Assembly: GCA_043778225.1 (NCBI GenBank)
Contig: JAYWGM010000024.1
Coordinates: 1-36,694, forward strand
Length of the DNA: 36,694 bases
Source of the DNA: Deinococcales bacterium
Lineage (GTDB): Bacteria; Deinococcota; Deinococci; Deinococcales; JAAFIG01
Direction: 5' to 3'
This document shows, in pieces, positions 1-36,694 of this stretch (its first letter is position 1; the number at the start of each line of letters is the position of its first letter). The notes beneath the pieces were generated by a model that saw only the letters and a list, made by a program, of their open reading frames with translations, searched no databases and was not told the DNA's origin. The translations under genes and the position numbers were made by a program.

Positions 1-97
1 TCCGCAAAAAACGCGGATTGCTTCGTACCTGTCAAAGACGGTATTTGTTGATACTCCTTTTAGTCGGGAAGTTCTACGAACTTCCTCAATTTGGTAT
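1..97 (-). repeat. Probable small dispersed non-coding repeat (Deinococcota SRE/SNR-like), cut by the window edge
   Basis: Minus strand reads ATACCAAATTG, then a perfect 8-bp hairpin (GGAAGTTC 67-74 / GAACTTCC 78-85), then CCGACTAAAGGAGTA...AAATACCG and a further TCCGC/GCGGA stem. The layout recalls Deinococcus small repeats from memory. Only one copy is in the window. Confidence 0.4.
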
Positions 98-114
98 AAG
101 ACGCGGTTTCAAAG

Positions 115-399
115 TTAGGAAACTGGCAATAAAGCTCGAGCTTCAACAATTGGCATCCAGTTTTCGCCCATTCTGGCATCTATTGCCTCGAGTTCGGCTT
201 GGGGGATGGATTTCCAATGCTGTAGACTTTCCCAGCGAATCATCGTGACAACATGATTGGTTTCTTGGTCTACAAATGTTTCTTTGCTGATAAACCCGGG
301 GTACTGACTGAGTGCGGCAGTCCAAATGCTTGCATCTGCCTCGAGAAAAGCAGCGCGTTTTTCTTGGCTGACTTCAAAGCGTAAAAATTCAATCACCAT
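115..399 (-). CDS. Antibiotic-biosynthesis-monooxygenase-like (ABM/dimeric alpha-beta barrel) protein, TIGR03792-like
   Basis: 94 aa: MVIEFLRFEV...FLEADASIWTAALSQYPGF...IRWESLQHWKSIP. TACACT lies 7 nt before the ATG (leaderless). Confidence 0.75.
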   Translation of the reverse strand: MVIEFLRFEVSQEKRAAFLEADASIWTAALSQYPGFISKETFVDQETNHVVTMIRWESLQHWKSIPQAELEAIDARMGENWMPIVEARALLPVS

Positions 400-467
400 A
401 AGCGTCAGTGTACAATGGTTGCCAAGCCAATAGCCGTGACTCGAGCAACAAATCAGTTGGGCTTTTT

Positions 468-481
468 TTGTGTAATTGTAC
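468..481 (+). promoter_or_regulatory. Candidate operator TTGTGTAATTGTAC, shared with 29164-29178
   Basis: A near-identical motif lies upstream of both NitT/TauT ABC operons. Confidence 0.45.
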
Positions 482-563
482 GACTCTAAAAAGACAATTC
501 TCTTAAAATGTGGTTTTTTGATACATTTGTCTTGCTGTATTTAAGCAAATGTAAGTTTTTAGC

Positions 564-593
564 TTGACAGTTTGCAATCTAACCCGTTATATT
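564..593 (+). promoter_or_regulatory. Sigma70-type promoter of the ABC/catabolic operon
   Basis: TTGACA (564-569), 18-nt spacer, TATATT (588-593). RBS AGGAAGG precedes the ATG at 633. Confidence 0.6.
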
Positions 594-632
594 TCGTCAA
601 ATTTCAGGTTCTTCGCCACCAAAAGGAAGGTC

Positions 633-1448
633 ATGACTGCAATTATCAGCCCCTCGAGTACAAAAACACTGGTTCGGGTGCATGGCGTGGACAAAACACT
701 GGTTCGGGTTCATGGTGTGGATAAACAGTACGCCAATGGCACAATTGCAATAGAAAGTGTCAGTCTCGAGGTTAAAGAAAACGAATTTGTGTCTTTGGTT
801 GGACCGTCGGGCTGTGGTAAAAGCACCTTGTTGCGAATTATCGCAGGGCTTGGCGATGCCACGGCTGGCGAAGTCAGCGTTGATGGGCGGCAACCGGGCG
901 ACTTGCAAGCCCGAGGGCAATCGAGTTTTGTTTTCCAAGAAGCCACACTTTTGCCATGGCGCACAGTACGGCAAAATGTCGAACTGCCGCTCGAGTTAAT
1001 GCGTGTTCCCAAAGCCAATTGGGATAGTGTGGTTTCTGAAGCGCTCGAAATGGTTGGTTTACAGGACTTCAAAACCGCTTTTCCTCGAGAACTCAGTGGT
1101 GGTATGAAGATGCGCGTTTCAATTGCTCGAGCCTTGGTCACGAAACCGCGTTTGCTCTTAATGGATGAACCTTTTGGCGCACTTGACGAAATCACGCGGC
1201 AAAAACTCAACGACGACCTGATGCGTGTCCGCGAACTGACCAAAGCGACGATTATTTTTGTGACCCACAATGTTTTTGAAGCTGTATTTCTCTCGAGCCG
1301 AATTGTGGTGATGAGCGTTCGTCCGGGCAGAATCTTGGATGAATTTGCAATCAATACACCCTATCCACGCAGCAGTGATTACCGAGGTACACCAGAGTTT
1401 GCCCAAGGCGTAAATTCGGTGATGAAACTCTTGGCACACACCCATTAG
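633..1448 (+). CDS. ABC transporter ATP-binding protein, NitT/TauT family
   Basis: Walker A GPSGCGKS, signature LSGGMKMR, Walker B LLLMDEPF, VTH switch. Start moved to the ATG at 633 after the RBS. Confidence 0.95.
   Translation: MTAIISPSSTKTLVRVHGVDKTLVRVHGVDKQYANGTIAIESVSLEVKENEFVSLVGPSGCGKSTLLRIIAGLGDATAGEVSVDGRQPGDLQARGQSSFVFQEATLLPWRTVRQNVELPLELMRVPKANWDSVVSEALEMVGLQDFKTAFPRELSGGMKMRVSIARALVTKPRLLLMDEPFGALDEITRQKLNDDLMRVRELTKATIIFVTHNVFEAVFLSSRIVVMSVRPGRILDEFAINTPYPRSSDYRGTPEFAQGVNSVMKLLAHTH
663..722 (+). repeat. In-frame 30-bp tandem duplication (KTLVRVHGVD x2)
   Basis: aaaacactggttcgggtgcatggcgtggac / aaaacactggttcgggttcatggtgtggat; the three differences are all synonymous. Confidence 0.95.
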
Positions 1449-1482
1449 CCCACTGCAATCTGGCTTCTCGAGGAGATAAACC

Positions 1483-2316
1483 ATGACTGATTCTAAACCG
1501 CTTACCCAAGCTCAACGCCCAGCCCAAATCCCAGCTTGGCTCGAGCGGATTTTCCCACCGGCGGTTTCATTTGTTTTTTTTGTGGCAATTTGGCAGAGCG
1601 TGATTACCATCGCTAATCTCAAACCCTACATTTTGCCCAGTCCACTTCGCGTGGTTGGTGCTTTTATTGAACACCGCGAGAGCTTGCTGACTTCGGCGTG
1701 GTTTACTTTTCAGGCTTCGTTTGTGGCATTTTTGGTGGTCATGGTGCTTGGTACTGCCCTGTCTTTTTTGCTCTCGAGCAGCAAATTTATCGAAAAAGCC
1801 CTGTATCCCTATGCGGTCATGCTGCAAAGTACCCCAGTGATTGCGATTGCGCCAATTATTATTATTTGGTTTGATATTGGATTTGCCAGTATTGTGACCA
1901 TCAGTGTGATTATTGCAATTTTCGCCGTGGTTGCCAACACCACCCAAGGTTTAATCAGTGTCGAAAATAATTTGCAGAATCTCTTCAAACTTTATGGTGC
2001 TTCCAAGCCACAAACCTTATTCAAATTACGCCTCCCGTTTGCCTTGCCGTATATGGTCACAGGCTGGCGAATTGCGGCGGCACAAGTGGTGATTGGTACA
2101 ATCGTTGGTGAGTACATGGCTGGGGCTGGCGGCGGTGGCATGGGCGGACTGGGAATCATTATTGCCGAAACCAGCGCAAGACTACAAACTGGTTATTTAT
2201 TTGCTTCGGCGCTTAGTGCGGCTTTACTTGGCATTGCATTTTTTTTAATGGTCAATTTTTTTGGGCATTTGCTCTTAAAAAACTGGCACGAATCGGCTGT
2301 ACAACATGAAAACTAG
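1483..2316 (+). CDS. ABC transporter permease, NitT/TauT family
   Basis: ILPSP motif, QSTPVIAIAP, EAA-like loop LFKLYGASKPQTLFKLRLP, multiple TM segments, RBS GAGGAG. Confidence 0.93.
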   Translation: MTDSKPLTQAQRPAQIPAWLERIFPPAVSFVFFVAIWQSVITIANLKPYILPSPLRVVGAFIEHRESLLTSAWFTFQASFVAFLVVMVLGTALSFLLSSSKFIEKALYPYAVMLQSTPVIAIAPIIIIWFDIGFASIVTISVIIAIFAVVANTTQGLISVENNLQNLFKLYGASKPQTLFKLRLPFALPYMVTGWRIAAAQVVIGTIVGEYMAGAGGGGMGGLGIIIAETSARLQTGYLFASALSAALLGIAFFLMVNFFGHLLLKNWHESAVQHEN

Positions 2317-2370
2317 GGTGAAAAGGCAAAAAGGAAGAAAAAAACCTTTGACCCTTTGACCTTTTAACCT
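2314..2370. repeat. Imperfect hairpin built from 8-nt units (CYTTKRAC-like)
   Basis: Left arm TAGGGTGAAAAGGCAAAAAGG; right arm cctttgac-cctttgac-cttttaac. A related arm is at 35225-35261. Confidence 0.65.
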
Positions 2371-2388
2371 GATGTTTTGGAGGAAAAT

Positions 2389-3360
2389 ATGAAGAAATTG
2401 GGTTTGGTATTGCTTGGTGCGGGTCTGACAATTGGTGTGGCTTCCTTGGTTTCGGCACAAAAAATGCCCGAAGTCAGCATCATCTTGAATTGGTTTGCTG
2501 AACCACCACATGGCGGCTATTATGCAGCCGTACAGGACGGCTTGTACGAAGCCAAAGGCGTAAAAGTTAAACTGATTCCTGGTGGACCTAATGTGGCGGG
2601 GTATCAGTTGGTAGCGACTGGCAAAGCTGCGTTTGCTCAGATGGACACTGGCGGGATTTTGCAGTCTCGAGAAGAAGGGCTGCCAGTGGTTGGTGTCTTT
2701 GCCGATTTGCAACTTTCGCCACAAGTGCTGATGTACCACAAGGAAAATCCAATTAAAGGCTTTGCTGACCTGGCTGGGCGACAAGTGGCGGTCACACCCG
2801 GCGCACCGTACTGGGATTATATTGTTGCCAAGTACAAACTGGCAGGTAAAGTCCAACAAGTCAATTACTCGGGTCAAGTTGCCACTTTTTTGAACAACAA
2901 AAAACTGGTCAGCCAAGGCTACGCGGTTGCCGAGCCGTACACGATTAAAGAAGCTGGCGGCGATATTGATTACCTCTTGGTCTCCGATTCTGGTTTTAGC
3001 CCTTACGGTGTCTTAGGCACAACCGAAGAATACATCCAGAAAAACCGCAAAACGGTGCAAGCTGTGGTCGAAGCCAGCCAAGAAGGTTGGAATCGCTATG
3101 TCGCCAACCCAGCCAAGTACGGGGCAGCCTTGACTGCCGATAACAAAGACCTCAACCCAGCCTTTCTCGACTGGAGCGGTAAAGCTGTGGTTCCATTTGC
3201 GACTGGCAAAGATGGACAAGTTAAGAAATTTGGTTTTGGCACAATGCAACTCAGCCGTTGGAACGAAGTCTACAAGGCACTTAAAAACGTTGGAATCCTC
3301 AAAAGAGACCAAGATGTGAAAAAAGCCTTTAATACCACATTCATTCCAAAACCAAAGTAA
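2389..3360 (+). CDS. ABC substrate-binding protein, NMT1/THI5-like
   Basis: Signal peptide MKKLG...VSA; LNWFAEPPHGGYYAAVQDGLY and GGP motifs of the NMT1/THI5 family; RBS GGAGG. Confidence 0.9.
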   Translation: MKKLGLVLLGAGLTIGVASLVSAQKMPEVSIILNWFAEPPHGGYYAAVQDGLYEAKGVKVKLIPGGPNVAGYQLVATGKAAFAQMDTGGILQSREEGLPVVGVFADLQLSPQVLMYHKENPIKGFADLAGRQVAVTPGAPYWDYIVAKYKLAGKVQQVNYSGQVATFLNNKKLVSQGYAVAEPYTIKEAGGDIDYLLVSDSGFSPYGVLGTTEEYIQKNRKTVQAVVEASQEGWNRYVANPAKYGAALTADNKDLNPAFLDWSGKAVVPFATGKDGQVKKFGFGTMQLSRWNEVYKALKNVGILKRDQDVKKAFNTTFIPKPK

Positions 3361-3376
3361 ACTCGAGTTTCAAACA

Positions 3377-3408
3377 AACAGGGACGAAAGAATCACTTCG
3401 TCCCTGTT
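3377..3408 (+). terminator. Intra-operon stem-loop after the binding-protein gene (stabiliser or partial terminator)
   Basis: Perfect 12-bp stem AACAGGGACGAA / TTCGTCCCTGTT, 8-nt loop, weak U tract. Confidence 0.7.
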
Positions 3409-3453
3409 ATTATCAGCCATAATAAATCAAAGCAACTAACTCGAGGATACAAC

Positions 3454-3912
3454 GTGGATTTAATTACCTTAAAGCAAGGCATTATTTTATTTTGGGCGGT
3501 TTGGTTATCTTTGGTTTTGCTGCTCAACTTTTTGGATGTTGCAAAAAACCTAAAAATCCTGCCCGAGTCATGGAAATTTAACAGTGGTAACTTTCCATTT
3601 ATGCAGATGGTGGTTAAAGTTTACAGTACCCCTAATCCACTGACTTGGATGATGTACATCTCGGCGATTATCTGGGAAATTGTGGCGGTCTATTTACTTT
3701 GGGCAGCCCTTGGCAGTTTTGACCCGAATAATTTGCGGCTGGTTAATTTGGCATTTATGGTCAATCTGGCACTTTGGGCAGCTTTTGTGGTGATGGATGA
3801 GATTTTCTTGGCATTTTTAGTTCCTGGATTTAATATTATGGAAACCCACCGCAGTTTATTTACCGCCAATTTGGTCAGTTTAATGGCGATTCATTTGTTG
3901 CCAAACACCTAA
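3454..3912 (+). CDS. Hypothetical integral membrane protein (about 4 TM)
   Basis: 152 aa, hydrophobic segments, GTG start after GAGG, co-oriented within the operon. Confidence 0.7.
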   Translation: MDLITLKQGIILFWAVWLSLVLLLNFLDVAKNLKILPESWKFNSGNFPFMQMVVKVYSTPNPLTWMMYISAIIWEIVAVYLLWAALGSFDPNNLRLVNLAFMVNLALWAAFVVMDEIFLAFLVPGFNIMETHRSLFTANLVSLMAIHLLPNT

Positions 3913-3947
3913 ACTCGAGAATATAAAAACAAAAAGGGGATGTTGTG

Positions 3948-4721
3948 ATGGACTCGAGGTATTTACCCAATTTAAGTTGGACAACCATTCGTGACTTGGA
4001 TAAAACCGATGGCGTGGTGGTGTTGCCGATTGGCGCAATCGAGCAGCACGGCGCACATTTGCCAGTTGCTACCGATGCGCTGTTGGCAGAACGAATGACG
4101 ATTCTGGCATTCGAGAAACTGCCTCCCGATGCCAAAGTCTGGCGTTTGCCAGTCCAGAGTTACGGTAAATCCAACGAGCATCTTGGCTATGCTGGCACAA
4201 TTTCGCTCCGCGCCGAAACCCTGATGATGGTGCTGCACGACATTGGCTCGAGTGTGGCAGCTTCGGGCTTTCGGCGCTTGTGTTTTGTCAATGCCCACGG
4301 CGGGAATAGTGCGCTTTTGGCGATGATGGCTCGAGAAATTCGTATTGCAACTGGCTTGATGGTTTTTAATACGTTTACCAATGCAGGAGCGCCCGACCCA
4401 ATCCAAATCCCAGCCGTTGAAGCCAAATATGGCATCCATGCCAACGACTGGGAAACCAGTTTGCTGCTGCATCTCGAGCCAGATTTGGTGGACATGACCA
4501 AAGCCATGCGCCACTACCCAGACATTGCCGATGGGGCAGTTGGCTTGACGGGGGGCGCGGCGGTGGCTTCGTGGCTGACTCGAGATTGGAGCGTCAACGG
4601 CGTTTTTGGCGACCCAACCTTGGCAACCCCAGAACGCGGCGCGGTGCGGCTCGAGGCAGCCACCACTGCGCTGGCTCAGGTTCTTGTTGAAATCAGTTAT
4701 TTTGGAGTGCCACATGAATAA
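3948..4721 (+). CDS. Creatininase-family amidohydrolase (creatininase/ArfB/MftE fold)
   Basis: LPIGAIEQHGAHLPVATD, S-x-EH, NAHGGN, HANDWETS, G-V-F-GDP motifs. Confidence 0.92.
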   Translation: MDSRYLPNLSWTTIRDLDKTDGVVVLPIGAIEQHGAHLPVATDALLAERMTILAFEKLPPDAKVWRLPVQSYGKSNEHLGYAGTISLRAETLMMVLHDIGSSVAASGFRRLCFVNAHGGNSALLAMMAREIRIATGLMVFNTFTNAGAPDPIQIPAVEAKYGIHANDWETSLLLHLEPDLVDMTKAMRHYPDIADGAVGLTGGAAVASWLTRDWSVNGVFGDPTLATPERGAVRLEAATTALAQVLVEISYFGVPHE

Positions 4722-5715
4722 AATTGCCTTTGGAGGCTTCACCGAAAGCCATTGCCATCTGGATAAAACCCTGACCATTAAAGAAGTCGGCAATCCGTCT
4801 GGTACGTTAATGGAAGCGATTTATAAGTGGGTGGCTTATAAACCACAAATCACCAGAGCCGATTATCTGCGTCGTGGCAGCCTTGCCCTAGAGATGGCTT
4901 TAGCATCTGGAACAACCCGCCTCCGAACCCATGTGGATGTGGATGCAAGCGGTTTTTTGGCACTCGAAACAATGCTCGAGTTACGCGAGATGTACAAAGA
5001 CAAAATCCTGATTCAAATTGTGGCACTTGGCAATCCTTCCGAAGAAAGAGATTTGATGCGCCAAGCCATGCAACTGGGCGCAGATGCGGTCGGTGGTTGC
5101 CCCGCCATCCGCGCCGACGGTGCGCTCGAGGTTCGCAAGGCGCTCGAGTTGGCTGCCGAATTTAACAAACCTGTAGACCTGCACATGGATGAAAATGACC
5201 AAACCAATTTTCTCGAGGTCTTAGCCGACATGGTACTCGAGACTGGATTTAGGCTGCCGGTGATGGCGGGACATTGTTGCAGTTTAGACTTTATGCCCGA
5301 ATCTGATGCGGCTCGAGTGATCGAAAAAGTAGCTATGGCAAAAATAAGTATTGTGTCTTTGCCAGCTTGTAACCTCAACCTCCAAGGACGTGGAATTCAC
5401 CCGATGCCACGCGGCATCACTCGAGTGGCGCAATTGCTCGAGGCTGGAGTTAATGTTTGTTTTGGCTCGGATAATGTCCAAGACCCATTTCATCCAGTTG
5501 GCAATTACGATTTGCTGTACGCGGCGCATCTGGGCGCAACTGCCACGCACTTAACCCACCAAGCTGGACTTGAATCAGCCTTCAAGATGATTACGAAGAA
5601 CGCCGATTTTGCACTTGGACTCGAGCCACTGAGCAGCAAAAATGTGATTCTCGAGGCAGAAACAAGCGTAGATGCGGTGCGGGCAATTGCCAAACGCCAA
5701 ATTCTCGAGGGGTGA
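4714..5715 (+). CDS. Cytosine-deaminase-like metal-dependent amidohydrolase (short form)
   Basis: HCHLDK, RTHVDV, DLHMDEN, GHCCSL, GSDNVQDPF. ATG at 4714 follows GGAG and overlaps the upstream gene end. Confidence 0.88.
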   Translation: MNKIAFGGFTESHCHLDKTLTIKEVGNPSGTLMEAIYKWVAYKPQITRADYLRRGSLALEMALASGTTRLRTHVDVDASGFLALETMLELREMYKDKILIQIVALGNPSEERDLMRQAMQLGADAVGGCPAIRADGALEVRKALELAAEFNKPVDLHMDENDQTNFLEVLADMVLETGFRLPVMAGHCCSLDFMPESDAARVIEKVAMAKISIVSLPACNLNLQGRGIHPMPRGITRVAQLLEAGVNVCFGSDNVQDPFHPVGNYDLLYAAHLGATATHLTHQAGLESAFKMITKNADFALGLEPLSSKNVILEAETSVDAVRAIAKRQILEG

Positions 5716-6953
5716 TTGTGGACTTACTTCTAAGAAATGCACGTCTCTCGAGTGGTGAGGTACTGGATATTGCCGTTCAGGATGGTTTTATCGCGCATCT
5801 CGAGCCTGAGTTGGAGGTAACTGCAAAACTCGAGTTGGATGTGATGGGTTGCTTGACCATTCCGACTTTTGTCAATGGGCATCTTCATGCTTGTAAATCA
5901 GATTGGCGCTCTTCTTTGCCTGATACTTTTGATTACTCGAGTATGAACGCTCGGTTTACGGAAATCGCCAAGGTTAAACGTCAGTACACCACCCAAGAAG
6001 TCATGGCTCGAGCCGAGGCAACCATTCGTTTGGCGGTGCGGCACGGTACGGGTGCAATGCGTTTATTTGCCGATGTCGATTCAGATGCAGGTTTGAGGGC
6101 TTTTTCGGCGTTGATGAACTTAAAAAAACAATTCGCTGGATTACTCGAGATTCAAGTCGCGGCATTTCCACAAAATGGTGTTTTTCGTGCCAAAGAAAGT
6201 ACCACCCAATTACTAACCCAAGCCCTCGAGATGGGCGCAGATGTGATTGGTGGGATTCCGTGGCTCGAGCCAAACGAATCTTCGCAAGCGGCGCATATTG
6301 ACCTTGTTTTGGGGTTGGCACAGCAGTATAAAATTCCAGCCCATTTTGTGCTGGACGACACCGACGACCCAACTTCGCGCACGGCTGAAATGGTCGCAAC
6401 CCGAGCGATCGAACTCGGAATGCAGGGTCAAGTTTGTGGCACACAAAGCAACGCACTGGCTTTTTACGATGTGGCTCATACAGCAAGGGTAATTCGGCTG
6501 TTCAAACAAGCCGAGATGACGATTTTTTCCAATGCTCATGTGGCTCTTGTTACCACCCCGCCGCGCCGCCAACCCGCGCCGCGTGGTCATGCCCCGATTC
6601 TCGAGCTTTTATGGGCTGGTGTGCCAGTAGCCACCGCGCAGGACGACATTAACAATCCATACTATCCGTTTGGGCGCAACGATTTGCTCGAGGTCGCGCA
6701 GTACATGGCGCACCTTGCACCACTGGCTTGGGGTGACGAAATCATGGAAGTTCTCGAGATGGTCACCACCACACCCGCCAAAGCCATTGGTCTCGAGCAG
6801 TACGGCTTAAAACTGGGTTGTAAGGCTAATTTGCTAGTGCTTGATGCCCCCAATTGGTTTGAAGCCCTCAAAAATCAATCTGAGAAAAAACTGGTCATCC
6901 TAAACGGTAAAATCGCGTCTCGAGCCGAAAGAAAAATAGAGTTGAATTTCTAA
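5712..6953 (+). CDS. Cytosine-deaminase-like amidohydrolase with altered metal/catalytic residues
   Basis: CodA-like N-terminal beta domain, HLHACK, QVAAFPQNG, DVIGGIPW, QDDINNPYYPFG; GTGA overlap with the upstream stop. Confidence 0.85.
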   Translation: MIVDLLLRNARLSSGEVLDIAVQDGFIAHLEPELEVTAKLELDVMGCLTIPTFVNGHLHACKSDWRSSLPDTFDYSSMNARFTEIAKVKRQYTTQEVMARAEATIRLAVRHGTGAMRLFADVDSDAGLRAFSALMNLKKQFAGLLEIQVAAFPQNGVFRAKESTTQLLTQALEMGADVIGGIPWLEPNESSQAAHIDLVLGLAQQYKIPAHFVLDDTDDPTSRTAEMVATRAIELGMQGQVCGTQSNALAFYDVAHTARVIRLFKQAEMTIFSNAHVALVTTPPRRQPAPRGHAPILELLWAGVPVATAQDDINNPYYPFGRNDLLEVAQYMAHLAPLAWGDEIMEVLEMVTTTPAKAIGLEQYGLKLGCKANLLVLDAPNWFEALKNQSEKKLVILNGKIASRAERKIELNF

Positions 6954-6954
6954 C

Positions 6955-7011
6955 CAGGGCGACTCAGCCCGTCAGGTGAATCTTTTGAGTCAAGACAGCT
7001 TGCCTGCCCTG
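6955..7011. repeat. REP-like hairpin interrupted by a 36-bp element (6961-6996)
   Basis: Removing 6961-6996 restores CAGGGCAG-CTTGC-CTGCCCTG. The insert matches 35173-35208 at 29/36 positions. Confidence 0.75.
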
Positions 7012-7031
7012 CCCAAAATCCCGAGGTCATT

Positions 7032-8426
7032 ATGAATCCTGAAATCCTAACCGCCCTCCAATCCATTGTTGGAGAAAAACAAACCTTTACCGATGCCCGT
7101 TCGCTCGAGATTTTCAGCCTCGACCACTATTGGTATTCGCCCATACTGCTCGAGATGCTAAAAGATAAACGCGCCGATGTGGTGGTCGCACCCGCCAATA
7201 AACTCGAATTGCTCGAGGTCGTGCGTCTGGCGGTCAAACACAGTATCCCTTTAACCATTCGCGGCGCTGGCACCGGAAATTATGGGCAGTGTGTACCGCT
7301 TTCGGGTGGGATTGTGGCAAATATGCACCGCCTGAATACCATTCTCGAGATTAACCCCGAAACAGGTCTGGCTCGAGTTGAAGCGGGGGTGCGAATGGGG
7401 GCGCTCGAGCGTAAGGCGCGTGAAATTGGCTGGGAACTCAAAATCTATCCGAGTACCTGGGCAACCTGTACGATTGGCGGTTTTGTCGGTGGTGGCTTTG
7501 GCGGTGTCGGCAGTATTAACCATGGCACACTTTGGGATAACAATGTTTTGGCAGCCGAAGTCATGACCCTGACCGATAGCCCAGAAATCCTCGAGTTAAA
7601 AGGCTGGGATTGCGCCAGTATTATCCATGCTTACGGCACAACCGCGATTATTACCGAACTGAGTATTCCACTTGCCAAAGCCCAAAACTGGACTGAAGTG
7701 GTTTATAGCTTTCCAACCCTCGAGAATGCAATTACATATGGTCATGCCTTGGCGCTGGACTCGAGTATTCCTAAGCGCGAGCTAGCGGTCAATGAAGCTG
7801 GAATCCCTGAGTATTTTGCGCCGCTGGTGGCAGATGGCGGGGTCAAAGTCGGTCGTGCTAATGTGCTGCTCGAGGTCGAGGCAAGTTTTCTCGAGGCTGC
7901 CACGAGTTTAGCGGCTTCGTTTTCGGGGACGCTCGATTGGCACAATCCACCCGAGAAATACCATAAATCCTCATTTGCAATTTCAGATTTTACCTGGAAT
8001 CACACCACCCTTTGGGCAATGAAAGCCGATGCTGGCATCACTTATTTGCAAGGGCGTTTTATGGCAGAACAGGTTCTCGAGCAGTGCAAATTATTAAAAG
8101 CCAAGTTTGGTAACGAAATCCTGATGCACCTCGAGTTTATCCACGAGAACCTAAGCGCTGGCGGGACGTTGGTCGCAGCTTCGTTGCCACTGATTCGCTA
8201 CTCGAGCTTCGAGCGCTTATACGAGATTATTGATTACTGCGAAGAAATCGGGATTCAAATTGCCAATCCGCACGTTTATTACCTCGACCAAGACCCACGC
8301 TGGAGTGGCGAGGCGGTTCTCGAGGGCGTAAAGAAATTTAATCCGAAATGGCTGCTGAATCCCGGTAAAATTCGGCAACTCGAGACGGGCGAAAAGGGCG
8401 TGAATGCAGGGTCGTGGTTTGCATGA
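7032..8426 (+). CDS. FAD-binding oxidoreductase (FAD_binding_4 / GlcD-like)
   Basis: RGAGTGNYGQCVPLSGG, VEAGV, TIGGFVGGG, C-terminal FNPKWLLNPGK. Confidence 0.9.
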   Translation: MNPEILTALQSIVGEKQTFTDARSLEIFSLDHYWYSPILLEMLKDKRADVVVAPANKLELLEVVRLAVKHSIPLTIRGAGTGNYGQCVPLSGGIVANMHRLNTILEINPETGLARVEAGVRMGALERKAREIGWELKIYPSTWATCTIGGFVGGGFGGVGSINHGTLWDNNVLAAEVMTLTDSPEILELKGWDCASIIHAYGTTAIITELSIPLAKAQNWTEVVYSFPTLENAITYGHALALDSSIPKRELAVNEAGIPEYFAPLVADGGVKVGRANVLLEVEASFLEAATSLAASFSGTLDWHNPPEKYHKSSFAISDFTWNHTTLWAMKADAGITYLQGRFMAEQVLEQCKLLKAKFGNEILMHLEFIHENLSAGGTLVAASLPLIRYSSFERLYEIIDYCEEIGIQIANPHVYYLDQDPRWSGEAVLEGVKKFNPKWLLNPGKIRQLETGEKGVNAGSWFA

Positions 8427-8494
8427 CCACCGATGCTGCAACTCGTATGAGTACCGATGCGGAAACTCGTATGTCTACCGATGCTGTAACTCGT
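8423..8494 (+). repeat. 24-bp tandem triplication (M[T/S]TDAxTR x3)
   Basis: atgaccaccgatgctgcaactcgt / atgagtaccgatgcggaaactcgt / atgtctaccgatgctgtaactcgt. Confidence 0.95.
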
Positions 8495-9505
8495 ATGATT
8501 GAGGCTACTTGCCCCAAAGAAATGTTGTACGGTCCGTGCGCTGGGATGCGCTCTGCCACCGAATGCGAGATTCCGGGTGTCCAATGCCCATTTGTTACTC
8601 GAGACAGCCTTCCCACATGGTCTGGGGCTGTTCCAAGCCAAGCGGTCACGGCTTCTGGCGGACTGGCAATCCTCAAAATCATGCAGCACCGTCCGATTAT
8701 CATTACCGATATTCCAAGTGTTCCCTTAAATGCCGATAAAATCCTCGAAATTGCCGATGTCATTCGTGGCAGCGCCGATGCGTACTTAATTGGCGACCAC
8801 GGCGGCGCTCGGTTGCAATTTCCACCAGCGTATCGTGCGATGCTGATGAAAAACGCGGGTCTTGAGTCTTGGGTTGGTTTTAATTGCCGTGACCGTAACC
8901 GCGTGGCGCTCGAGTCTGAAGCGGTGGCGCTGGCGCATTTGGGTGTGGCTGGTGTGAATTGCGTCACGGGCGACCATACGCTCTCTGGACACCGTGCCGA
9001 TGCCAAACCAGTCTTTGATTTGGACAGCACCCGCTTGGCAGCCTTGGCTCGAGCGGCTGGCTTGCTGGTTTCGGTTGGCGAAAAGCCCAACGCCATCCCG
9101 ACTCATCTTCGCGCCGAGCGTTTGGCGCAAAAAGTAAAAGCTGGAGCGCATATTTGTATGGTTAATATGCCACACAGCACCGAATTGGTTGCCGACTTTA
9201 AGGCGCAAACACAATCAGCTGGCGCGGACGTACCGTTTGTGGTTGGTATTCCGGTCATGACTTCGCTTGAGGCACTGCATGGCGCAGTTGGTTTTTACAA
9301 TCTGCAACTGCCGCTTGGGCTGGCGGCGCGGCTCGAGAATGCCAAGAACATTCGGCTCGAGGGGATTAAATTTGCGGTCGAATATGGACAGGCAATGCTT
9401 GGTATAAAGGGTGTACGCGGCTTAAATTTATCAGGTTTAGCCGCCACCAACCAAGAACTCGAGATGGCACAAGACTTTGCCGAAATTGGACGCGAATTTC
9501 TTTAG
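8423..9505 (+). CDS. Methylenetetrahydrofolate-reductase-like protein with an N-terminal Cys cluster (MetV-like)
   Basis: CPKEMLYGPCAG...CE...CPF, followed by MetF-type motifs NCRDRNR and VTGDH and 'KVKAGA'. ATGA overlap with the upstream stop. Confidence 0.8.
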   Translation: MTTDAATRMSTDAETRMSTDAVTRMIEATCPKEMLYGPCAGMRSATECEIPGVQCPFVTRDSLPTWSGAVPSQAVTASGGLAILKIMQHRPIIITDIPSVPLNADKILEIADVIRGSADAYLIGDHGGARLQFPPAYRAMLMKNAGLESWVGFNCRDRNRVALESEAVALAHLGVAGVNCVTGDHTLSGHRADAKPVFDLDSTRLAALARAAGLLVSVGEKPNAIPTHLRAERLAQKVKAGAHICMVNMPHSTELVADFKAQTQSAGADVPFVVGIPVMTSLEALHGAVGFYNLQLPLGLAARLENAKNIRLEGIKFAVEYGQAMLGIKGVRGLNLSGLAATNQELEMAQDFAEIGREFL

Positions 9506-9523
9506 GGATGTTAGGCTAGAACC

Positions 9524-10414
9524 GTGACTCGAGCATCAGTTAATTATTTAGGCGTGGGCATTTTAGTTCTTGTGACAGTCATCTGGGGTACAACTTTTCC
9601 AATTGTCAAAAGTGCCACCGAGAGCTTGTCGCCGGCTGTCTTAACCGCGATGCGTTTTTTAGTAGCTGCCTTGGTTTTGTCACCATGGTTGCGTTTTGCC
9701 AGTCGTCAGCTTTGGCTCGACGGTGGTTTAATTGCTTTGGTGCTGTTTATCAGTTACCTGACACAAGTTATTGGACTGAGCAGCATCTCGAGTTCGAGGG
9801 CGGCATTTATCACTGGCTTAAATGTCATTATTGTGCCGCTCATTTTGCCTTTTGTGCGTCAGCGTGTGCCTTGGACAGCTTTTCTGGCGGGGGCTGTGGC
9901 ATTGTTTGGCATCGGCTTGATGTCGGTGCAGGGTTTAACTTTGACCTTTTCGGTTGGCGACTTCTGGGTTTTGGGCTGTGCAGTTTCCTATGCGCTCTAT
10001 ATCGTGATGATGGACAGGGTGGTGCAAAAGTATCAGCCCCTACCGCTCGCTGCCGTCCAAGTGGCAGTCGTAGCCGTCTTGGGGCTATGCTGGGCTGCTC
10101 CAGAATTGATTCAGAATCCACCAACCACTGCCATACTCGAGAATTGGCTACCGATTGTTTACTTGGGTTTAATTGCCACTGCTTTAACCACACTAGCGCA
10201 GTCCTTCGCCCAGCGTCTTGTCCCAGCTTTTCAAACAGCCGTCATTTATGCCCTCGAGCCAGTCTTTGCCGCAATTTTTTCGGTCTGGTGGCTAAACGAC
10301 AAGTTCACTCAGCTTGGTCTGGTTGGTGCTGGCTGCATTCTTGTGGCAATGATCATTTGTCAAATAGACCCAGATGCCGCTAAACGCGCAACCAAAGTTC
10401 AAGAGCGGCTTTGA
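9524..10414 (+). CDS. EamA/DMT family transporter
   Basis: IWGTTFPIVK, AAFITGL, ALEPVFA, about 10 TM. TAGGCT 6 nt before the GTG suggests its own leaderless promoter. Confidence 0.9.
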   Translation: MTRASVNYLGVGILVLVTVIWGTTFPIVKSATESLSPAVLTAMRFLVAALVLSPWLRFASRQLWLDGGLIALVLFISYLTQVIGLSSISSSRAAFITGLNVIIVPLILPFVRQRVPWTAFLAGAVALFGIGLMSVQGLTLTFSVGDFWVLGCAVSYALYIVMMDRVVQKYQPLPLAAVQVAVVAVLGLCWAAPELIQNPPTTAILENWLPIVYLGLIATALTTLAQSFAQRLVPAFQTAVIYALEPVFAAIFSVWWLNDKFTQLGLVGAGCILVAMIICQIDPDAAKRATKVQERL

Positions 10415-11334
10415 AGTGAAAACTCCCCAAGTGCCTTTTTTATCGTCTCGAGTTCGCTAAAAATTTTCGTTTTTGGTTCAGCTTTGAACCAAGTCGCTTG
10501 GCGTTTGGCATACTGCCGTGTGGCAAGGTTAATACGCCGTTCGGTTTCCTCGAGCGAAATCTGTACCTTATTGCCCGCTTCGTCGGTTGTGCCTAACAAA
10601 TGGTCAAGAGCTTGTTTATAGCCAATCGCTTGGAAACTGGTGGCACGACGACCATCTCGGGCAAAAATATCGATCAGCCTTTGGGTTTCCTCGAGCAGCC
10701 CAGACTCGAGCATGGTACGGGTGCGACTGGCAATACGCGGCTCGAGAACCGTGGTTTGAGGGATGAGGGAAAATTTCGTAAAGCTGTACTTAGGTGGAAT
10801 CGGCACAAATTCTGAAGGGACTTTTCCTGTGCCGCGCAGAATCTCGAGGGCGCGTAAAACCCTTCTCGGGTTGCGCTGGGTGCGGCTGGCATCCTCAGGG
10901 CTGGCATTGCCAAGTTCGGCAAGCATGGCATCCAGTCCTTGGGCTTTGAGTTCGATTTCTAGGCGCTGCATCGCCACAGGGTCGGACATCGGGGTGCTTG
11001 GTAAGCCCTGCGATAACGCCCGAATATAAAAACCTGTCCCACCAACCACAAGCGGCGTGTTTCCTCGAGCCAAAATTTGGGCAATTGCAGTTTCGGCTTT
11101 TCTTACCCAAGCCGCCACCGAAAAATCGGTATTGGGTTCTAAAATATCAATCAGATGGTGCGGCACTGCGGCGCGTTCTTCAAAACTCGGTTTGGCTGTG
11201 CCAACGTCCATGCCCGTATAAACCATCATTGCATCGGCAGAAATAATCTCGAGCGGGTGGTTCTGCGCCAATTCGAGTGACAAAGCAGTTTTGCCACTGG
11301 CGGTGACACCGCACAAAATCGGAATTGAATTCAT
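10399..11334 (-). CDS. miaA: tRNA dimethylallyltransferase
   Basis: GVTASGKT, ISADAMMVY-GMDVGTAKP, VGGTGFY, QAIGYKQ, TRQYAKRQ-TWF. Confidence 0.96.
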   Translation of the reverse strand: MNSIPILCGVTASGKTALSLELAQNHPLEIISADAMMVYTGMDVGTAKPSFEERAAVPHHLIDILEPNTDFSVAAWVRKAETAIAQILARGNTPLVVGGTGFYIRALSQGLPSTPMSDPVAMQRLEIELKAQGLDAMLAELGNASPEDASRTQRNPRRVLRALEILRGTGKVPSEFVPIPPKYSFTKFSLIPQTTVLEPRIASRTRTMLESGLLEETQRLIDIFARDGRRATSFQAIGYKQALDHLLGTTDEAGNKVQISLEETERRINLATRQYAKRQATWFKAEPKTKIFSELETIKKALGEFSLQSRS

Positions 11335-11615
11335 CGCTTGAATGGATTCCAACCTTTTTTGGCGGCTGGTTTATCTGCCACACTTTCTTCGGTGTACTCA
11401 AGTTGTTCTTGTTCTAAACCACGTTGCAAAAAGCGCTGAAAATCTGAGCGCTCTGGGGACACTTCGGGTTCAGATTGGCTCGAGATGGGTTCTAATTGGC
11501 TCGAGACAGGTTCAGTTGGCACGTCCATTCCAAGTTTTTCCTGTAAGGCACGAATTTCTAGGCGCAAGGGCTGGAGTTTTTGCTCAATTAAAGCCGCAAT
11601 TTCAGATTCATTCAT
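11331..11615 (-). CDS. Small hypothetical protein
   Basis: 94 aa, coiled-coil-like N terminus. TAAAAT 6 nt before the ATG; its stop overlaps the miaA start (ATGA). Confidence 0.7.
   Translation of the reverse strand: MNESEIAALIEQKLQPLRLEIRALQEKLGMDVPTEPVSSQLEPISSQSEPEVSPERSDFQRFLQRGLEQEQLEYTEESVADKPAAKKGWNPFKR
11466..11520. repeat. 21-bp tandem repeat (about 2.6 copies; EPVSSQL/EPISSQS)
   Basis: gggttcagattggctcgagat / gggttctaattggctcgagac / aggttcagttggc. Confidence 0.85.
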
Positions 11616-11652
11616 GTTTGGATTTTACCTCGAGTTGCTTTGATTTTGAAAT

Positions 11653-12609
11653 TTATGGCAGGTTGACCATAAATGCTCGAGTTGCTGTGCCGCGTTTGGC
11701 TTTTATCTCGAGACTCGAGCCACTTTTGGCAGCTAAAATTACGGCATTGACCTCAGCGATGCTCTCGACGGGTAGCCCAGCAATCTCAAGGATGTTATCG
11801 CCAGCTTGTAACCCAGCCGCATCTGCTAGACCCCCTGGCAAAATGGTTTGCAGTACCGCACTTTGGTCTTGGCTCGAGACTCCAAGGCTTGGCAAATCCA
11901 CGGTTTCGCCGCGCAAAAGAGTTTCGACTGCCACCCGTACCAAGCGGGTTGGAATCGCAAAGCCAACCCCAGCACTCGAGCCAGTTGGTGATAGAATACT
12001 CGAGACCACACCCAGCACCGCACCATCTTTATTCAGCAGCGCTCCGCCACTGTTGCCCGGATTGACCTGAGCATCAAATTGTACCAGCCCAGCCAAAGCG
12101 CCTTTGGGTGTGACCTGTAAACGCTCCAAACCAGAGATAACCCCAACCGTCAGGCTGCGCGGCGCTCGAGCAAACGGATTGCCAAGTGCTAATGCCAGCG
12201 AGCCGACTTCGGGGGTTGCTGTTGCCCACTCGAGCTTAATTGGTATATTTTCGCCGCGCAGTACCGCCAAATCAAGCTGGTCTACTTTGCCAATCAATTT
12301 GGCTTCTTTGATGCCCTCGAGGTGCTGAACGGTTCTGGGGCGGTTGTCTAAATAAATTTTTGTGCCGCCATCCACGACATGGGCTGCCGTGATGTACACA
12401 CCGTCGCCAATATGAAATGCCGAGCCAGCGCCACGCATTTCGGGGTCGGTTAAATTGGCAATGTTAGTGCGTACTGAAACGACCGCCCCAAGGGTACGTT
12501 TGACCACCGACTCGAGGCTTTCTGGATTGGTAGAAGTTGTTCTCGAGCCAAATAAAAACCCTGCCAGTGCCGCAAAAATAACCGCCACCAACCACGGCAG
12601 CCATTTCAT
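11653..12609 (-). CDS. HtrA/DegP-like S1C serine protease with one PDZ domain
   Basis: Catalytic triad contexts ITAAHVV, DLAVL, NPGNSGG; N-terminal membrane anchor; PDZ segment AGLQAGDNIL. Confidence 0.92.
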   Translation of the reverse strand: MKWLPWLVAVIFAALAGFLFGSRTTSTNPESLESVVKRTLGAVVSVRTNIANLTDPEMRGAGSAFHIGDGVYITAAHVVDGGTKIYLDNRPRTVQHLEGIKEAKLIGKVDQLDLAVLRGENIPIKLEWATATPEVGSLALALGNPFARAPRSLTVGVISGLERLQVTPKGALAGLVQFDAQVNPGNSGGALLNKDGAVLGVVSSILSPTGSSAGVGFAIPTRLVRVAVETLLRGETVDLPSLGVSSQDQSAVLQTILPGGLADAAGLQAGDNILEIAGLPVESIAEVNAVILAAKSGSSLEIKAKRGTATRAFMVNLP

Positions 12610-13556
12610 TTTTTCAGAGCCTCGAGCGGTTTAGCATCGGCTGGGTCTATTTTATAGAGCAATGCCAAGTAAAACCCAACCCAGCACGATAAATACCACA
12701 AGCCAAGATTTGCTGCATAGGCTTGTCCTGATGGGGCTGGGACTTCGATCACTTCATCCACCCGAGTCTCGAGGATTTCTCGAGCCACGGCTAAGTTTTC
12801 GTCTTCGCCGCCTAAAATTAAAGCCACCAAAGCATCGCCGCTTTCATGACGGGCTTCAAAACCACTGGCAAGAATCTCGAGCGCATTGTGCGCCACGGGA
12901 ATGCTCATGGATTTCCCAAGCCTCGAGAGCGAGACCTGCCACGCCCATGCTTGGAGCGTAAAACCACTCGAGGGCAGCAAAATAGCGGTTCGAGTCCATA
13001 AACGCCATGCCAGTTGCTTGGCGGGGTTTTGGGCGGTATCAACGGTGCTTCTGCATTGGTCGCGCAAAGTTGCCAAGGTCTGGTCGGCAGCTTTGGCGGC
13101 TTCAAGCTGGTTGCTCAGATAAGCAATGGCTTGGGTGTAAGTATAGGTGCTTAAACTGCTGTTTGCGACTGCAAAAAAATCATCGCTAGGCTCGTCGGTT
13201 TCATCCTCGAGCATATATGACAGTTCTTCTTCGGATAAATCAATTTTGCGCTTGCGCGGTAAACCGATTCTAAAAACATTCGCCCCACCAGCCTCGGCAA
13301 TCAGGCTGGCTGCCTCGACTGCGCCAAAATCAAATCCACCCGCCAAAATAAACTGTGTTCCAGCCTCTAAAACCACCGCATCATCAATCAGTAGCCTCGA
13401 GAATTGGGCTGCCAATGCACCTTCGCCAAAACCGATGACCCCAAAAGGCGCAGCCAAGGTTTTGGTTGCGCCATCGTAACTAAAAGGCAAGGCTTCAAGG
13501 GCTTGGGCAATGTTCTGGCTGTCCAAATCATAAGGTTCAAAAGTATCCAACGACAT
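12606..13556 (-). CDS. SIS-domain protein (PGI/PMI-like C-terminal half)
   Basis: NPAKQLAW segment and C-terminal YLALLYKIDP, typical of the bifunctional PGI/PMI C-domain. TATGCT 6 nt before the ATG. Confidence 0.65.
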   Translation of the reverse strand: MSLDTFEPYDLDSQNIAQALEALPFSYDGATKTLAAPFGVIGFGEGALAAQFSRLLIDDAVVLEAGTQFILAGGFDFGAVEAASLIAEAGGANVFRIGLPRKRKIDLSEEELSYMLEDETDEPSDDFFAVANSSLSTYTYTQAIAYLSNQLEAAKAADQTLATLRDQCRSTVDTAQNPAKQLAWRLWTRTAILLPSSGFTLQAWAWQVSLSRLGKSMSIPVAHNALEILASGFEARHESGDALVALILGGEDENLAVAREILETRVDEVIEVPAPSGQAYAANLGLWYLSCWVGFYLALLYKIDPADAKPLEALKK

Positions 13557-13598
13557 GACTCGAGCATAACGTTTTTTGTCAAACTCGAGAAGGGCTGG

Positions 13599-14624
13599 TT
13601 ACTTTGTACGAAATAAAGCGCACTGTTCTTTGAGCGGTTGTGCCACGCTGCTGCCAGAACGATAAACGACCGTGCCAGTATAGGCTTTATCCTGTGCGCC
13701 CTTGAGGTCAAAACTGCAAACAAATTGGTCTGTACCAAGACTCATTTCTAGGGTCATGCGGTTCTCACCCGAGTTATAGAACAAAAACGCATCGCCGCTG
13801 ACTGTGCCGCGCTTAGCTGTGCCTCGAGCCACACCCGCCGCGAGGCGTTGCAAAGCGACCTCAAAACCAAGGTTGCCAACCCGAGCCAACCAAGTTTGCC
13901 CAACTTCGATTTTTGGTGCCCAAACCAGTGTAAGGGCGGTTGTTGGTGGCTTTAAGTCGGTGGCTGTGCCATTGGTGGGGCTGGTAACAACCGGTACGGT
14001 CACGACTGGTGGGGTAACAACGGGCGGTGTTATGGTAATCGGGGTTGTGCCAGTTGGCTGAATCGAAAGCGGTGAGACTGGCGAGTTGGTCCAAGTTACC
14101 AAACAAACCGACTCGAGCCTTTCAAATGCCTTATTGGGTTCTTTTTTGTAAGACGCGCCAACCATTGTCACATCGTTAGGGTTGCTGCTGAGCGAATCCC
14201 TCGAGAATTGACACAAGTACCCCGAACCGTTGCTGGCACTCAAGTAAAGGTTAGTCACATCGTCTTTTTTGACATAATAAAAAAAGACTTGATAATTGTT
14301 GGTGTTTTCGGTGGTGGCTTTGGCTGTGCCAATTGGGTCGCCGTCCTTGTCTCGAGCGGTTAGGGCAATATCCCACTGACCAACTGGCTCGAGTGTCACA
14401 ATCCAGCGCTGACCAAGCGCCAGTTTGGGAGGCCAGCCAATTGGACTGACGACTGGTTTTTGGGTGGCTGGAACGGCTGGGGTCGTAGGAGTGGCAGGAG
14501 GCGTTGTTGGGGTTGCTGGGGTTGCTGGTCTGGTTGGCTGGGTTGGCGTAGCTGGCGGGGTGGTCTGTGCCAAAACACTGCCAGTCAGAACTAAGGCACT
14601 CAAAGTTAGGAATATAGATTTCAT
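13599..14624 (-). CDS. Secreted hypothetical protein with Pro/Thr-rich linkers and a duplicated domain
   Basis: Signal peptide MKSIFL...VLA-Q; two segments starting WPPKLALGQRW / WAPKIEVGQTW, each with two Cys. Confidence 0.75.
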   Translation of the reverse strand: MKSIFLTLSALVLTGSVLAQTTPPATPTQPTRPATPATPTTPPATPTTPAVPATQKPVVSPIGWPPKLALGQRWIVTLEPVGQWDIALTARDKDGDPIGTAKATTENTNNYQVFFYYVKKDDVTNLYLSASNGSGYLCQFSRDSLSSNPNDVTMVGASYKKEPNKAFERLESVCLVTWTNSPVSPLSIQPTGTTPITITPPVVTPPVVTVPVVTSPTNGTATDLKPPTTALTLVWAPKIEVGQTWLARVGNLGFEVALQRLAAGVARGTAKRGTVSGDAFLFYNSGENRMTLEMSLGTDQFVCSFDLKGAQDKAYTGTVVYRSGSSVAQPLKEQCALFRTK

Positions 14625-14673
14625 CTTGCGCCTACTCTTACAAATTCGCATGAGTGGCAAACCTAAGTTTTGA

Positions 14674-14739
14674 TGAACGGTTCTCATCCAGCCAACTGCA
14701 CGGCGCTCATCCAGCCAACTGAACGGCTTTCATCCAAGC
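14674..14739. repeat. 23-bp tandem repeat (about 2.8 copies) spanning the peroxiredoxin stop codon
   Basis: tgaacggttctcatccagccaac / tgcacggcgctcatccagccaac / tgaacggctttcatccaagc. Confidence 0.9.
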
Positions 14740-15188
14740 GATTTAACTTTCTCGAGAACATCATCGGCGTGCAGCGTAAATTCTCCAGCGTTGGTTTCGA
14801 TATGCTCTAAAACCACAATGCCAGCTTTATCAATTAAAAAAGTCGCCCGTTTACTCATGCTGCGTTCCTCGAGTGCCACGCCGTAAGCCTTGGCAGCCGT
14901 TAAGGTCATGTCAGCCAAAAGTGGTACTTCGATGCCGTATTCTTTTGCCCACGCCTTATGAGTCCAAGCACTGTCGCGGTTGACCCCAAGAATCGTGGTC
15001 TCGAGCGCTAGAAAATCGGGTTTCATGGCACTGAATTCTGGAAGCTGCATACTACAGGTTGGCGAAAAATCCAGAGGATAAAAAATCAGCAAGACATTTT
15101 GCTTACCCTTAAATTGCTCGAGACTGACATCTTCGCCTGTATGGGCTTTGAGGTGAATGGCGGGTGCGGCTAATCCGAGTAGGCTCAT
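14730..15188 (-). CDS. Peroxiredoxin, AhpC/TSA family (1-Cys)
   Basis: FYPLDFSPTC (PxxxS/TxxC), RATFLIDK. TAGACT 7 nt before the ATG. Confidence 0.92.
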   Translation of the reverse strand: MSLLGLAAPAIHLKAHTGEDVSLEQFKGKQNVLLIFYPLDFSPTCSMQLPEFSAMKPDFLALETTILGVNRDSAWTHKAWAKEYGIEVPLLADMTLTAAKAYGVALEERSMSKRATFLIDKAGIVVLEHIETNAGEFTLHADDVLEKVKSLG

Positions 15189-15212
15189 ACAAAAAAGTCT
15201 ACCACGGGTTTG

Positions 15213-15836
15213 TCAGGGGATTAAAGGTTTCTCGGGGTCGCGCACGGGCAAGGTTAAACGATAGCGCCGTGCCGCCAATCTCGAGAATAAGGTAATCAAA
15301 GCCCCAATCAGCAGTACCCATTCATTGGGTAAAACTGGGGTCAGCAGATAGACCGCCAAGCACCCCAAAGCAGCCGTACTGGCATACAACTCGCCCGGCA
15401 AGAAGATTCGCGGCACATCTCGAGCCAAAATATCGCGGATGACTCCGCCACCGACTCCCGAAACTGTGCCAATAAAAATTACACCAAGTAAGCCAAAACC
15501 CAGTTCCATACCGCGTTGCGCCGCCGTGACGGCAAATAAACTTAAACCCAGCGCATCCAAGAACTCAAGTTCAGATTCGCGTTTCTCGAGCTTGCGAAAG
15601 GCAATAAAGCCCAGCAGTGAGCCGAGAATGGCTGCCCAGAGTAAGCGTTCGTCTCTGAACCAAGAGGCGGGCAGTAAGCCCGTCAAAGTATCGCGCAATG
15701 CGCCGCCGCCCACGGCTGTGACGCAGCCCAGCACAATCACGCCCAGTAAATCAAAGCCTTTTCGCACCCCCAGCATTGCGCCCGAAGCCGCAAAGACAAT
15801 TGTGCCGATGAAAGAAGCCACCTCGAGCGGAGTCAT
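15213..15836 (-). CDS. TRIC-family / UPF0126 membrane protein
   Basis: FAASG...DLLG...TAVGGG-RD and DALGL...GVGGGVIRDIL repeats. TAACAT 7 nt before the ATG at 15836. Confidence 0.9.
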   Translation of the reverse strand: MTPLEVASFIGTIVFAASGAMLGVRKGFDLLGVIVLGCVTAVGGGALRDTLTGLLPASWFRDERLLWAAILGSLLGFIAFRKLEKRESELEFLDALGLSLFAVTAAQRGMELGFGLLGVIFIGTVSGVGGGVIRDILARDVPRIFLPGELYASTAALGCLAVYLLTPVLPNEWVLLIGALITLFSRLAARRYRLTLPVRDPEKPLIP

Positions 15837-15964
15837 GGATAAGATGTTATCGCGTACTGAGCTTTGAGATACAGCGCCGAATCGAACCAGATAGAAATGC
15901 TGCAACTATTTGATTGAAGCGCAGTCACCAAAACGCTCGAGGGCGGCTTAAAATGAAGCAAGCC

Positions 15965-16729
15965 TCACAAATACGCAATCATAAACAAACGATTGAACTC
16001 AAATAAAACCTGCCGATCTTTTTGTGCTGGATAATGTTGTTGCACTTGCTCGAGCAAGTGCGCTTCAAAATCGGCTTGAGCTTGGGCATTTGGTAGTGCC
16101 TCGAGAAATGGACGCAAACCCGTTCCACGAATCCACTCGAGAATTGCCGCCGCATTGGGCATGACGTGCTGGTATGCCGTTTGCCACAACTCAATTTTTT
16201 TAGCTGGAAGTAAACAATCGTAGTAAAACTGCGGAGTCTCGAGCGACAGCGCAGTGCTGGCATTTTTTAAGTCATTGACCCATCTTGGTTCTTGGGCGAT
16301 ACTCATCATTGCACGATGCAAATACGAATTTTGATGGGCTGGAATTTGAATCGCCAGAGCGCCACCGTCCGCCACCAGATTTTTGAGGCGAGGCAAAAGC
16401 TGGGCATGATTTTTGACCCATTGCAAGGCGGCATTAGAAAAAACCAAATCAAATTTTTGTTCGGATTCAAAAGTTGCCATGTCTGCCTCGAGCCAGTGCC
16501 AATCTGGATGGTTTTTTTTGGCTGTTTGAAGCATTTCTGGCGAAGAGTCCAAACCAGTTAAAGCTACATTTGACCAACGACGATACAGAATCTCGGTGCT
16601 GTTGCCGGGTCCACAACCCAAATCTAATATCGAATTTGGCTCGAGTTGAATTCTCGAGACCAAATCAATTGCGGGTTGGGTGCGTTCAGAGGCAAATTTT
16701 AAGTATAAATGGGCATCCCAGACTGGCAT
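15965..16729 (-). CDS. tam: Trans-aconitate 2-methyltransferase
   Basis: WD-x-LYLKFASERTQPA, LDLGCGPGNST, FSNAALQWV, GTGLRPFL, F-RLFMIA. Confidence 0.9.
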   Translation of the reverse strand: MPVWDAHLYLKFASERTQPAIDLVSRIQLEPNSILDLGCGPGNSTEILYRRWSNVALTGLDSSPEMLQTAKKNHPDWHWLEADMATFESEQKFDLVFSNAALQWVKNHAQLLPRLKNLVADGGALAIQIPAHQNSYLHRAMMSIAQEPRWVNDLKNASTALSLETPQFYYDCLLPAKKIELWQTAYQHVMPNAAAILEWIRGTGLRPFLEALPNAQAQADFEAHLLEQVQQHYPAQKDRQVLFEFNRLFMIAYL

Positions 16730-16736
16730 AAAAACC

Positions 16737-17330
16737 TCAGTATGGCTTATTGGCAGCTTCGTAAGCACCAATCAAATCAGATTTATTGAGCAAATACCCA
16801 AGGTCGTCCACGCCATCCAATAAACACAAACGCCGAAAAGCATCTATTGCAAAACCATGACTCGAGCCATCGGGCAGTGTCACAGTTTGCGCCTCGAGAT
16901 TGACGGTTAAAGCAGCATCTGGGGTTGCCTCGAGCGTTAGCCAGAGTTGACCGACCACATCCTCGGGCAGAACCACAGGCAACAAACCATTTTTGAGGCT
17001 GTTGTTGTAGAAAATATCAGCAAACATTGGCGCGATAATTGCCTTAAAACCAAAATCGGTCAAAGCCCAAACAGCGTGTTCACGGCTCGAGCCAGAGCCA
17101 AAATTACGCCCAGCCACAAGGATACTTGCGCCTTGGTGTTGTGGTTTGTTGAGGCTAAATTCTGGATTATCTGAGCCATCTGGCAAATAACGCCAGTTCG
17201 AGAAGCAACCTAAACCCATGCCTTGTTTGGTGACTGCCGTCAGGTACTTGGCTGGAATAATCTGGTCGGTGTCTACGTTTTCTTGGCGTAATGGGGCGGC
17301 TTTGGCGGTCAGGGTGGTAAATTGTTGCAT
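16737..17330 (-). CDS. leuD: 3-isopropylmalate dehydratase small subunit
   Basis: NVDTDQIIPA, NFGSGSSREHA, FADIFYNN, LL-G-DD. Confidence 0.95.
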   Translation of the reverse strand: MQQFTTLTAKAAPLRQENVDTDQIIPAKYLTAVTKQGMGLGCFSNWRYLPDGSDNPEFSLNKPQHQGASILVAGRNFGSGSSREHAVWALTDFGFKAIIAPMFADIFYNNSLKNGLLPVVLPEDVVGQLWLTLEATPDAALTVNLEAQTVTLPDGSSHGFAIDAFRRLCLLDGVDDLGYLLNKSDLIGAYEAANKPY

Positions 17331-17360
17331 TGAAGAATCTCCTTTGAAATGGTTGCGAGC

Positions 17361-17384
17361 AAGGTTGCCATGGCAAACCCCTAC
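17361..17384 (-). repeat. REP-like element (GTAGGGG-palindrome family)
   Basis: Minus strand GTAGGGGTTTGCCATGGCAACCTT. Its TAG is the stop codon of the DinB-like gene. Confidence 0.7.
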
Positions 17385-17911
17385 GGTTGTAAAAATTTCT
17401 TGATTCCAGCTTCGTGATGGGTATTGTGATAAACAGCAAAAATTGCCATTTCTCGAGCGGGTAACAAACCCATGAGCGGGTGCTTCATGCCCAGCGTATC
17501 GAGTTGTGCGTCGTCCCAAGTTTCTAAAGCACTCGAGAAAGTGGCTACCGTATTTTGAAAAGCAGCAATGACTTGGGCTTGGTAAGCGGCATCGGCTTTT
17601 GGCTCGAGGCTTGGCAGGAAATTACCCGTTAAAATCACACCGCCACCCAAAACAGCTTTGTACTCGGTTCTGATTTGTTCAAAAACTCGAGCCTTGGTTT
17701 CTGGGGCTGGTGGAAGACGCTCTGGCACGGTAAAACCTCGAGCAATCATGCCAAGTGTCTGGGTTAGATGCTGAACTTGCAAAGCGGCACCCCACTTTTC
17801 GGTCGTGCCAGCAAAAAATTGTTCTGGCGGTAAACTCGATAGATATGCCACAAACTCTATAGTGTGGTTTTGCATCGCCTCGAGAATTTCGGTTTTTGTG
17901 TACGGATTCAT
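17381..17911 (-). CDS. DinB-family protein
   Basis: KW...QHL, HPLMG-L..RE, H-x3-H (HNTHH). Confidence 0.8.
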   Translation of the reverse strand: MNPYTKTEILEAMQNHTIEFVAYLSSLPPEQFFAGTTEKWGAALQVQHLTQTLGMIARGFTVPERLPPAPETKARVFEQIRTEYKAVLGGGVILTGNFLPSLEPKADAAYQAQVIAAFQNTVATFSSALETWDDAQLDTLGMKHPLMGLLPAREMAIFAVYHNTHHEAGIKKFLQP

Positions 17912-18456
17912 GCTTCACCCCTAATGTTGGTCGGAAAACCATCAATACTGTTGGTGTTTTTCTTGAGTTGATATGCCTTTAATTGCTCTGGAGTGCGAGC
18001 CTCCCAATAATCGGTCAGTTCAGTGCGTTGGGCATTAAAATCAAAAAGCGGTACTGCCATGCCACACGAGGTTTGCACCAAATCCACCTCGAGCATAAAA
18101 ATTTGTCGTGCGCCTGTAATTGGATTGAACTTGGCATACAGTTGTGTCCACTCGGCATCTCGAGGATGTACGGCTCGAGCCTGACCAAAAAGCCGCAAGA
18201 TAAGCGGCGCACCATCAAAAGCACAAAACATCATCGTCATGCGTGGATTCTCGAGAATATGCGCGGCGGACTCGTTGCCGCTACCTGTGGAATTAAGCCA
18301 AATGACACGATTAGGATTCAGAATTCGCAGTGAATCCAAACCCTTTGGCGAGACGTTGACCCGCCCATCGGTTGCGGCTGTGCCAACAAAAAACATTTGT
18401 TGTTTTTCGATGAAATCTTGAAGGTTTTTTGAAATTGACTCGAGTTGTTCGCCCAT
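17908..18456 (-). CDS. Pyridoxamine 5'-phosphate oxidase-family FMN-binding protein
   Basis: FFVGTA, VNVSPKG, TGSGNE-AAH, VQTSCG-AVP, SIDGFPT; RBS GAGGTG. Confidence 0.88.
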   Translation of the reverse strand: MGEQLESISKNLQDFIEKQQMFFVGTAATDGRVNVSPKGLDSLRILNPNRVIWLNSTGSGNESAAHILENPRMTMMFCAFDGAPLILRLFGQARAVHPRDAEWTQLYAKFNPITGARQIFMLEVDLVQTSCGMAVPLFDFNAQRTELTDYWEARTPEQLKAYQLKKNTNSIDGFPTNIRGEA

Positions 18457-18468
18457 ACCAATCACCTC

Positions 18469-18552
18469 GTAGGGGCGAACCCCCGTGTTCGCCCTGCGTT
18501 TGCATATGCCAAAAGCCTTGGCGTGTAAGGGCGAGGCAAGCCCCGCCCCTAC
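18469..18552. repeat. Inverted REP doublet (REPIN-like)
   Basis: GTAGGGGCGAAC-CCCCGT-GTTCGCCCT (18469-18495) and, on the minus strand, GTAGGGGCGGGGCTTGCCTCGCCCT (18528-18552). Confidence 0.8.
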
Positions 18553-18555
18553 GGT

Positions 18556-19974
18556 TTACAACATTTGCCGAACGTCTACGACTTGCCCAGAAATCGCGGC
18601 GGCGGCTGCCATGATGGGTGACATCAACAGGCTTCTCGAGCCGGGTCCTTGGCGACCTTGGAAATTGCGGTTGGATGTGCTTGCGACGTATTTACCACTG
18701 CCAGCTTTGTCTTCGTTCATGGCAAGGCACATACTGCATCCCGCGCCGCGCCATTCAAAACCCGCGTCCTTAAAAATCGTGTCCAGCCCTTCGGCTTCGG
18801 CTTTGGCTCGGACATCTTTGCTGCCGGGAACAACAATGGCAATGACATGGCTCGAGACTTTTTTGCCTTTTAGTATTTTTGCGGCTTCGCGTAAATCCTC
18901 GAGTCTGCCATTGGTGCAACTGCCAATAAACACTTGGTCTACGGGTAAACCTTCGATTGCCTGCCCTTCTTTGAGTCCCATGTACTCGAGGGCGCTCTCG
19001 AGGGCGCGGCGGTCAGCGGCATTCTCGAGGTCAGATGCTCTTGGGATGGTTTGGCGAATCCCAGCACCTTGTCCTGGGTTCGTGCCGTATGTCACCATTG
19101 GCTCGAGTTTAGAAGCATCTATAAAAATCTCGCGGTCAAATGTTGCATCAGGGTCGGATGGAAGGGTGTTCCAGTATGCCACAGCATTATCCCAAGCCTC
19201 GCCAGTTGGAGCATATGGACGACCCTTTATAAAGTCATAGGTTGTTTGGTCAGGGGCAATCATGCCCGCCCTCGCGCCCGCTTCGATGCTCATGTTGCAA
19301 ATGGTCATGCGGTTCGCCATGCTTAAAGCTCGGATGGTACTGCCGCGATACTCGAGAACATAGCCTGTACCACCAGCCGCTCCAATCTGCGCGATAATCG
19401 CCAGAATAATATCCTTGGCAGTTACACCCACACCAAGTTCACCATCCACGTTAATCGCAAAGGTTTTCGCAGGATTTTGCAACAAGGTTTGGGTTGCCAG
19501 CACATGACCGACCTCGGACGTACCAATACCGAACGCCAACGCACCGAATGCACCGTGGGTACTGGTGTGTGAATCACCACAAACAATTGTCATGCCGGGA
19601 TGGGTAATCCCCATTTCAGGACCCACCACATGAACCACGCCTTGTACTTCGCCAGAAATATCCCAGAGGGTCACACCAAAATCCGCGCAGTTCTTACGCA
19701 GGGTTTGCACTTGCGTGGCTTGTTCAGAACCCCACATCTCGAGCGGAATGACCTCCTGAGCGTTCTGCATCAGCGTCGGAATACTATGATCCATGGTCGC
19801 AAAAGTACGCTGCGGATTGCGAACCGTTAAGCCCTTCTCGCGCAGCATTCCAAACGCCTGCGGACTGGTGACTTCATGAATCAAGTGCGTGTCTATGTAC
19901 AACACCGTTGGCGCACCTGCGTCTTGCGCCACAACGTGCGCGTTCCAAACTTTCTCGAATAATGTTTTACCCAT
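18556..19974 (-). CDS. leuC: 3-isopropylmalate dehydratase large subunit
   Basis: [54 protein letters not shown]. Confidence 0.96.
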
Positions 19975-19993
19975 GATGGACTCCTTGAACGAT

Positions 19994-20983
19994 TTAACTG
20001 ATGAGGTTTGATGCTTCAAAAGTAACGACGATTTTATCTCCACTTTGTATTTCTAATTCCAAAACTTGAGTTTCTAAGTCTTCAGAAAGATTAACCTCGT
20101 TGATTGATTTACTAAATCCCCAAGGCAGTTTTCTTTCAACTTTATAGCTCGAGACTCCAAAAAGTTTGATTGTTTGACTTGTTAATTTGATTTCTAGAAT
20201 CCCTTTTTTCCAATCAAAGTTAATACTTTCAATGGTCTTATCGTGAAGTTGCTGCGTGTTAATTTTTAGCCGATTTGAAATTTGACTGGCATACATTTCT
20301 GCTGACTCAAGTGAACCGAGTATGTCCAATTTCTCTAGAGCAAATGTAGAGATTTGACTCGGATTCACCTTCTCTATAATTATCGCTCGAGGACATATTT
20401 TCTCTTCGAGATACGCATTGATACGATGATGTCCATCAATCAAAAAGTAACAATTGAACCCATCTTCATTTGGTGATTTCGCTAGAATAATAGCTGGTCG
20501 TTCCCCTGCTTGAATTTTCTTTCGCCACTTATTGACACGACCTGAATCAACGTTACTTTCAGGCAATGTCTTAACGATAAAATCAGAGTTTGGATAACAT
20601 TCCCAGAAATATGTTCCACTTATCACTTCTACGTTTGCTACCCAAAACTCAGAATCTAACTCAAATTCTCGAATTGATACTTCATACAGTCCATCAGCAA
20701 AAAGATTCACAATGGGTTGAACCGTATTTTCTAGGTTATCTGCATTAACGTGAACTTCGCTAATTGAATGGAAGTGATTTCCAATAGAACGAAACCTATT
20801 GTCTGGCGAATTAACAAACCATTGAATAATACTTCCACTAAATTGATTCCAAACTGTTGTGACTAAATTTCCATGAAACACCAATGCGCCACTAAAATCC
20901 GCCTGACCTTGTATATCAAGAATTCCTAAGCCGTTTTCGACGACAAAGTTTCTCGAGACTTCAATTGGATTTCTGGTATTCAT
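19994..20983 (-). CDS. Hypothetical protein with a ParB/Srx-like motif (LIDGHHR), AT-rich
   Basis: GERPAIIL...[13 protein letters not shown], plus an apparently separate C-terminal ~85-aa domain. Confidence 0.6.
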
Positions 20984-20986
20984 AGT

Positions 20987-21316
20987 TCAATCCACAATGA
21001 ATAATTTTGCGCCTATCTCGGTTCTCGAGCGGTGCGCTTCGGCGTTGTCCGCCACTTGATAACTCATACCGGGTTTCAACATAAATACTTGCCCATCTTT
21101 GAGTTCGGTCTCGAGTTCACCCTCTAAGCACAAGAGAATATGTCCTTTGACGCACCAATGGTCAGACACATACCCAGCCGTGTATTCCACCCTGCGAACC
21201 CGAATGCCAGCAAAATTCTGGGTGCGCCAAAAGGCTTTACCAGTAATGCCAGCGTGTTCGGTTGGTTCTATGTGCGCCCAGTCGGTTGTACCGAATGGAA
21301 TTTGGGTCATGTTCAT
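20987..21316 (-). CDS. DHCW-motif cupin-fold protein
   Basis: IPFGTTDW, RVEYTAGYVSDHWCVKGH, GMSYQVAD, GAKLFIVD. Confidence 0.9.
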   Translation of the reverse strand: MNMTQIPFGTTDWAHIEPTEHAGITGKAFWRTQNFAGIRVRRVEYTAGYVSDHWCVKGHILLCLEGELETELKDGQVFMLKPGMSYQVADNAEAHRSRTEIGAKLFIVD

Positions 21317-21336
21317 AGGTCTTCCTTTTAGGGAGT

Positions 21337-22356
21337 TCATCGCTTGAAAATAGGTAATTGGTTTGGGTGTTGATATAGTCGCAAGCCATCATTGACCCCT
21401 AAAGCAAGACTAACTGAGTCTTGAGATAGCGCAAACGACTCATGACCAAAAATATTTGTTTTAAGTTGGTACAGTATTTTTCCTGTAACCAAGTCCCAAA
21501 ATATGATGTTATCACCATAGGCACTGCTTACAATTGTTTTTCCATCTGGTGTAAATCGGGCTTCCCAAACATTTGATTTATGCCCCAAAAACGTAGCAAG
21601 TTCCCTTCCTGTTTGTAAATCAATCCATAGAATGCTCGTTTTATAGGGGAATATGACACTTTTCCCATCAGGATGTATTGCAATATTGCGACCATCAGCT
21701 TGTCGTAGTTTTCTAATCAATTTACCAGAGTTAAAATCAATTAAGAATGTGGAATTATCTAGGGAAGTTACCATAATCTGGCGATTGTCTTGAGAGAAGT
21801 CAATTGCATTAAGATATTGAGCTTCAAGGGTAAATGTTTTATCGAGACTGCCAGTTCTTACATTATATGAGCGAACGTTGTAATCTGCATACGTCGCAAC
21901 TATTTTTTCTTCATCATTAGAAAATTTGATTGCCTGTATTGTTGTGGGCAAATTCTCTAAATTCTTTTCTATTCGAGGATAAGAGCGTGTTCTAAAGACT
22001 TCTTTGAACGTTTCTGTGCGAAAAACATAGAGTATTGTACCTTCTGAAAGGGCAAAAAAACTTCCATTTTTACTAAATTCAACTGCTGAAGATGAACTGT
22101 TTTCTAATAGAAAATCGAAAACTTTTTTACCGAATATTAAATCAAAAATGCTTAAACTTTGACTTTTATCTCCACCAAATTTAGTTCTAGCTATCAATGA
22201 TTTATTGTGATTTATAGCAATTGACGAGGTATAGCCTCCATGATATTTTTGCCACATTATTCTTAGGTCAGCAAAACTATGCTGTGTCTGGGCTGTTATT
22301 ACCTGTGATAGAAGAATAAAAACAAATACTAATCTATAAGTGTTCTGCCGATTCAT
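21337..22356 (-). CDS. WD40-repeat beta-propeller protein, probably exported
   Basis: Repeated FS-x-DG/N blades and FLGH...FTPDGK...IIFWD; hydrophobic N terminus; AT-rich. Confidence 0.85.
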   Translation of the reverse strand: MNRQNTYRLVFVFILLSQVITAQTQHSFADLRIMWQKYHGGYTSSIAINHNKSLIARTKFGGDKSQSLSIFDLIFGKKVFDFLLENSSSSAVEFSKNGSFFALSEGTILYVFRTETFKEVFRTRSYPRIEKNLENLPTTIQAIKFSNDEEKIVATYADYNVRSYNVRTGSLDKTFTLEAQYLNAIDFSQDNRQIMVTSLDNSTFLIDFNSGKLIRKLRQADGRNIAIHPDGKSVIFPYKTSILWIDLQTGRELATFLGHKSNVWEARFTPDGKTIVSSAYGDNIIFWDLVTGKILYQLKTNIFGHESFALSQDSVSLALGVNDGLRLYQHPNQLPIFKR

Positions 22357-23033
22357 ATTTTCACCTTTTTGACTTTTGGTGTATATATCTTGTTGAAAAC
22401 TGAAGTGAATCTATCGCATCGGCTTGAGCGTAACCACCGCATTACATCAGGATTCATCCACTCGAGTAACCGAATCATATCTTCGTAACGACTCCAAAGC
22501 TCACTTGGTTTTTTGTTAATAGGCTCGTGGTGTGCAATTCGGTTACGAAGTTGTCTTATCTTTGTCAAGTCGTCTCGAATCTTCTGAATATTTCTATTGT
22601 TTGGTGTTGTTGCTGGAAATAATAGATTGTTATATGGTCGCCAGAATTCGACCTCATAATTTTTACTAAATAAAGATGTCCAAAATCCAAACATGAGTTC
22701 TGCAACAACAGAGCCAGAATATATGGATTTCTTAGAGGCAGCTAGCTTTTCAACTGCCTTGAATACATCACCGCGTCCTTGTCGGTCAAGTAAGTAAAGC
22801 AATTTACTATCACGAAACCAGTCCTGACCGTACTTCTTGATGAGTACCAGTTCAAATTGATTTCTGAGAACAATTTCTAATTGCTGCATCAAAGGATATA
22901 GCGCTTCACACAATTGAATATTTTCACCGTATTTTTTTAAGGTTCTTGCTCGTGTTTGATTCAAATTACGATAAGAAGATAGGCGAGCAGATGAAATACC
23001 TTTTTCGATCTTAATGTAACTAACTCTTGGCAT
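22353..23033 (-). CDS. Abi-like (Abi_2/AbiF-type) HEPN ribonuclease
   Basis: S-ARLSSY, LEIVLRN, FGFW and the intact HEPN R-x4-H motif LRNRIAHHE. Confidence 0.88.
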   Translation of the reverse strand: MPRVSYIKIEKGISSARLSSYRNLNQTRARTLKKYGENIQLCEALYPLMQQLEIVLRNQFELVLIKKYGQDWFRDSKLLYLLDRQGRGDVFKAVEKLAASKKSIYSGSVVAELMFGFWTSLFSKNYEVEFWRPYNNLLFPATTPNNRNIQKIRDDLTKIRQLRNRIAHHEPINKKPSELWSRYEDMIRLLEWMNPDVMRWLRSSRCDRFTSVFNKIYTPKVKKVKI

Positions 23034-23109
23034 ATATCCTCATAGATTGTAAATTCGGTCAACCGAAATCCAAATTGATTTCTACATCTCTAAACAATTA
23101 CAATGAAAT

Positions 23110-23138
23110 TTGACATTTTATTGAGATTACTATATCCT
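23110..23138 (+). promoter_or_regulatory. Sigma70-type promoter facing away from the Abi gene
   Basis: TTGACA (23110-23115), 17-nt spacer, TATCCT (23133-23138); no credible plus-strand CDS follows. Confidence 0.65.
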
Positions 23139-23144
23139 TTCCAC

Positions 23145-23204
23145 GTTCACCCCGAGATCAGCCTATGGCGCTTCGTGCGTTACGCCCTCGGGGTTCCGTT
23201 TTTT
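23145..23204 (+). ncRNA. Candidate ~60-nt structured RNA (putative antitoxin of the Abi-like HEPN protein)
   Basis: Promoter upstream; 8-bp closing stem ACCCCGAG/CTCGGGGT; inner hairpin; ends in GTTTTTT. Confidence 0.55.
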
Positions 23205-23839
23205 GTGCCGCGTATCTGTAACCCGCTTGTGTTCATTAAGGTACTCAGTAATCGTTCTCGAGACCGCTCGAGGTGCGCCTTAATCGCTTCTTCGGCAGCG
23301 CTCGAGTCACGTAAGGCTATCGTCTCGAGAATCCGCTTGTGGTCGGTGACTGCCTTTTGCTGTCCGCCTTGGGCGTTGGCTTCGTACCAGCGTGTGCGTG
23401 AAAGTCGGGTCAGTACATCCTCGAGGGCGCGGACGTAAAAAGTGTTGCCGCTAAGTCGTGCCATCTCGAGGTGAAAATCGGTGGCGTTTCGCATAAAGGT
23501 TTCTAGGTTTTTAGATGGTTTCTCGAGGGTTTTTAGTAAGGCTTTGATTTGTGTGTCTGTTGCCCGTTCGCAGCTTAGTTTAGCGGCGGCTATCTCGAGC
23601 GTGGCACGGAATTCTAGGGCTTGGCTTATTTCGGCAAAGTCTATCGGGGCAACAATATAGCCGCGTCCGTCTCGTTGGACTAATCCTTCATTCTCGAGTT
23701 TGGCTAGGGCGGTGCGGACGGTGGTGCGGCTGGTGTCTAGGAAGGTCTCGAGTCCGCGTTCGGTCAATGCGTTTCCGGGCGCTAAATCTAAGCGCAGGAT
23801 GGCAGTGCGGAGTTTTTCGTAGGCGAGGCTCGAGGACAT
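23180..23839 (-). CDS. GntR-family (FadR/FCD) transcriptional regulator
   Basis: AYEKLRTAIL..L.PG..L.E..L...L.TSRTTVR.AL; FCD motifs FH...SGN and DH..I. Confidence 0.93.
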   Translation of the reverse strand: MSSSLAYEKLRTAILRLDLAPGNALTERGLETFLDTSRTTVRTALAKLENEGLVQRDGRGYIVAPIDFAEISQALEFRATLEIAAAKLSCERATDTQIKALLKTLEKPSKNLETFMRNATDFHLEMARLSGNTFYVRALEDVLTRLSRTRWYEANAQGGQQKAVTDHKRILETIALRDSSAAEEAIKAHLERSRERLLSTLMNTSGLQIRGTKNGTPRA

Positions 23840-23850
23840 GATGTACCTAT

Positions 23851-23872
23851 TGGTATACCATATGGTGTGCCA
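23851..23872. promoter_or_regulatory. GntR/FadR-type operator pair
   Basis: Perfect palindrome TGGTATACCA (23851-23860) plus degenerate TGGTGTGCCA (23863-23872), 11 bp upstream of the gntR start. Confidence 0.7.
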
Positions 23873-23957
23873 AGACTCAAGTGGATTTGACTTTCGGGAC
23901 TCGAGTCACAGCGCACCTTCAGCAAATACTGTCATAATCCGATGAGGTTACTCGGAT

Positions 23958-24977
23958 ATGCTAATTGTTGAAAATCTTTCTAAGCGTTATCACCCAAATC
24001 ACCCACCCGTGGTGAATAACCTTTCTTTTTGCTTACAGGACAACAGCATCACCGCGATTCTGGGTCCAAGCGGCTGTGGTAAAACCACCACTTTGCGCCT
24101 GATTGCTGGTTTTGAGCGCCCCGATTCTGGCAGTATTATTTTGTCTGGCACGACGCTGGTCTCGAGCAGCGTGGATATTGCCCCCGAGCGACGTGAAATT
24201 GGGTTTGTGTTCCAAGATTATGCTTTGTTTCCGCATTTAACGGTGCTTGAAAATACCTTGTTTGGTTTATCAAAATTACCAAAATCCAAGCGGCTCGAGC
24301 AGGCTCGCAGGGTGCTGGCGCTGGTGGGGTTAAGCATTTTCGAGAAGCGCTATCCGCATCAGTTGTCTGGTGGTCAGCAGCAGCGCGTGGCATTGGCTCG
24401 GGCATTAGCACCAAATCCTAAACTGGTACTGCTGGATGAACCTTTCTCGAGCCTCGATGCTGGTTTGCGCGAAGCGACCCGCAGTGAAGTGCGCGAGATT
24501 TTGTACAAAGCCAGCGCTACAGCCCTTTTGGTGACGCACGACCAAGAAGAAGCCATGACTTTTGCCGACCAATTGCTGGTCATGCGCGATGGCAATTTAG
24601 AACAAGCCGGCGCACCTGAACAAATTTATGCTGTGCCGCGAACTGCGTTTGTGGCATCTTTTCTTGGCAAAACCAATTTGCTTCCCGCTCGAGTCCAAAA
24701 TGGCATTGCCGAGACCAGTTTAGGAAAATTCCCGCTCGAGAACCCAAATGGTAACACGATGCTTTCGATTCGCCCAGAAGACCTGCGTTTCTCGAGTCAA
24801 GGTGTTAGTGGCGAGATTGTCACTAGGGATTTTAAGGGACACGATATTACCTTTACGGTCAAAACCCAGAACGGCATCATTTTGGTGCAAACTCCAGCCC
24901 CTAATTCGCAGCGCGTCGGCGACCAAGTGCATATTTCGCTCGATGGGCAAGCGGTGGCGGTGCGCGGCAGTGTTTAA
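23958..24977 (+). CDS. ABC ATP-binding protein, FbpC/PotA type (TOBE C terminus)
   Basis: GPSGCGKT, FQDYALFPH, LSGGQQQR, LLDEPFS, VTHDQEEA, IRPE. No cognate permease or binding protein is adjacent. Confidence 0.92.
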   Translation: MLIVENLSKRYHPNHPPVVNNLSFCLQDNSITAILGPSGCGKTTTLRLIAGFERPDSGSIILSGTTLVSSSVDIAPERREIGFVFQDYALFPHLTVLENTLFGLSKLPKSKRLEQARRVLALVGLSIFEKRYPHQLSGGQQQRVALARALAPNPKLVLLDEPFSSLDAGLREATRSEVREILYKASATALLVTHDQEEAMTFADQLLVMRDGNLEQAGAPEQIYAVPRTAFVASFLGKTNLLPARVQNGIAETSLGKFPLENPNGNTMLSIRPEDLRFSSQGVSGEIVTRDFKGHDITFTVKTQNGIILVQTPAPNSQRVGDQVHISLDGQAVAVRGSV

Positions 24978-25426
24978 CGGCTCATATACTCGAGCAAAGA
25001 TTGCGCCGAGTTTCCAGCAGTAACTTCAGTCCAATCGTATCCATCACCGCCAGCCTTGACGCTCCAAGATTCCCATTGAAGTTCGGGAGTCCTCAGCAAA
25101 TGCAGAATCAATTTTGTTTCCTCGAGAAATGTGTAACCGTACCCATTGGTGATGCTAAAAGAATTGTCCTGAACTGCAATTTCGCTGTGCAAATAAATGT
25201 TGCTGTGGTTCTCGAGTTGCAATTCTAATGCCGATTTTTTGTCCGTAAAACAAATGCCATTTGCAACTTGGCTCGAGCAAACAAAATCTTTGGATGCACC
25301 CATGAATTTTGATACCCGAGATTGCAAAATCATTTTGTTCTCGGGTGCAAAGGAGGCTTGAAACAAGAAATCAGGACCTATTTGTTTTGCTTCGAGTTCC
25401 CAATTCCAAGTGAGTTGCGTGACCAT
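24974..25426 (-). CDS. Hypothetical protein (150 aa)
   Basis: Non-overlapping 3' part of the 347-aa ORF; ATG at 25426 preceded by TACATT; divergent from asnS. Confidence 0.6.
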
Positions 25427-25465
25427 ACTGTAATGTACCCCGTTTTGCGTTGTAAACTGCTGCTT

Positions 25466-26803
25466 ATGCGAGTTTTTATAAATGAAATTGGGAATCACGC
25501 CGAAAGCACCGTCACGATTAAAGGCTGGTTGTCCGATAAAAGTGGCAAGGGCAAATTGCAATTCCTGAAATTGCGCGATGGTACAGGGTTTATTCAAGGT
25601 ACAGTCTTTATTGGCGATGTCTCCGAAGAAACCTTTGAACTTGCCAAGCGTATCCCCCAAGAAGCCAGTCTCGAGGTGACGGGTATTGTTCGGGCAGATG
25701 CTCGAGCGCCAAGTGGTTTTGAACTGTCGGTGCAGGATATAAAGATAGTGGCACTGCCGACCGAAGAATACCCAATTACGCCAAAAGAACACGGTACAGA
25801 ATTTTTGCTCGATAATCGCCATTTGCATTTGCGGCATCGTAAACCGTGGGCGGCATTGCGGGTGCGCGACACGATTAAACGAGCCATTAACGATTTTTTT
25901 CATGACCGAGGCTTTATTCAGTTCGACTCGCCATTTTTTATGCCAACTGCCGTTGAAGGCACAAGTAATTTGTTTGAAATTAACTTGTTTGACGAAGAAA
26001 AGGCTTACCTTTCGCAATCTGGACAGTTATACGCCGAAGCTGGGGCAATGGCGCATGGCAAGGTTTACACCTTTGGACCGACCTTCCGCGCCGAGAAAAG
26101 TAAAACCCGAAGGCATCTGCTCGAGTTTTGGATGATTGAACCCGAAGTTGCCTTTAACGACTGGGAAGACAATATGCGCCTCCAAGAAGAATTTGTATCT
26201 TATTTGGTTGGTCGGGCGCTCGAGGAACGCAAAACCGAACTCGAGATTCTGGAACGTGACACCACAAAGCTCGAGCCAAGTGCATCTGGTAATTTTCCTC
26301 GTGTTTCATACACTGAAGCCATCGAAATGATTGCCAAAGCCATAGCTTCTGGAAATCTTCCCGAGAATGTTGCTGCCGACACCCAGCCCGTAGTTTGGGG
26401 TGATGATTTTGGTGCGCCTCACGAAACGATTGTGGGTTCGTACTTTGACCGCCCTGTCATGATTCACAGTTATCCTGCTGCCATCAAAGCCTTCTATATG
26501 CAGCCTCAAGCCCATGACCCACGCTTGGCAGCTTGCAACGACATGATTGCCCCAGAAGGGTACGGTGAGATTATTGGCGGGTCAGAACGCATTCACGATT
26601 ACGACCTGCTAAAGTCCCGTATTCTCGAGCATGACCTGCCCCTCGAGCCATTTGATTGGTATTTGGATTTGCGCAAATATGGTTCTGTGCCGCACAGTGG
26701 TTTTGGGTTGGGACTCGAACGAACCGTGGCTTGGATTTGTGGTGTGCCGCATTTGCGCGAAGTGATTCCGTTTCCACGAATGCTGACGCGCATGAAACCG
26801 TAA
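25466..26803 (+). CDS. asnS: Asparagine--tRNA ligase
   Basis: OB fold [66 protein letters not shown] 7 nt before the ATG. Confidence 0.96.
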
Positions 26804-26867
26804 GATTGTCAATACCCGTTTTCTCGAGTATACTCATTCTGGTTGATTCAACTAGAATGAGGTTTGT

Positions 26868-27128
26868 ATGCAAAGAATATGGGCATTAAATGATGCAAAA
26901 ACACAATTTAGTGAAGTGATCGAACGCGCTCAAACTGAGCCGCAAGTGGTCACAAAACACGGTAAGAATACGGCTGTGGTTATGTCTTTTGAGGCGTATC
27001 AGGATTTGCTGCCTAAAATTAGTCTCTGGGATATGCTCCGCCCTGCCAATCCTGTTCTTGAAGATGACGACCCAGACCCGTTCGAGCGAATCCAAGCTGT
27101 ACCTCGAGAGATTAATTTCGATGACTGA
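26868..27128 (+). CDS. Phd/YefM-family antitoxin
   Basis: W-L-DAK-QFSEVIERA..EPQVVTKHGK..AVVMS; overlaps the PIN toxin gene. Confidence 0.9.
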   Translation: MQRIWALNDAKTQFSEVIERAQTEPQVVTKHGKNTAVVMSFEAYQDLLPKISLWDMLRPANPVLEDDDPDPFERIQAVPREINFDD

Positions 27129-27561
27129 TGCCTTGCCTGTCATCCTCGATACCAATACAATCAGCGAACTCCAACGCACAAAACCAGAGGCTCGAGTCAA
27201 AGCATGGTTTGATTTGCAAGTACCCAGTCAATCGTTTATCTCAAGTTTTACCATCGCAGAGATTGAAACAGGTATTTTTCAGTTACGTGATGCAAAAAAA
27301 GCTGAAGACCTACGTTTATGGCTCGAGACTTTTATTTTGCCGACTTTTCATAATCGAATTTTGCCTTTTGATACTGCCGCCGCTAGAATTTATGGACGTT
27401 GGGCAGGGGAGAACCGCAAAAAAGGAACTCCTTTAACGGTGACAGATACGCAAATAGCAGCGATTGCGTATGTGCATGGCTTGGTGGTAGCAACCCGAAA
27501 CACTCCTGATTTTGCATCGTTACCTGTGCGTTTGGTTAATCCGTGGGAATTTATAAAGTAG
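27121..27561 (+). CDS. vapC: VapC/PIN-domain toxin
   Basis: ILDTNTISE, TIAEI, D-QIAAIA, ATRN..DF, NPW. Confidence 0.92.
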   Translation: MTDALPVILDTNTISELQRTKPEARVKAWFDLQVPSQSFISSFTIAEIETGIFQLRDAKKAEDLRLWLETFILPTFHNRILPFDTAAARIYGRWAGENRKKGTPLTVTDTQIAAIAYVHGLVVATRNTPDFASLPVRLVNPWEFIK

Positions 27562-27587
27562 CGTGTGGCTCGAGAAAGGAGGTAATT

Positions 27588-28100
27588 TTGAAACTCGTTT
27601 TTCTGTATGGCGCTCCTGGAACAGGCAAACTCACTGTGGCTCGAGAATTAGCTGCTCTGACTGGTTTTCGCTTGTTTCATAATCATTTAACTGTAGACCT
27701 TGCCAAGTCCATTTTTGATTTTGGCACACCAGATTATCTCGAGTACGTGCGGTTTTTACGAGCCGATGCGTTTGCTCGAGCCGCTAAAGCCAATGTGACC
27801 CTGATTTTTACCTTCTGGTTTTCTCGAGATTCTCAAATTTCGGTGCAGCATTATCAGCGTATCATTGAAGAAAATAAAGGAGAGGTCATGTTTATAAAAC
27901 TCTTTTGTCCACCGCATATTCTCGAGCCACGAGTTCTTAGCCCTGAGCGCAAGAACTGGAAAATCTCGAGTTTGGCTGGCTTACAAACTGCCCTCGAGAA
28001 TACGGATTTAGAGGCTGTGATTGCTGGTACAAAATTGGTTTTAGATACTTCGCACCTCGAGCCAAGTGCAGCAGCAGCCCAGATTGCAAAGTTTATGTAA
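27588..28100 (+). CDS. P-loop kinase-like (AAA_33-type) protein
   Basis: GAPGTGKLTVAREL, FHNH; TTG start after AAGGAGGT. Confidence 0.8.
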   Translation: MKLVFLYGAPGTGKLTVARELAALTGFRLFHNHLTVDLAKSIFDFGTPDYLEYVRFLRADAFARAAKANVTLIFTFWFSRDSQISVQHYQRIIEENKGEVMFIKLFCPPHILEPRVLSPERKNWKISSLAGLQTALENTDLEAVIAGTKLVLDTSHLEPSAAAAQIAKFM

Positions 28101-28144
28101 TCTATTTGCTTGAAGTTTCTCAAGTCATCCCAGATACTTTTGCC

Positions 28145-29107
28145 ATGAAACGAATACTTTTTGTGCTGGTCTTATCTGGCTTGGCATTGGCGGCAGATTT
28201 TCCAGACCCAAGCACCCATCCCAATAGCATTGTGGCGCTGCAAGCTAGGGCGTACACGGGTAGTGCCATCACGCTCGAGCGACGACTTGGTGATGGGGTC
28301 AATTACCGCCAGTGGGTGGCTTCGTATAAATCCGATGGGATTAAAATTCTGGCGCTTTTAACCATTCCAAAAGCTAAAGTACCAAAAGCTGGTTTCCCCG
28401 TGGTGGTCTTTAATCATGGCTATATTCCGCCTGAGCAGTACCGCACCACCGAAAAATACGTGGCGTACCAAGCTGGTTTTGCCAAAAATGGTTACATTGT
28501 TTTTAAGCCAGACTACCGTGGGCATGGTTTTTCGGGTGGCAAGCCTTCGAGTGCTTATTCTTCCCCAGATTATACCGTGGATGTGATGAATGCGGTTGCC
28601 AGCATCAAAAAACTGCCCCAAGCCAACTCGAGTAAAGTCGGTCTGTGGGGGCATAGCATGGGCGGATACTTATCGCTTCGAGCATTGGTGCTTGGGTCTG
28701 GGGCAAAAGCCGCTGTGATTTGGGGCGGCGTGGTTGCGCCGCATTTGGACATCATCAATTTTTGGAACTCGAGAAGTACAGCCGAAAATTCGCGCTATAG
28801 GCGTTATGCTGCTGAACGCGAAGCAATTTATAAAAAATTCGGTAGCCCTAAAGAAAACCCAGATTTTTGGAATGCCCTGAGCGCCAATACCTTTATCACT
28901 GCGCCAATCGCACCAGTTCAGTTGCATCATGGAATTACCGATGATGTTGTGCCAGTTGCATTCTCGAGAACCCTTTCGAGCCAGCTTAAAAAAGTTGGAA
29001 GCATGGTCGAGTTGTATGCCTACCCACGCACCGACCATAATCTAAGCCAGAGTTTTACAACCGCCATGCGCCGCAGTGTGGCTTTTTTCGATCGCTATCT
29101 CAAATAG
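28145..29107 (+). CDS. Secreted alpha/beta hydrolase (S9 peptidase-like)
   Basis: Signal peptide, NHGY, PDYRGHG, nucleophile elbow GHSMG, HG..D..VP, DHN. Confidence 0.88.
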   Translation: MKRILFVLVLSGLALAADFPDPSTHPNSIVALQARAYTGSAITLERRLGDGVNYRQWVASYKSDGIKILALLTIPKAKVPKAGFPVVVFNHGYIPPEQYRTTEKYVAYQAGFAKNGYIVFKPDYRGHGFSGGKPSSAYSSPDYTVDVMNAVASIKKLPQANSSKVGLWGHSMGGYLSLRALVLGSGAKAAVIWGGVVAPHLDIINFWNSRSTAENSRYRRYAAEREAIYKKFGSPKENPDFWNALSANTFITAPIAPVQLHHGITDDVVPVAFSRTLSSQLKKVGSMVELYAYPRTDHNLSQSFTTAMRRSVAFFDRYLK

Positions 29108-29117
29108 TTTTTAACTT

Positions 29118-29154
29118 GCTCGAGCAGCTTTTTTGGCTGCTCGAGCTTTTGTTT
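29118..29154 (+). terminator. Intrinsic terminator whose stem contains two CTCGAG sites
   Basis: GCTCGAGCAGC (29118-29128) / GCTGCTCGAGC (29136-29146), followed by TTTTGTTT. Confidence 0.8.
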
Positions 29155-29163
29155 GGCAATGGA

Positions 29164-29238
29164 TTGTGTAAATTGTACTACTAAAAATGTACATCAAGAC
29201 AAGTTTAATTTGACACTTTGACTAAAATACCGTATCTT
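29164..29238 (+). promoter_or_regulatory. Candidate operator plus sigma70 promoter of the second ABC operon
   Basis: TTGTGTAAATTGTAC (29164-29178); TTGACA (29210-29215), 17-nt spacer, TATCTT (29233-29238). Confidence 0.6.
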
Positions 29239-29303
29239 CTTGCATTCGTACTGTTCTAACGATGTCAGTACGCACTCGACTTACCTCGAGTACAAGGGGT
29301 GTT

Positions 29304-30323
29304 ATGAAAAAACGGTTTTTAGTGGCTGGGGTGTTTGGATTAACAGCGTTGGCATTGGCGCAACAACCAAAAGCGGTCAAGTTTGCTTTGGACTTTACGA
29401 TTCAAGGTCCGCAAGGAATGTTCTTACTGGCAAACGATAAAGGGTATTTGCAGCAAGAAGGCATTGCCATGACCATAGACCGTGGCTTTGGTTCGGGCGA
29501 CACAGTACAAAAAGTCGCGGCTGGCACATATGAAATGGGCTTTGGCGATATTAACAGCGCCATCGAATTTAACGCCAGAAACCCTGGTAAAGAAGTGATT
29601 GGCGTTGCCATGATTTACAACACCCCGCCTCATGCCGTCATGGCGGTCAAGGGTAAGGGCATCAATTCGCCCAAAGACCTCGAGGGTAAAACCTTGGCTG
29701 CTCCGGCTGGCGATGCGGCGCGGCGTTTATTTCCTGTCTATGCCAAAGCTGTTGGTATAGATGCCACAAAAGTCAATTTTATCAATGTCGATGCTGCCTT
29801 GCGCGAACCACTTTTGGCTCGAGGGCAGACCGACGCAATTACGGGTTTTGAATTCACCAGTGTTTTGAACCTCAAAGCTGCAAAAATTGAGGAAGATGAC
29901 TTGAATATCTTTATGTACTCGGATTACATCAAGAATTTATATGGCAACGCAGTGATCACCACCAAAGAATTTGCGACCAAAAATCCAGAAACGGTCAAAG
30001 CCGTGCTGCGAGCCTTCACTAAGTCTTGGAAAGACACCATTGCCAAGCCAGATGATGCGATTGCTTCGGTTATGAAACGCGACGGCTTACTGAATGCTTC
30101 GCTCGAGAAAGAACGCCTGATTCGGGTTCTAAAGCGCAACATTTATGTGCGTGATGTCGAACTTTTTGGGTTTGGTGCAGTGCGTAAAGACCGTTTGACT
30201 GGTACGATTAAACTCATTTCCGAGGCTTTTGGCTTGCCAGTTAAACTAACGGCAGATAATGTCTTTAGCGATAAATACTTGCCAGTCTTAGCTGAGCGTT
30301 TACCACCCAAAAAGGGCTTTTAG
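29304..30323 (+). CDS. ABC substrate-binding protein, NMT1/THI5-like
   Basis: Signal peptide; LDF..QGP, IDRGFGSGD, DLEGKTL, LYGN. Confidence 0.9.
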   Translation: MKKRFLVAGVFGLTALALAQQPKAVKFALDFTIQGPQGMFLLANDKGYLQQEGIAMTIDRGFGSGDTVQKVAAGTYEMGFGDINSAIEFNARNPGKEVIGVAMIYNTPPHAVMAVKGKGINSPKDLEGKTLAAPAGDAARRLFPVYAKAVGIDATKVNFINVDAALREPLLARGQTDAITGFEFTSVLNLKAAKIEEDDLNIFMYSDYIKNLYGNAVITTKEFATKNPETVKAVLRAFTKSWKDTIAKPDDAIASVMKRDGLLNASLEKERLIRVLKRNIYVRDVELFGFGAVRKDRLTGTIKLISEAFGLPVKLTADNVFSDKYLPVLAERLPPKKGF

Positions 30324-30336
30324 ATTTTACGCAGTG

Positions 30337-30362
30337 GGCGGACTTTTTTGTCCGCCTTTTTT
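30337..30362 (+). terminator. Terminator-like hairpin between binding-protein and ATPase genes
   Basis: GGCGGAC / GTCCGCC stem followed by TTTTTT. Confidence 0.7.
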
Positions 30363-30377
30363 GATGAGGTTTCAAGC

Positions 30378-31163
30378 ATGAATCAAACATTTCTCGAGCT
30401 AGAAGGCGTTTCTTTAACATATCCAAACACCACCAAACCAGCCATCGCTGACATGAACTTAAAAGTGGCTCGAGGCGAATTTATTGCGGTGGTCGGTGCT
30501 TCGGGGTGTGGTAAAAGCAGCATGATGAAACTGGTCTCGGGCTTATTTCCGGCTACCCAAGGGCAAGTTCGGCTCGAGGGCAAAGTGATTACTAAACCAA
30601 CGGGTAATGTTGGTATGGCGTTTCAGAATCCAACGCTTTTGCCATGGCGTAATGTTCTCGAGAATGTGCTGTTACCGCTCGAGGTGGTGCGAAAAAAGGA
30701 TTTCCGTAGTCATAAAACCGAATTTATGCTCGAGGTGCGCCGTTTGCTCGAGTTGGTTGGCTTACAAGATGTCGAAACCAAATTTCCTTGGCAGTTAAGC
30801 GGCGGAATGCAGCAGCGTGTCTCGTTGTGTCGAGCGCTGATTCATAAACCAGAAATTTTGCTGCTGGACGAACCTTTTGCGGCGCTCGATGCCTTTACCA
30901 AAGAAGAATTGTGGTTAGCGATGCAGGAACTCTGGCGTGCCACCAAATGCACCGTGGTGCTGGTGACTCACGACTTGCGCGAGGCGGTTTTTTTAGCCGA
31001 TACAATTTACCTCATGGGTGGAAAACCTGGACGGGTGATTACGCAAAGAAATAATCCTTTAGCGCGTCCTCGAGTCCTAGACGATGTTTATACTTCTGCT
31101 TATATTGCCGAAGTCCAAGACCTTCGCCATGCCATTGGCGAAGTCCGCGAGGTGGTCGCATGA
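30378..31163 (+). CDS. ABC ATP-binding protein, NitT/TauT family
   Basis: GASGCGKS, LSGGMQQR, LLDEPF, VTHDLREA. Confidence 0.95.
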   Translation: MNQTFLELEGVSLTYPNTTKPAIADMNLKVARGEFIAVVGASGCGKSSMMKLVSGLFPATQGQVRLEGKVITKPTGNVGMAFQNPTLLPWRNVLENVLLPLEVVRKKDFRSHKTEFMLEVRRLLELVGLQDVETKFPWQLSGGMQQRVSLCRALIHKPEILLLDEPFAALDAFTKEELWLAMQELWRATKCTVVLVTHDLREAVFLADTIYLMGGKPGRVITQRNNPLARPRVLDDVYTSAYIAEVQDLRHAIGEVREVVA

Positions 31164-31909
31164 CCAAAGCCGAACGATTTGCGCCGTATATCACGGTGAT
31201 TGGTTTTTTCCTGCTTTGGGAAATTGGAGTACGGCTGTTTAGGATAGAAGAATTTATTTTACCAACGCCAAGTGCGGCACTGGCAAAACTCTGGGAACTG
31301 CGTAGCCCAATTGCTGCTAATGCTTGGCAAACTGTTTGGACCAGCATGGTGGGTTTTAGCATCTCGGTGGTCGTCGGGGTTTTTCTAGGGGCTTTAATTG
31401 GCTACTCGAGACTGGCTTATGCCGCGCTTTATCCTTTTCTAGTCGGTTTTAACAGCGTCCCAAAAGCGGCGCTTGTCCCCATTTTTGTCATTTGGTTTGG
31501 GATTGGTTCGCCCCCAGCAATTCTGACCGCGTTTCTAATCAGTTTTTTTCCGATAGCCGTCAATGTTGCCACTGGGCTGGCGACGGTCGAACCCGAACTA
31601 CAAGATGTGCTGCGGGCGCTGGGTGCATCCAAAGCCGAAGTCTTTTTTAAGGTCGGGCTGCCGCGCAGCGCCCCGTATTTTTTTGCCTCCTTAAAAGTGG
31701 CGGTCACACTGGCATTTGTGGGCGCGGTCATCTCGGAAATTAGTGCCTCAAACGCGGGCATTGGCTACTTGATGATTTCTGCGTCCTCGAGCCTCCAAGT
31801 GCCTTTGGTTTACGCTGGGTTAATTACGATTGCGGCGATTGGCATTTTTTTCTATGCGATTTTTGCAATTCTCGAGACCCGTTTTACCAGTTGGGCGTAC
31901 CGAAAGTAG
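31160..31909 (+). CDS. ABC permease, NitT/TauT family
   Basis: ILPTPS, VPKAALVP, LRALGAS, G-G-YL; ATGA overlap. Confidence 0.93.
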   Translation: MTKAERFAPYITVIGFFLLWEIGVRLFRIEEFILPTPSAALAKLWELRSPIAANAWQTVWTSMVGFSISVVVGVFLGALIGYSRLAYAALYPFLVGFNSVPKAALVPIFVIWFGIGSPPAILTAFLISFFPIAVNVATGLATVEPELQDVLRALGASKAEVFFKVGLPRSAPYFFASLKVAVTLAFVGAVISEISASNAGIGYLMISASSSLQVPLVYAGLITIAAIGIFFYAIFAILETRFTSWAYRK

Positions 31910-31921
31910 TACAGTAAACGC

Positions 31922-32359
31922 ATGACTGCTGAACTCCTGAAACTTTTTAAGCGCGACCTCGAGAAACTGATAACTGAAATCGAAGCGTACCCGTCCGAAG
32001 AAAGCATCTGGCTTGTAACTGGCGAAATCAAGAATTCTGCTGGAAACTTAGTGCTGCATTTAATCGGCAACTTAAATCATTTTATTGGCACAAAACTGGG
32101 CAATACGGATTTTGTGCGTGACCGCGATGCTGAATTTGCAGTGCGCGACGTGCCTCGAGCCGAGTTAATAGGAAAACTGCACGATACCATGGCGGTTCTC
32201 GAGACTACCCTGCCGACTTTGGACACAGCTGCCCTCGAGGCAACATTTCCACTCGAGGTGCTGGGCTACCCAATGACCACAGGCTACTTTTTGATTCATT
32301 TGTACGGACACCTGAGTTATCATCTTGGGCAAGTCAATTACCATCGGCGTTTGGTTTAG
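31922..32359 (+). CDS. DinB-superfamily protein (DUF1572-like)
   Basis: NSAGNL-LHL-GNL, RDRDAEF, HLSYHLGQ. TACAGT 6 nt before the ATG. Confidence 0.85.
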   Translation: MTAELLKLFKRDLEKLITEIEAYPSEESIWLVTGEIKNSAGNLVLHLIGNLNHFIGTKLGNTDFVRDRDAEFAVRDVPRAELIGKLHDTMAVLETTLPTLDTAALEATFPLEVLGYPMTTGYFLIHLYGHLSYHLGQVNYHRRLV

Positions 32360-32577
32360 TAATGCTCGAGTTTTGACAGCACATCTCGAGCTTCGCTTGG
32401 GTCGGTGATGGCGAGTTTAGAACCGCCCTCAAAGTAGAGTACCAAACTGACATTGCTTGCCGAGGCTTGGGCTGGCGCATTGCGCCCAACACCCGCGCCT
32501 AGACTGCCAGAGACTTCGTAATACTGAATACTCTCGAGATTCACGCCACGATGACCGACTCTTAAAAATTTTGCCAT
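32356..32577 (-). CDS. Small hypothetical protein
   Basis: 73 aa filling the gap between neighbours; TAGAAT 6 nt before the ATG. Confidence 0.65.
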   Translation of the reverse strand: MAKFLRVGHRGVNLESIQYYEVSGSLGAGVGRNAPAQASASNVSLVLYFEGGSKLAITDPSEARDVLSKLEHY

Positions 32578-32607
32578 GCGCTTATTCTATCACTGGATGC
32601 TGTGTTT

Positions 32608-33153
32608 CTACACCCACCACTCGAGCGAATGCCCCATGATTGGGGCGGCTTCGTCTGGATGCAGCACTCGAGAAAGGGTGTACAGATTGTCTCGAGGTTT
32701 TTGATGAACCTCGAGCGTGTTGTTGTGCAGATTGTAAATCCAATACTCGGGAATTGCATTTCTGGCATATGCCTCGAGTTTGTCGGTTTGGTCACGGTGC
32801 AAGGTTTTGTCTGAAATTTCAATCACAAGGAGGGTATCGGCAGACGTGGCATTTTCACTGGCGTACCGACTGCGAGGTGGAATTCGTAATGCAATGTCTG
32901 GTTCAACAAAATCAGGTGGAGGCGAAAGCAATATGCAAGGAAGTTGAACGGCAACAGTGGCTTTTTTTCCGAGTAATTCCTTGAGTATTTCATCCAAAGT
33001 CTGAACTGCATACGCATGGCGTGGGCTTTGCATTCCTTTCACAGTAATTTCTCCATTTAGTAATTCTACGTGTTGGTCTGCAAACATTTCTAAATCTGAT
33101 ATCTGTTCAAATTCGGTAAACGAAAATTTTCGTGGTTTATCCGCCGATGACAA
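32608..33153 (-). CDS. Uma2-family PD-(D/E)xK nuclease-like protein (start approximate)
   Basis: VELLNGEI, SPRH, EPD, LLVIEISD, K..AYA...IPEYWI. Confidence 0.85.
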   Translation of the reverse strand: MSSADKPRKFSFTEFEQISDLEMFADQHVELLNGEITVKGMQSPRHAYAVQTLDEILKELLGKKATVAVQLPCILLSPPPDFVEPDIALRIPPRSRYASENATSADTLLVIEISDKTLHRDQTDKLEAYARNAIPEYWIYNLHNNTLEVHQKPRDNLYTLSRVLHPDEAAPIMGHSLEWWV

Positions 33154-33300
33154 GCTAAGTGCTTGTTGTCTTATGATTAAATCACTCGTCAAATTTTGCT
33201 CGAGAACCTGAGTCACGTATTTAGTGTATATTATTCTGCGCGATTTTTGTTGAATCGCTAAAATTTTAGATTTGTGGTCTCGAGCCACACGGAGGTTGTC

Positions 33301-35157
33301 ATGAAGCACGAATTCCAAACCGAAGTCAGTCAATTGCTGCATTTAATCATTCATTCGTTATACAGCCATAAAGAAATTTTTTTGCGCGAGCTTGTGTCCA
33401 ACGCCTCGGATGCACTTGATAAGTTTAAGTACGCCACGATTACCGATGAGCGCTTTAAGGAGGCTACTTGGTCGCCGCGCATAGACGTTCGTTTTACCGA
33501 AGGCTCGGTTCGATTGCTCGAGATTGAGGACAATGGCATTGGGATGTCCGAAAGCGACTTAATCGAAAACCTCGGCACGATTGCCAAAAGCGGCACAAAG
33601 AATTTTATGGCGCAACTCAGCGGCGATGCCAAAAAAGACTCGAATTTAATTGGACAGTTTGGTGTGGGTTTTTACAGTGTTTTTATGGTTGCCAGCAGTG
33701 TCGAAGTGGTCAGTCGTAAAGCTGGTGAGGAAATCGCCAGCAAATGGACATCCGATGGTCAGGGTGGTTATGAACTCGAGGCAGTACAAAAAGAAAACCA
33801 AGGAACACTGATTCGCTTATTCCTCAACGATGAAGGCACAGAATACGCCAACCGTTGGCAACTCGAGCAACTGATTAAAAAATACAGCAATCACATTGCT
33901 TTTCCGATCTTCCTGCATTTTGAAAAAACCGAGTATGGCAAGGACGGCGCGGAAAACACCGTCACAGCCGCCGTTGAGCAAGTCAATAGCGCCAATGCGA
34001 TCTGGTCTCGAGCCAAGTCGGATTTAAGTAAGGAAGATTACACCGAGTTCTATAAATCGGTCTCGCATGGCATGGACGAACCACTGTTCTGGTCGCACGT
34101 CAAAGCCGAAGGAATGTTGCAGTACACCAGTTTATTGTACATCCCCAAAACCGCGCCGTTTGATTTGTACCACGCCAATTTCCAACCGGGTGTAAAGCTC
34201 TATGTGCGCCGTGTTTTTATCACCGATGACGATAAAGAACTGCTGCCGACATGGTTGCGTTTTGTGCGCGGCGTGATTGACTCCGAGGACTTGCCACTCA
34301 ATGTTTCTCGAGAAATTCTGCAACAAAATAAAGTCATGAAAAACATCCGTACTGCCACAGTCAAAAAGTTGTTGTCTGAATTCTCGAGAATTAAGAACGA
34401 AGAACCCGAGACATGGGACACCTTTATTGCTGCCTTTAACCGACCATTAAAAGAAGGGCTGTACCAAGACCATGAAAACCGCGATGCCCTAGCAGAATTG
34501 GTGCGCTACAACTCGAGTCAAGAAACTGGCTTAACTGGTTTTGCCGAGTACATGTCCCGAATGCAGCCCGAACAAAAAGCCATTTATTACATCACTGGCG
34601 GTACAGAAGGCGTACTTCGCAACAGCCCGTTGCTCGAGGCGTACAACAAAAAAGGCATCGAAGTCTTAATTGCCTCGGATGAAATAGATGAAATTGTGAT
34701 TTCTGGCTATCCAAAATACAAAGAATACGACCTCAAAGCCGTCAACCGCTTAGAGACTGGCGAAGACCTAAAAACCGAAACCGACGAAGTTGCCGCCAAA
34801 GAAGCCGAACCGACGATCGAACGGGTTAAAAAAGCCCTAGGACTTGAAGTGAAGGATGTCAAAGCCTCGAGCCGCTTGCTCGAGAGTCCAGCTTGTGTTG
34901 TGACTGACGACACCGACCCAACTTTCCAAATGCAAGCCATGTTTCGTAGCATGGGGCGTGAATCGGAAATGCCAGCCATTAAACCAATCCTCGAGTTAAA
35001 CCCAAATCATCCGCTTATTATTGGGCTAAAAGATGCAACGGACAGTGTGGTGGATGATACAGCCCATGTCTTATTGGCGCAATCATTACTGCTCGAGGGA
35101 GCAGAAATTCCAGACCGAGTGGATTTTGTAAAGCGTTTGAACCGATTATTGGGTTAA
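33301..35157 (+). CDS. htpG: Molecular chaperone HtpG (Hsp90)
   Basis: FQTEV, LYSHKEIFLRELVSNASDA, DNGIGM, LGTIAKSGT, IGQFGVGFYS, DSEDLPLNVSRE; RBS GGAGG. Confidence 0.97.
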   Translation: MKHEFQTEVSQLLHLIIHSLYSHKEIFLRELVSNASDALDKFKYATITDERFKEATWSPRIDVRFTEGSVRLLEIEDNGIGMSESDLIENLGTIAKSGTKNFMAQLSGDAKKDSNLIGQFGVGFYSVFMVASSVEVVSRKAGEEIASKWTSDGQGGYELEAVQKENQGTLIRLFLNDEGTEYANRWQLEQLIKKYSNHIAFPIFLHFEKTEYGKDGAENTVTAAVEQVNSANAIWSRAKSDLSKEDYTEFYKSVSHGMDEPLFWSHVKAEGMLQYTSLLYIPKTAPFDLYHANFQPGVKLYVRRVFITDDDKELLPTWLRFVRGVIDSEDLPLNVSREILQQNKVMKNIRTATVKKLLSEFSRIKNEEPETWDTFIAAFNRPLKEGLYQDHENRDALAELVRYNSSQETGLTGFAEYMSRMQPEQKAIYYITGGTEGVLRNSPLLEAYNKKGIEVLIASDEIDEIVISGYPKYKEYDLKAVNRLETGEDLKTETDEVAAKEAEPTIERVKKALGLEVKDVKASSRLLESPACVVTDDTDPTFQMQAMFRSMGRESEMPAIKPILELNPNHPLIIGLKDATDSVVDDTAHVLLAQSLLLEGAEIPDRVDFVKRLNRLLG

Positions 35158-35161
35158 AACT

Positions 35162-35208
35162 GTAGGGCGAATGACTCAGCCCGATAGGTGCAACTTCAGG
35201 GTCAAGAC
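35162..35208 (+). repeat. REP-like 5' half (GTAGGGCGAAT) followed by the second copy of the 36-bp element
   Basis: GACTCAGCCCGATAGGTGCAACTTCAGGGTCAAGAC at 35173-35208. Confidence 0.75.
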
Positions 35209-35224
35209 GTTAGGTAAAACCTTA

Positions 35225-35261
35225 ACTTTTGACCCTTTAACCTTTTGACCTTTTCACCCTA
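35225..35261. repeat. 8-nt tandem repeat arm related to 2314-2370
   Basis: cttttgac-cctttaac-cttttgac-cttttcac. CCTTTTCACCCTA (35249-35261) is the exact reverse complement of 2314-2326. Confidence 0.7.
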
Positions 35262-35271
35262 TGCTCTACCC

Positions 35272-36432
35272 ATGTCAAACTTTGATAGCCTCGAGCCAAG
35301 CCGACTGCGTGACCCATACTCGATTAAATGGAATTTGTATCCCGAAGGTGTGCTGCCGCTTTGGGTAGCCGATATGGATTTCCCAATGAGCCAAAGCATT
35401 AAAAAAGCGATTGTGGCACGACTCGAGTATAATGTTGGGTATCCGCACATGGCTGGCGACCCGCGCTTACTTGAGGCGATTATTCACCAACAAGCGGGCT
35501 ATGGTCTCACTGGACTCGAAGCCAAGCACCTGATGTTGGTCTCGAGTGTTGTACCGGGCTTATATGCCAGTATTCAGGGCTTAACCGAAATTGGCGATGA
35601 GGTCATAACCCAAACCCCAATTTACCCACCGTTTTTAACCAGTGTCCGTGACCATGGGCGGATTGCCCTCGAGAATCCAATGATTTGCCGCGAATCTGGC
35701 TGGGAAATTGATTTTGACCACCTCGAGACACTGGTCAGTCCAAAAACCAAAGTCTTGATGCTGTGTAACCCACACAATCCAACTGGACGGGTTTTTGTCC
35801 GTTCCGAACTCGAGCGATTGGCTGCTTTTGTGTTGCGCCACGATTTATTGGTGATTACCGACGAACTTCATTCGATGCTGCGGCTCGAGGGTGAACACCT
35901 TGCTTTTGCCAGCCTTAGCCCAGAAATGGCAGCCCGCACCGTGACGCTGACCGGACCATGCAAAGCCTTCAATACCGCCGGATTAGGTGGTGGTGTGATT
36001 ATTGCCCAAAATACAGAATTGCTCGAGCGCATCAAAAAAGCCACCAAAGGCTTATTGGGACACCCCAATGTGCTTGGTATGGAAATGTGGCGGGTCGGAC
36101 TCGAGGAAAGCACGGCTTGGCTCGAGGAAACCCTGACGTACCTCCGTGCCAACCGCGATTTTTTAAGCACTTGGCTCGAGCAACACTTGCCTGAAGTGGA
36201 TTGTATCCCAGCCCAAGGCACCTATTTGGCATGGATGAATTTTAATAAATTCCCATTTGCCCAAGATATTTTTAAGATTTTACTCGAGGAAGCCAAGGTG
36301 GGCTTAAACGATGGACCACCATATGGGCAGGGCTATTCGGGTTGGGTACGGATTAACTTTGCGACCTCTCGAGCCATTCTGACCCAAGCCCTAACGCGCA
36401 TTGAGACTTGTATTCGCGCTCGGGTGGATTGA
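35272..36432 (+). CDS. MalY/PatB-family PLP enzyme (cystathionine beta-lyase-like)
   Basis: S-KW, LPLWVADMDF, PIYPPF, LCNPHNPTG, DELH, K-FN-AGL, TYLAW, RINFAT. TATGCT 6 nt before the ATG. Confidence 0.92.
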   Translation: MSNFDSLEPSRLRDPYSIKWNLYPEGVLPLWVADMDFPMSQSIKKAIVARLEYNVGYPHMAGDPRLLEAIIHQQAGYGLTGLEAKHLMLVSSVVPGLYASIQGLTEIGDEVITQTPIYPPFLTSVRDHGRIALENPMICRESGWEIDFDHLETLVSPKTKVLMLCNPHNPTGRVFVRSELERLAAFVLRHDLLVITDELHSMLRLEGEHLAFASLSPEMAARTVTLTGPCKAFNTAGLGGGVIIAQNTELLERIKKATKGLLGHPNVLGMEMWRVGLEESTAWLEETLTYLRANRDFLSTWLEQHLPEVDCIPAQGTYLAWMNFNKFPFAQDIFKILLEEAKVGLNDGPPYGQGYSGWVRINFATSRAILTQALTRIETCIRARVD

Positions 36433-36539
36433 TAGATAGGAAGCTACCAATAAAGATTTCAACACCACTCAATTTTTTGTGAACCTTTCTCGAGTGATTT
36501 GCTCCCATATCACCATTGTACAAAAACCAGTATCTCGAG

Positions 36540-36681
36540 ACTGTCGCTCATAAAATCATACCGAATTAACTTAATCACTCTCGTTTGACCCAAAAACGGT
36601 CAAACTGTCGCTCAAGCGTTAATTCGGTCTTTTATCACTCCTTTTAGTCGGTTAATCAGTCAAAATACACAACTGATTAAC
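36540..36681. promoter_or_regulatory. Cluster of nested inverted and direct repeats (probable multi-operator region)
   Basis: ACCGAATTAAC/GTTAATTCGGT, TTTGACC/GGTCAAA, GTTAATCAGT/ACTGATTAAC and the direct repeat ACTGTCGCTCA x2. Confidence 0.55.
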
Positions 36682-36694
36682 ATAACTTGGTATG

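Follow-up and report, generated by a model that had tools for sequence, protein, structure and literature searches.

The window analysed here, the whole 36,694 nt stretch of Deinococcales DNA, carries 262 exact copies of the palindrome CTCGAG, corresponding to 7.1 per kb, with the first copy at position 135 and the last one ending at 36539. The zero-order expectation is 8.2 copies, and in 100 dinucleotide-preserving shuffles of the window the motif occurred 4.99 times on average and never more than 9 times, which amounts to an enrichment of 32-fold (zero-order) to 52-fold (dinucleotide shuffle). A preliminary description made from the sequence had estimated about 260 copies against 8-9 expected, an excess of roughly 30-fold, in good agreement with the exact count. 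Using our own ORF calls for frame assignment, the motif was located in all three reading frames as well as in spacers (Table 1), as had been described; 10 of the 11 sites then listed as intergenic kept this status, whereas the one at 27569 lies within a called ORF with a GTG start at 27543.

Table 1. Features of the window relating to CTCGAG.
Feature	Position	Strand	Remarks
CTCGAG set	135..36539	.	147 CTC-GAG, 42 nCT-CGA-G, 48 nnC-TCG-AGn, 3 in ORF overlaps, 22 intergenic or at gene boundaries
Intergenic CTCGAG	440..445	.	own ORF calls
Further confirmed intergenic CTCGAG	1467, 3362, 3440, 13559, 13584, 23900, 26823, 29119, 29140		own ORF calls
Doublet CTCGAG-A-CTCGAG	11707..11719	.	sites 7 nt apart
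Aconitase-family dehydratase large subunit gene (LeuC-like, our own reading)	18556..20043	-	9 CTCGAG
Motif-poor low-GC stretch	19994..23033	.	6 CTCGAG, GC 0.37

The low-GC stretch carries only 1.97 CTCGAG per kb compared with 7.61 per kb in the rest of the window. It codes for a WD40 protein, for a protein with a weak HEPN/Abi-like match and for two others that lack any Pfam match; the stretch probably represents imported DNA which has so far not been overwritten with CTCGAG. No gene that could be responsible for the enrichment was found among the window genes, as the preliminary description had anticipated. The window yielded no usable polymorphism: assembled contigs containing it come from only two sequencing runs of one study, the main ones match it without a difference, and such differences as were listed stem from short contigs of other organisms or from paralogues.

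The enrichment is genome-wide. The assembly of 107 contigs contains 24,877 copies, i.e. 6.2 per kb or about one per 160 bases, which exceeds the zero-order expectation 26.7-fold, and each of the 88 contigs above 10 kb in length has a density of 4.0-7.6 per kb. Other hexamers lag far behind, the runner-up being CAAAAA with 4.9-fold once the words overlapping CTCGAG in five of six positions are set aside; the reversed word GAGCTC occurs just 24 times in the genome, and dozens of other palindromes are avoided. As the flanking bases are only weakly biased (at position -1, G 0.31 and C 0.18), the unit is the 6-mer, as already proposed. The commonest words differing from it at one position are the transition neighbours CTTGAG, TTCGAG and CCCGAG. 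A maximal-order Markov model gave an observed/expected ratio (O/E) of 1.16, a value that is uninformative because 89% of CTCGA pentamers already lie within CTCGAG.

CTCGAG was found in all 19 genomes of the family, representing five genera (one of them is labelled G000 below, the other 18 being its family relatives; assemblies are 57-94% complete). The 18 other family genomes carry 4.3-6.8 copies per kb, and 12 sister-family genomes 0.03-2.9. The genome assembly contains no 16S rRNA gene, and the nearest relatives of its HtpG (79-93% identical) belong to Deinococcales/Deinococcota metagenome-assembled genomes, in keeping with the non-cyanobacterial host named in the preliminary description. 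Among five congeners that are 71-80% identical, 47-70% of the CTCGAG sites were retained compared with 14-33% of control hexamers, although such values would also arise from a high equilibrium occupancy once divergence is saturated. The LeuC-like gene served to date the sites. In its 13 family orthologues, seven of 23 site positions are common to 8-12 of 12-13 genomes from four genera, and at six of these seven the sister families have other residues (LA or QA, IA, YP or VP, LS or IS, VAP, and TGR or QGR); the gene carries 5-11 sites in the family and 0-3 in the sisters, whose GC3 is 0.80-0.97. Judged from these orthologues, many CTCGAG sites are about as old as the common ancestor of the family. 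In a single uncultured family of the Deinococcales, CTCGAG is a highly iterated palindrome kept at about 5-7 copies per kb.

The force behind the enrichment acts on CTCGAG as a DNA word and not on codons, peptides or RNA. Throughout the genome the density is the same in coding (6.19 per kb) and non-coding DNA (6.02 per kb), and synonymous-codon shuffling left 1699, 393 and 315 sites in the three frames compared with 13260, 4443 and 4534 observed, an excess of 7.8-, 11.3- and 14.4-fold, respectively. Intergenic stretches carry 5.5-6.5 copies per kb throughout a GC range of 0.38 to 0.475, and the O/E accordingly drops from 55 to 25 as GC rises; the density is thus the same in genes and spacers regardless of local base composition. 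Codon choice also yields to the motif, and amino acids have been substituted in its favour: CTC makes up 88% of the Leu codons before GAG and 8% elsewhere, and the dipeptide Leu-Glu is over-represented (O/E 2.30) whereas Glu-Leu is not (0.96). The preliminary view that no single amino-acid or codon-pair preference suffices is upheld, and none of the three outcomes named in advance as refuting the preliminary description, namely loss of the excess on shuffling and in intergenic DNA, similar enrichment of other hexamers and confinement to one contig, came about. Codon usage, dipeptide preference or base composition yielding CTCGAG as a by-product has next to no probability. In the sister families, which are high in GC, CTC and GAG probably rank among the preferred codons, which would account for the moderate densities there; within the family, however, the shuffle is exceeded in every frame, CTC is a rare Leu codon unless GAG follows, GAGCTC is nearly missing, and the sister LeuC-like genes remain poor in sites in spite of their GC3, so that this explanation is refuted.

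Neighbouring CTCGAG sites interfere below about 30-65 bp. When occupancy was defined as the fraction of synonymously permissible positions filled by CTCGAG and compared with a within-gene permutation, it was 0.29 instead of 0.56 +/- 0.01 at 6-12 nt from another site, 0.44 instead of 0.58 at 13-20 nt, and 0.73 compared with 0.655 at 101-150 nt. The pair correlation was 0.39 at 6-17 nt and 0.80-0.95 out to 65 nt, and then flat at about 1.03. Beyond this range placement looks random, with an index of dispersion of 1.00 and a coefficient of variation of gaps of 0.998, and pair distances showed no periodicity up to 1.5 kb in the 107-contig assembly. Against the general lack of close pairs, the 7 nt doublet, of which the genome contains 123 copies, is a conspicuous spacing. 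Below about 30 nt the interference could equally be a hairpin cost between two self-complementary copies.

DNA sampled by the CRISPR systems of the family has CTCGAG at host density. The motif is present in 10 of 43 spacers of G000 and in 16 of 88 spacers from nine arrays of seven relatives; in the pooled set of 131 spacers, 26 carry it, and the 26 sites in 3875 positions correspond to 6.7 per kb, with a chance expectation of about 1.2 sites. It also occurs within the CRISPR repeats of seven of the nine relatives' arrays. One spacer of G003 agrees in 30 of 31 nt with a cystatin-domain gene on the chromosome of its congener G000; this gene sits among housekeeping genes. Five G000 spacers had no exact match in viral contigs, one had no match in metagenome contigs, and the G000 repeat was absent from metagenome contigs and from the 18 other family genomes. 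Viral contigs with three clustered CTCGAG comprised at least 128 loci, for 80 of which the density was computed; the 20 densest of these 80 were all of high GC (0.64-0.73), at which CTC-GAG is expected anyway. Requiring A/T flanks yielded 19 loci, of which none combined about 48% GC with 5 or more sites per kb, and no viral contig bearing the family signature was seen among these 80 and 19 loci. IS-like repeats carry 7.4 CTCGAG per kb.

The preliminary description had linked the enrichment to a methyltransferase for CTCGAG or TCGA, a link that the gene content of the family did not support. Profile searches for the XhoI-family endonuclease (PF04555) matched none of the 19 family genomes, whereas 6 of 151 genomes of the order did match and served as positive control. 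In the sister family PF04555 pairs with an adjacent 340-aa PF01555 methyltransferase with an SPPY motif, of which none of the 19 genomes has an orthologue (the best match reached 64 bits, with a partial motif, over residues 230-315). None of the orthologue groups of PF00145, PF07669, PF01555 or PF02086 extends over all 19 genomes, C5, Eco57I/TaqI-like, N4/N6 and D12 enzymes are each patchy, and no family-wide methyltransferase was found; specificities, however, are not readable from sequence, and the assemblies are incomplete. C5 enzymes are absent from G010 (91% complete) and G002, while the single-contig G013 has one and lacks Eco57I-like and N4/N6 enzymes; the D12 enzymes fall into at least seven orthologue groups, the largest of which is represented in 7 of 19 genomes, G000 not being one of them. 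PF02384, searched in five genomes, was lacking in G002 and gave a weak match in G006; Vsr (G013 included) and RecC were each found in none of five genomes, and the RecB/AddAB-type nuclease domain (PDDEXK_1) was sporadic, with none in G000 or G010. G000 itself possesses five C5, about six Eco57I-like, three HsdM, three to four N4/N6 and three D12 methyltransferases. One D12 enzyme is located 1.3 kb from DprA, with a glyoxalase gene on the opposite strand between them; the methyltransferase gene overlaps a 277-aa ORF that lies upstream and has no match in Pfam, and the enzyme, which has no PDB relative by sequence, was set aside as probably belonging to an ordinary two-gene restriction-modification (R-M) unit. 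Uma2/DUF820 nucleases were likewise rejected: they number from 3 to at least 34 matches per family genome (n=19), but they do not track CTCGAG since CTCGAG-poor sister genera have as many (32-34 in g6, 29 in g21 and 7-20 in g9).

We favour, at a probability of about 0.4, the reading that CTCGAG is a transformation-linked self or kin signal upheld by molecular drive, that is, the DNA-binding or uptake protein which the preliminary description had named as its other option. Of the 19 family genomes, 18 carry ComEC, and G000 has full ComEC, ComEA, DprA and three PilT/PilB-type ATPases. CTCGAG would be read in the course of natural transformation, be it when DNA is bound and taken up or when it is processed ahead of recombination. 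DNA richer in CTCGAG would be taken up or recombined at a higher rate; alleles that create sites would therefore spread and those that destroy them be lost, a process of molecular drive as proposed for the uptake sequences of Neisseria and Haemophilus and lately for HIP1. A second site inside the footprint of the reader would add little, and this would account both for the interference at short range and for a density that does not depend on composition. The gene content requires no methylation step, though one may exist; the narrower version, in which CTCGAG is a kin word read directly by the transformation or recombination machinery without methylation, i.e. a palindromic dense uptake sequence, is possible but on balance doubtful. 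In the accessible text of Rodriguez-Cruz et al. 2026 (PMC13756078), HIP1 correlates with competence and pilus genes and not with methyltransferases. According to that of Kamoku and Nielsen 2024 (bioRxiv 10.1101/2024.09.10.611283), HIP1 makes transformation more efficient in a way that depends on methylation, and it speaks against uptake that no conserved methyltransferase was found in the family. Likewise, if the spacers come from lytic phages (the origin was traced for 1 of 131), uptake bias could not account for their motif content, and they fit repair bias or self-mimicry better. No sequence-specific reader of CTCGAG was found in the family; the ComEA of G000 has an ordinary SLBB plus HhH architecture, and HhH domains are not known to bind DNA with a sequence preference. 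A 190-aa ORF upstream of comEC, considered as ComEA, proved to be a small membrane protein. Competence genes are necessary but not discriminating, as relatives without CTCGAG abundance commonly have them too, and we know of no sequence preference in the DNA uptake of Thermus and Deinococcus.

Among the alternatives, a binding-site array is rather unlikely. CTCGAG would here be read by a dimeric DNA-binding protein, abundant and specific to the family, for nucleoid organisation or as a self mark against a nuclease or defence system attacking CTCGAG-poor DNA, with selection holding roughly one site per 100-200 bp. A dimer would suit the palindrome and a footprint the short-range interference, the density per length is constant for any coding status or GC, and selection on HIP1 and a role in nucleoid structure are argued in the accessible text of Xu et al. 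2018 (PMC5861425); as a self mark, moreover, the motif would be worth mimicking for mobile DNA, in line with motif-rich spacers and IS-like repeats. No candidate protein was found, however, placement beyond 65 bp is random, the Uma2 nucleases are just as numerous in CTCGAG-poor sister genera, and if each of some 25,000 sites were selected singly, selection would have to discern very small effects.

Methylation-linked biased repair, the main inference of the preliminary description, would have a methyltransferase mark CTCGAG or TCGA and mismatch repair convert near-sites, so that sites are created and restored by conversion; Elhai's model for HIP1 is reportedly of this kind. We regard it as distinctly unlikely, even though G000 is rich in methyltransferases, different enzymes in different genomes could share one specificity, and HIP1 is tied in the accessible text of Elhai 2015 (PMC4390886) to orphan methyltransferases for its inner sequences. 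The common transition neighbours fit frequent decay and restoration, but plain decay too. Apart from the missing XhoI-type pair, the patchy C5, Eco57I-like, N4/N6 and D12 enzymes and the lack of Vsr, a single-position drive cannot lift a 6-mer 27-fold, and a bias acting site by site predicts neither a composition-independent density nor interference to 20-30 nt. Least probable of the mechanisms acting on DNA, and very improbable in our view, is a Chi-like signal by which CTCGAG in both orientations would modulate a helicase-nuclease or stimulate homologous recombination or double-strand-break repair. The genus Deinococcus depends heavily on break repair, and a related lineage may rely strongly on it as well; as phage lambda does from Chi, invaders rich in the motif would benefit as well. 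Known Chi sites, however, are asymmetric oriented words read by RecBCD or AddAB, far rarer and skewed with replication, whereas CTCGAG is palindromic, RecC was found in 0/5 genomes, the PDDEXK_1 domain is sporadic, and one site per 160 bp is far above any such need. A Chi-like component has been suggested for HIP1 in the accessible text of Kamoku and Nielsen 2024 (bioRxiv 10.1101/2024.09.10.611283).

The likeness to HIP1 (GCGATCGC) of cyanobacteria, drawn in the preliminary description, holds. Both are short GC-rich palindromes (alternate highly iterated palindromes exist as well) found in genes and spacers, conserved between genomes, lineage-wide and scarce in imported DNA, and for both transformation is now suspected as function. 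They differ in length (8 nt for HIP1, 6 nt for CTCGAG) and phylum, and we know of no description of short-range site interference for HIP1. As far as the accessible sources go, over-representation is 15- to 300-fold for HIP1 (PMC5861425) and 27-fold for CTCGAG, CRISPR repeats contain HIP1 (PMC6604393) as they do CTCGAG, and HIP1 density is given as 'more than one per gene' (PMC5861425), lower than that of CTCGAG; a periodicity of 10-90 kb is reported for HIP1 (PMC5861425), the distances covered for CTCGAG reaching up to 1.5 kb, and HIP1 has orphan cognate methyltransferases (PMC4390886), whereas in the 19 genomes no conserved methyltransferase was found for CTCGAG. XhoI/PaeR7I R-M systems recognize the same six bases and occur in the same order, but both enzymes are missing from the family, and R-M targets are normally avoided rather than enriched. 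Dcm/Vsr very-short-patch repair pairs Vsr with a C5 methyltransferase, neither of which is found throughout the family (Vsr 0/5; no C5 in G010 and G002).

The uptake sequences of Neisseriaceae (DUS) and Pasteurellaceae (USS), for which uptake bias has been demonstrated, are asymmetric words of 9-12 nt occurring about once per kb, and in Neisseria ComP is the specific DUS receptor; CTCGAG is a 6 nt palindrome with weak flanks at 6.2 per kb, and no receptor was found for it. Common to both are a family-wide word in genes and spacers, competence genes and a distorted peptide content, and the molecular drive by biased uptake and recombination thought to maintain DUS and USS is what we propose, by analogy, for CTCGAG. 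Neisseria CRISPR spacers matching chromosomal DNA of relatives are also known, as is the case for the G003 spacer. An uptake sequence of 6 nt with a density of 6 per kb would have no counterpart among the known ones; if the narrower reading without methylation is correct, it would represent a new type outside the Proteobacteria, hyper-abundant palindromes (HIP1 included) and uptake sequences would be one phenomenon, self-marks by molecular drive, and the footprint of the reader would be given by the distance of about 30-65 bp over which sites interfere.

We found no publication on CTCGAG enrichment in this Deinococcales family. According to the accessible literature, HIP1 has gone unexplained for about three decades and could previously be approached in one phylum only; CTCGAG is an independent second case with another word, in another phylum and at higher density. 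The DNA-level force, site conservation, protein rewriting, a low frequency in imported DNA and occurrence within CRISPR repeats emerge as general features, while dedicated methyltransferases may be particular to cyanobacteria. New here are the short-range interference and the host-like spacer density, quantitative handles that any mechanism must reproduce. In practical terms, CTCGAG biases codon- or k-mer-based analyses of these genomes, and it marks native as opposed to imported DNA in them.

Exact CTCGAG sites numbered 262 in the window, spanning positions 135 to 36539, against a zero-order expectation of 8.2 and a mean of 5.0 (maximum 9) in 100 dinucleotide-preserving shuffles, which confirmed the roughly 30-fold over-representation reported in the preliminary description. 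The genome of the window (4.03 Mb in 107 contigs, of which the window is C24; 48.7% GC, completeness estimated at 89%, no 16S gene found in the assembly) carries 24,877 copies, i.e. 6.2 per kb or 26.7 times the zero-order expectation. The excess was not confined to this contig, as all 88 contigs larger than 10 kb showed 4.0–7.6 sites per kb, nor were other hexamers similarly enriched, those ranked next being solely the 5-of-6 overlaps of CTCGAG, followed by CAAAAA at 4.9-fold. The maximal-order Markov ratio of observed to expected counts (O/E) was only 1.16, a value that is uninformative because 89% of CTCGA pentamers belong to CTCGAG itself. As the bases flanking the motif were almost without bias, the unit is indeed the 6-mer.

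With genes called by a script of our own that scores ORFs (3574 genes; coding share 89%), the density was 6.19 sites per kb in coding and 6.02 per kb in the remaining DNA. Intergenic spacers of 1–100 nt held 383 sites over 64.8 kb, and spacers with a GC content of 0.38 up to 0.475 all carried 5.5–6.5 sites per kb, so that O/E dropped from 55 to 25. After synonymous codons had been shuffled inside each gene, the frames retained 1699, 393 and 315 sites, compared with 13260, 4443 and 4534 observed. The leucine codon CTC was used in 88% of cases ahead of GAG and in 8% elsewhere, and CGA and TCG showed the same context effect in the other two frames. Leu-Glu was the most over-represented dipeptide (O/E 2.30; Glu-Leu 0.96). 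The enrichment was thus lost neither under the codon shuffle nor in intergenic DNA, and the earlier claim that occurrence in all three frames and in spacers goes beyond a codon-pair preference was borne out. Codon bias is refuted as an explanation: the force behind CTCGAG targets DNA, not codons or peptides.

All 18 other genomes of the GTDB family, representing five genera, carried 4.3–6.8 sites per kb and 12 genomes from four sister families of the same order 0.03–2.9; CTCGAG abundance is a trait of one family. When parts of the window were aligned to five congeners (71–80% nucleotide identity), 47–70% of sites were retained (27/42, 43/67, 56/94, 72/103 and 21/45), compared with 14–33% for control hexamers. 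This retention could reflect constant re-creation as well as persistence, because about 70% of permissible Leu-Glu positions hold CTCGAG at equilibrium. The age of sites was further addressed in a codon alignment of the aconitase-family (LeuC-like) gene, comprising 13 orthologues of the family, which represent four genera, and 17 of sister families. Family orthologues carried 5–11 sites each and those of the sisters 0–3, though their GC3 is 0.80–0.97. Seven of the 23 site columns were common to 8–12 of 12–13 family genomes, and in six of these seven the sisters encode other residues: LE in the family versus LA or QA, IA or IP, YP or VP, and LS or IS; [IV]SS versus VAP or VAA; and GSR versus TGR or QGR. 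The shared sites were therefore created close to the base of the family, by replacing amino acids, and they have persisted ever since. As for HtpG, also encoded in the window, its nearest public relatives were metagenome-assembled genomes labelled Deinococcales or Deinococcota bacterium (79–93% identity); the nearest outside the family were from Campylobacterota and Treponema (50–54%), not from other Deinococcales, and the gene may have been horizontally acquired by the ancestor of the family.

Neighbouring sites were found to interfere with one another. Gaps between sites were near-exponential overall (CV 0.998; index of dispersion 1.00 in 1-kb windows), and short gaps were scarce, those of 6–10 nt and 11–20 nt occurring at 0.32 and 0.54 of the geometric expectation. 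In order to remove protein constraint, occupancy was measured at the 33,529 positions where the peptide permits CTCGAG synonymously and was related to how far away the closest neighbouring site lay. For CTC-GAG, it rose from 0.32 at 6–12 nt through 0.51, 0.63, 0.68, 0.73 and 0.76 to 0.78 at 101–250 nt, with the same trend in the other two frames. With frames pooled, occupancy at 6–12, 13–20, 21–30 and 101–150 nt was 0.294, 0.436, 0.579 and 0.730, respectively, against 0.563 ± 0.012, 0.582, 0.618 and 0.655 when occupancy was permuted 20 times inside each gene and frame. The repulsion is real, since local heterogeneity would give the opposite trend. Pair correlation was 0.39 at 6–17 nt and 0.80–0.95 at larger distances of up to 65 nt; from there to 1.5 kb it stayed level at about 1.03, and pair distances showed no periodicity over this range. 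The exception was the doublet CTCGAG-N-CTCGAG, present in 123 copies (100 of them coding) versus 30–53 pairs at spacings of 8–11 nt. Some non-coding doublets cap GC-rich hairpin stems followed by T-runs and look like terminators built on CTCGAG.

CRISPR arrays offered a sample of incoming DNA. In the sole array of this genome, 10 of 43 spacers contained the motif (8.45 per kb of spacer positions; 7.3 expected at the host rate, 0.27 by chance), and none of the 43 matched elsewhere in the assembly. Nine cas1-adjacent arrays of seven relatives contributed 88 spacers, 16 of them with CTCGAG (5.95 per kb; one array was parsed imperfectly, 15 repeats yielding only 8 spacers), and the pooled data gave 26 sites in 3875 positions versus about 1.2 by chance (Poisson P ∼4e-26). 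The CRISPR repeat itself contains CTCGAG in seven of these nine arrays (loci L216, L218 and L220–L224). A single one of 131 pooled spacers, from the congener G003, matched the genome of the window at 30 of 31 nt. Its target is a cystatin-domain gene outside any prophage, with housekeeping genes around it (for PrmA, a MoxR ATPase, a sigma factor and a solute-binding protein). At least some spacers thus sample the chromosomal DNA of relatives; what this one is directed against may be the chromosome of a relative or an element carrying the cystatin-domain gene. IS-like repeats in the genome of the window (11.6 kb in total) carried 7.4 sites per kb. Nineteen stretches of more than 1.5 kb were free of the motif (GC 0.31–0.47, 14 of them below 0.42). 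A motif-poor stretch of the window resembles them and is probably a defence islet of foreign origin; its products are a WD40 protein, a weak HEPN/Abi-like protein and two proteins lacking any Pfam match.

Coordinates of features discussed in the text (G000, genome of the window; C, contig; L, fetched locus)
Feature	Location	Details
GC-rich intergenic elements	window 6957-7010, 18469-18556	
CTCGAG-N-CTCGAG doublet, one copy	window 11707-11719	
Aconitase-family (LeuC-like) gene	window 18556-20043	used for site dating
Motif-poor stretch	window 19994-23033	1.97 CTCGAG per kb, GC 0.37
Uma2/DUF820 putative nuclease gene	window 32608-33342 (-)	
HtpG gene	window 33274-35157	
Sole CRISPR array	G000 C80:16-2691	44 repeats of 29 nt, 43 spacers
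Target of G003 spacer	G000 C72:55233-55263	cystatin-domain gene, L225:9155-9625
D12 unit	G000 C89:22856-24828 (L081:599-2571)	277-aa Pfam-less ORF overlaps start of 380-aa D12 adenine methyltransferase

A methyltransferase link to CTCGAG or its core TCGA, as invoked in the preliminary description, found no support among the enzymes of the family, whose absences are read from assemblies 57–94% complete and whose methyltransferase specificities are not readable from sequence. In profile searches, the XhoI endonuclease family PF04555 was found in none of the 19 family genomes and in six of 151 genomes of the order, namely in five of 23 in family f4 and as one broken copy in family f2. In f4 it adjoins a PF01555 methyltransferase of 340 aa that carries an SPPY motif and whose copies in two species are 79% identical; none of the 19 family genomes had an orthologue, the best match reaching 64 bits and 43% identity over residues 230–315. 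C5 methyltransferases were detected in 17 of 19 family genomes (one in the single-contig G013, none in G010, which is 91% complete, or G002), Eco57I/TaqI-like enzymes likewise in 17 (none in G013), N4/N6 enzymes in 16 (none in G013, G014 and G002) and D12 enzymes in 18, the latter split over at least seven orthologue groups, the largest of which comprises seven genomes without that of the window. A search for PF02384 in five genomes gave no match in G002 and a weak one in G006, and Vsr was found in none of five genomes. Being so patchy, these methyltransferases look like a shifting restriction-modification repertoire in a palindrome-avoiding lineage: about 35 6-bp palindromes have an O/E <0.1 in the genome of the window, with GGCGCC present three times and GGGCCC, AGGCCT and GACGTC once each. 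Some 20 DNA methyltransferase genes were counted in this genome. One of them forms a two-gene D12 unit 1.3 kb from dprA that is probably a restriction-modification islet with an undescribed endonuclease. Uma2/DUF820 genes (at least 34 matches in the genome of the window) were rejected as a correlate of CTCGAG, since certain sister genera poor in the motif show an expansion of them as well; one sister family has none.

We argue that CTCGAG reflects a requirement per stretch of DNA and not a chemical bias acting on every site separately, because its density per unit length is constant whatever the composition or coding status, because nearby sites interfere and because the searches yielded neither a conserved methyltransferase nor Vsr or an XhoI-type enzyme. 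Of the mechanisms considered, the most likely one, to which we tentatively assign a probability of about 0.4, is that the word would act as a transformation-linked self or kin signal and would have been spread by molecular drive. This is favoured because CRISPR spacers carry CTCGAG at host density, because one of them targets the chromosome of a congener and because the uptake machinery is conserved: ComEC is present in 18 of 19 family genomes, and that of the window encodes a full ComEC, a ComEA of ordinary architecture, DprA and three PilT/PilB-type ATPases.

A reader that occupies a footprint would account for the repulsion, as would returns that diminish within a stretch of DNA; below about 30 nt, a hairpin cost between two self-complementary copies would do so as well. 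A binding-site array or self-mark for a protein reading CTCGAG would be compatible with the footprint, and we consider it possible, if rather unlikely. Methylation-linked biased repair could draw on the repair model that Elhai is said to have put forward for HIP1 in 2015; it is improbable given the patchy methyltransferases and the lack of Vsr in the genomes searched. A signal resembling Chi is very improbable; RecC was found in none of five family genomes, and the RecB/AddAB nuclease domain occurs sporadically.

The transformation-linked reading agrees with the current HIP1 literature in the parts of the sources consulted (Kamoku and Nielsen, bioRxiv 10.1101/2024.09.10.611283; Rodriguez-Cruz et al., PMC13756078; Xu et al., PMC5861425). 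CTCGAG behaves as HIP1 does, and its occurrence in the CRISPR repeats of relatives parallels the HIP1-related sequence described, in the part consulted, for a cyanobacterial CRISPR repeat (PMC6604393). It differs in that its host is not cyanobacterial and in that the methyltransferase feature of the HIP1 group fails. The proposal of a HIP1-like system in a non-cyanobacterium thus holds for the way the word works, but not for that feature. No published report of CTCGAG hyper-abundance was found in full-text literature outside subscription journals, no relevant paper on hexamer palindromes in Deinococcota was among the matches listed, and neither 'CTCGAG' nor 'Deinococcus' occurred in the text of Elhai (2015; PMC4390886) covered by a term search. 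Short-range interference between sites and the presence of the word in incoming DNA, seen via CRISPR spacers, are new observations.

Strong CTCGAG enrichment was also noted in IMG/VR viral contigs among the matches listed (L153, L112, L304 and L298), L153 having a GC content of 0.67 with 6.7 sites per kb and an O/E of 20, L304 a GC content of 0.34 with an O/E of 17.5, and the giant-virus contig L298 a GC content of 0.23 with an O/E of 23.5. Two intergenic regions of the window contain GC-rich, partly self-complementary elements of about 30–40 nt without CTCGAG, which look REP-like; dozens of copies with 85–100% identity were present in all five same-genus genomes searched.

Follow-up and report, generated by a model that had tools for sequence, protein, structure and literature searches.

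A small hairpin RNA encoded opposite a compact AbiF-like HEPN protein gene in Deinococcales and across phyla: a candidate RNA antitoxin

The window analyzed here is a 36,694-nt stretch of a Deinococcales contig (JAYWGM010000024.1), in which a minus-strand ORF (22353-23033) encodes a compact HEPN protein of 226 aa, called Abi below. The motifs LEIVLRN, FGFW and RNRIAHHE are all present in its translation, in agreement with an earlier note on this DNA that had described an intact RNRIAH. An alignment of 29 sequences revealed conservation of E53, R57-N58, F115-G-F-W118 and R163-N-R-x-x-H168-H169-E, with the HEPN motif R-x4-H (R163-N-R-I-A-H168; class criterion R-x4-6-H) being invariant in 29/29 aligned homologs. 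The same note had named the protein an AbiF/Abi_2-type HEPN nuclease; the AbiF part was borne out by the predicted fold and by R-x4-H, whereas the score against Pfam Abi_2 (PF07751) was 20.2 bits, under the gathering cut-off of 25.6. Regarding Pfam HEPN_RiboL-PSP, 20.7 bits were obtained (cut-off 28.4). Since PF07751 is annotated in 17/40 homologs (precomputed column), the protein stands at the edge of the Abi_2 family. Its best named family was PADLOC PD-T4-5 (PDLC04038; E 3.2e-18, residues 4-176), a profile that has no curated cut-off in the library and was covered at positions 5-208 of 309 only.

The AF2 model of the protein (pLDDT 93.1) matched chain 8vz6_A, PbAbiF bound to its ncRNA, in Foldseek (prob 1.00, TMq 0.63, E 0.053) and in VIA-align (Z 12.4, rmsd 3.5 A, 205 residues aligned; next best Z 4.8); although a Z of ~12-13 can be generic for helical proteins, this match stands alone and spans the entire chain. 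Furthermore, a sequence profile search of the PDB returned 8vz6_A as a weak full-span match (E 0.023), and the DARPins in its top rows were discarded as spurious, having matched through LEIVEVLLKN-like repeats. The 226-aa protein is therefore AbiF-like by its predicted fold. A homodimer was also predicted, with an ipSAE of 0.85 vs 0.00 for the best of 3 controls, a score whose mark is reached by 20/30 proteins solved as pairs and 1/23 solved as single chains, and which may mirror likeness to the solved complex 8VZ6. At least 93% of contacts recur between prediction runs, partner pLDDT is at least 88, and the modeled interface includes residues 53-55, 58-59 and 168-169.

Divergent to this gene, a near-consensus promoter was located on the plus strand (-35 TTGACA, 23110-23115; 17-nt spacer; -10 TATCCT, 23133-23138), which scores 10/12, is the top promoter-like site within 22000-24200, and has a -35 box starting 77 nt from the Abi ATG. 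It is followed by a small RNA gene of ~60 nt (23144-23204, plus strand), scored at 77.2 bits by covariance model R1 (trained on copies from the genus alone) and folding into an unbranched hairpin. In this fold, a 5' tail precedes the 8-bp stem P1 (ACCCCGAG, 23149-23156, paired with CTCGGGGT, 23187-23194); AUCA lies between P1 and P2 (23161-23162/23184-23185); an internal loop, CUA (23163-23165), leads to the inner hairpin P3 (23166-23182; strands 23166-23171/23177-23182) with the terminal loop UUCGU; and a U-run (T6) occupies 23199-23204. Promoter, stem, inner hairpin and T6 run were thus all found where the earlier note had seen them. The predicted MFE is -23.2 kcal/mol (z -2.49), and 5/200 shuffles fold equally well; the folding energy of the window copy by itself is only mildly unusual, and the case against chance is made by the comparison across genomes rather than by this copy. 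An Rfam scan of 22200-23400 returned nothing relevant, with matches to PhotoRC-I (16.4 bits) and to an lncRNA judged as chance. A search for sequencing runs covering 22300-23400 returned three runs of one study with part of the stretch as contigs, none of them registered as RNA.

Some neighboring features proved secondary. The 3' arm of the RNA and its U-run lie antisense to the last 25 nt of gntR (minus strand, 23180-23204; codons for ...GTKNGTPRA plus the stop codon at 23180-23182); the overlap proposed previously is exact, but incidental, because at other loci the RNA adjoins an ORF, purF or another Abi gene. An inverted repeat, GAAATC-N6-GATTTC, is present as reported (23065-23082), in the interval that separates the Abi start from the RNA promoter; since this stretch is absent from G007, G001 and G004, the three other genomes with the gntR-Abi arrangement, the repeat is lineage-specific and no conserved part of the module, and a role as operator was rejected. 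A mechanical ORF of 111 aa (23103-23438, plus strand) begins upstream of the -35 box. It was rejected as coding because the same frame runs into a stop in the G007 alignment, so the reading that the unit contains no credible ORF holds.

In genus g1, the unit of promoter, hairpin and T-run lies upstream of all Abi paralogs, on the opposite strand, at four unrelated loci; TTGACA-N17-TAnnnT precedes every genus copy matched by pattern, a pattern that itself requires TTGACA-N17-TAnnnT. At the gntR locus, the distance from TTGACA to the hairpin is fixed at 33 nt in four gntR-Abi genomes, with the intervening sequence diverged. The hairpin is near-identical in five genomes, in which the adjoining Abi is 79%, 53% or 39% identical, or absent, so that no co-variation between RNA and protein is visible at this locus; the more distant G002 has a different gntR end, and G003 carries a deletion of the hairpin. 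Orphan RNAs, with no Abi gene beside them, were found in G006, G007:C11 and G000:C98. The G006 copy retains the hairpin with the -35 box lost and P1 weakened, which fits a decaying remnant, and the one Abi copy without RNA (G016) is a gene with an internal stop. Orphan RNAs alongside a broken RNA-less Abi suggest a toxin-antitoxin-like pattern of decay. A WD40 gene considered as a third component was discarded, as in G001 the cupin gene directly follows Abi.

Beyond the genus, at least 578 Abi relatives were found in a one-genome-per-species collection, and another 1013 plasmid records had a match to the protein. Abi genes were also seen on prophage-like contigs. Among 80 distant loci, chosen as homologs of Abi from many phyla, R1 found the RNA at the expected position and strand in 44 at E<=10 (36 at E<=0.05), with 12 matches elsewhere in 399 kb. 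The iterated model R2 recovered 67/80 at E<=1 (58 at E<=0.01), against 5 matches elsewhere, although its training set partly consists of loci later counted. Carriers of the module include cultivable strains of Gluconobacter (L092), Rhizobium (L034), Brevundimonas (L089) and Aquabacter (L079). Moreover, R2 gave exactly one match per genome in 5 whole genomes (3.1-6.9 Mb each), always at the Abi locus, and on viral contigs the RNA was present at 12/45 Abi loci, including all nine best protein matches. R2 found nothing at 13/80 distant loci, in 11 of which variants were discerned by eye alone, and no RNA at 7/8 plasmid homologs, where Rfam rows (Thr_leader, RNAI, P9, isrK) were weak and well under gathering thresholds.

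The pairing itself has been maintained under sequence change. In 10 genus copies, compensatory changes occur at 5/13 pairs; in 67 distinct distant copies, both partners have changed at 6/9 pairs and 95.8% of cells are paired, a level that 0/500 shuffles reached. The inner helices take 37 distinct forms among 72 unique RNAs, and the internal loop CUCU/CUAU, a 5' YGUAMR and CCCCGG in P1 are retained in copies as distant as those of Proteobacteria, Bacteroidota, Cyanobacteria and Chloroflexi. As for the strand, 52/61 copies have 6 or more T among the 12 nt past the hairpin on the RNA strand, vs 2/61 on the opposite strand. A promoter score of at least 8/12 was obtained in 32/61 distant unique copies vs 5.8% of 5000 control windows, with the promoter at a fixed distance from the hairpin; positions of promoter and U-run are fixed on the RNA strand only. 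In Bacteroidales, TAnnTTTG occupies the promoter position in 10/10 copies. Folding energy does not distinguish the strands (RNA strand better in 42/72 copies), and G-U counts (87 on the RNA strand vs 62; higher in 39 copies, lower in 16 and tied in 17) favor the RNA strand only moderately.

Comparison across genomes thus shows an RNA gene with a defined strand and fold, associated, as far as these searches reach, exclusively with one clade of HEPN proteins. We regard it as very probable that protein and RNA gene form one conserved module. The divergent HEPN-RNA module anticipated in the earlier note is in this way supported, by all genus paralogs, by both models at distant loci and by the viral contigs, with the antitoxin role as its inferred part. 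The note had also asked how a covariance model from homologous flanks would compare with the abiF RNA motif: a conserved, covarying unit does stand beside the homologs, and it differs from RF03085. The RF03085 model gave no match at gathering score in the window and none at E<=10 in 22200-23400; the genome that contains the window gave none at E<=1, and 14 control genomes were likewise silent. Distant Abi loci yielded none in 20 at gathering score and none in 12 at E<=10, while phiC2, as positive control, scored 37.6 bits on the same strand as abiF. The RNA of the window is not the Rfam abiF motif.

AbiF-ncRNA systems (PbAbiF-AbiFr, 8VZ6; AbiFCd-RCd22 of C. difficile phage phi027/phiC2; RF03085), classed as type III toxin-antitoxin, are nevertheless the closest comparison. 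Both share the HEPN fold (Z 12.4), R-x4-H, a predicted dimer and a short RNA, structured and conserved, whose gene lies directly upstream, and the two RNAs have in common an outer helix rich in GC, a second helix of 3 bp and CUCU just after it. The shared CUCU hints at a possible common descent of the two RNAs. In contrast, the protein here has ~226 aa, whereas the 8VZ6 chain has 297-300 residues and the phiC2 AbiF gene 288 codons; the RNA bears an extra helix, P3, where the abiF motif has a terminal loop, and lacks the 6-nt 3' bulge of abiF. It is also encoded opposite the protein gene, as a unit with a promoter and terminator of its own, unlike known AbiF ncRNAs, which are described in the available text of PMC12373285 as encoded on the same strand and co-transcribed with the gene. 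Likewise, the type III layout of a same-strand upstream RNA, usually in repeats and with a terminator before the toxin, differs from the single opposite-strand unit with its own promoter found here.

Weighing these data, we favor, at a probability of roughly 0.55, the reading that an AbiF-fold HEPN ribonuclease and an RNA antitoxin that binds it constitute a toxin-antitoxin or abortive-infection module whose RNA, inverted and transcribed independently, would represent a new class. The small RNA, of ~55-60 nt, would be transcribed from its own strong sigma-70-type promoter and would be little more than a single rod-like hairpin (P1-P2-P3) that bears the CUCU/CUAU internal loop and probably doubles as intrinsic terminator. 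The HEPN protein is predicted to homodimerize with R163 and H168 at or beside the interface, and the RNA may bind this dimer and block the RNase site, as do the ncRNA in PbAbiF (8VZ6) and RCd22 for C. difficile AbiF. Phage infection would then stop host transcription or degrade the RNA and free the protein, which would cut cellular and phage RNA and lead to growth arrest, i.e., abortive infection. We infer binding, toxicity and trigger, and with them the role as antitoxin, from the fold together with published AbiF systems, in which proteins of the AbiF/AbiD group are reported to be neutralized by binding of an upstream ncRNA (PMC12373285, PMC12737573 and PMC13064643, in the parts available).

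Other defense systems resemble this arrangement in part. PD-T4-5, a single-gene defense carried on E. coli plasmids, was described as distantly related to AbiF/D, toxin-antitoxin-like and acting by abortive infection (Vassallo et al., 2022; PMC9519451); the accessible portion of that article mentions no RNA partner. It gives the best named profile match of the protein studied here, which is shorter. PD-T4-5-like homologs on enterobacterial plasmids are ~25% identical and 331-342 aa long, and at two such loci (L121, L122) R2 found no RNA, with a divergent promoter-like site visible by eye. ToxIN/AbiQ also comprises an RNase toxin neutralized by a small RNA, giving abortive infection. Upstream of that toxin, on its own strand, lies an array of tandem repeats whose RNA the toxin processes, and ToxN and AbiQ are non-HEPN proteins; here, a single opposite-strand hairpin unit accompanies a HEPN protein. 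The trigger, as outlined in part of PMC13064643, is the loss of the labile RNA after the phage shuts off host transcription, which is also the trigger proposed above for Abi. HepT-MntA (type VII) provided the second-best fold match (6m6w_G, Z 4.8) and includes a HEPN RNase toxin, but its antitoxin is an adjacent protein nucleotidyltransferase, and no MNT gene occurs in the window. No opposite-strand RNA partner of Abi_2-like proteins was described in the literature we found; Zilberzwige-Tal et al. (2025; PbAbiF), known via citing papers, may cover more AbiF clades.

Type I pairs such as hok/sok and symE/symR, in which an antisense RNA encoded divergently at the leader of the toxin acts by base pairing, invite a different reading, since here too a ~60-nt RNA with a strong promoter occupies the opposite strand right where the toxin gene begins. 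The RNA, or the mere firing of its promoter, would keep Abi low, by RNA-leader pairing or polymerase collision that blocks translation or transcription, and could act alongside protein binding; we hold this to be unlikely as the explanation. The geometry is close enough: Abi residue 1 and the 5' end of the RNA are separated by a median of ~44 nt, and by 8-14 nt at 13 loci. These 13 include the Bacteroidales loci, whose RNA promoter contains the Abi ATG (read as CCAT on the RNA strand); in G001:C38b, start codon and -35 box overlap. On the Abi strand, no sigma-70 promoter at a conserved position was found in 61 copies (fullest bins 7/61 at +45 to +49 and 6/61 at +10 to +14), and no T-run follows the hairpin, so that transcription could continue from gntR into Abi. 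On this reading, the start of Abi transcripts has to lie inside the RNA gene or farther upstream, which would give them a leader complementary to the RNA. With the RNA promoter abutting the Abi start and no conserved Abi promoter, antisense action or interference is equally compatible with the arrangement. A cis-antisense RNA, however, needs no conserved sequence, and type I antisense RNAs (hok/sok, symE/symR) are not known to be conserved in sequence across phyla, yet CUCU/CUAU, YGUAMR and CCCCGG span phyla here; conserved loop nucleotides beside varying helices suggest protein binding over pure antisense. Moreover, most known type I toxins are small membrane peptides, the closest structure to the HEPN protein is the RNA-binding AbiF, and the hairpin persists in orphan copies that have no Abi leader for it to pair with. 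A variant in which the CCUCU loop pairs with the Abi ribosome site as an anti-Shine-Dalgarno was set aside: 10 Bacteroidales copies keep the loop, with no CCTCT in the 45 nt upstream (RNA strand). Shine-Dalgarno sites are little used in Bacteroidetes.

A positive role of the RNA in HEPN activity or targeting, as cofactor, scaffold or guide-like partner and as a step toward crRNA-like use, appears improbable. Association and fold would be equally compatible with it, and AbiF ncRNAs have been proposed to have evolved into Cas13 crRNAs (PMC12737573, available text). Against this, the whole RNA is one conserved hairpin without a variable spacer-like segment, and the sole RNA-less Abi copy is broken, as expected for a protective RNA; furthermore, the known AbiF ncRNAs are inhibitors (PMC12373285 and PMC13064643, as far as their accessible text goes).

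Very improbable, in our view, is a purely DNA-level element, with the hairpin as a recombination or insertion site that borders a mobile Abi cassette rather than a functional RNA. It would account for the near-identical hairpin of five genomes beside Abi alleles of 79%, 53% or 39% identity or none, for allelic contigs of G007 with and without Abi behind an identical hairpin, and for an AT-rich Abi island nearly devoid of the CTCGAG sites of the genome. No recombinase accompanies the inspected loci, however, and the fixed-spacing promoter with a lineage-specific consensus, the strand-specific T-run and the G-U bias toward the RNA strand fit a transcription unit. Finally, an incidental 3' hairpin or terminator of gntR beside an unrelated HEPN gene, the null reading of the earlier note, would explain the overlap with the gntR stop codon and the hairpin retained in Abi-less G006, but its probability is practically negligible, given that the gntR strand has no T-run after the hairpin, that G006 shows the pattern of a decaying remnant, and that the unit recurs beside Abi behind other genes (ORF, purF, another Abi), in dozens of unrelated species and as single Abi-locus matches in 5 genomes.

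Returning to the RNA as a protein-binding antitoxin, a wider proposal can be made tentatively, and we would sooner expect it to fail in some part than to hold in full. The RNAs may form a phylum-spanning, undescribed class of "inverted AbiF-type" RNAs, each a stand-alone unit whose terminator hairpin would also be the toxin-binding element, so that the antitoxin level would report cell transcription directly and independently of toxin expression. The RNA gene might also serve as a homologous anchor for swap or loss of Abi alleles at hotspots (gntR-cupin and purF-purD in genus g1), and a dual mode is conceivable, in which the RNA acts as a protein sponge and its promoter or antisense transcription occludes the toxin start.

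AbiF-type HEPN proteins and their ncRNAs are now viewed as the root of Cas13, according to the available text of PMC12737573, PMC12373285 and PMC13064643, and a single RNA class is catalogued for them, the same-strand, co-transcribed abiF motif. If the present reading is true, a second, structurally distinct and inverted class with its own promoter would be tied to a smaller protein clade, and the partnership of RNA and HEPN proteins would be older or more plastic than believed. The pair (~226 aa and ~55 nt) would offer a minimal set of partners for structural and engineering work. Many single genes annotated as "hypothetical" or "Abi family" would be two-component systems. In practice, protein-only defense-system finders would overlook the RNA, and cloning of the Abi gene without it may fail through toxicity.

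On the minus strand, an open reading frame at 22353-23033 encodes a 226-aa HEPN protein (Abi) carrying LEIVLRN, FGFW and RNRIAHHE, and a 146-nt spacer (within 22353-23204) separates it from gntR (23180-23839, minus strand), the gene of a GntR/FCD regulator (Pfam FCD 3.4e-22, GntR 6e-14). On the plus strand, a -35 box TTGACA (23110-23115) and, 17 nt further, a -10 box TATCCT (23133-23138) form the top promoter-like site of 22000-24200 (match score 10/12). They precede a hairpin composed of an outer helix P1 (23149-23156/23187-23194), a second helix P2 (23161-23162/23184-23185), an unpaired CUA and an inner helix P3 (23166-23171/23177-23182), with a T6 run at 23199-23204; the predicted MFE of this copy is -23.2 kcal/mol (z -2.49). 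All sequence elements that an earlier note had claimed within 22353..23204 were found in place.

Within the genus, gntR is followed by the RNA unit and Abi in G000 (the genome of the window), G007, G001 and G004, and directly by a DHCW cupin gene in G006 and G003. The hairpin is near-identical across G000, G007, G001, G004 and G006, and TTGACA stands exactly 33 nt from it in the four Abi-bearing genomes, the intervening sequence having diverged. In G006, where Abi is absent, the -35 box is gone and P1 is weakened; in G003 the hairpin is gone. The genus holds further Abi paralogs (two in tandem on G001:C38, two on G003:C62, one on G007:C302) located behind differing genes, namely an ORF, another Abi gene and purF, and immediately upstream of each the opposite strand bears TTGACA-N17-TAnnnT together with a related hairpin and T-run. 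Because these paralogs carry the unit behind other genes, the reading of the hairpin as merely a gntR 3' structure fails; nor is it a gntR terminator, since no T-run follows it on the gntR strand of the window. The last gntR codons (GTKNGTPRA) are the complement of the U-run and 3' arm of the RNA (window 23180-23210; alignment of the gntR-Abi region), and in the same alignment gntR of the more distant G002 has a different end. Since this end is shared with the RNA arm and differs in G002, the gntR C-terminus seems to have been remodelled at the arrival of the RNA gene.

For ten genus copies, RNAalifold predicted 13 pairs, and compensatory changes were seen in 5 (e.g., CGAG/CUCG, CAG/CUG, CGAA/UUCG). 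A covariance model trained solely on ten genus copies (R1) gave 12 matches at E<=3.1e-11 in 19 genomes of the window's family, ten beside intact Abi genes or in the G006 relic and two orphans (G000:C98, G007:C11), as well as 3 further weak matches (E 9e-4 to 7e-3).

Beyond the family, scanning a single genome for each species yielded at least 578 Abi relatives, the best 80 of which (29-40% identity to the query) were used as loci; they come from Alpha-, Beta- and Gammaproteobacteria, Acidobacteriota, Bacteroidota, Verrucomicrobiota, Planctomycetota, Chloroflexota, Actinomycetota, Cyanobacteria, Spirochaetia, Geobacter and a Clostridiales MAG. At the expected place, on the opposite strand directly upstream of Abi, R1 matched 44/80 of these best loci at E<=10 and 36/80 at E<=0.05, with 12 matches away from it in 399 kb total. 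The iterated model R2, trained on R1 matches and hence partly circular in its counts on the 80 loci, matched there in 67/80 at E<=1, 58 at E<=0.01 and 39 at E<=1e-5, with 5 matches elsewhere. In five whole genomes (3.1-6.9 Mb each), R2 returned one match per genome, always at the Abi locus and none elsewhere. Thirteen of these 80 best loci had no R2 match. In two, the upstream sequence is short or missing; the remaining 11 appear, by eye, to carry variant hairpins in which P1 reads differently, for example CCUAGG or CUGGGA, and the terminator is often separate. Covarying structure beside homologs, proposed in the earlier note as a check, was found both in the genus and at distant loci and, as judged from these comparisons, the RNA accompanies the Abi protein family as a conserved partner.

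On viral contigs, R2 matched 12/45 loci, including all nine best protein matches, and 5 weak matches lay upstream on the other strand (E 0.28-0.41); the remaining viral loci are more distant, those of 26% identity aligning over residues 13-172 only. Plasmid homologs gave one R2 match in eight (Phocaeicola, E 0.0039). The P. aeruginosa and Aeromonas plasmid copies show the CCUAGG variant by eye, and the long (331-342 aa) enterobacterial and Acinetobacter plasmid forms had no R2 match. In two of the plasmid loci, from Klebsiella and E. fergusonii (L121, L122; Abi of 335-342 aa), a divergent promoter of TTGAC type was seen by eye, and the roughly 70-80 nt after it begin with AUCAAGGCG and end in a terminator common to both; their inner sequences differ. 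This opposite-strand segment, with neither an R2 nor an Rfam match, may be another RNA partner. Two distant loci have tRNA genes located about 2 kb upstream from Abi (L046 325-396, L063 465-538), which suggests tRNA-linked islands.

All 72 unique RNA copies fold into a single unbranched hairpin. The 5' tail has the consensus YGUAMR; P1 is mostly CCCCGG/CCGGGG and is followed by 2-4 unpaired nt and a P2 of 2-4 bp. The 5' internal loop is conserved, the five nt before the inner helix being CTCTC (n=19), GTCTC (n=15) or GCCTC (n=9), with CUAU at this position in the window copy. P3 is variable (37 distinct helices) and is followed by a short 3' loop (AYG or UGAU) and the U-run. In an alignment of 67 distinct sequences, fitted to the model and hence leaning toward it, 95.8% of cells are paired and 6/9 pairs vary at both positions; 500 shuffles yielded no values as high, and slid controls reached at most 69.5% paired. 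Strand was assessed on 61 unique upstream copies, with four off-position matches, two second matches and duplicates excluded: the 12 nt that follow the hairpin hold six or more T on the RNA strand in 52/61 and on the other strand in 2/61, and a -35/-10 pair scoring >=8/12 at a fixed upstream distance occurs in 32/61 vs 5.8% of 5000 control windows. In 10/10 Bacteroidales copies this pair is replaced by TAnnTTTG, which we take to be the Bacteroidetes -7 promoter box. Folding energy did not separate the strands (42/72), and G-U pairs number 87 on the RNA strand vs 62 on the other. On this sequence evidence, the RNA strand is set by the transcription signals.

Regarding the protein, Pfam scores were below threshold for both Abi_2 (20.2 bits vs cut-off 25.6) and HEPN_RiboL-PSP (20.7 vs 28.4), the NCBIfam search gave no useful match, and the top PADLOC match was PD-T4-5 (E 3.2e-18, profile positions 5-208 of 309), followed by AbiD (2.4e-5). 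Forty homologs were retrieved, mostly of about 200-245 aa and 17/40 with PF07751. In the 29 of them that were aligned, Y35, N38, E53, R57, N58, L113, F115, F117, W118, R163, N164, H168 and H169 are invariant; R163, N164 and H168 belong to the RNRIAH motif. The AlphaFold2 model built from this alignment was confident (pLDDT 93.1, pTM 0.86), and its sole strong structural neighbour was 8vz6_A, PbAbiF with bound ncRNA (Foldseek E 0.053, prob 1.00, TMq 0.63; VIA-align Z 12.4, rmsd 3.5 A, 205 residues aligned), the second-best VIA-align match being the HEPN toxin HepT (Z 4.8). A homodimer was predicted with ipSAE 0.85 vs 0.00 for the best of 3 controls, a pass that may merely mirror the likeness to PbAbiF because the PbAbiF dimer is already solved; contact agreement between runs was >=93%, partner pLDDT >=88, and the predicted interface includes residues 53-55, 58-59 and 168-169. 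From the models, we conclude that Abi is a compact HEPN protein with the AbiF fold, bordering on Pfam Abi_2.

The AbiF-type module proposed in the earlier note is supported by the predicted HEPN fold and the conserved RNA partner; the RNA itself has no match to the abiF motif RF03085. With Rfam 15, the window, 20 distant loci (gathering score) and 12 loci (E<=10) were all negative, whereas the positive control, phage phiC2, was matched by RF03085 at 7066-7101 (37.6 bits), the abiF gene lying at 7176-8039 on that strand, as published for RCd22 (PMC12373285). In the abiF consensus, a 6-bp helix rich in GC and a 3-bp helix precede a loop with CUCUCA, and the present RNA is similar in these three features; in the abiF consensus, however, a terminal loop takes the place of P3, and there is a 6-nt 3' bulge. 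Homology between the two is possible. Neither Rfam nor the literature searched, in which the primary PbAbiF paper was covered through papers citing it, was found to describe this RNA or any partner of Abi_2-like proteins encoded on the opposite strand.

Abi lies in an AT-rich stretch (GC 0.31-0.40 vs about 0.50-0.53 in the flanks). Between leuC and gntR, the AT-rich island (19994-23100) comprises orf329, the DHCW cupin gene (GC 0.44-0.49), a WD40 gene and Abi. The window (1-36694) has 262 CTCGAG sites, one in about 140 bases, where dinucleotide-preserving shuffles give 4.99 +/- 2.17 (maximum 9); the motif looks like a palindrome iterated at high copy, akin to HIP1 of cyanobacteria. In gntR it mostly codes for Leu-Glu pairs, and it is near-absent from island genes (WD40 gene 0, Abi gene 1). 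AT-richness and CTCGAG scarcity suggest recent acquisition of the Abi stretch. Furthermore, Abi alleles at the gntR locus share 79%, 53% and 39% identity with that of the window, gntR shares 91-95% and the hairpin is nearly invariant, which points to exchange of Abi alleles beside a conserved RNA gene. The WD40/beta-propeller protein (339 aa, 21337-22356, minus strand) has a hydrophobic N-terminus, and its ATG overlaps the Abi stop (ATGA); since the G001 order is gntR-RNA-Abi-cupin, without the WD40 gene, the latter is probably a separate insertion outside the module. Orf329 (329 aa, 19994-20983, minus strand) has a partial homolog after the cupin gene in G001; at the thresholds applied it matches nothing in Pfam, PADLOC or NCBIfam, and a stretch of 11 residues seems to us reminiscent of DGQHR/ParB-like motifs.

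The second RNA hairpin of the window's genome (G000:C98:62106-62168; locus L111 1501-1563, plus strand; R1 45 bits, E 3.1e-11) shows degeneration of both promoter and T-run and stands without Abi, immediately downstream of a 378-aa ORF. This ORF contains an HExxH motif (HELGHLILH) and by eye looks like an XRE-type HTH N-terminus joined to an ImmA/IrrE peptidase. In the G007 assembly, the contigs C11 (L110 1501-1563) and C302 (L018) are allelic, with purF and purD 91-93% identical and an RNA gene with intact promoter after purF in both; behind it stands Abi in C302 and about 360 nt of unrelated non-coding sequence in C11.

It has been shown that the HEPN RNases of the AbiF group are toxic and that an upstream ncRNA neutralises them by binding directly, its bulged nucleotides occupying the active site (PMC12373285, PMC12737573, PMC13064643). 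We propose that this would likewise hold for Abi and its RNA, because the fold is shared, a dimer is predicted, and the RNA loops are conserved while the helices covary; unlike the AbiF ncRNA, the present RNA would be a unit transcribed independently and divergently. The main alternative is a cis-antisense or promoter-interference role of the RNA, favoured by an RNA promoter that adjoins or overlaps the Abi start and by the fact that a search for a conserved Abi-strand promoter found none; such a role is compatible with protein binding. As for neutralisation by the RNA, copies without Abi persist in G006, G007:C11 and G000:C98, and the sole Abi copy without RNA, in G016, has an internal stop codon, a pattern of decay, with orphan RNAs kept and the RNA-less Abi broken, that fits a toxin-antitoxin pair.
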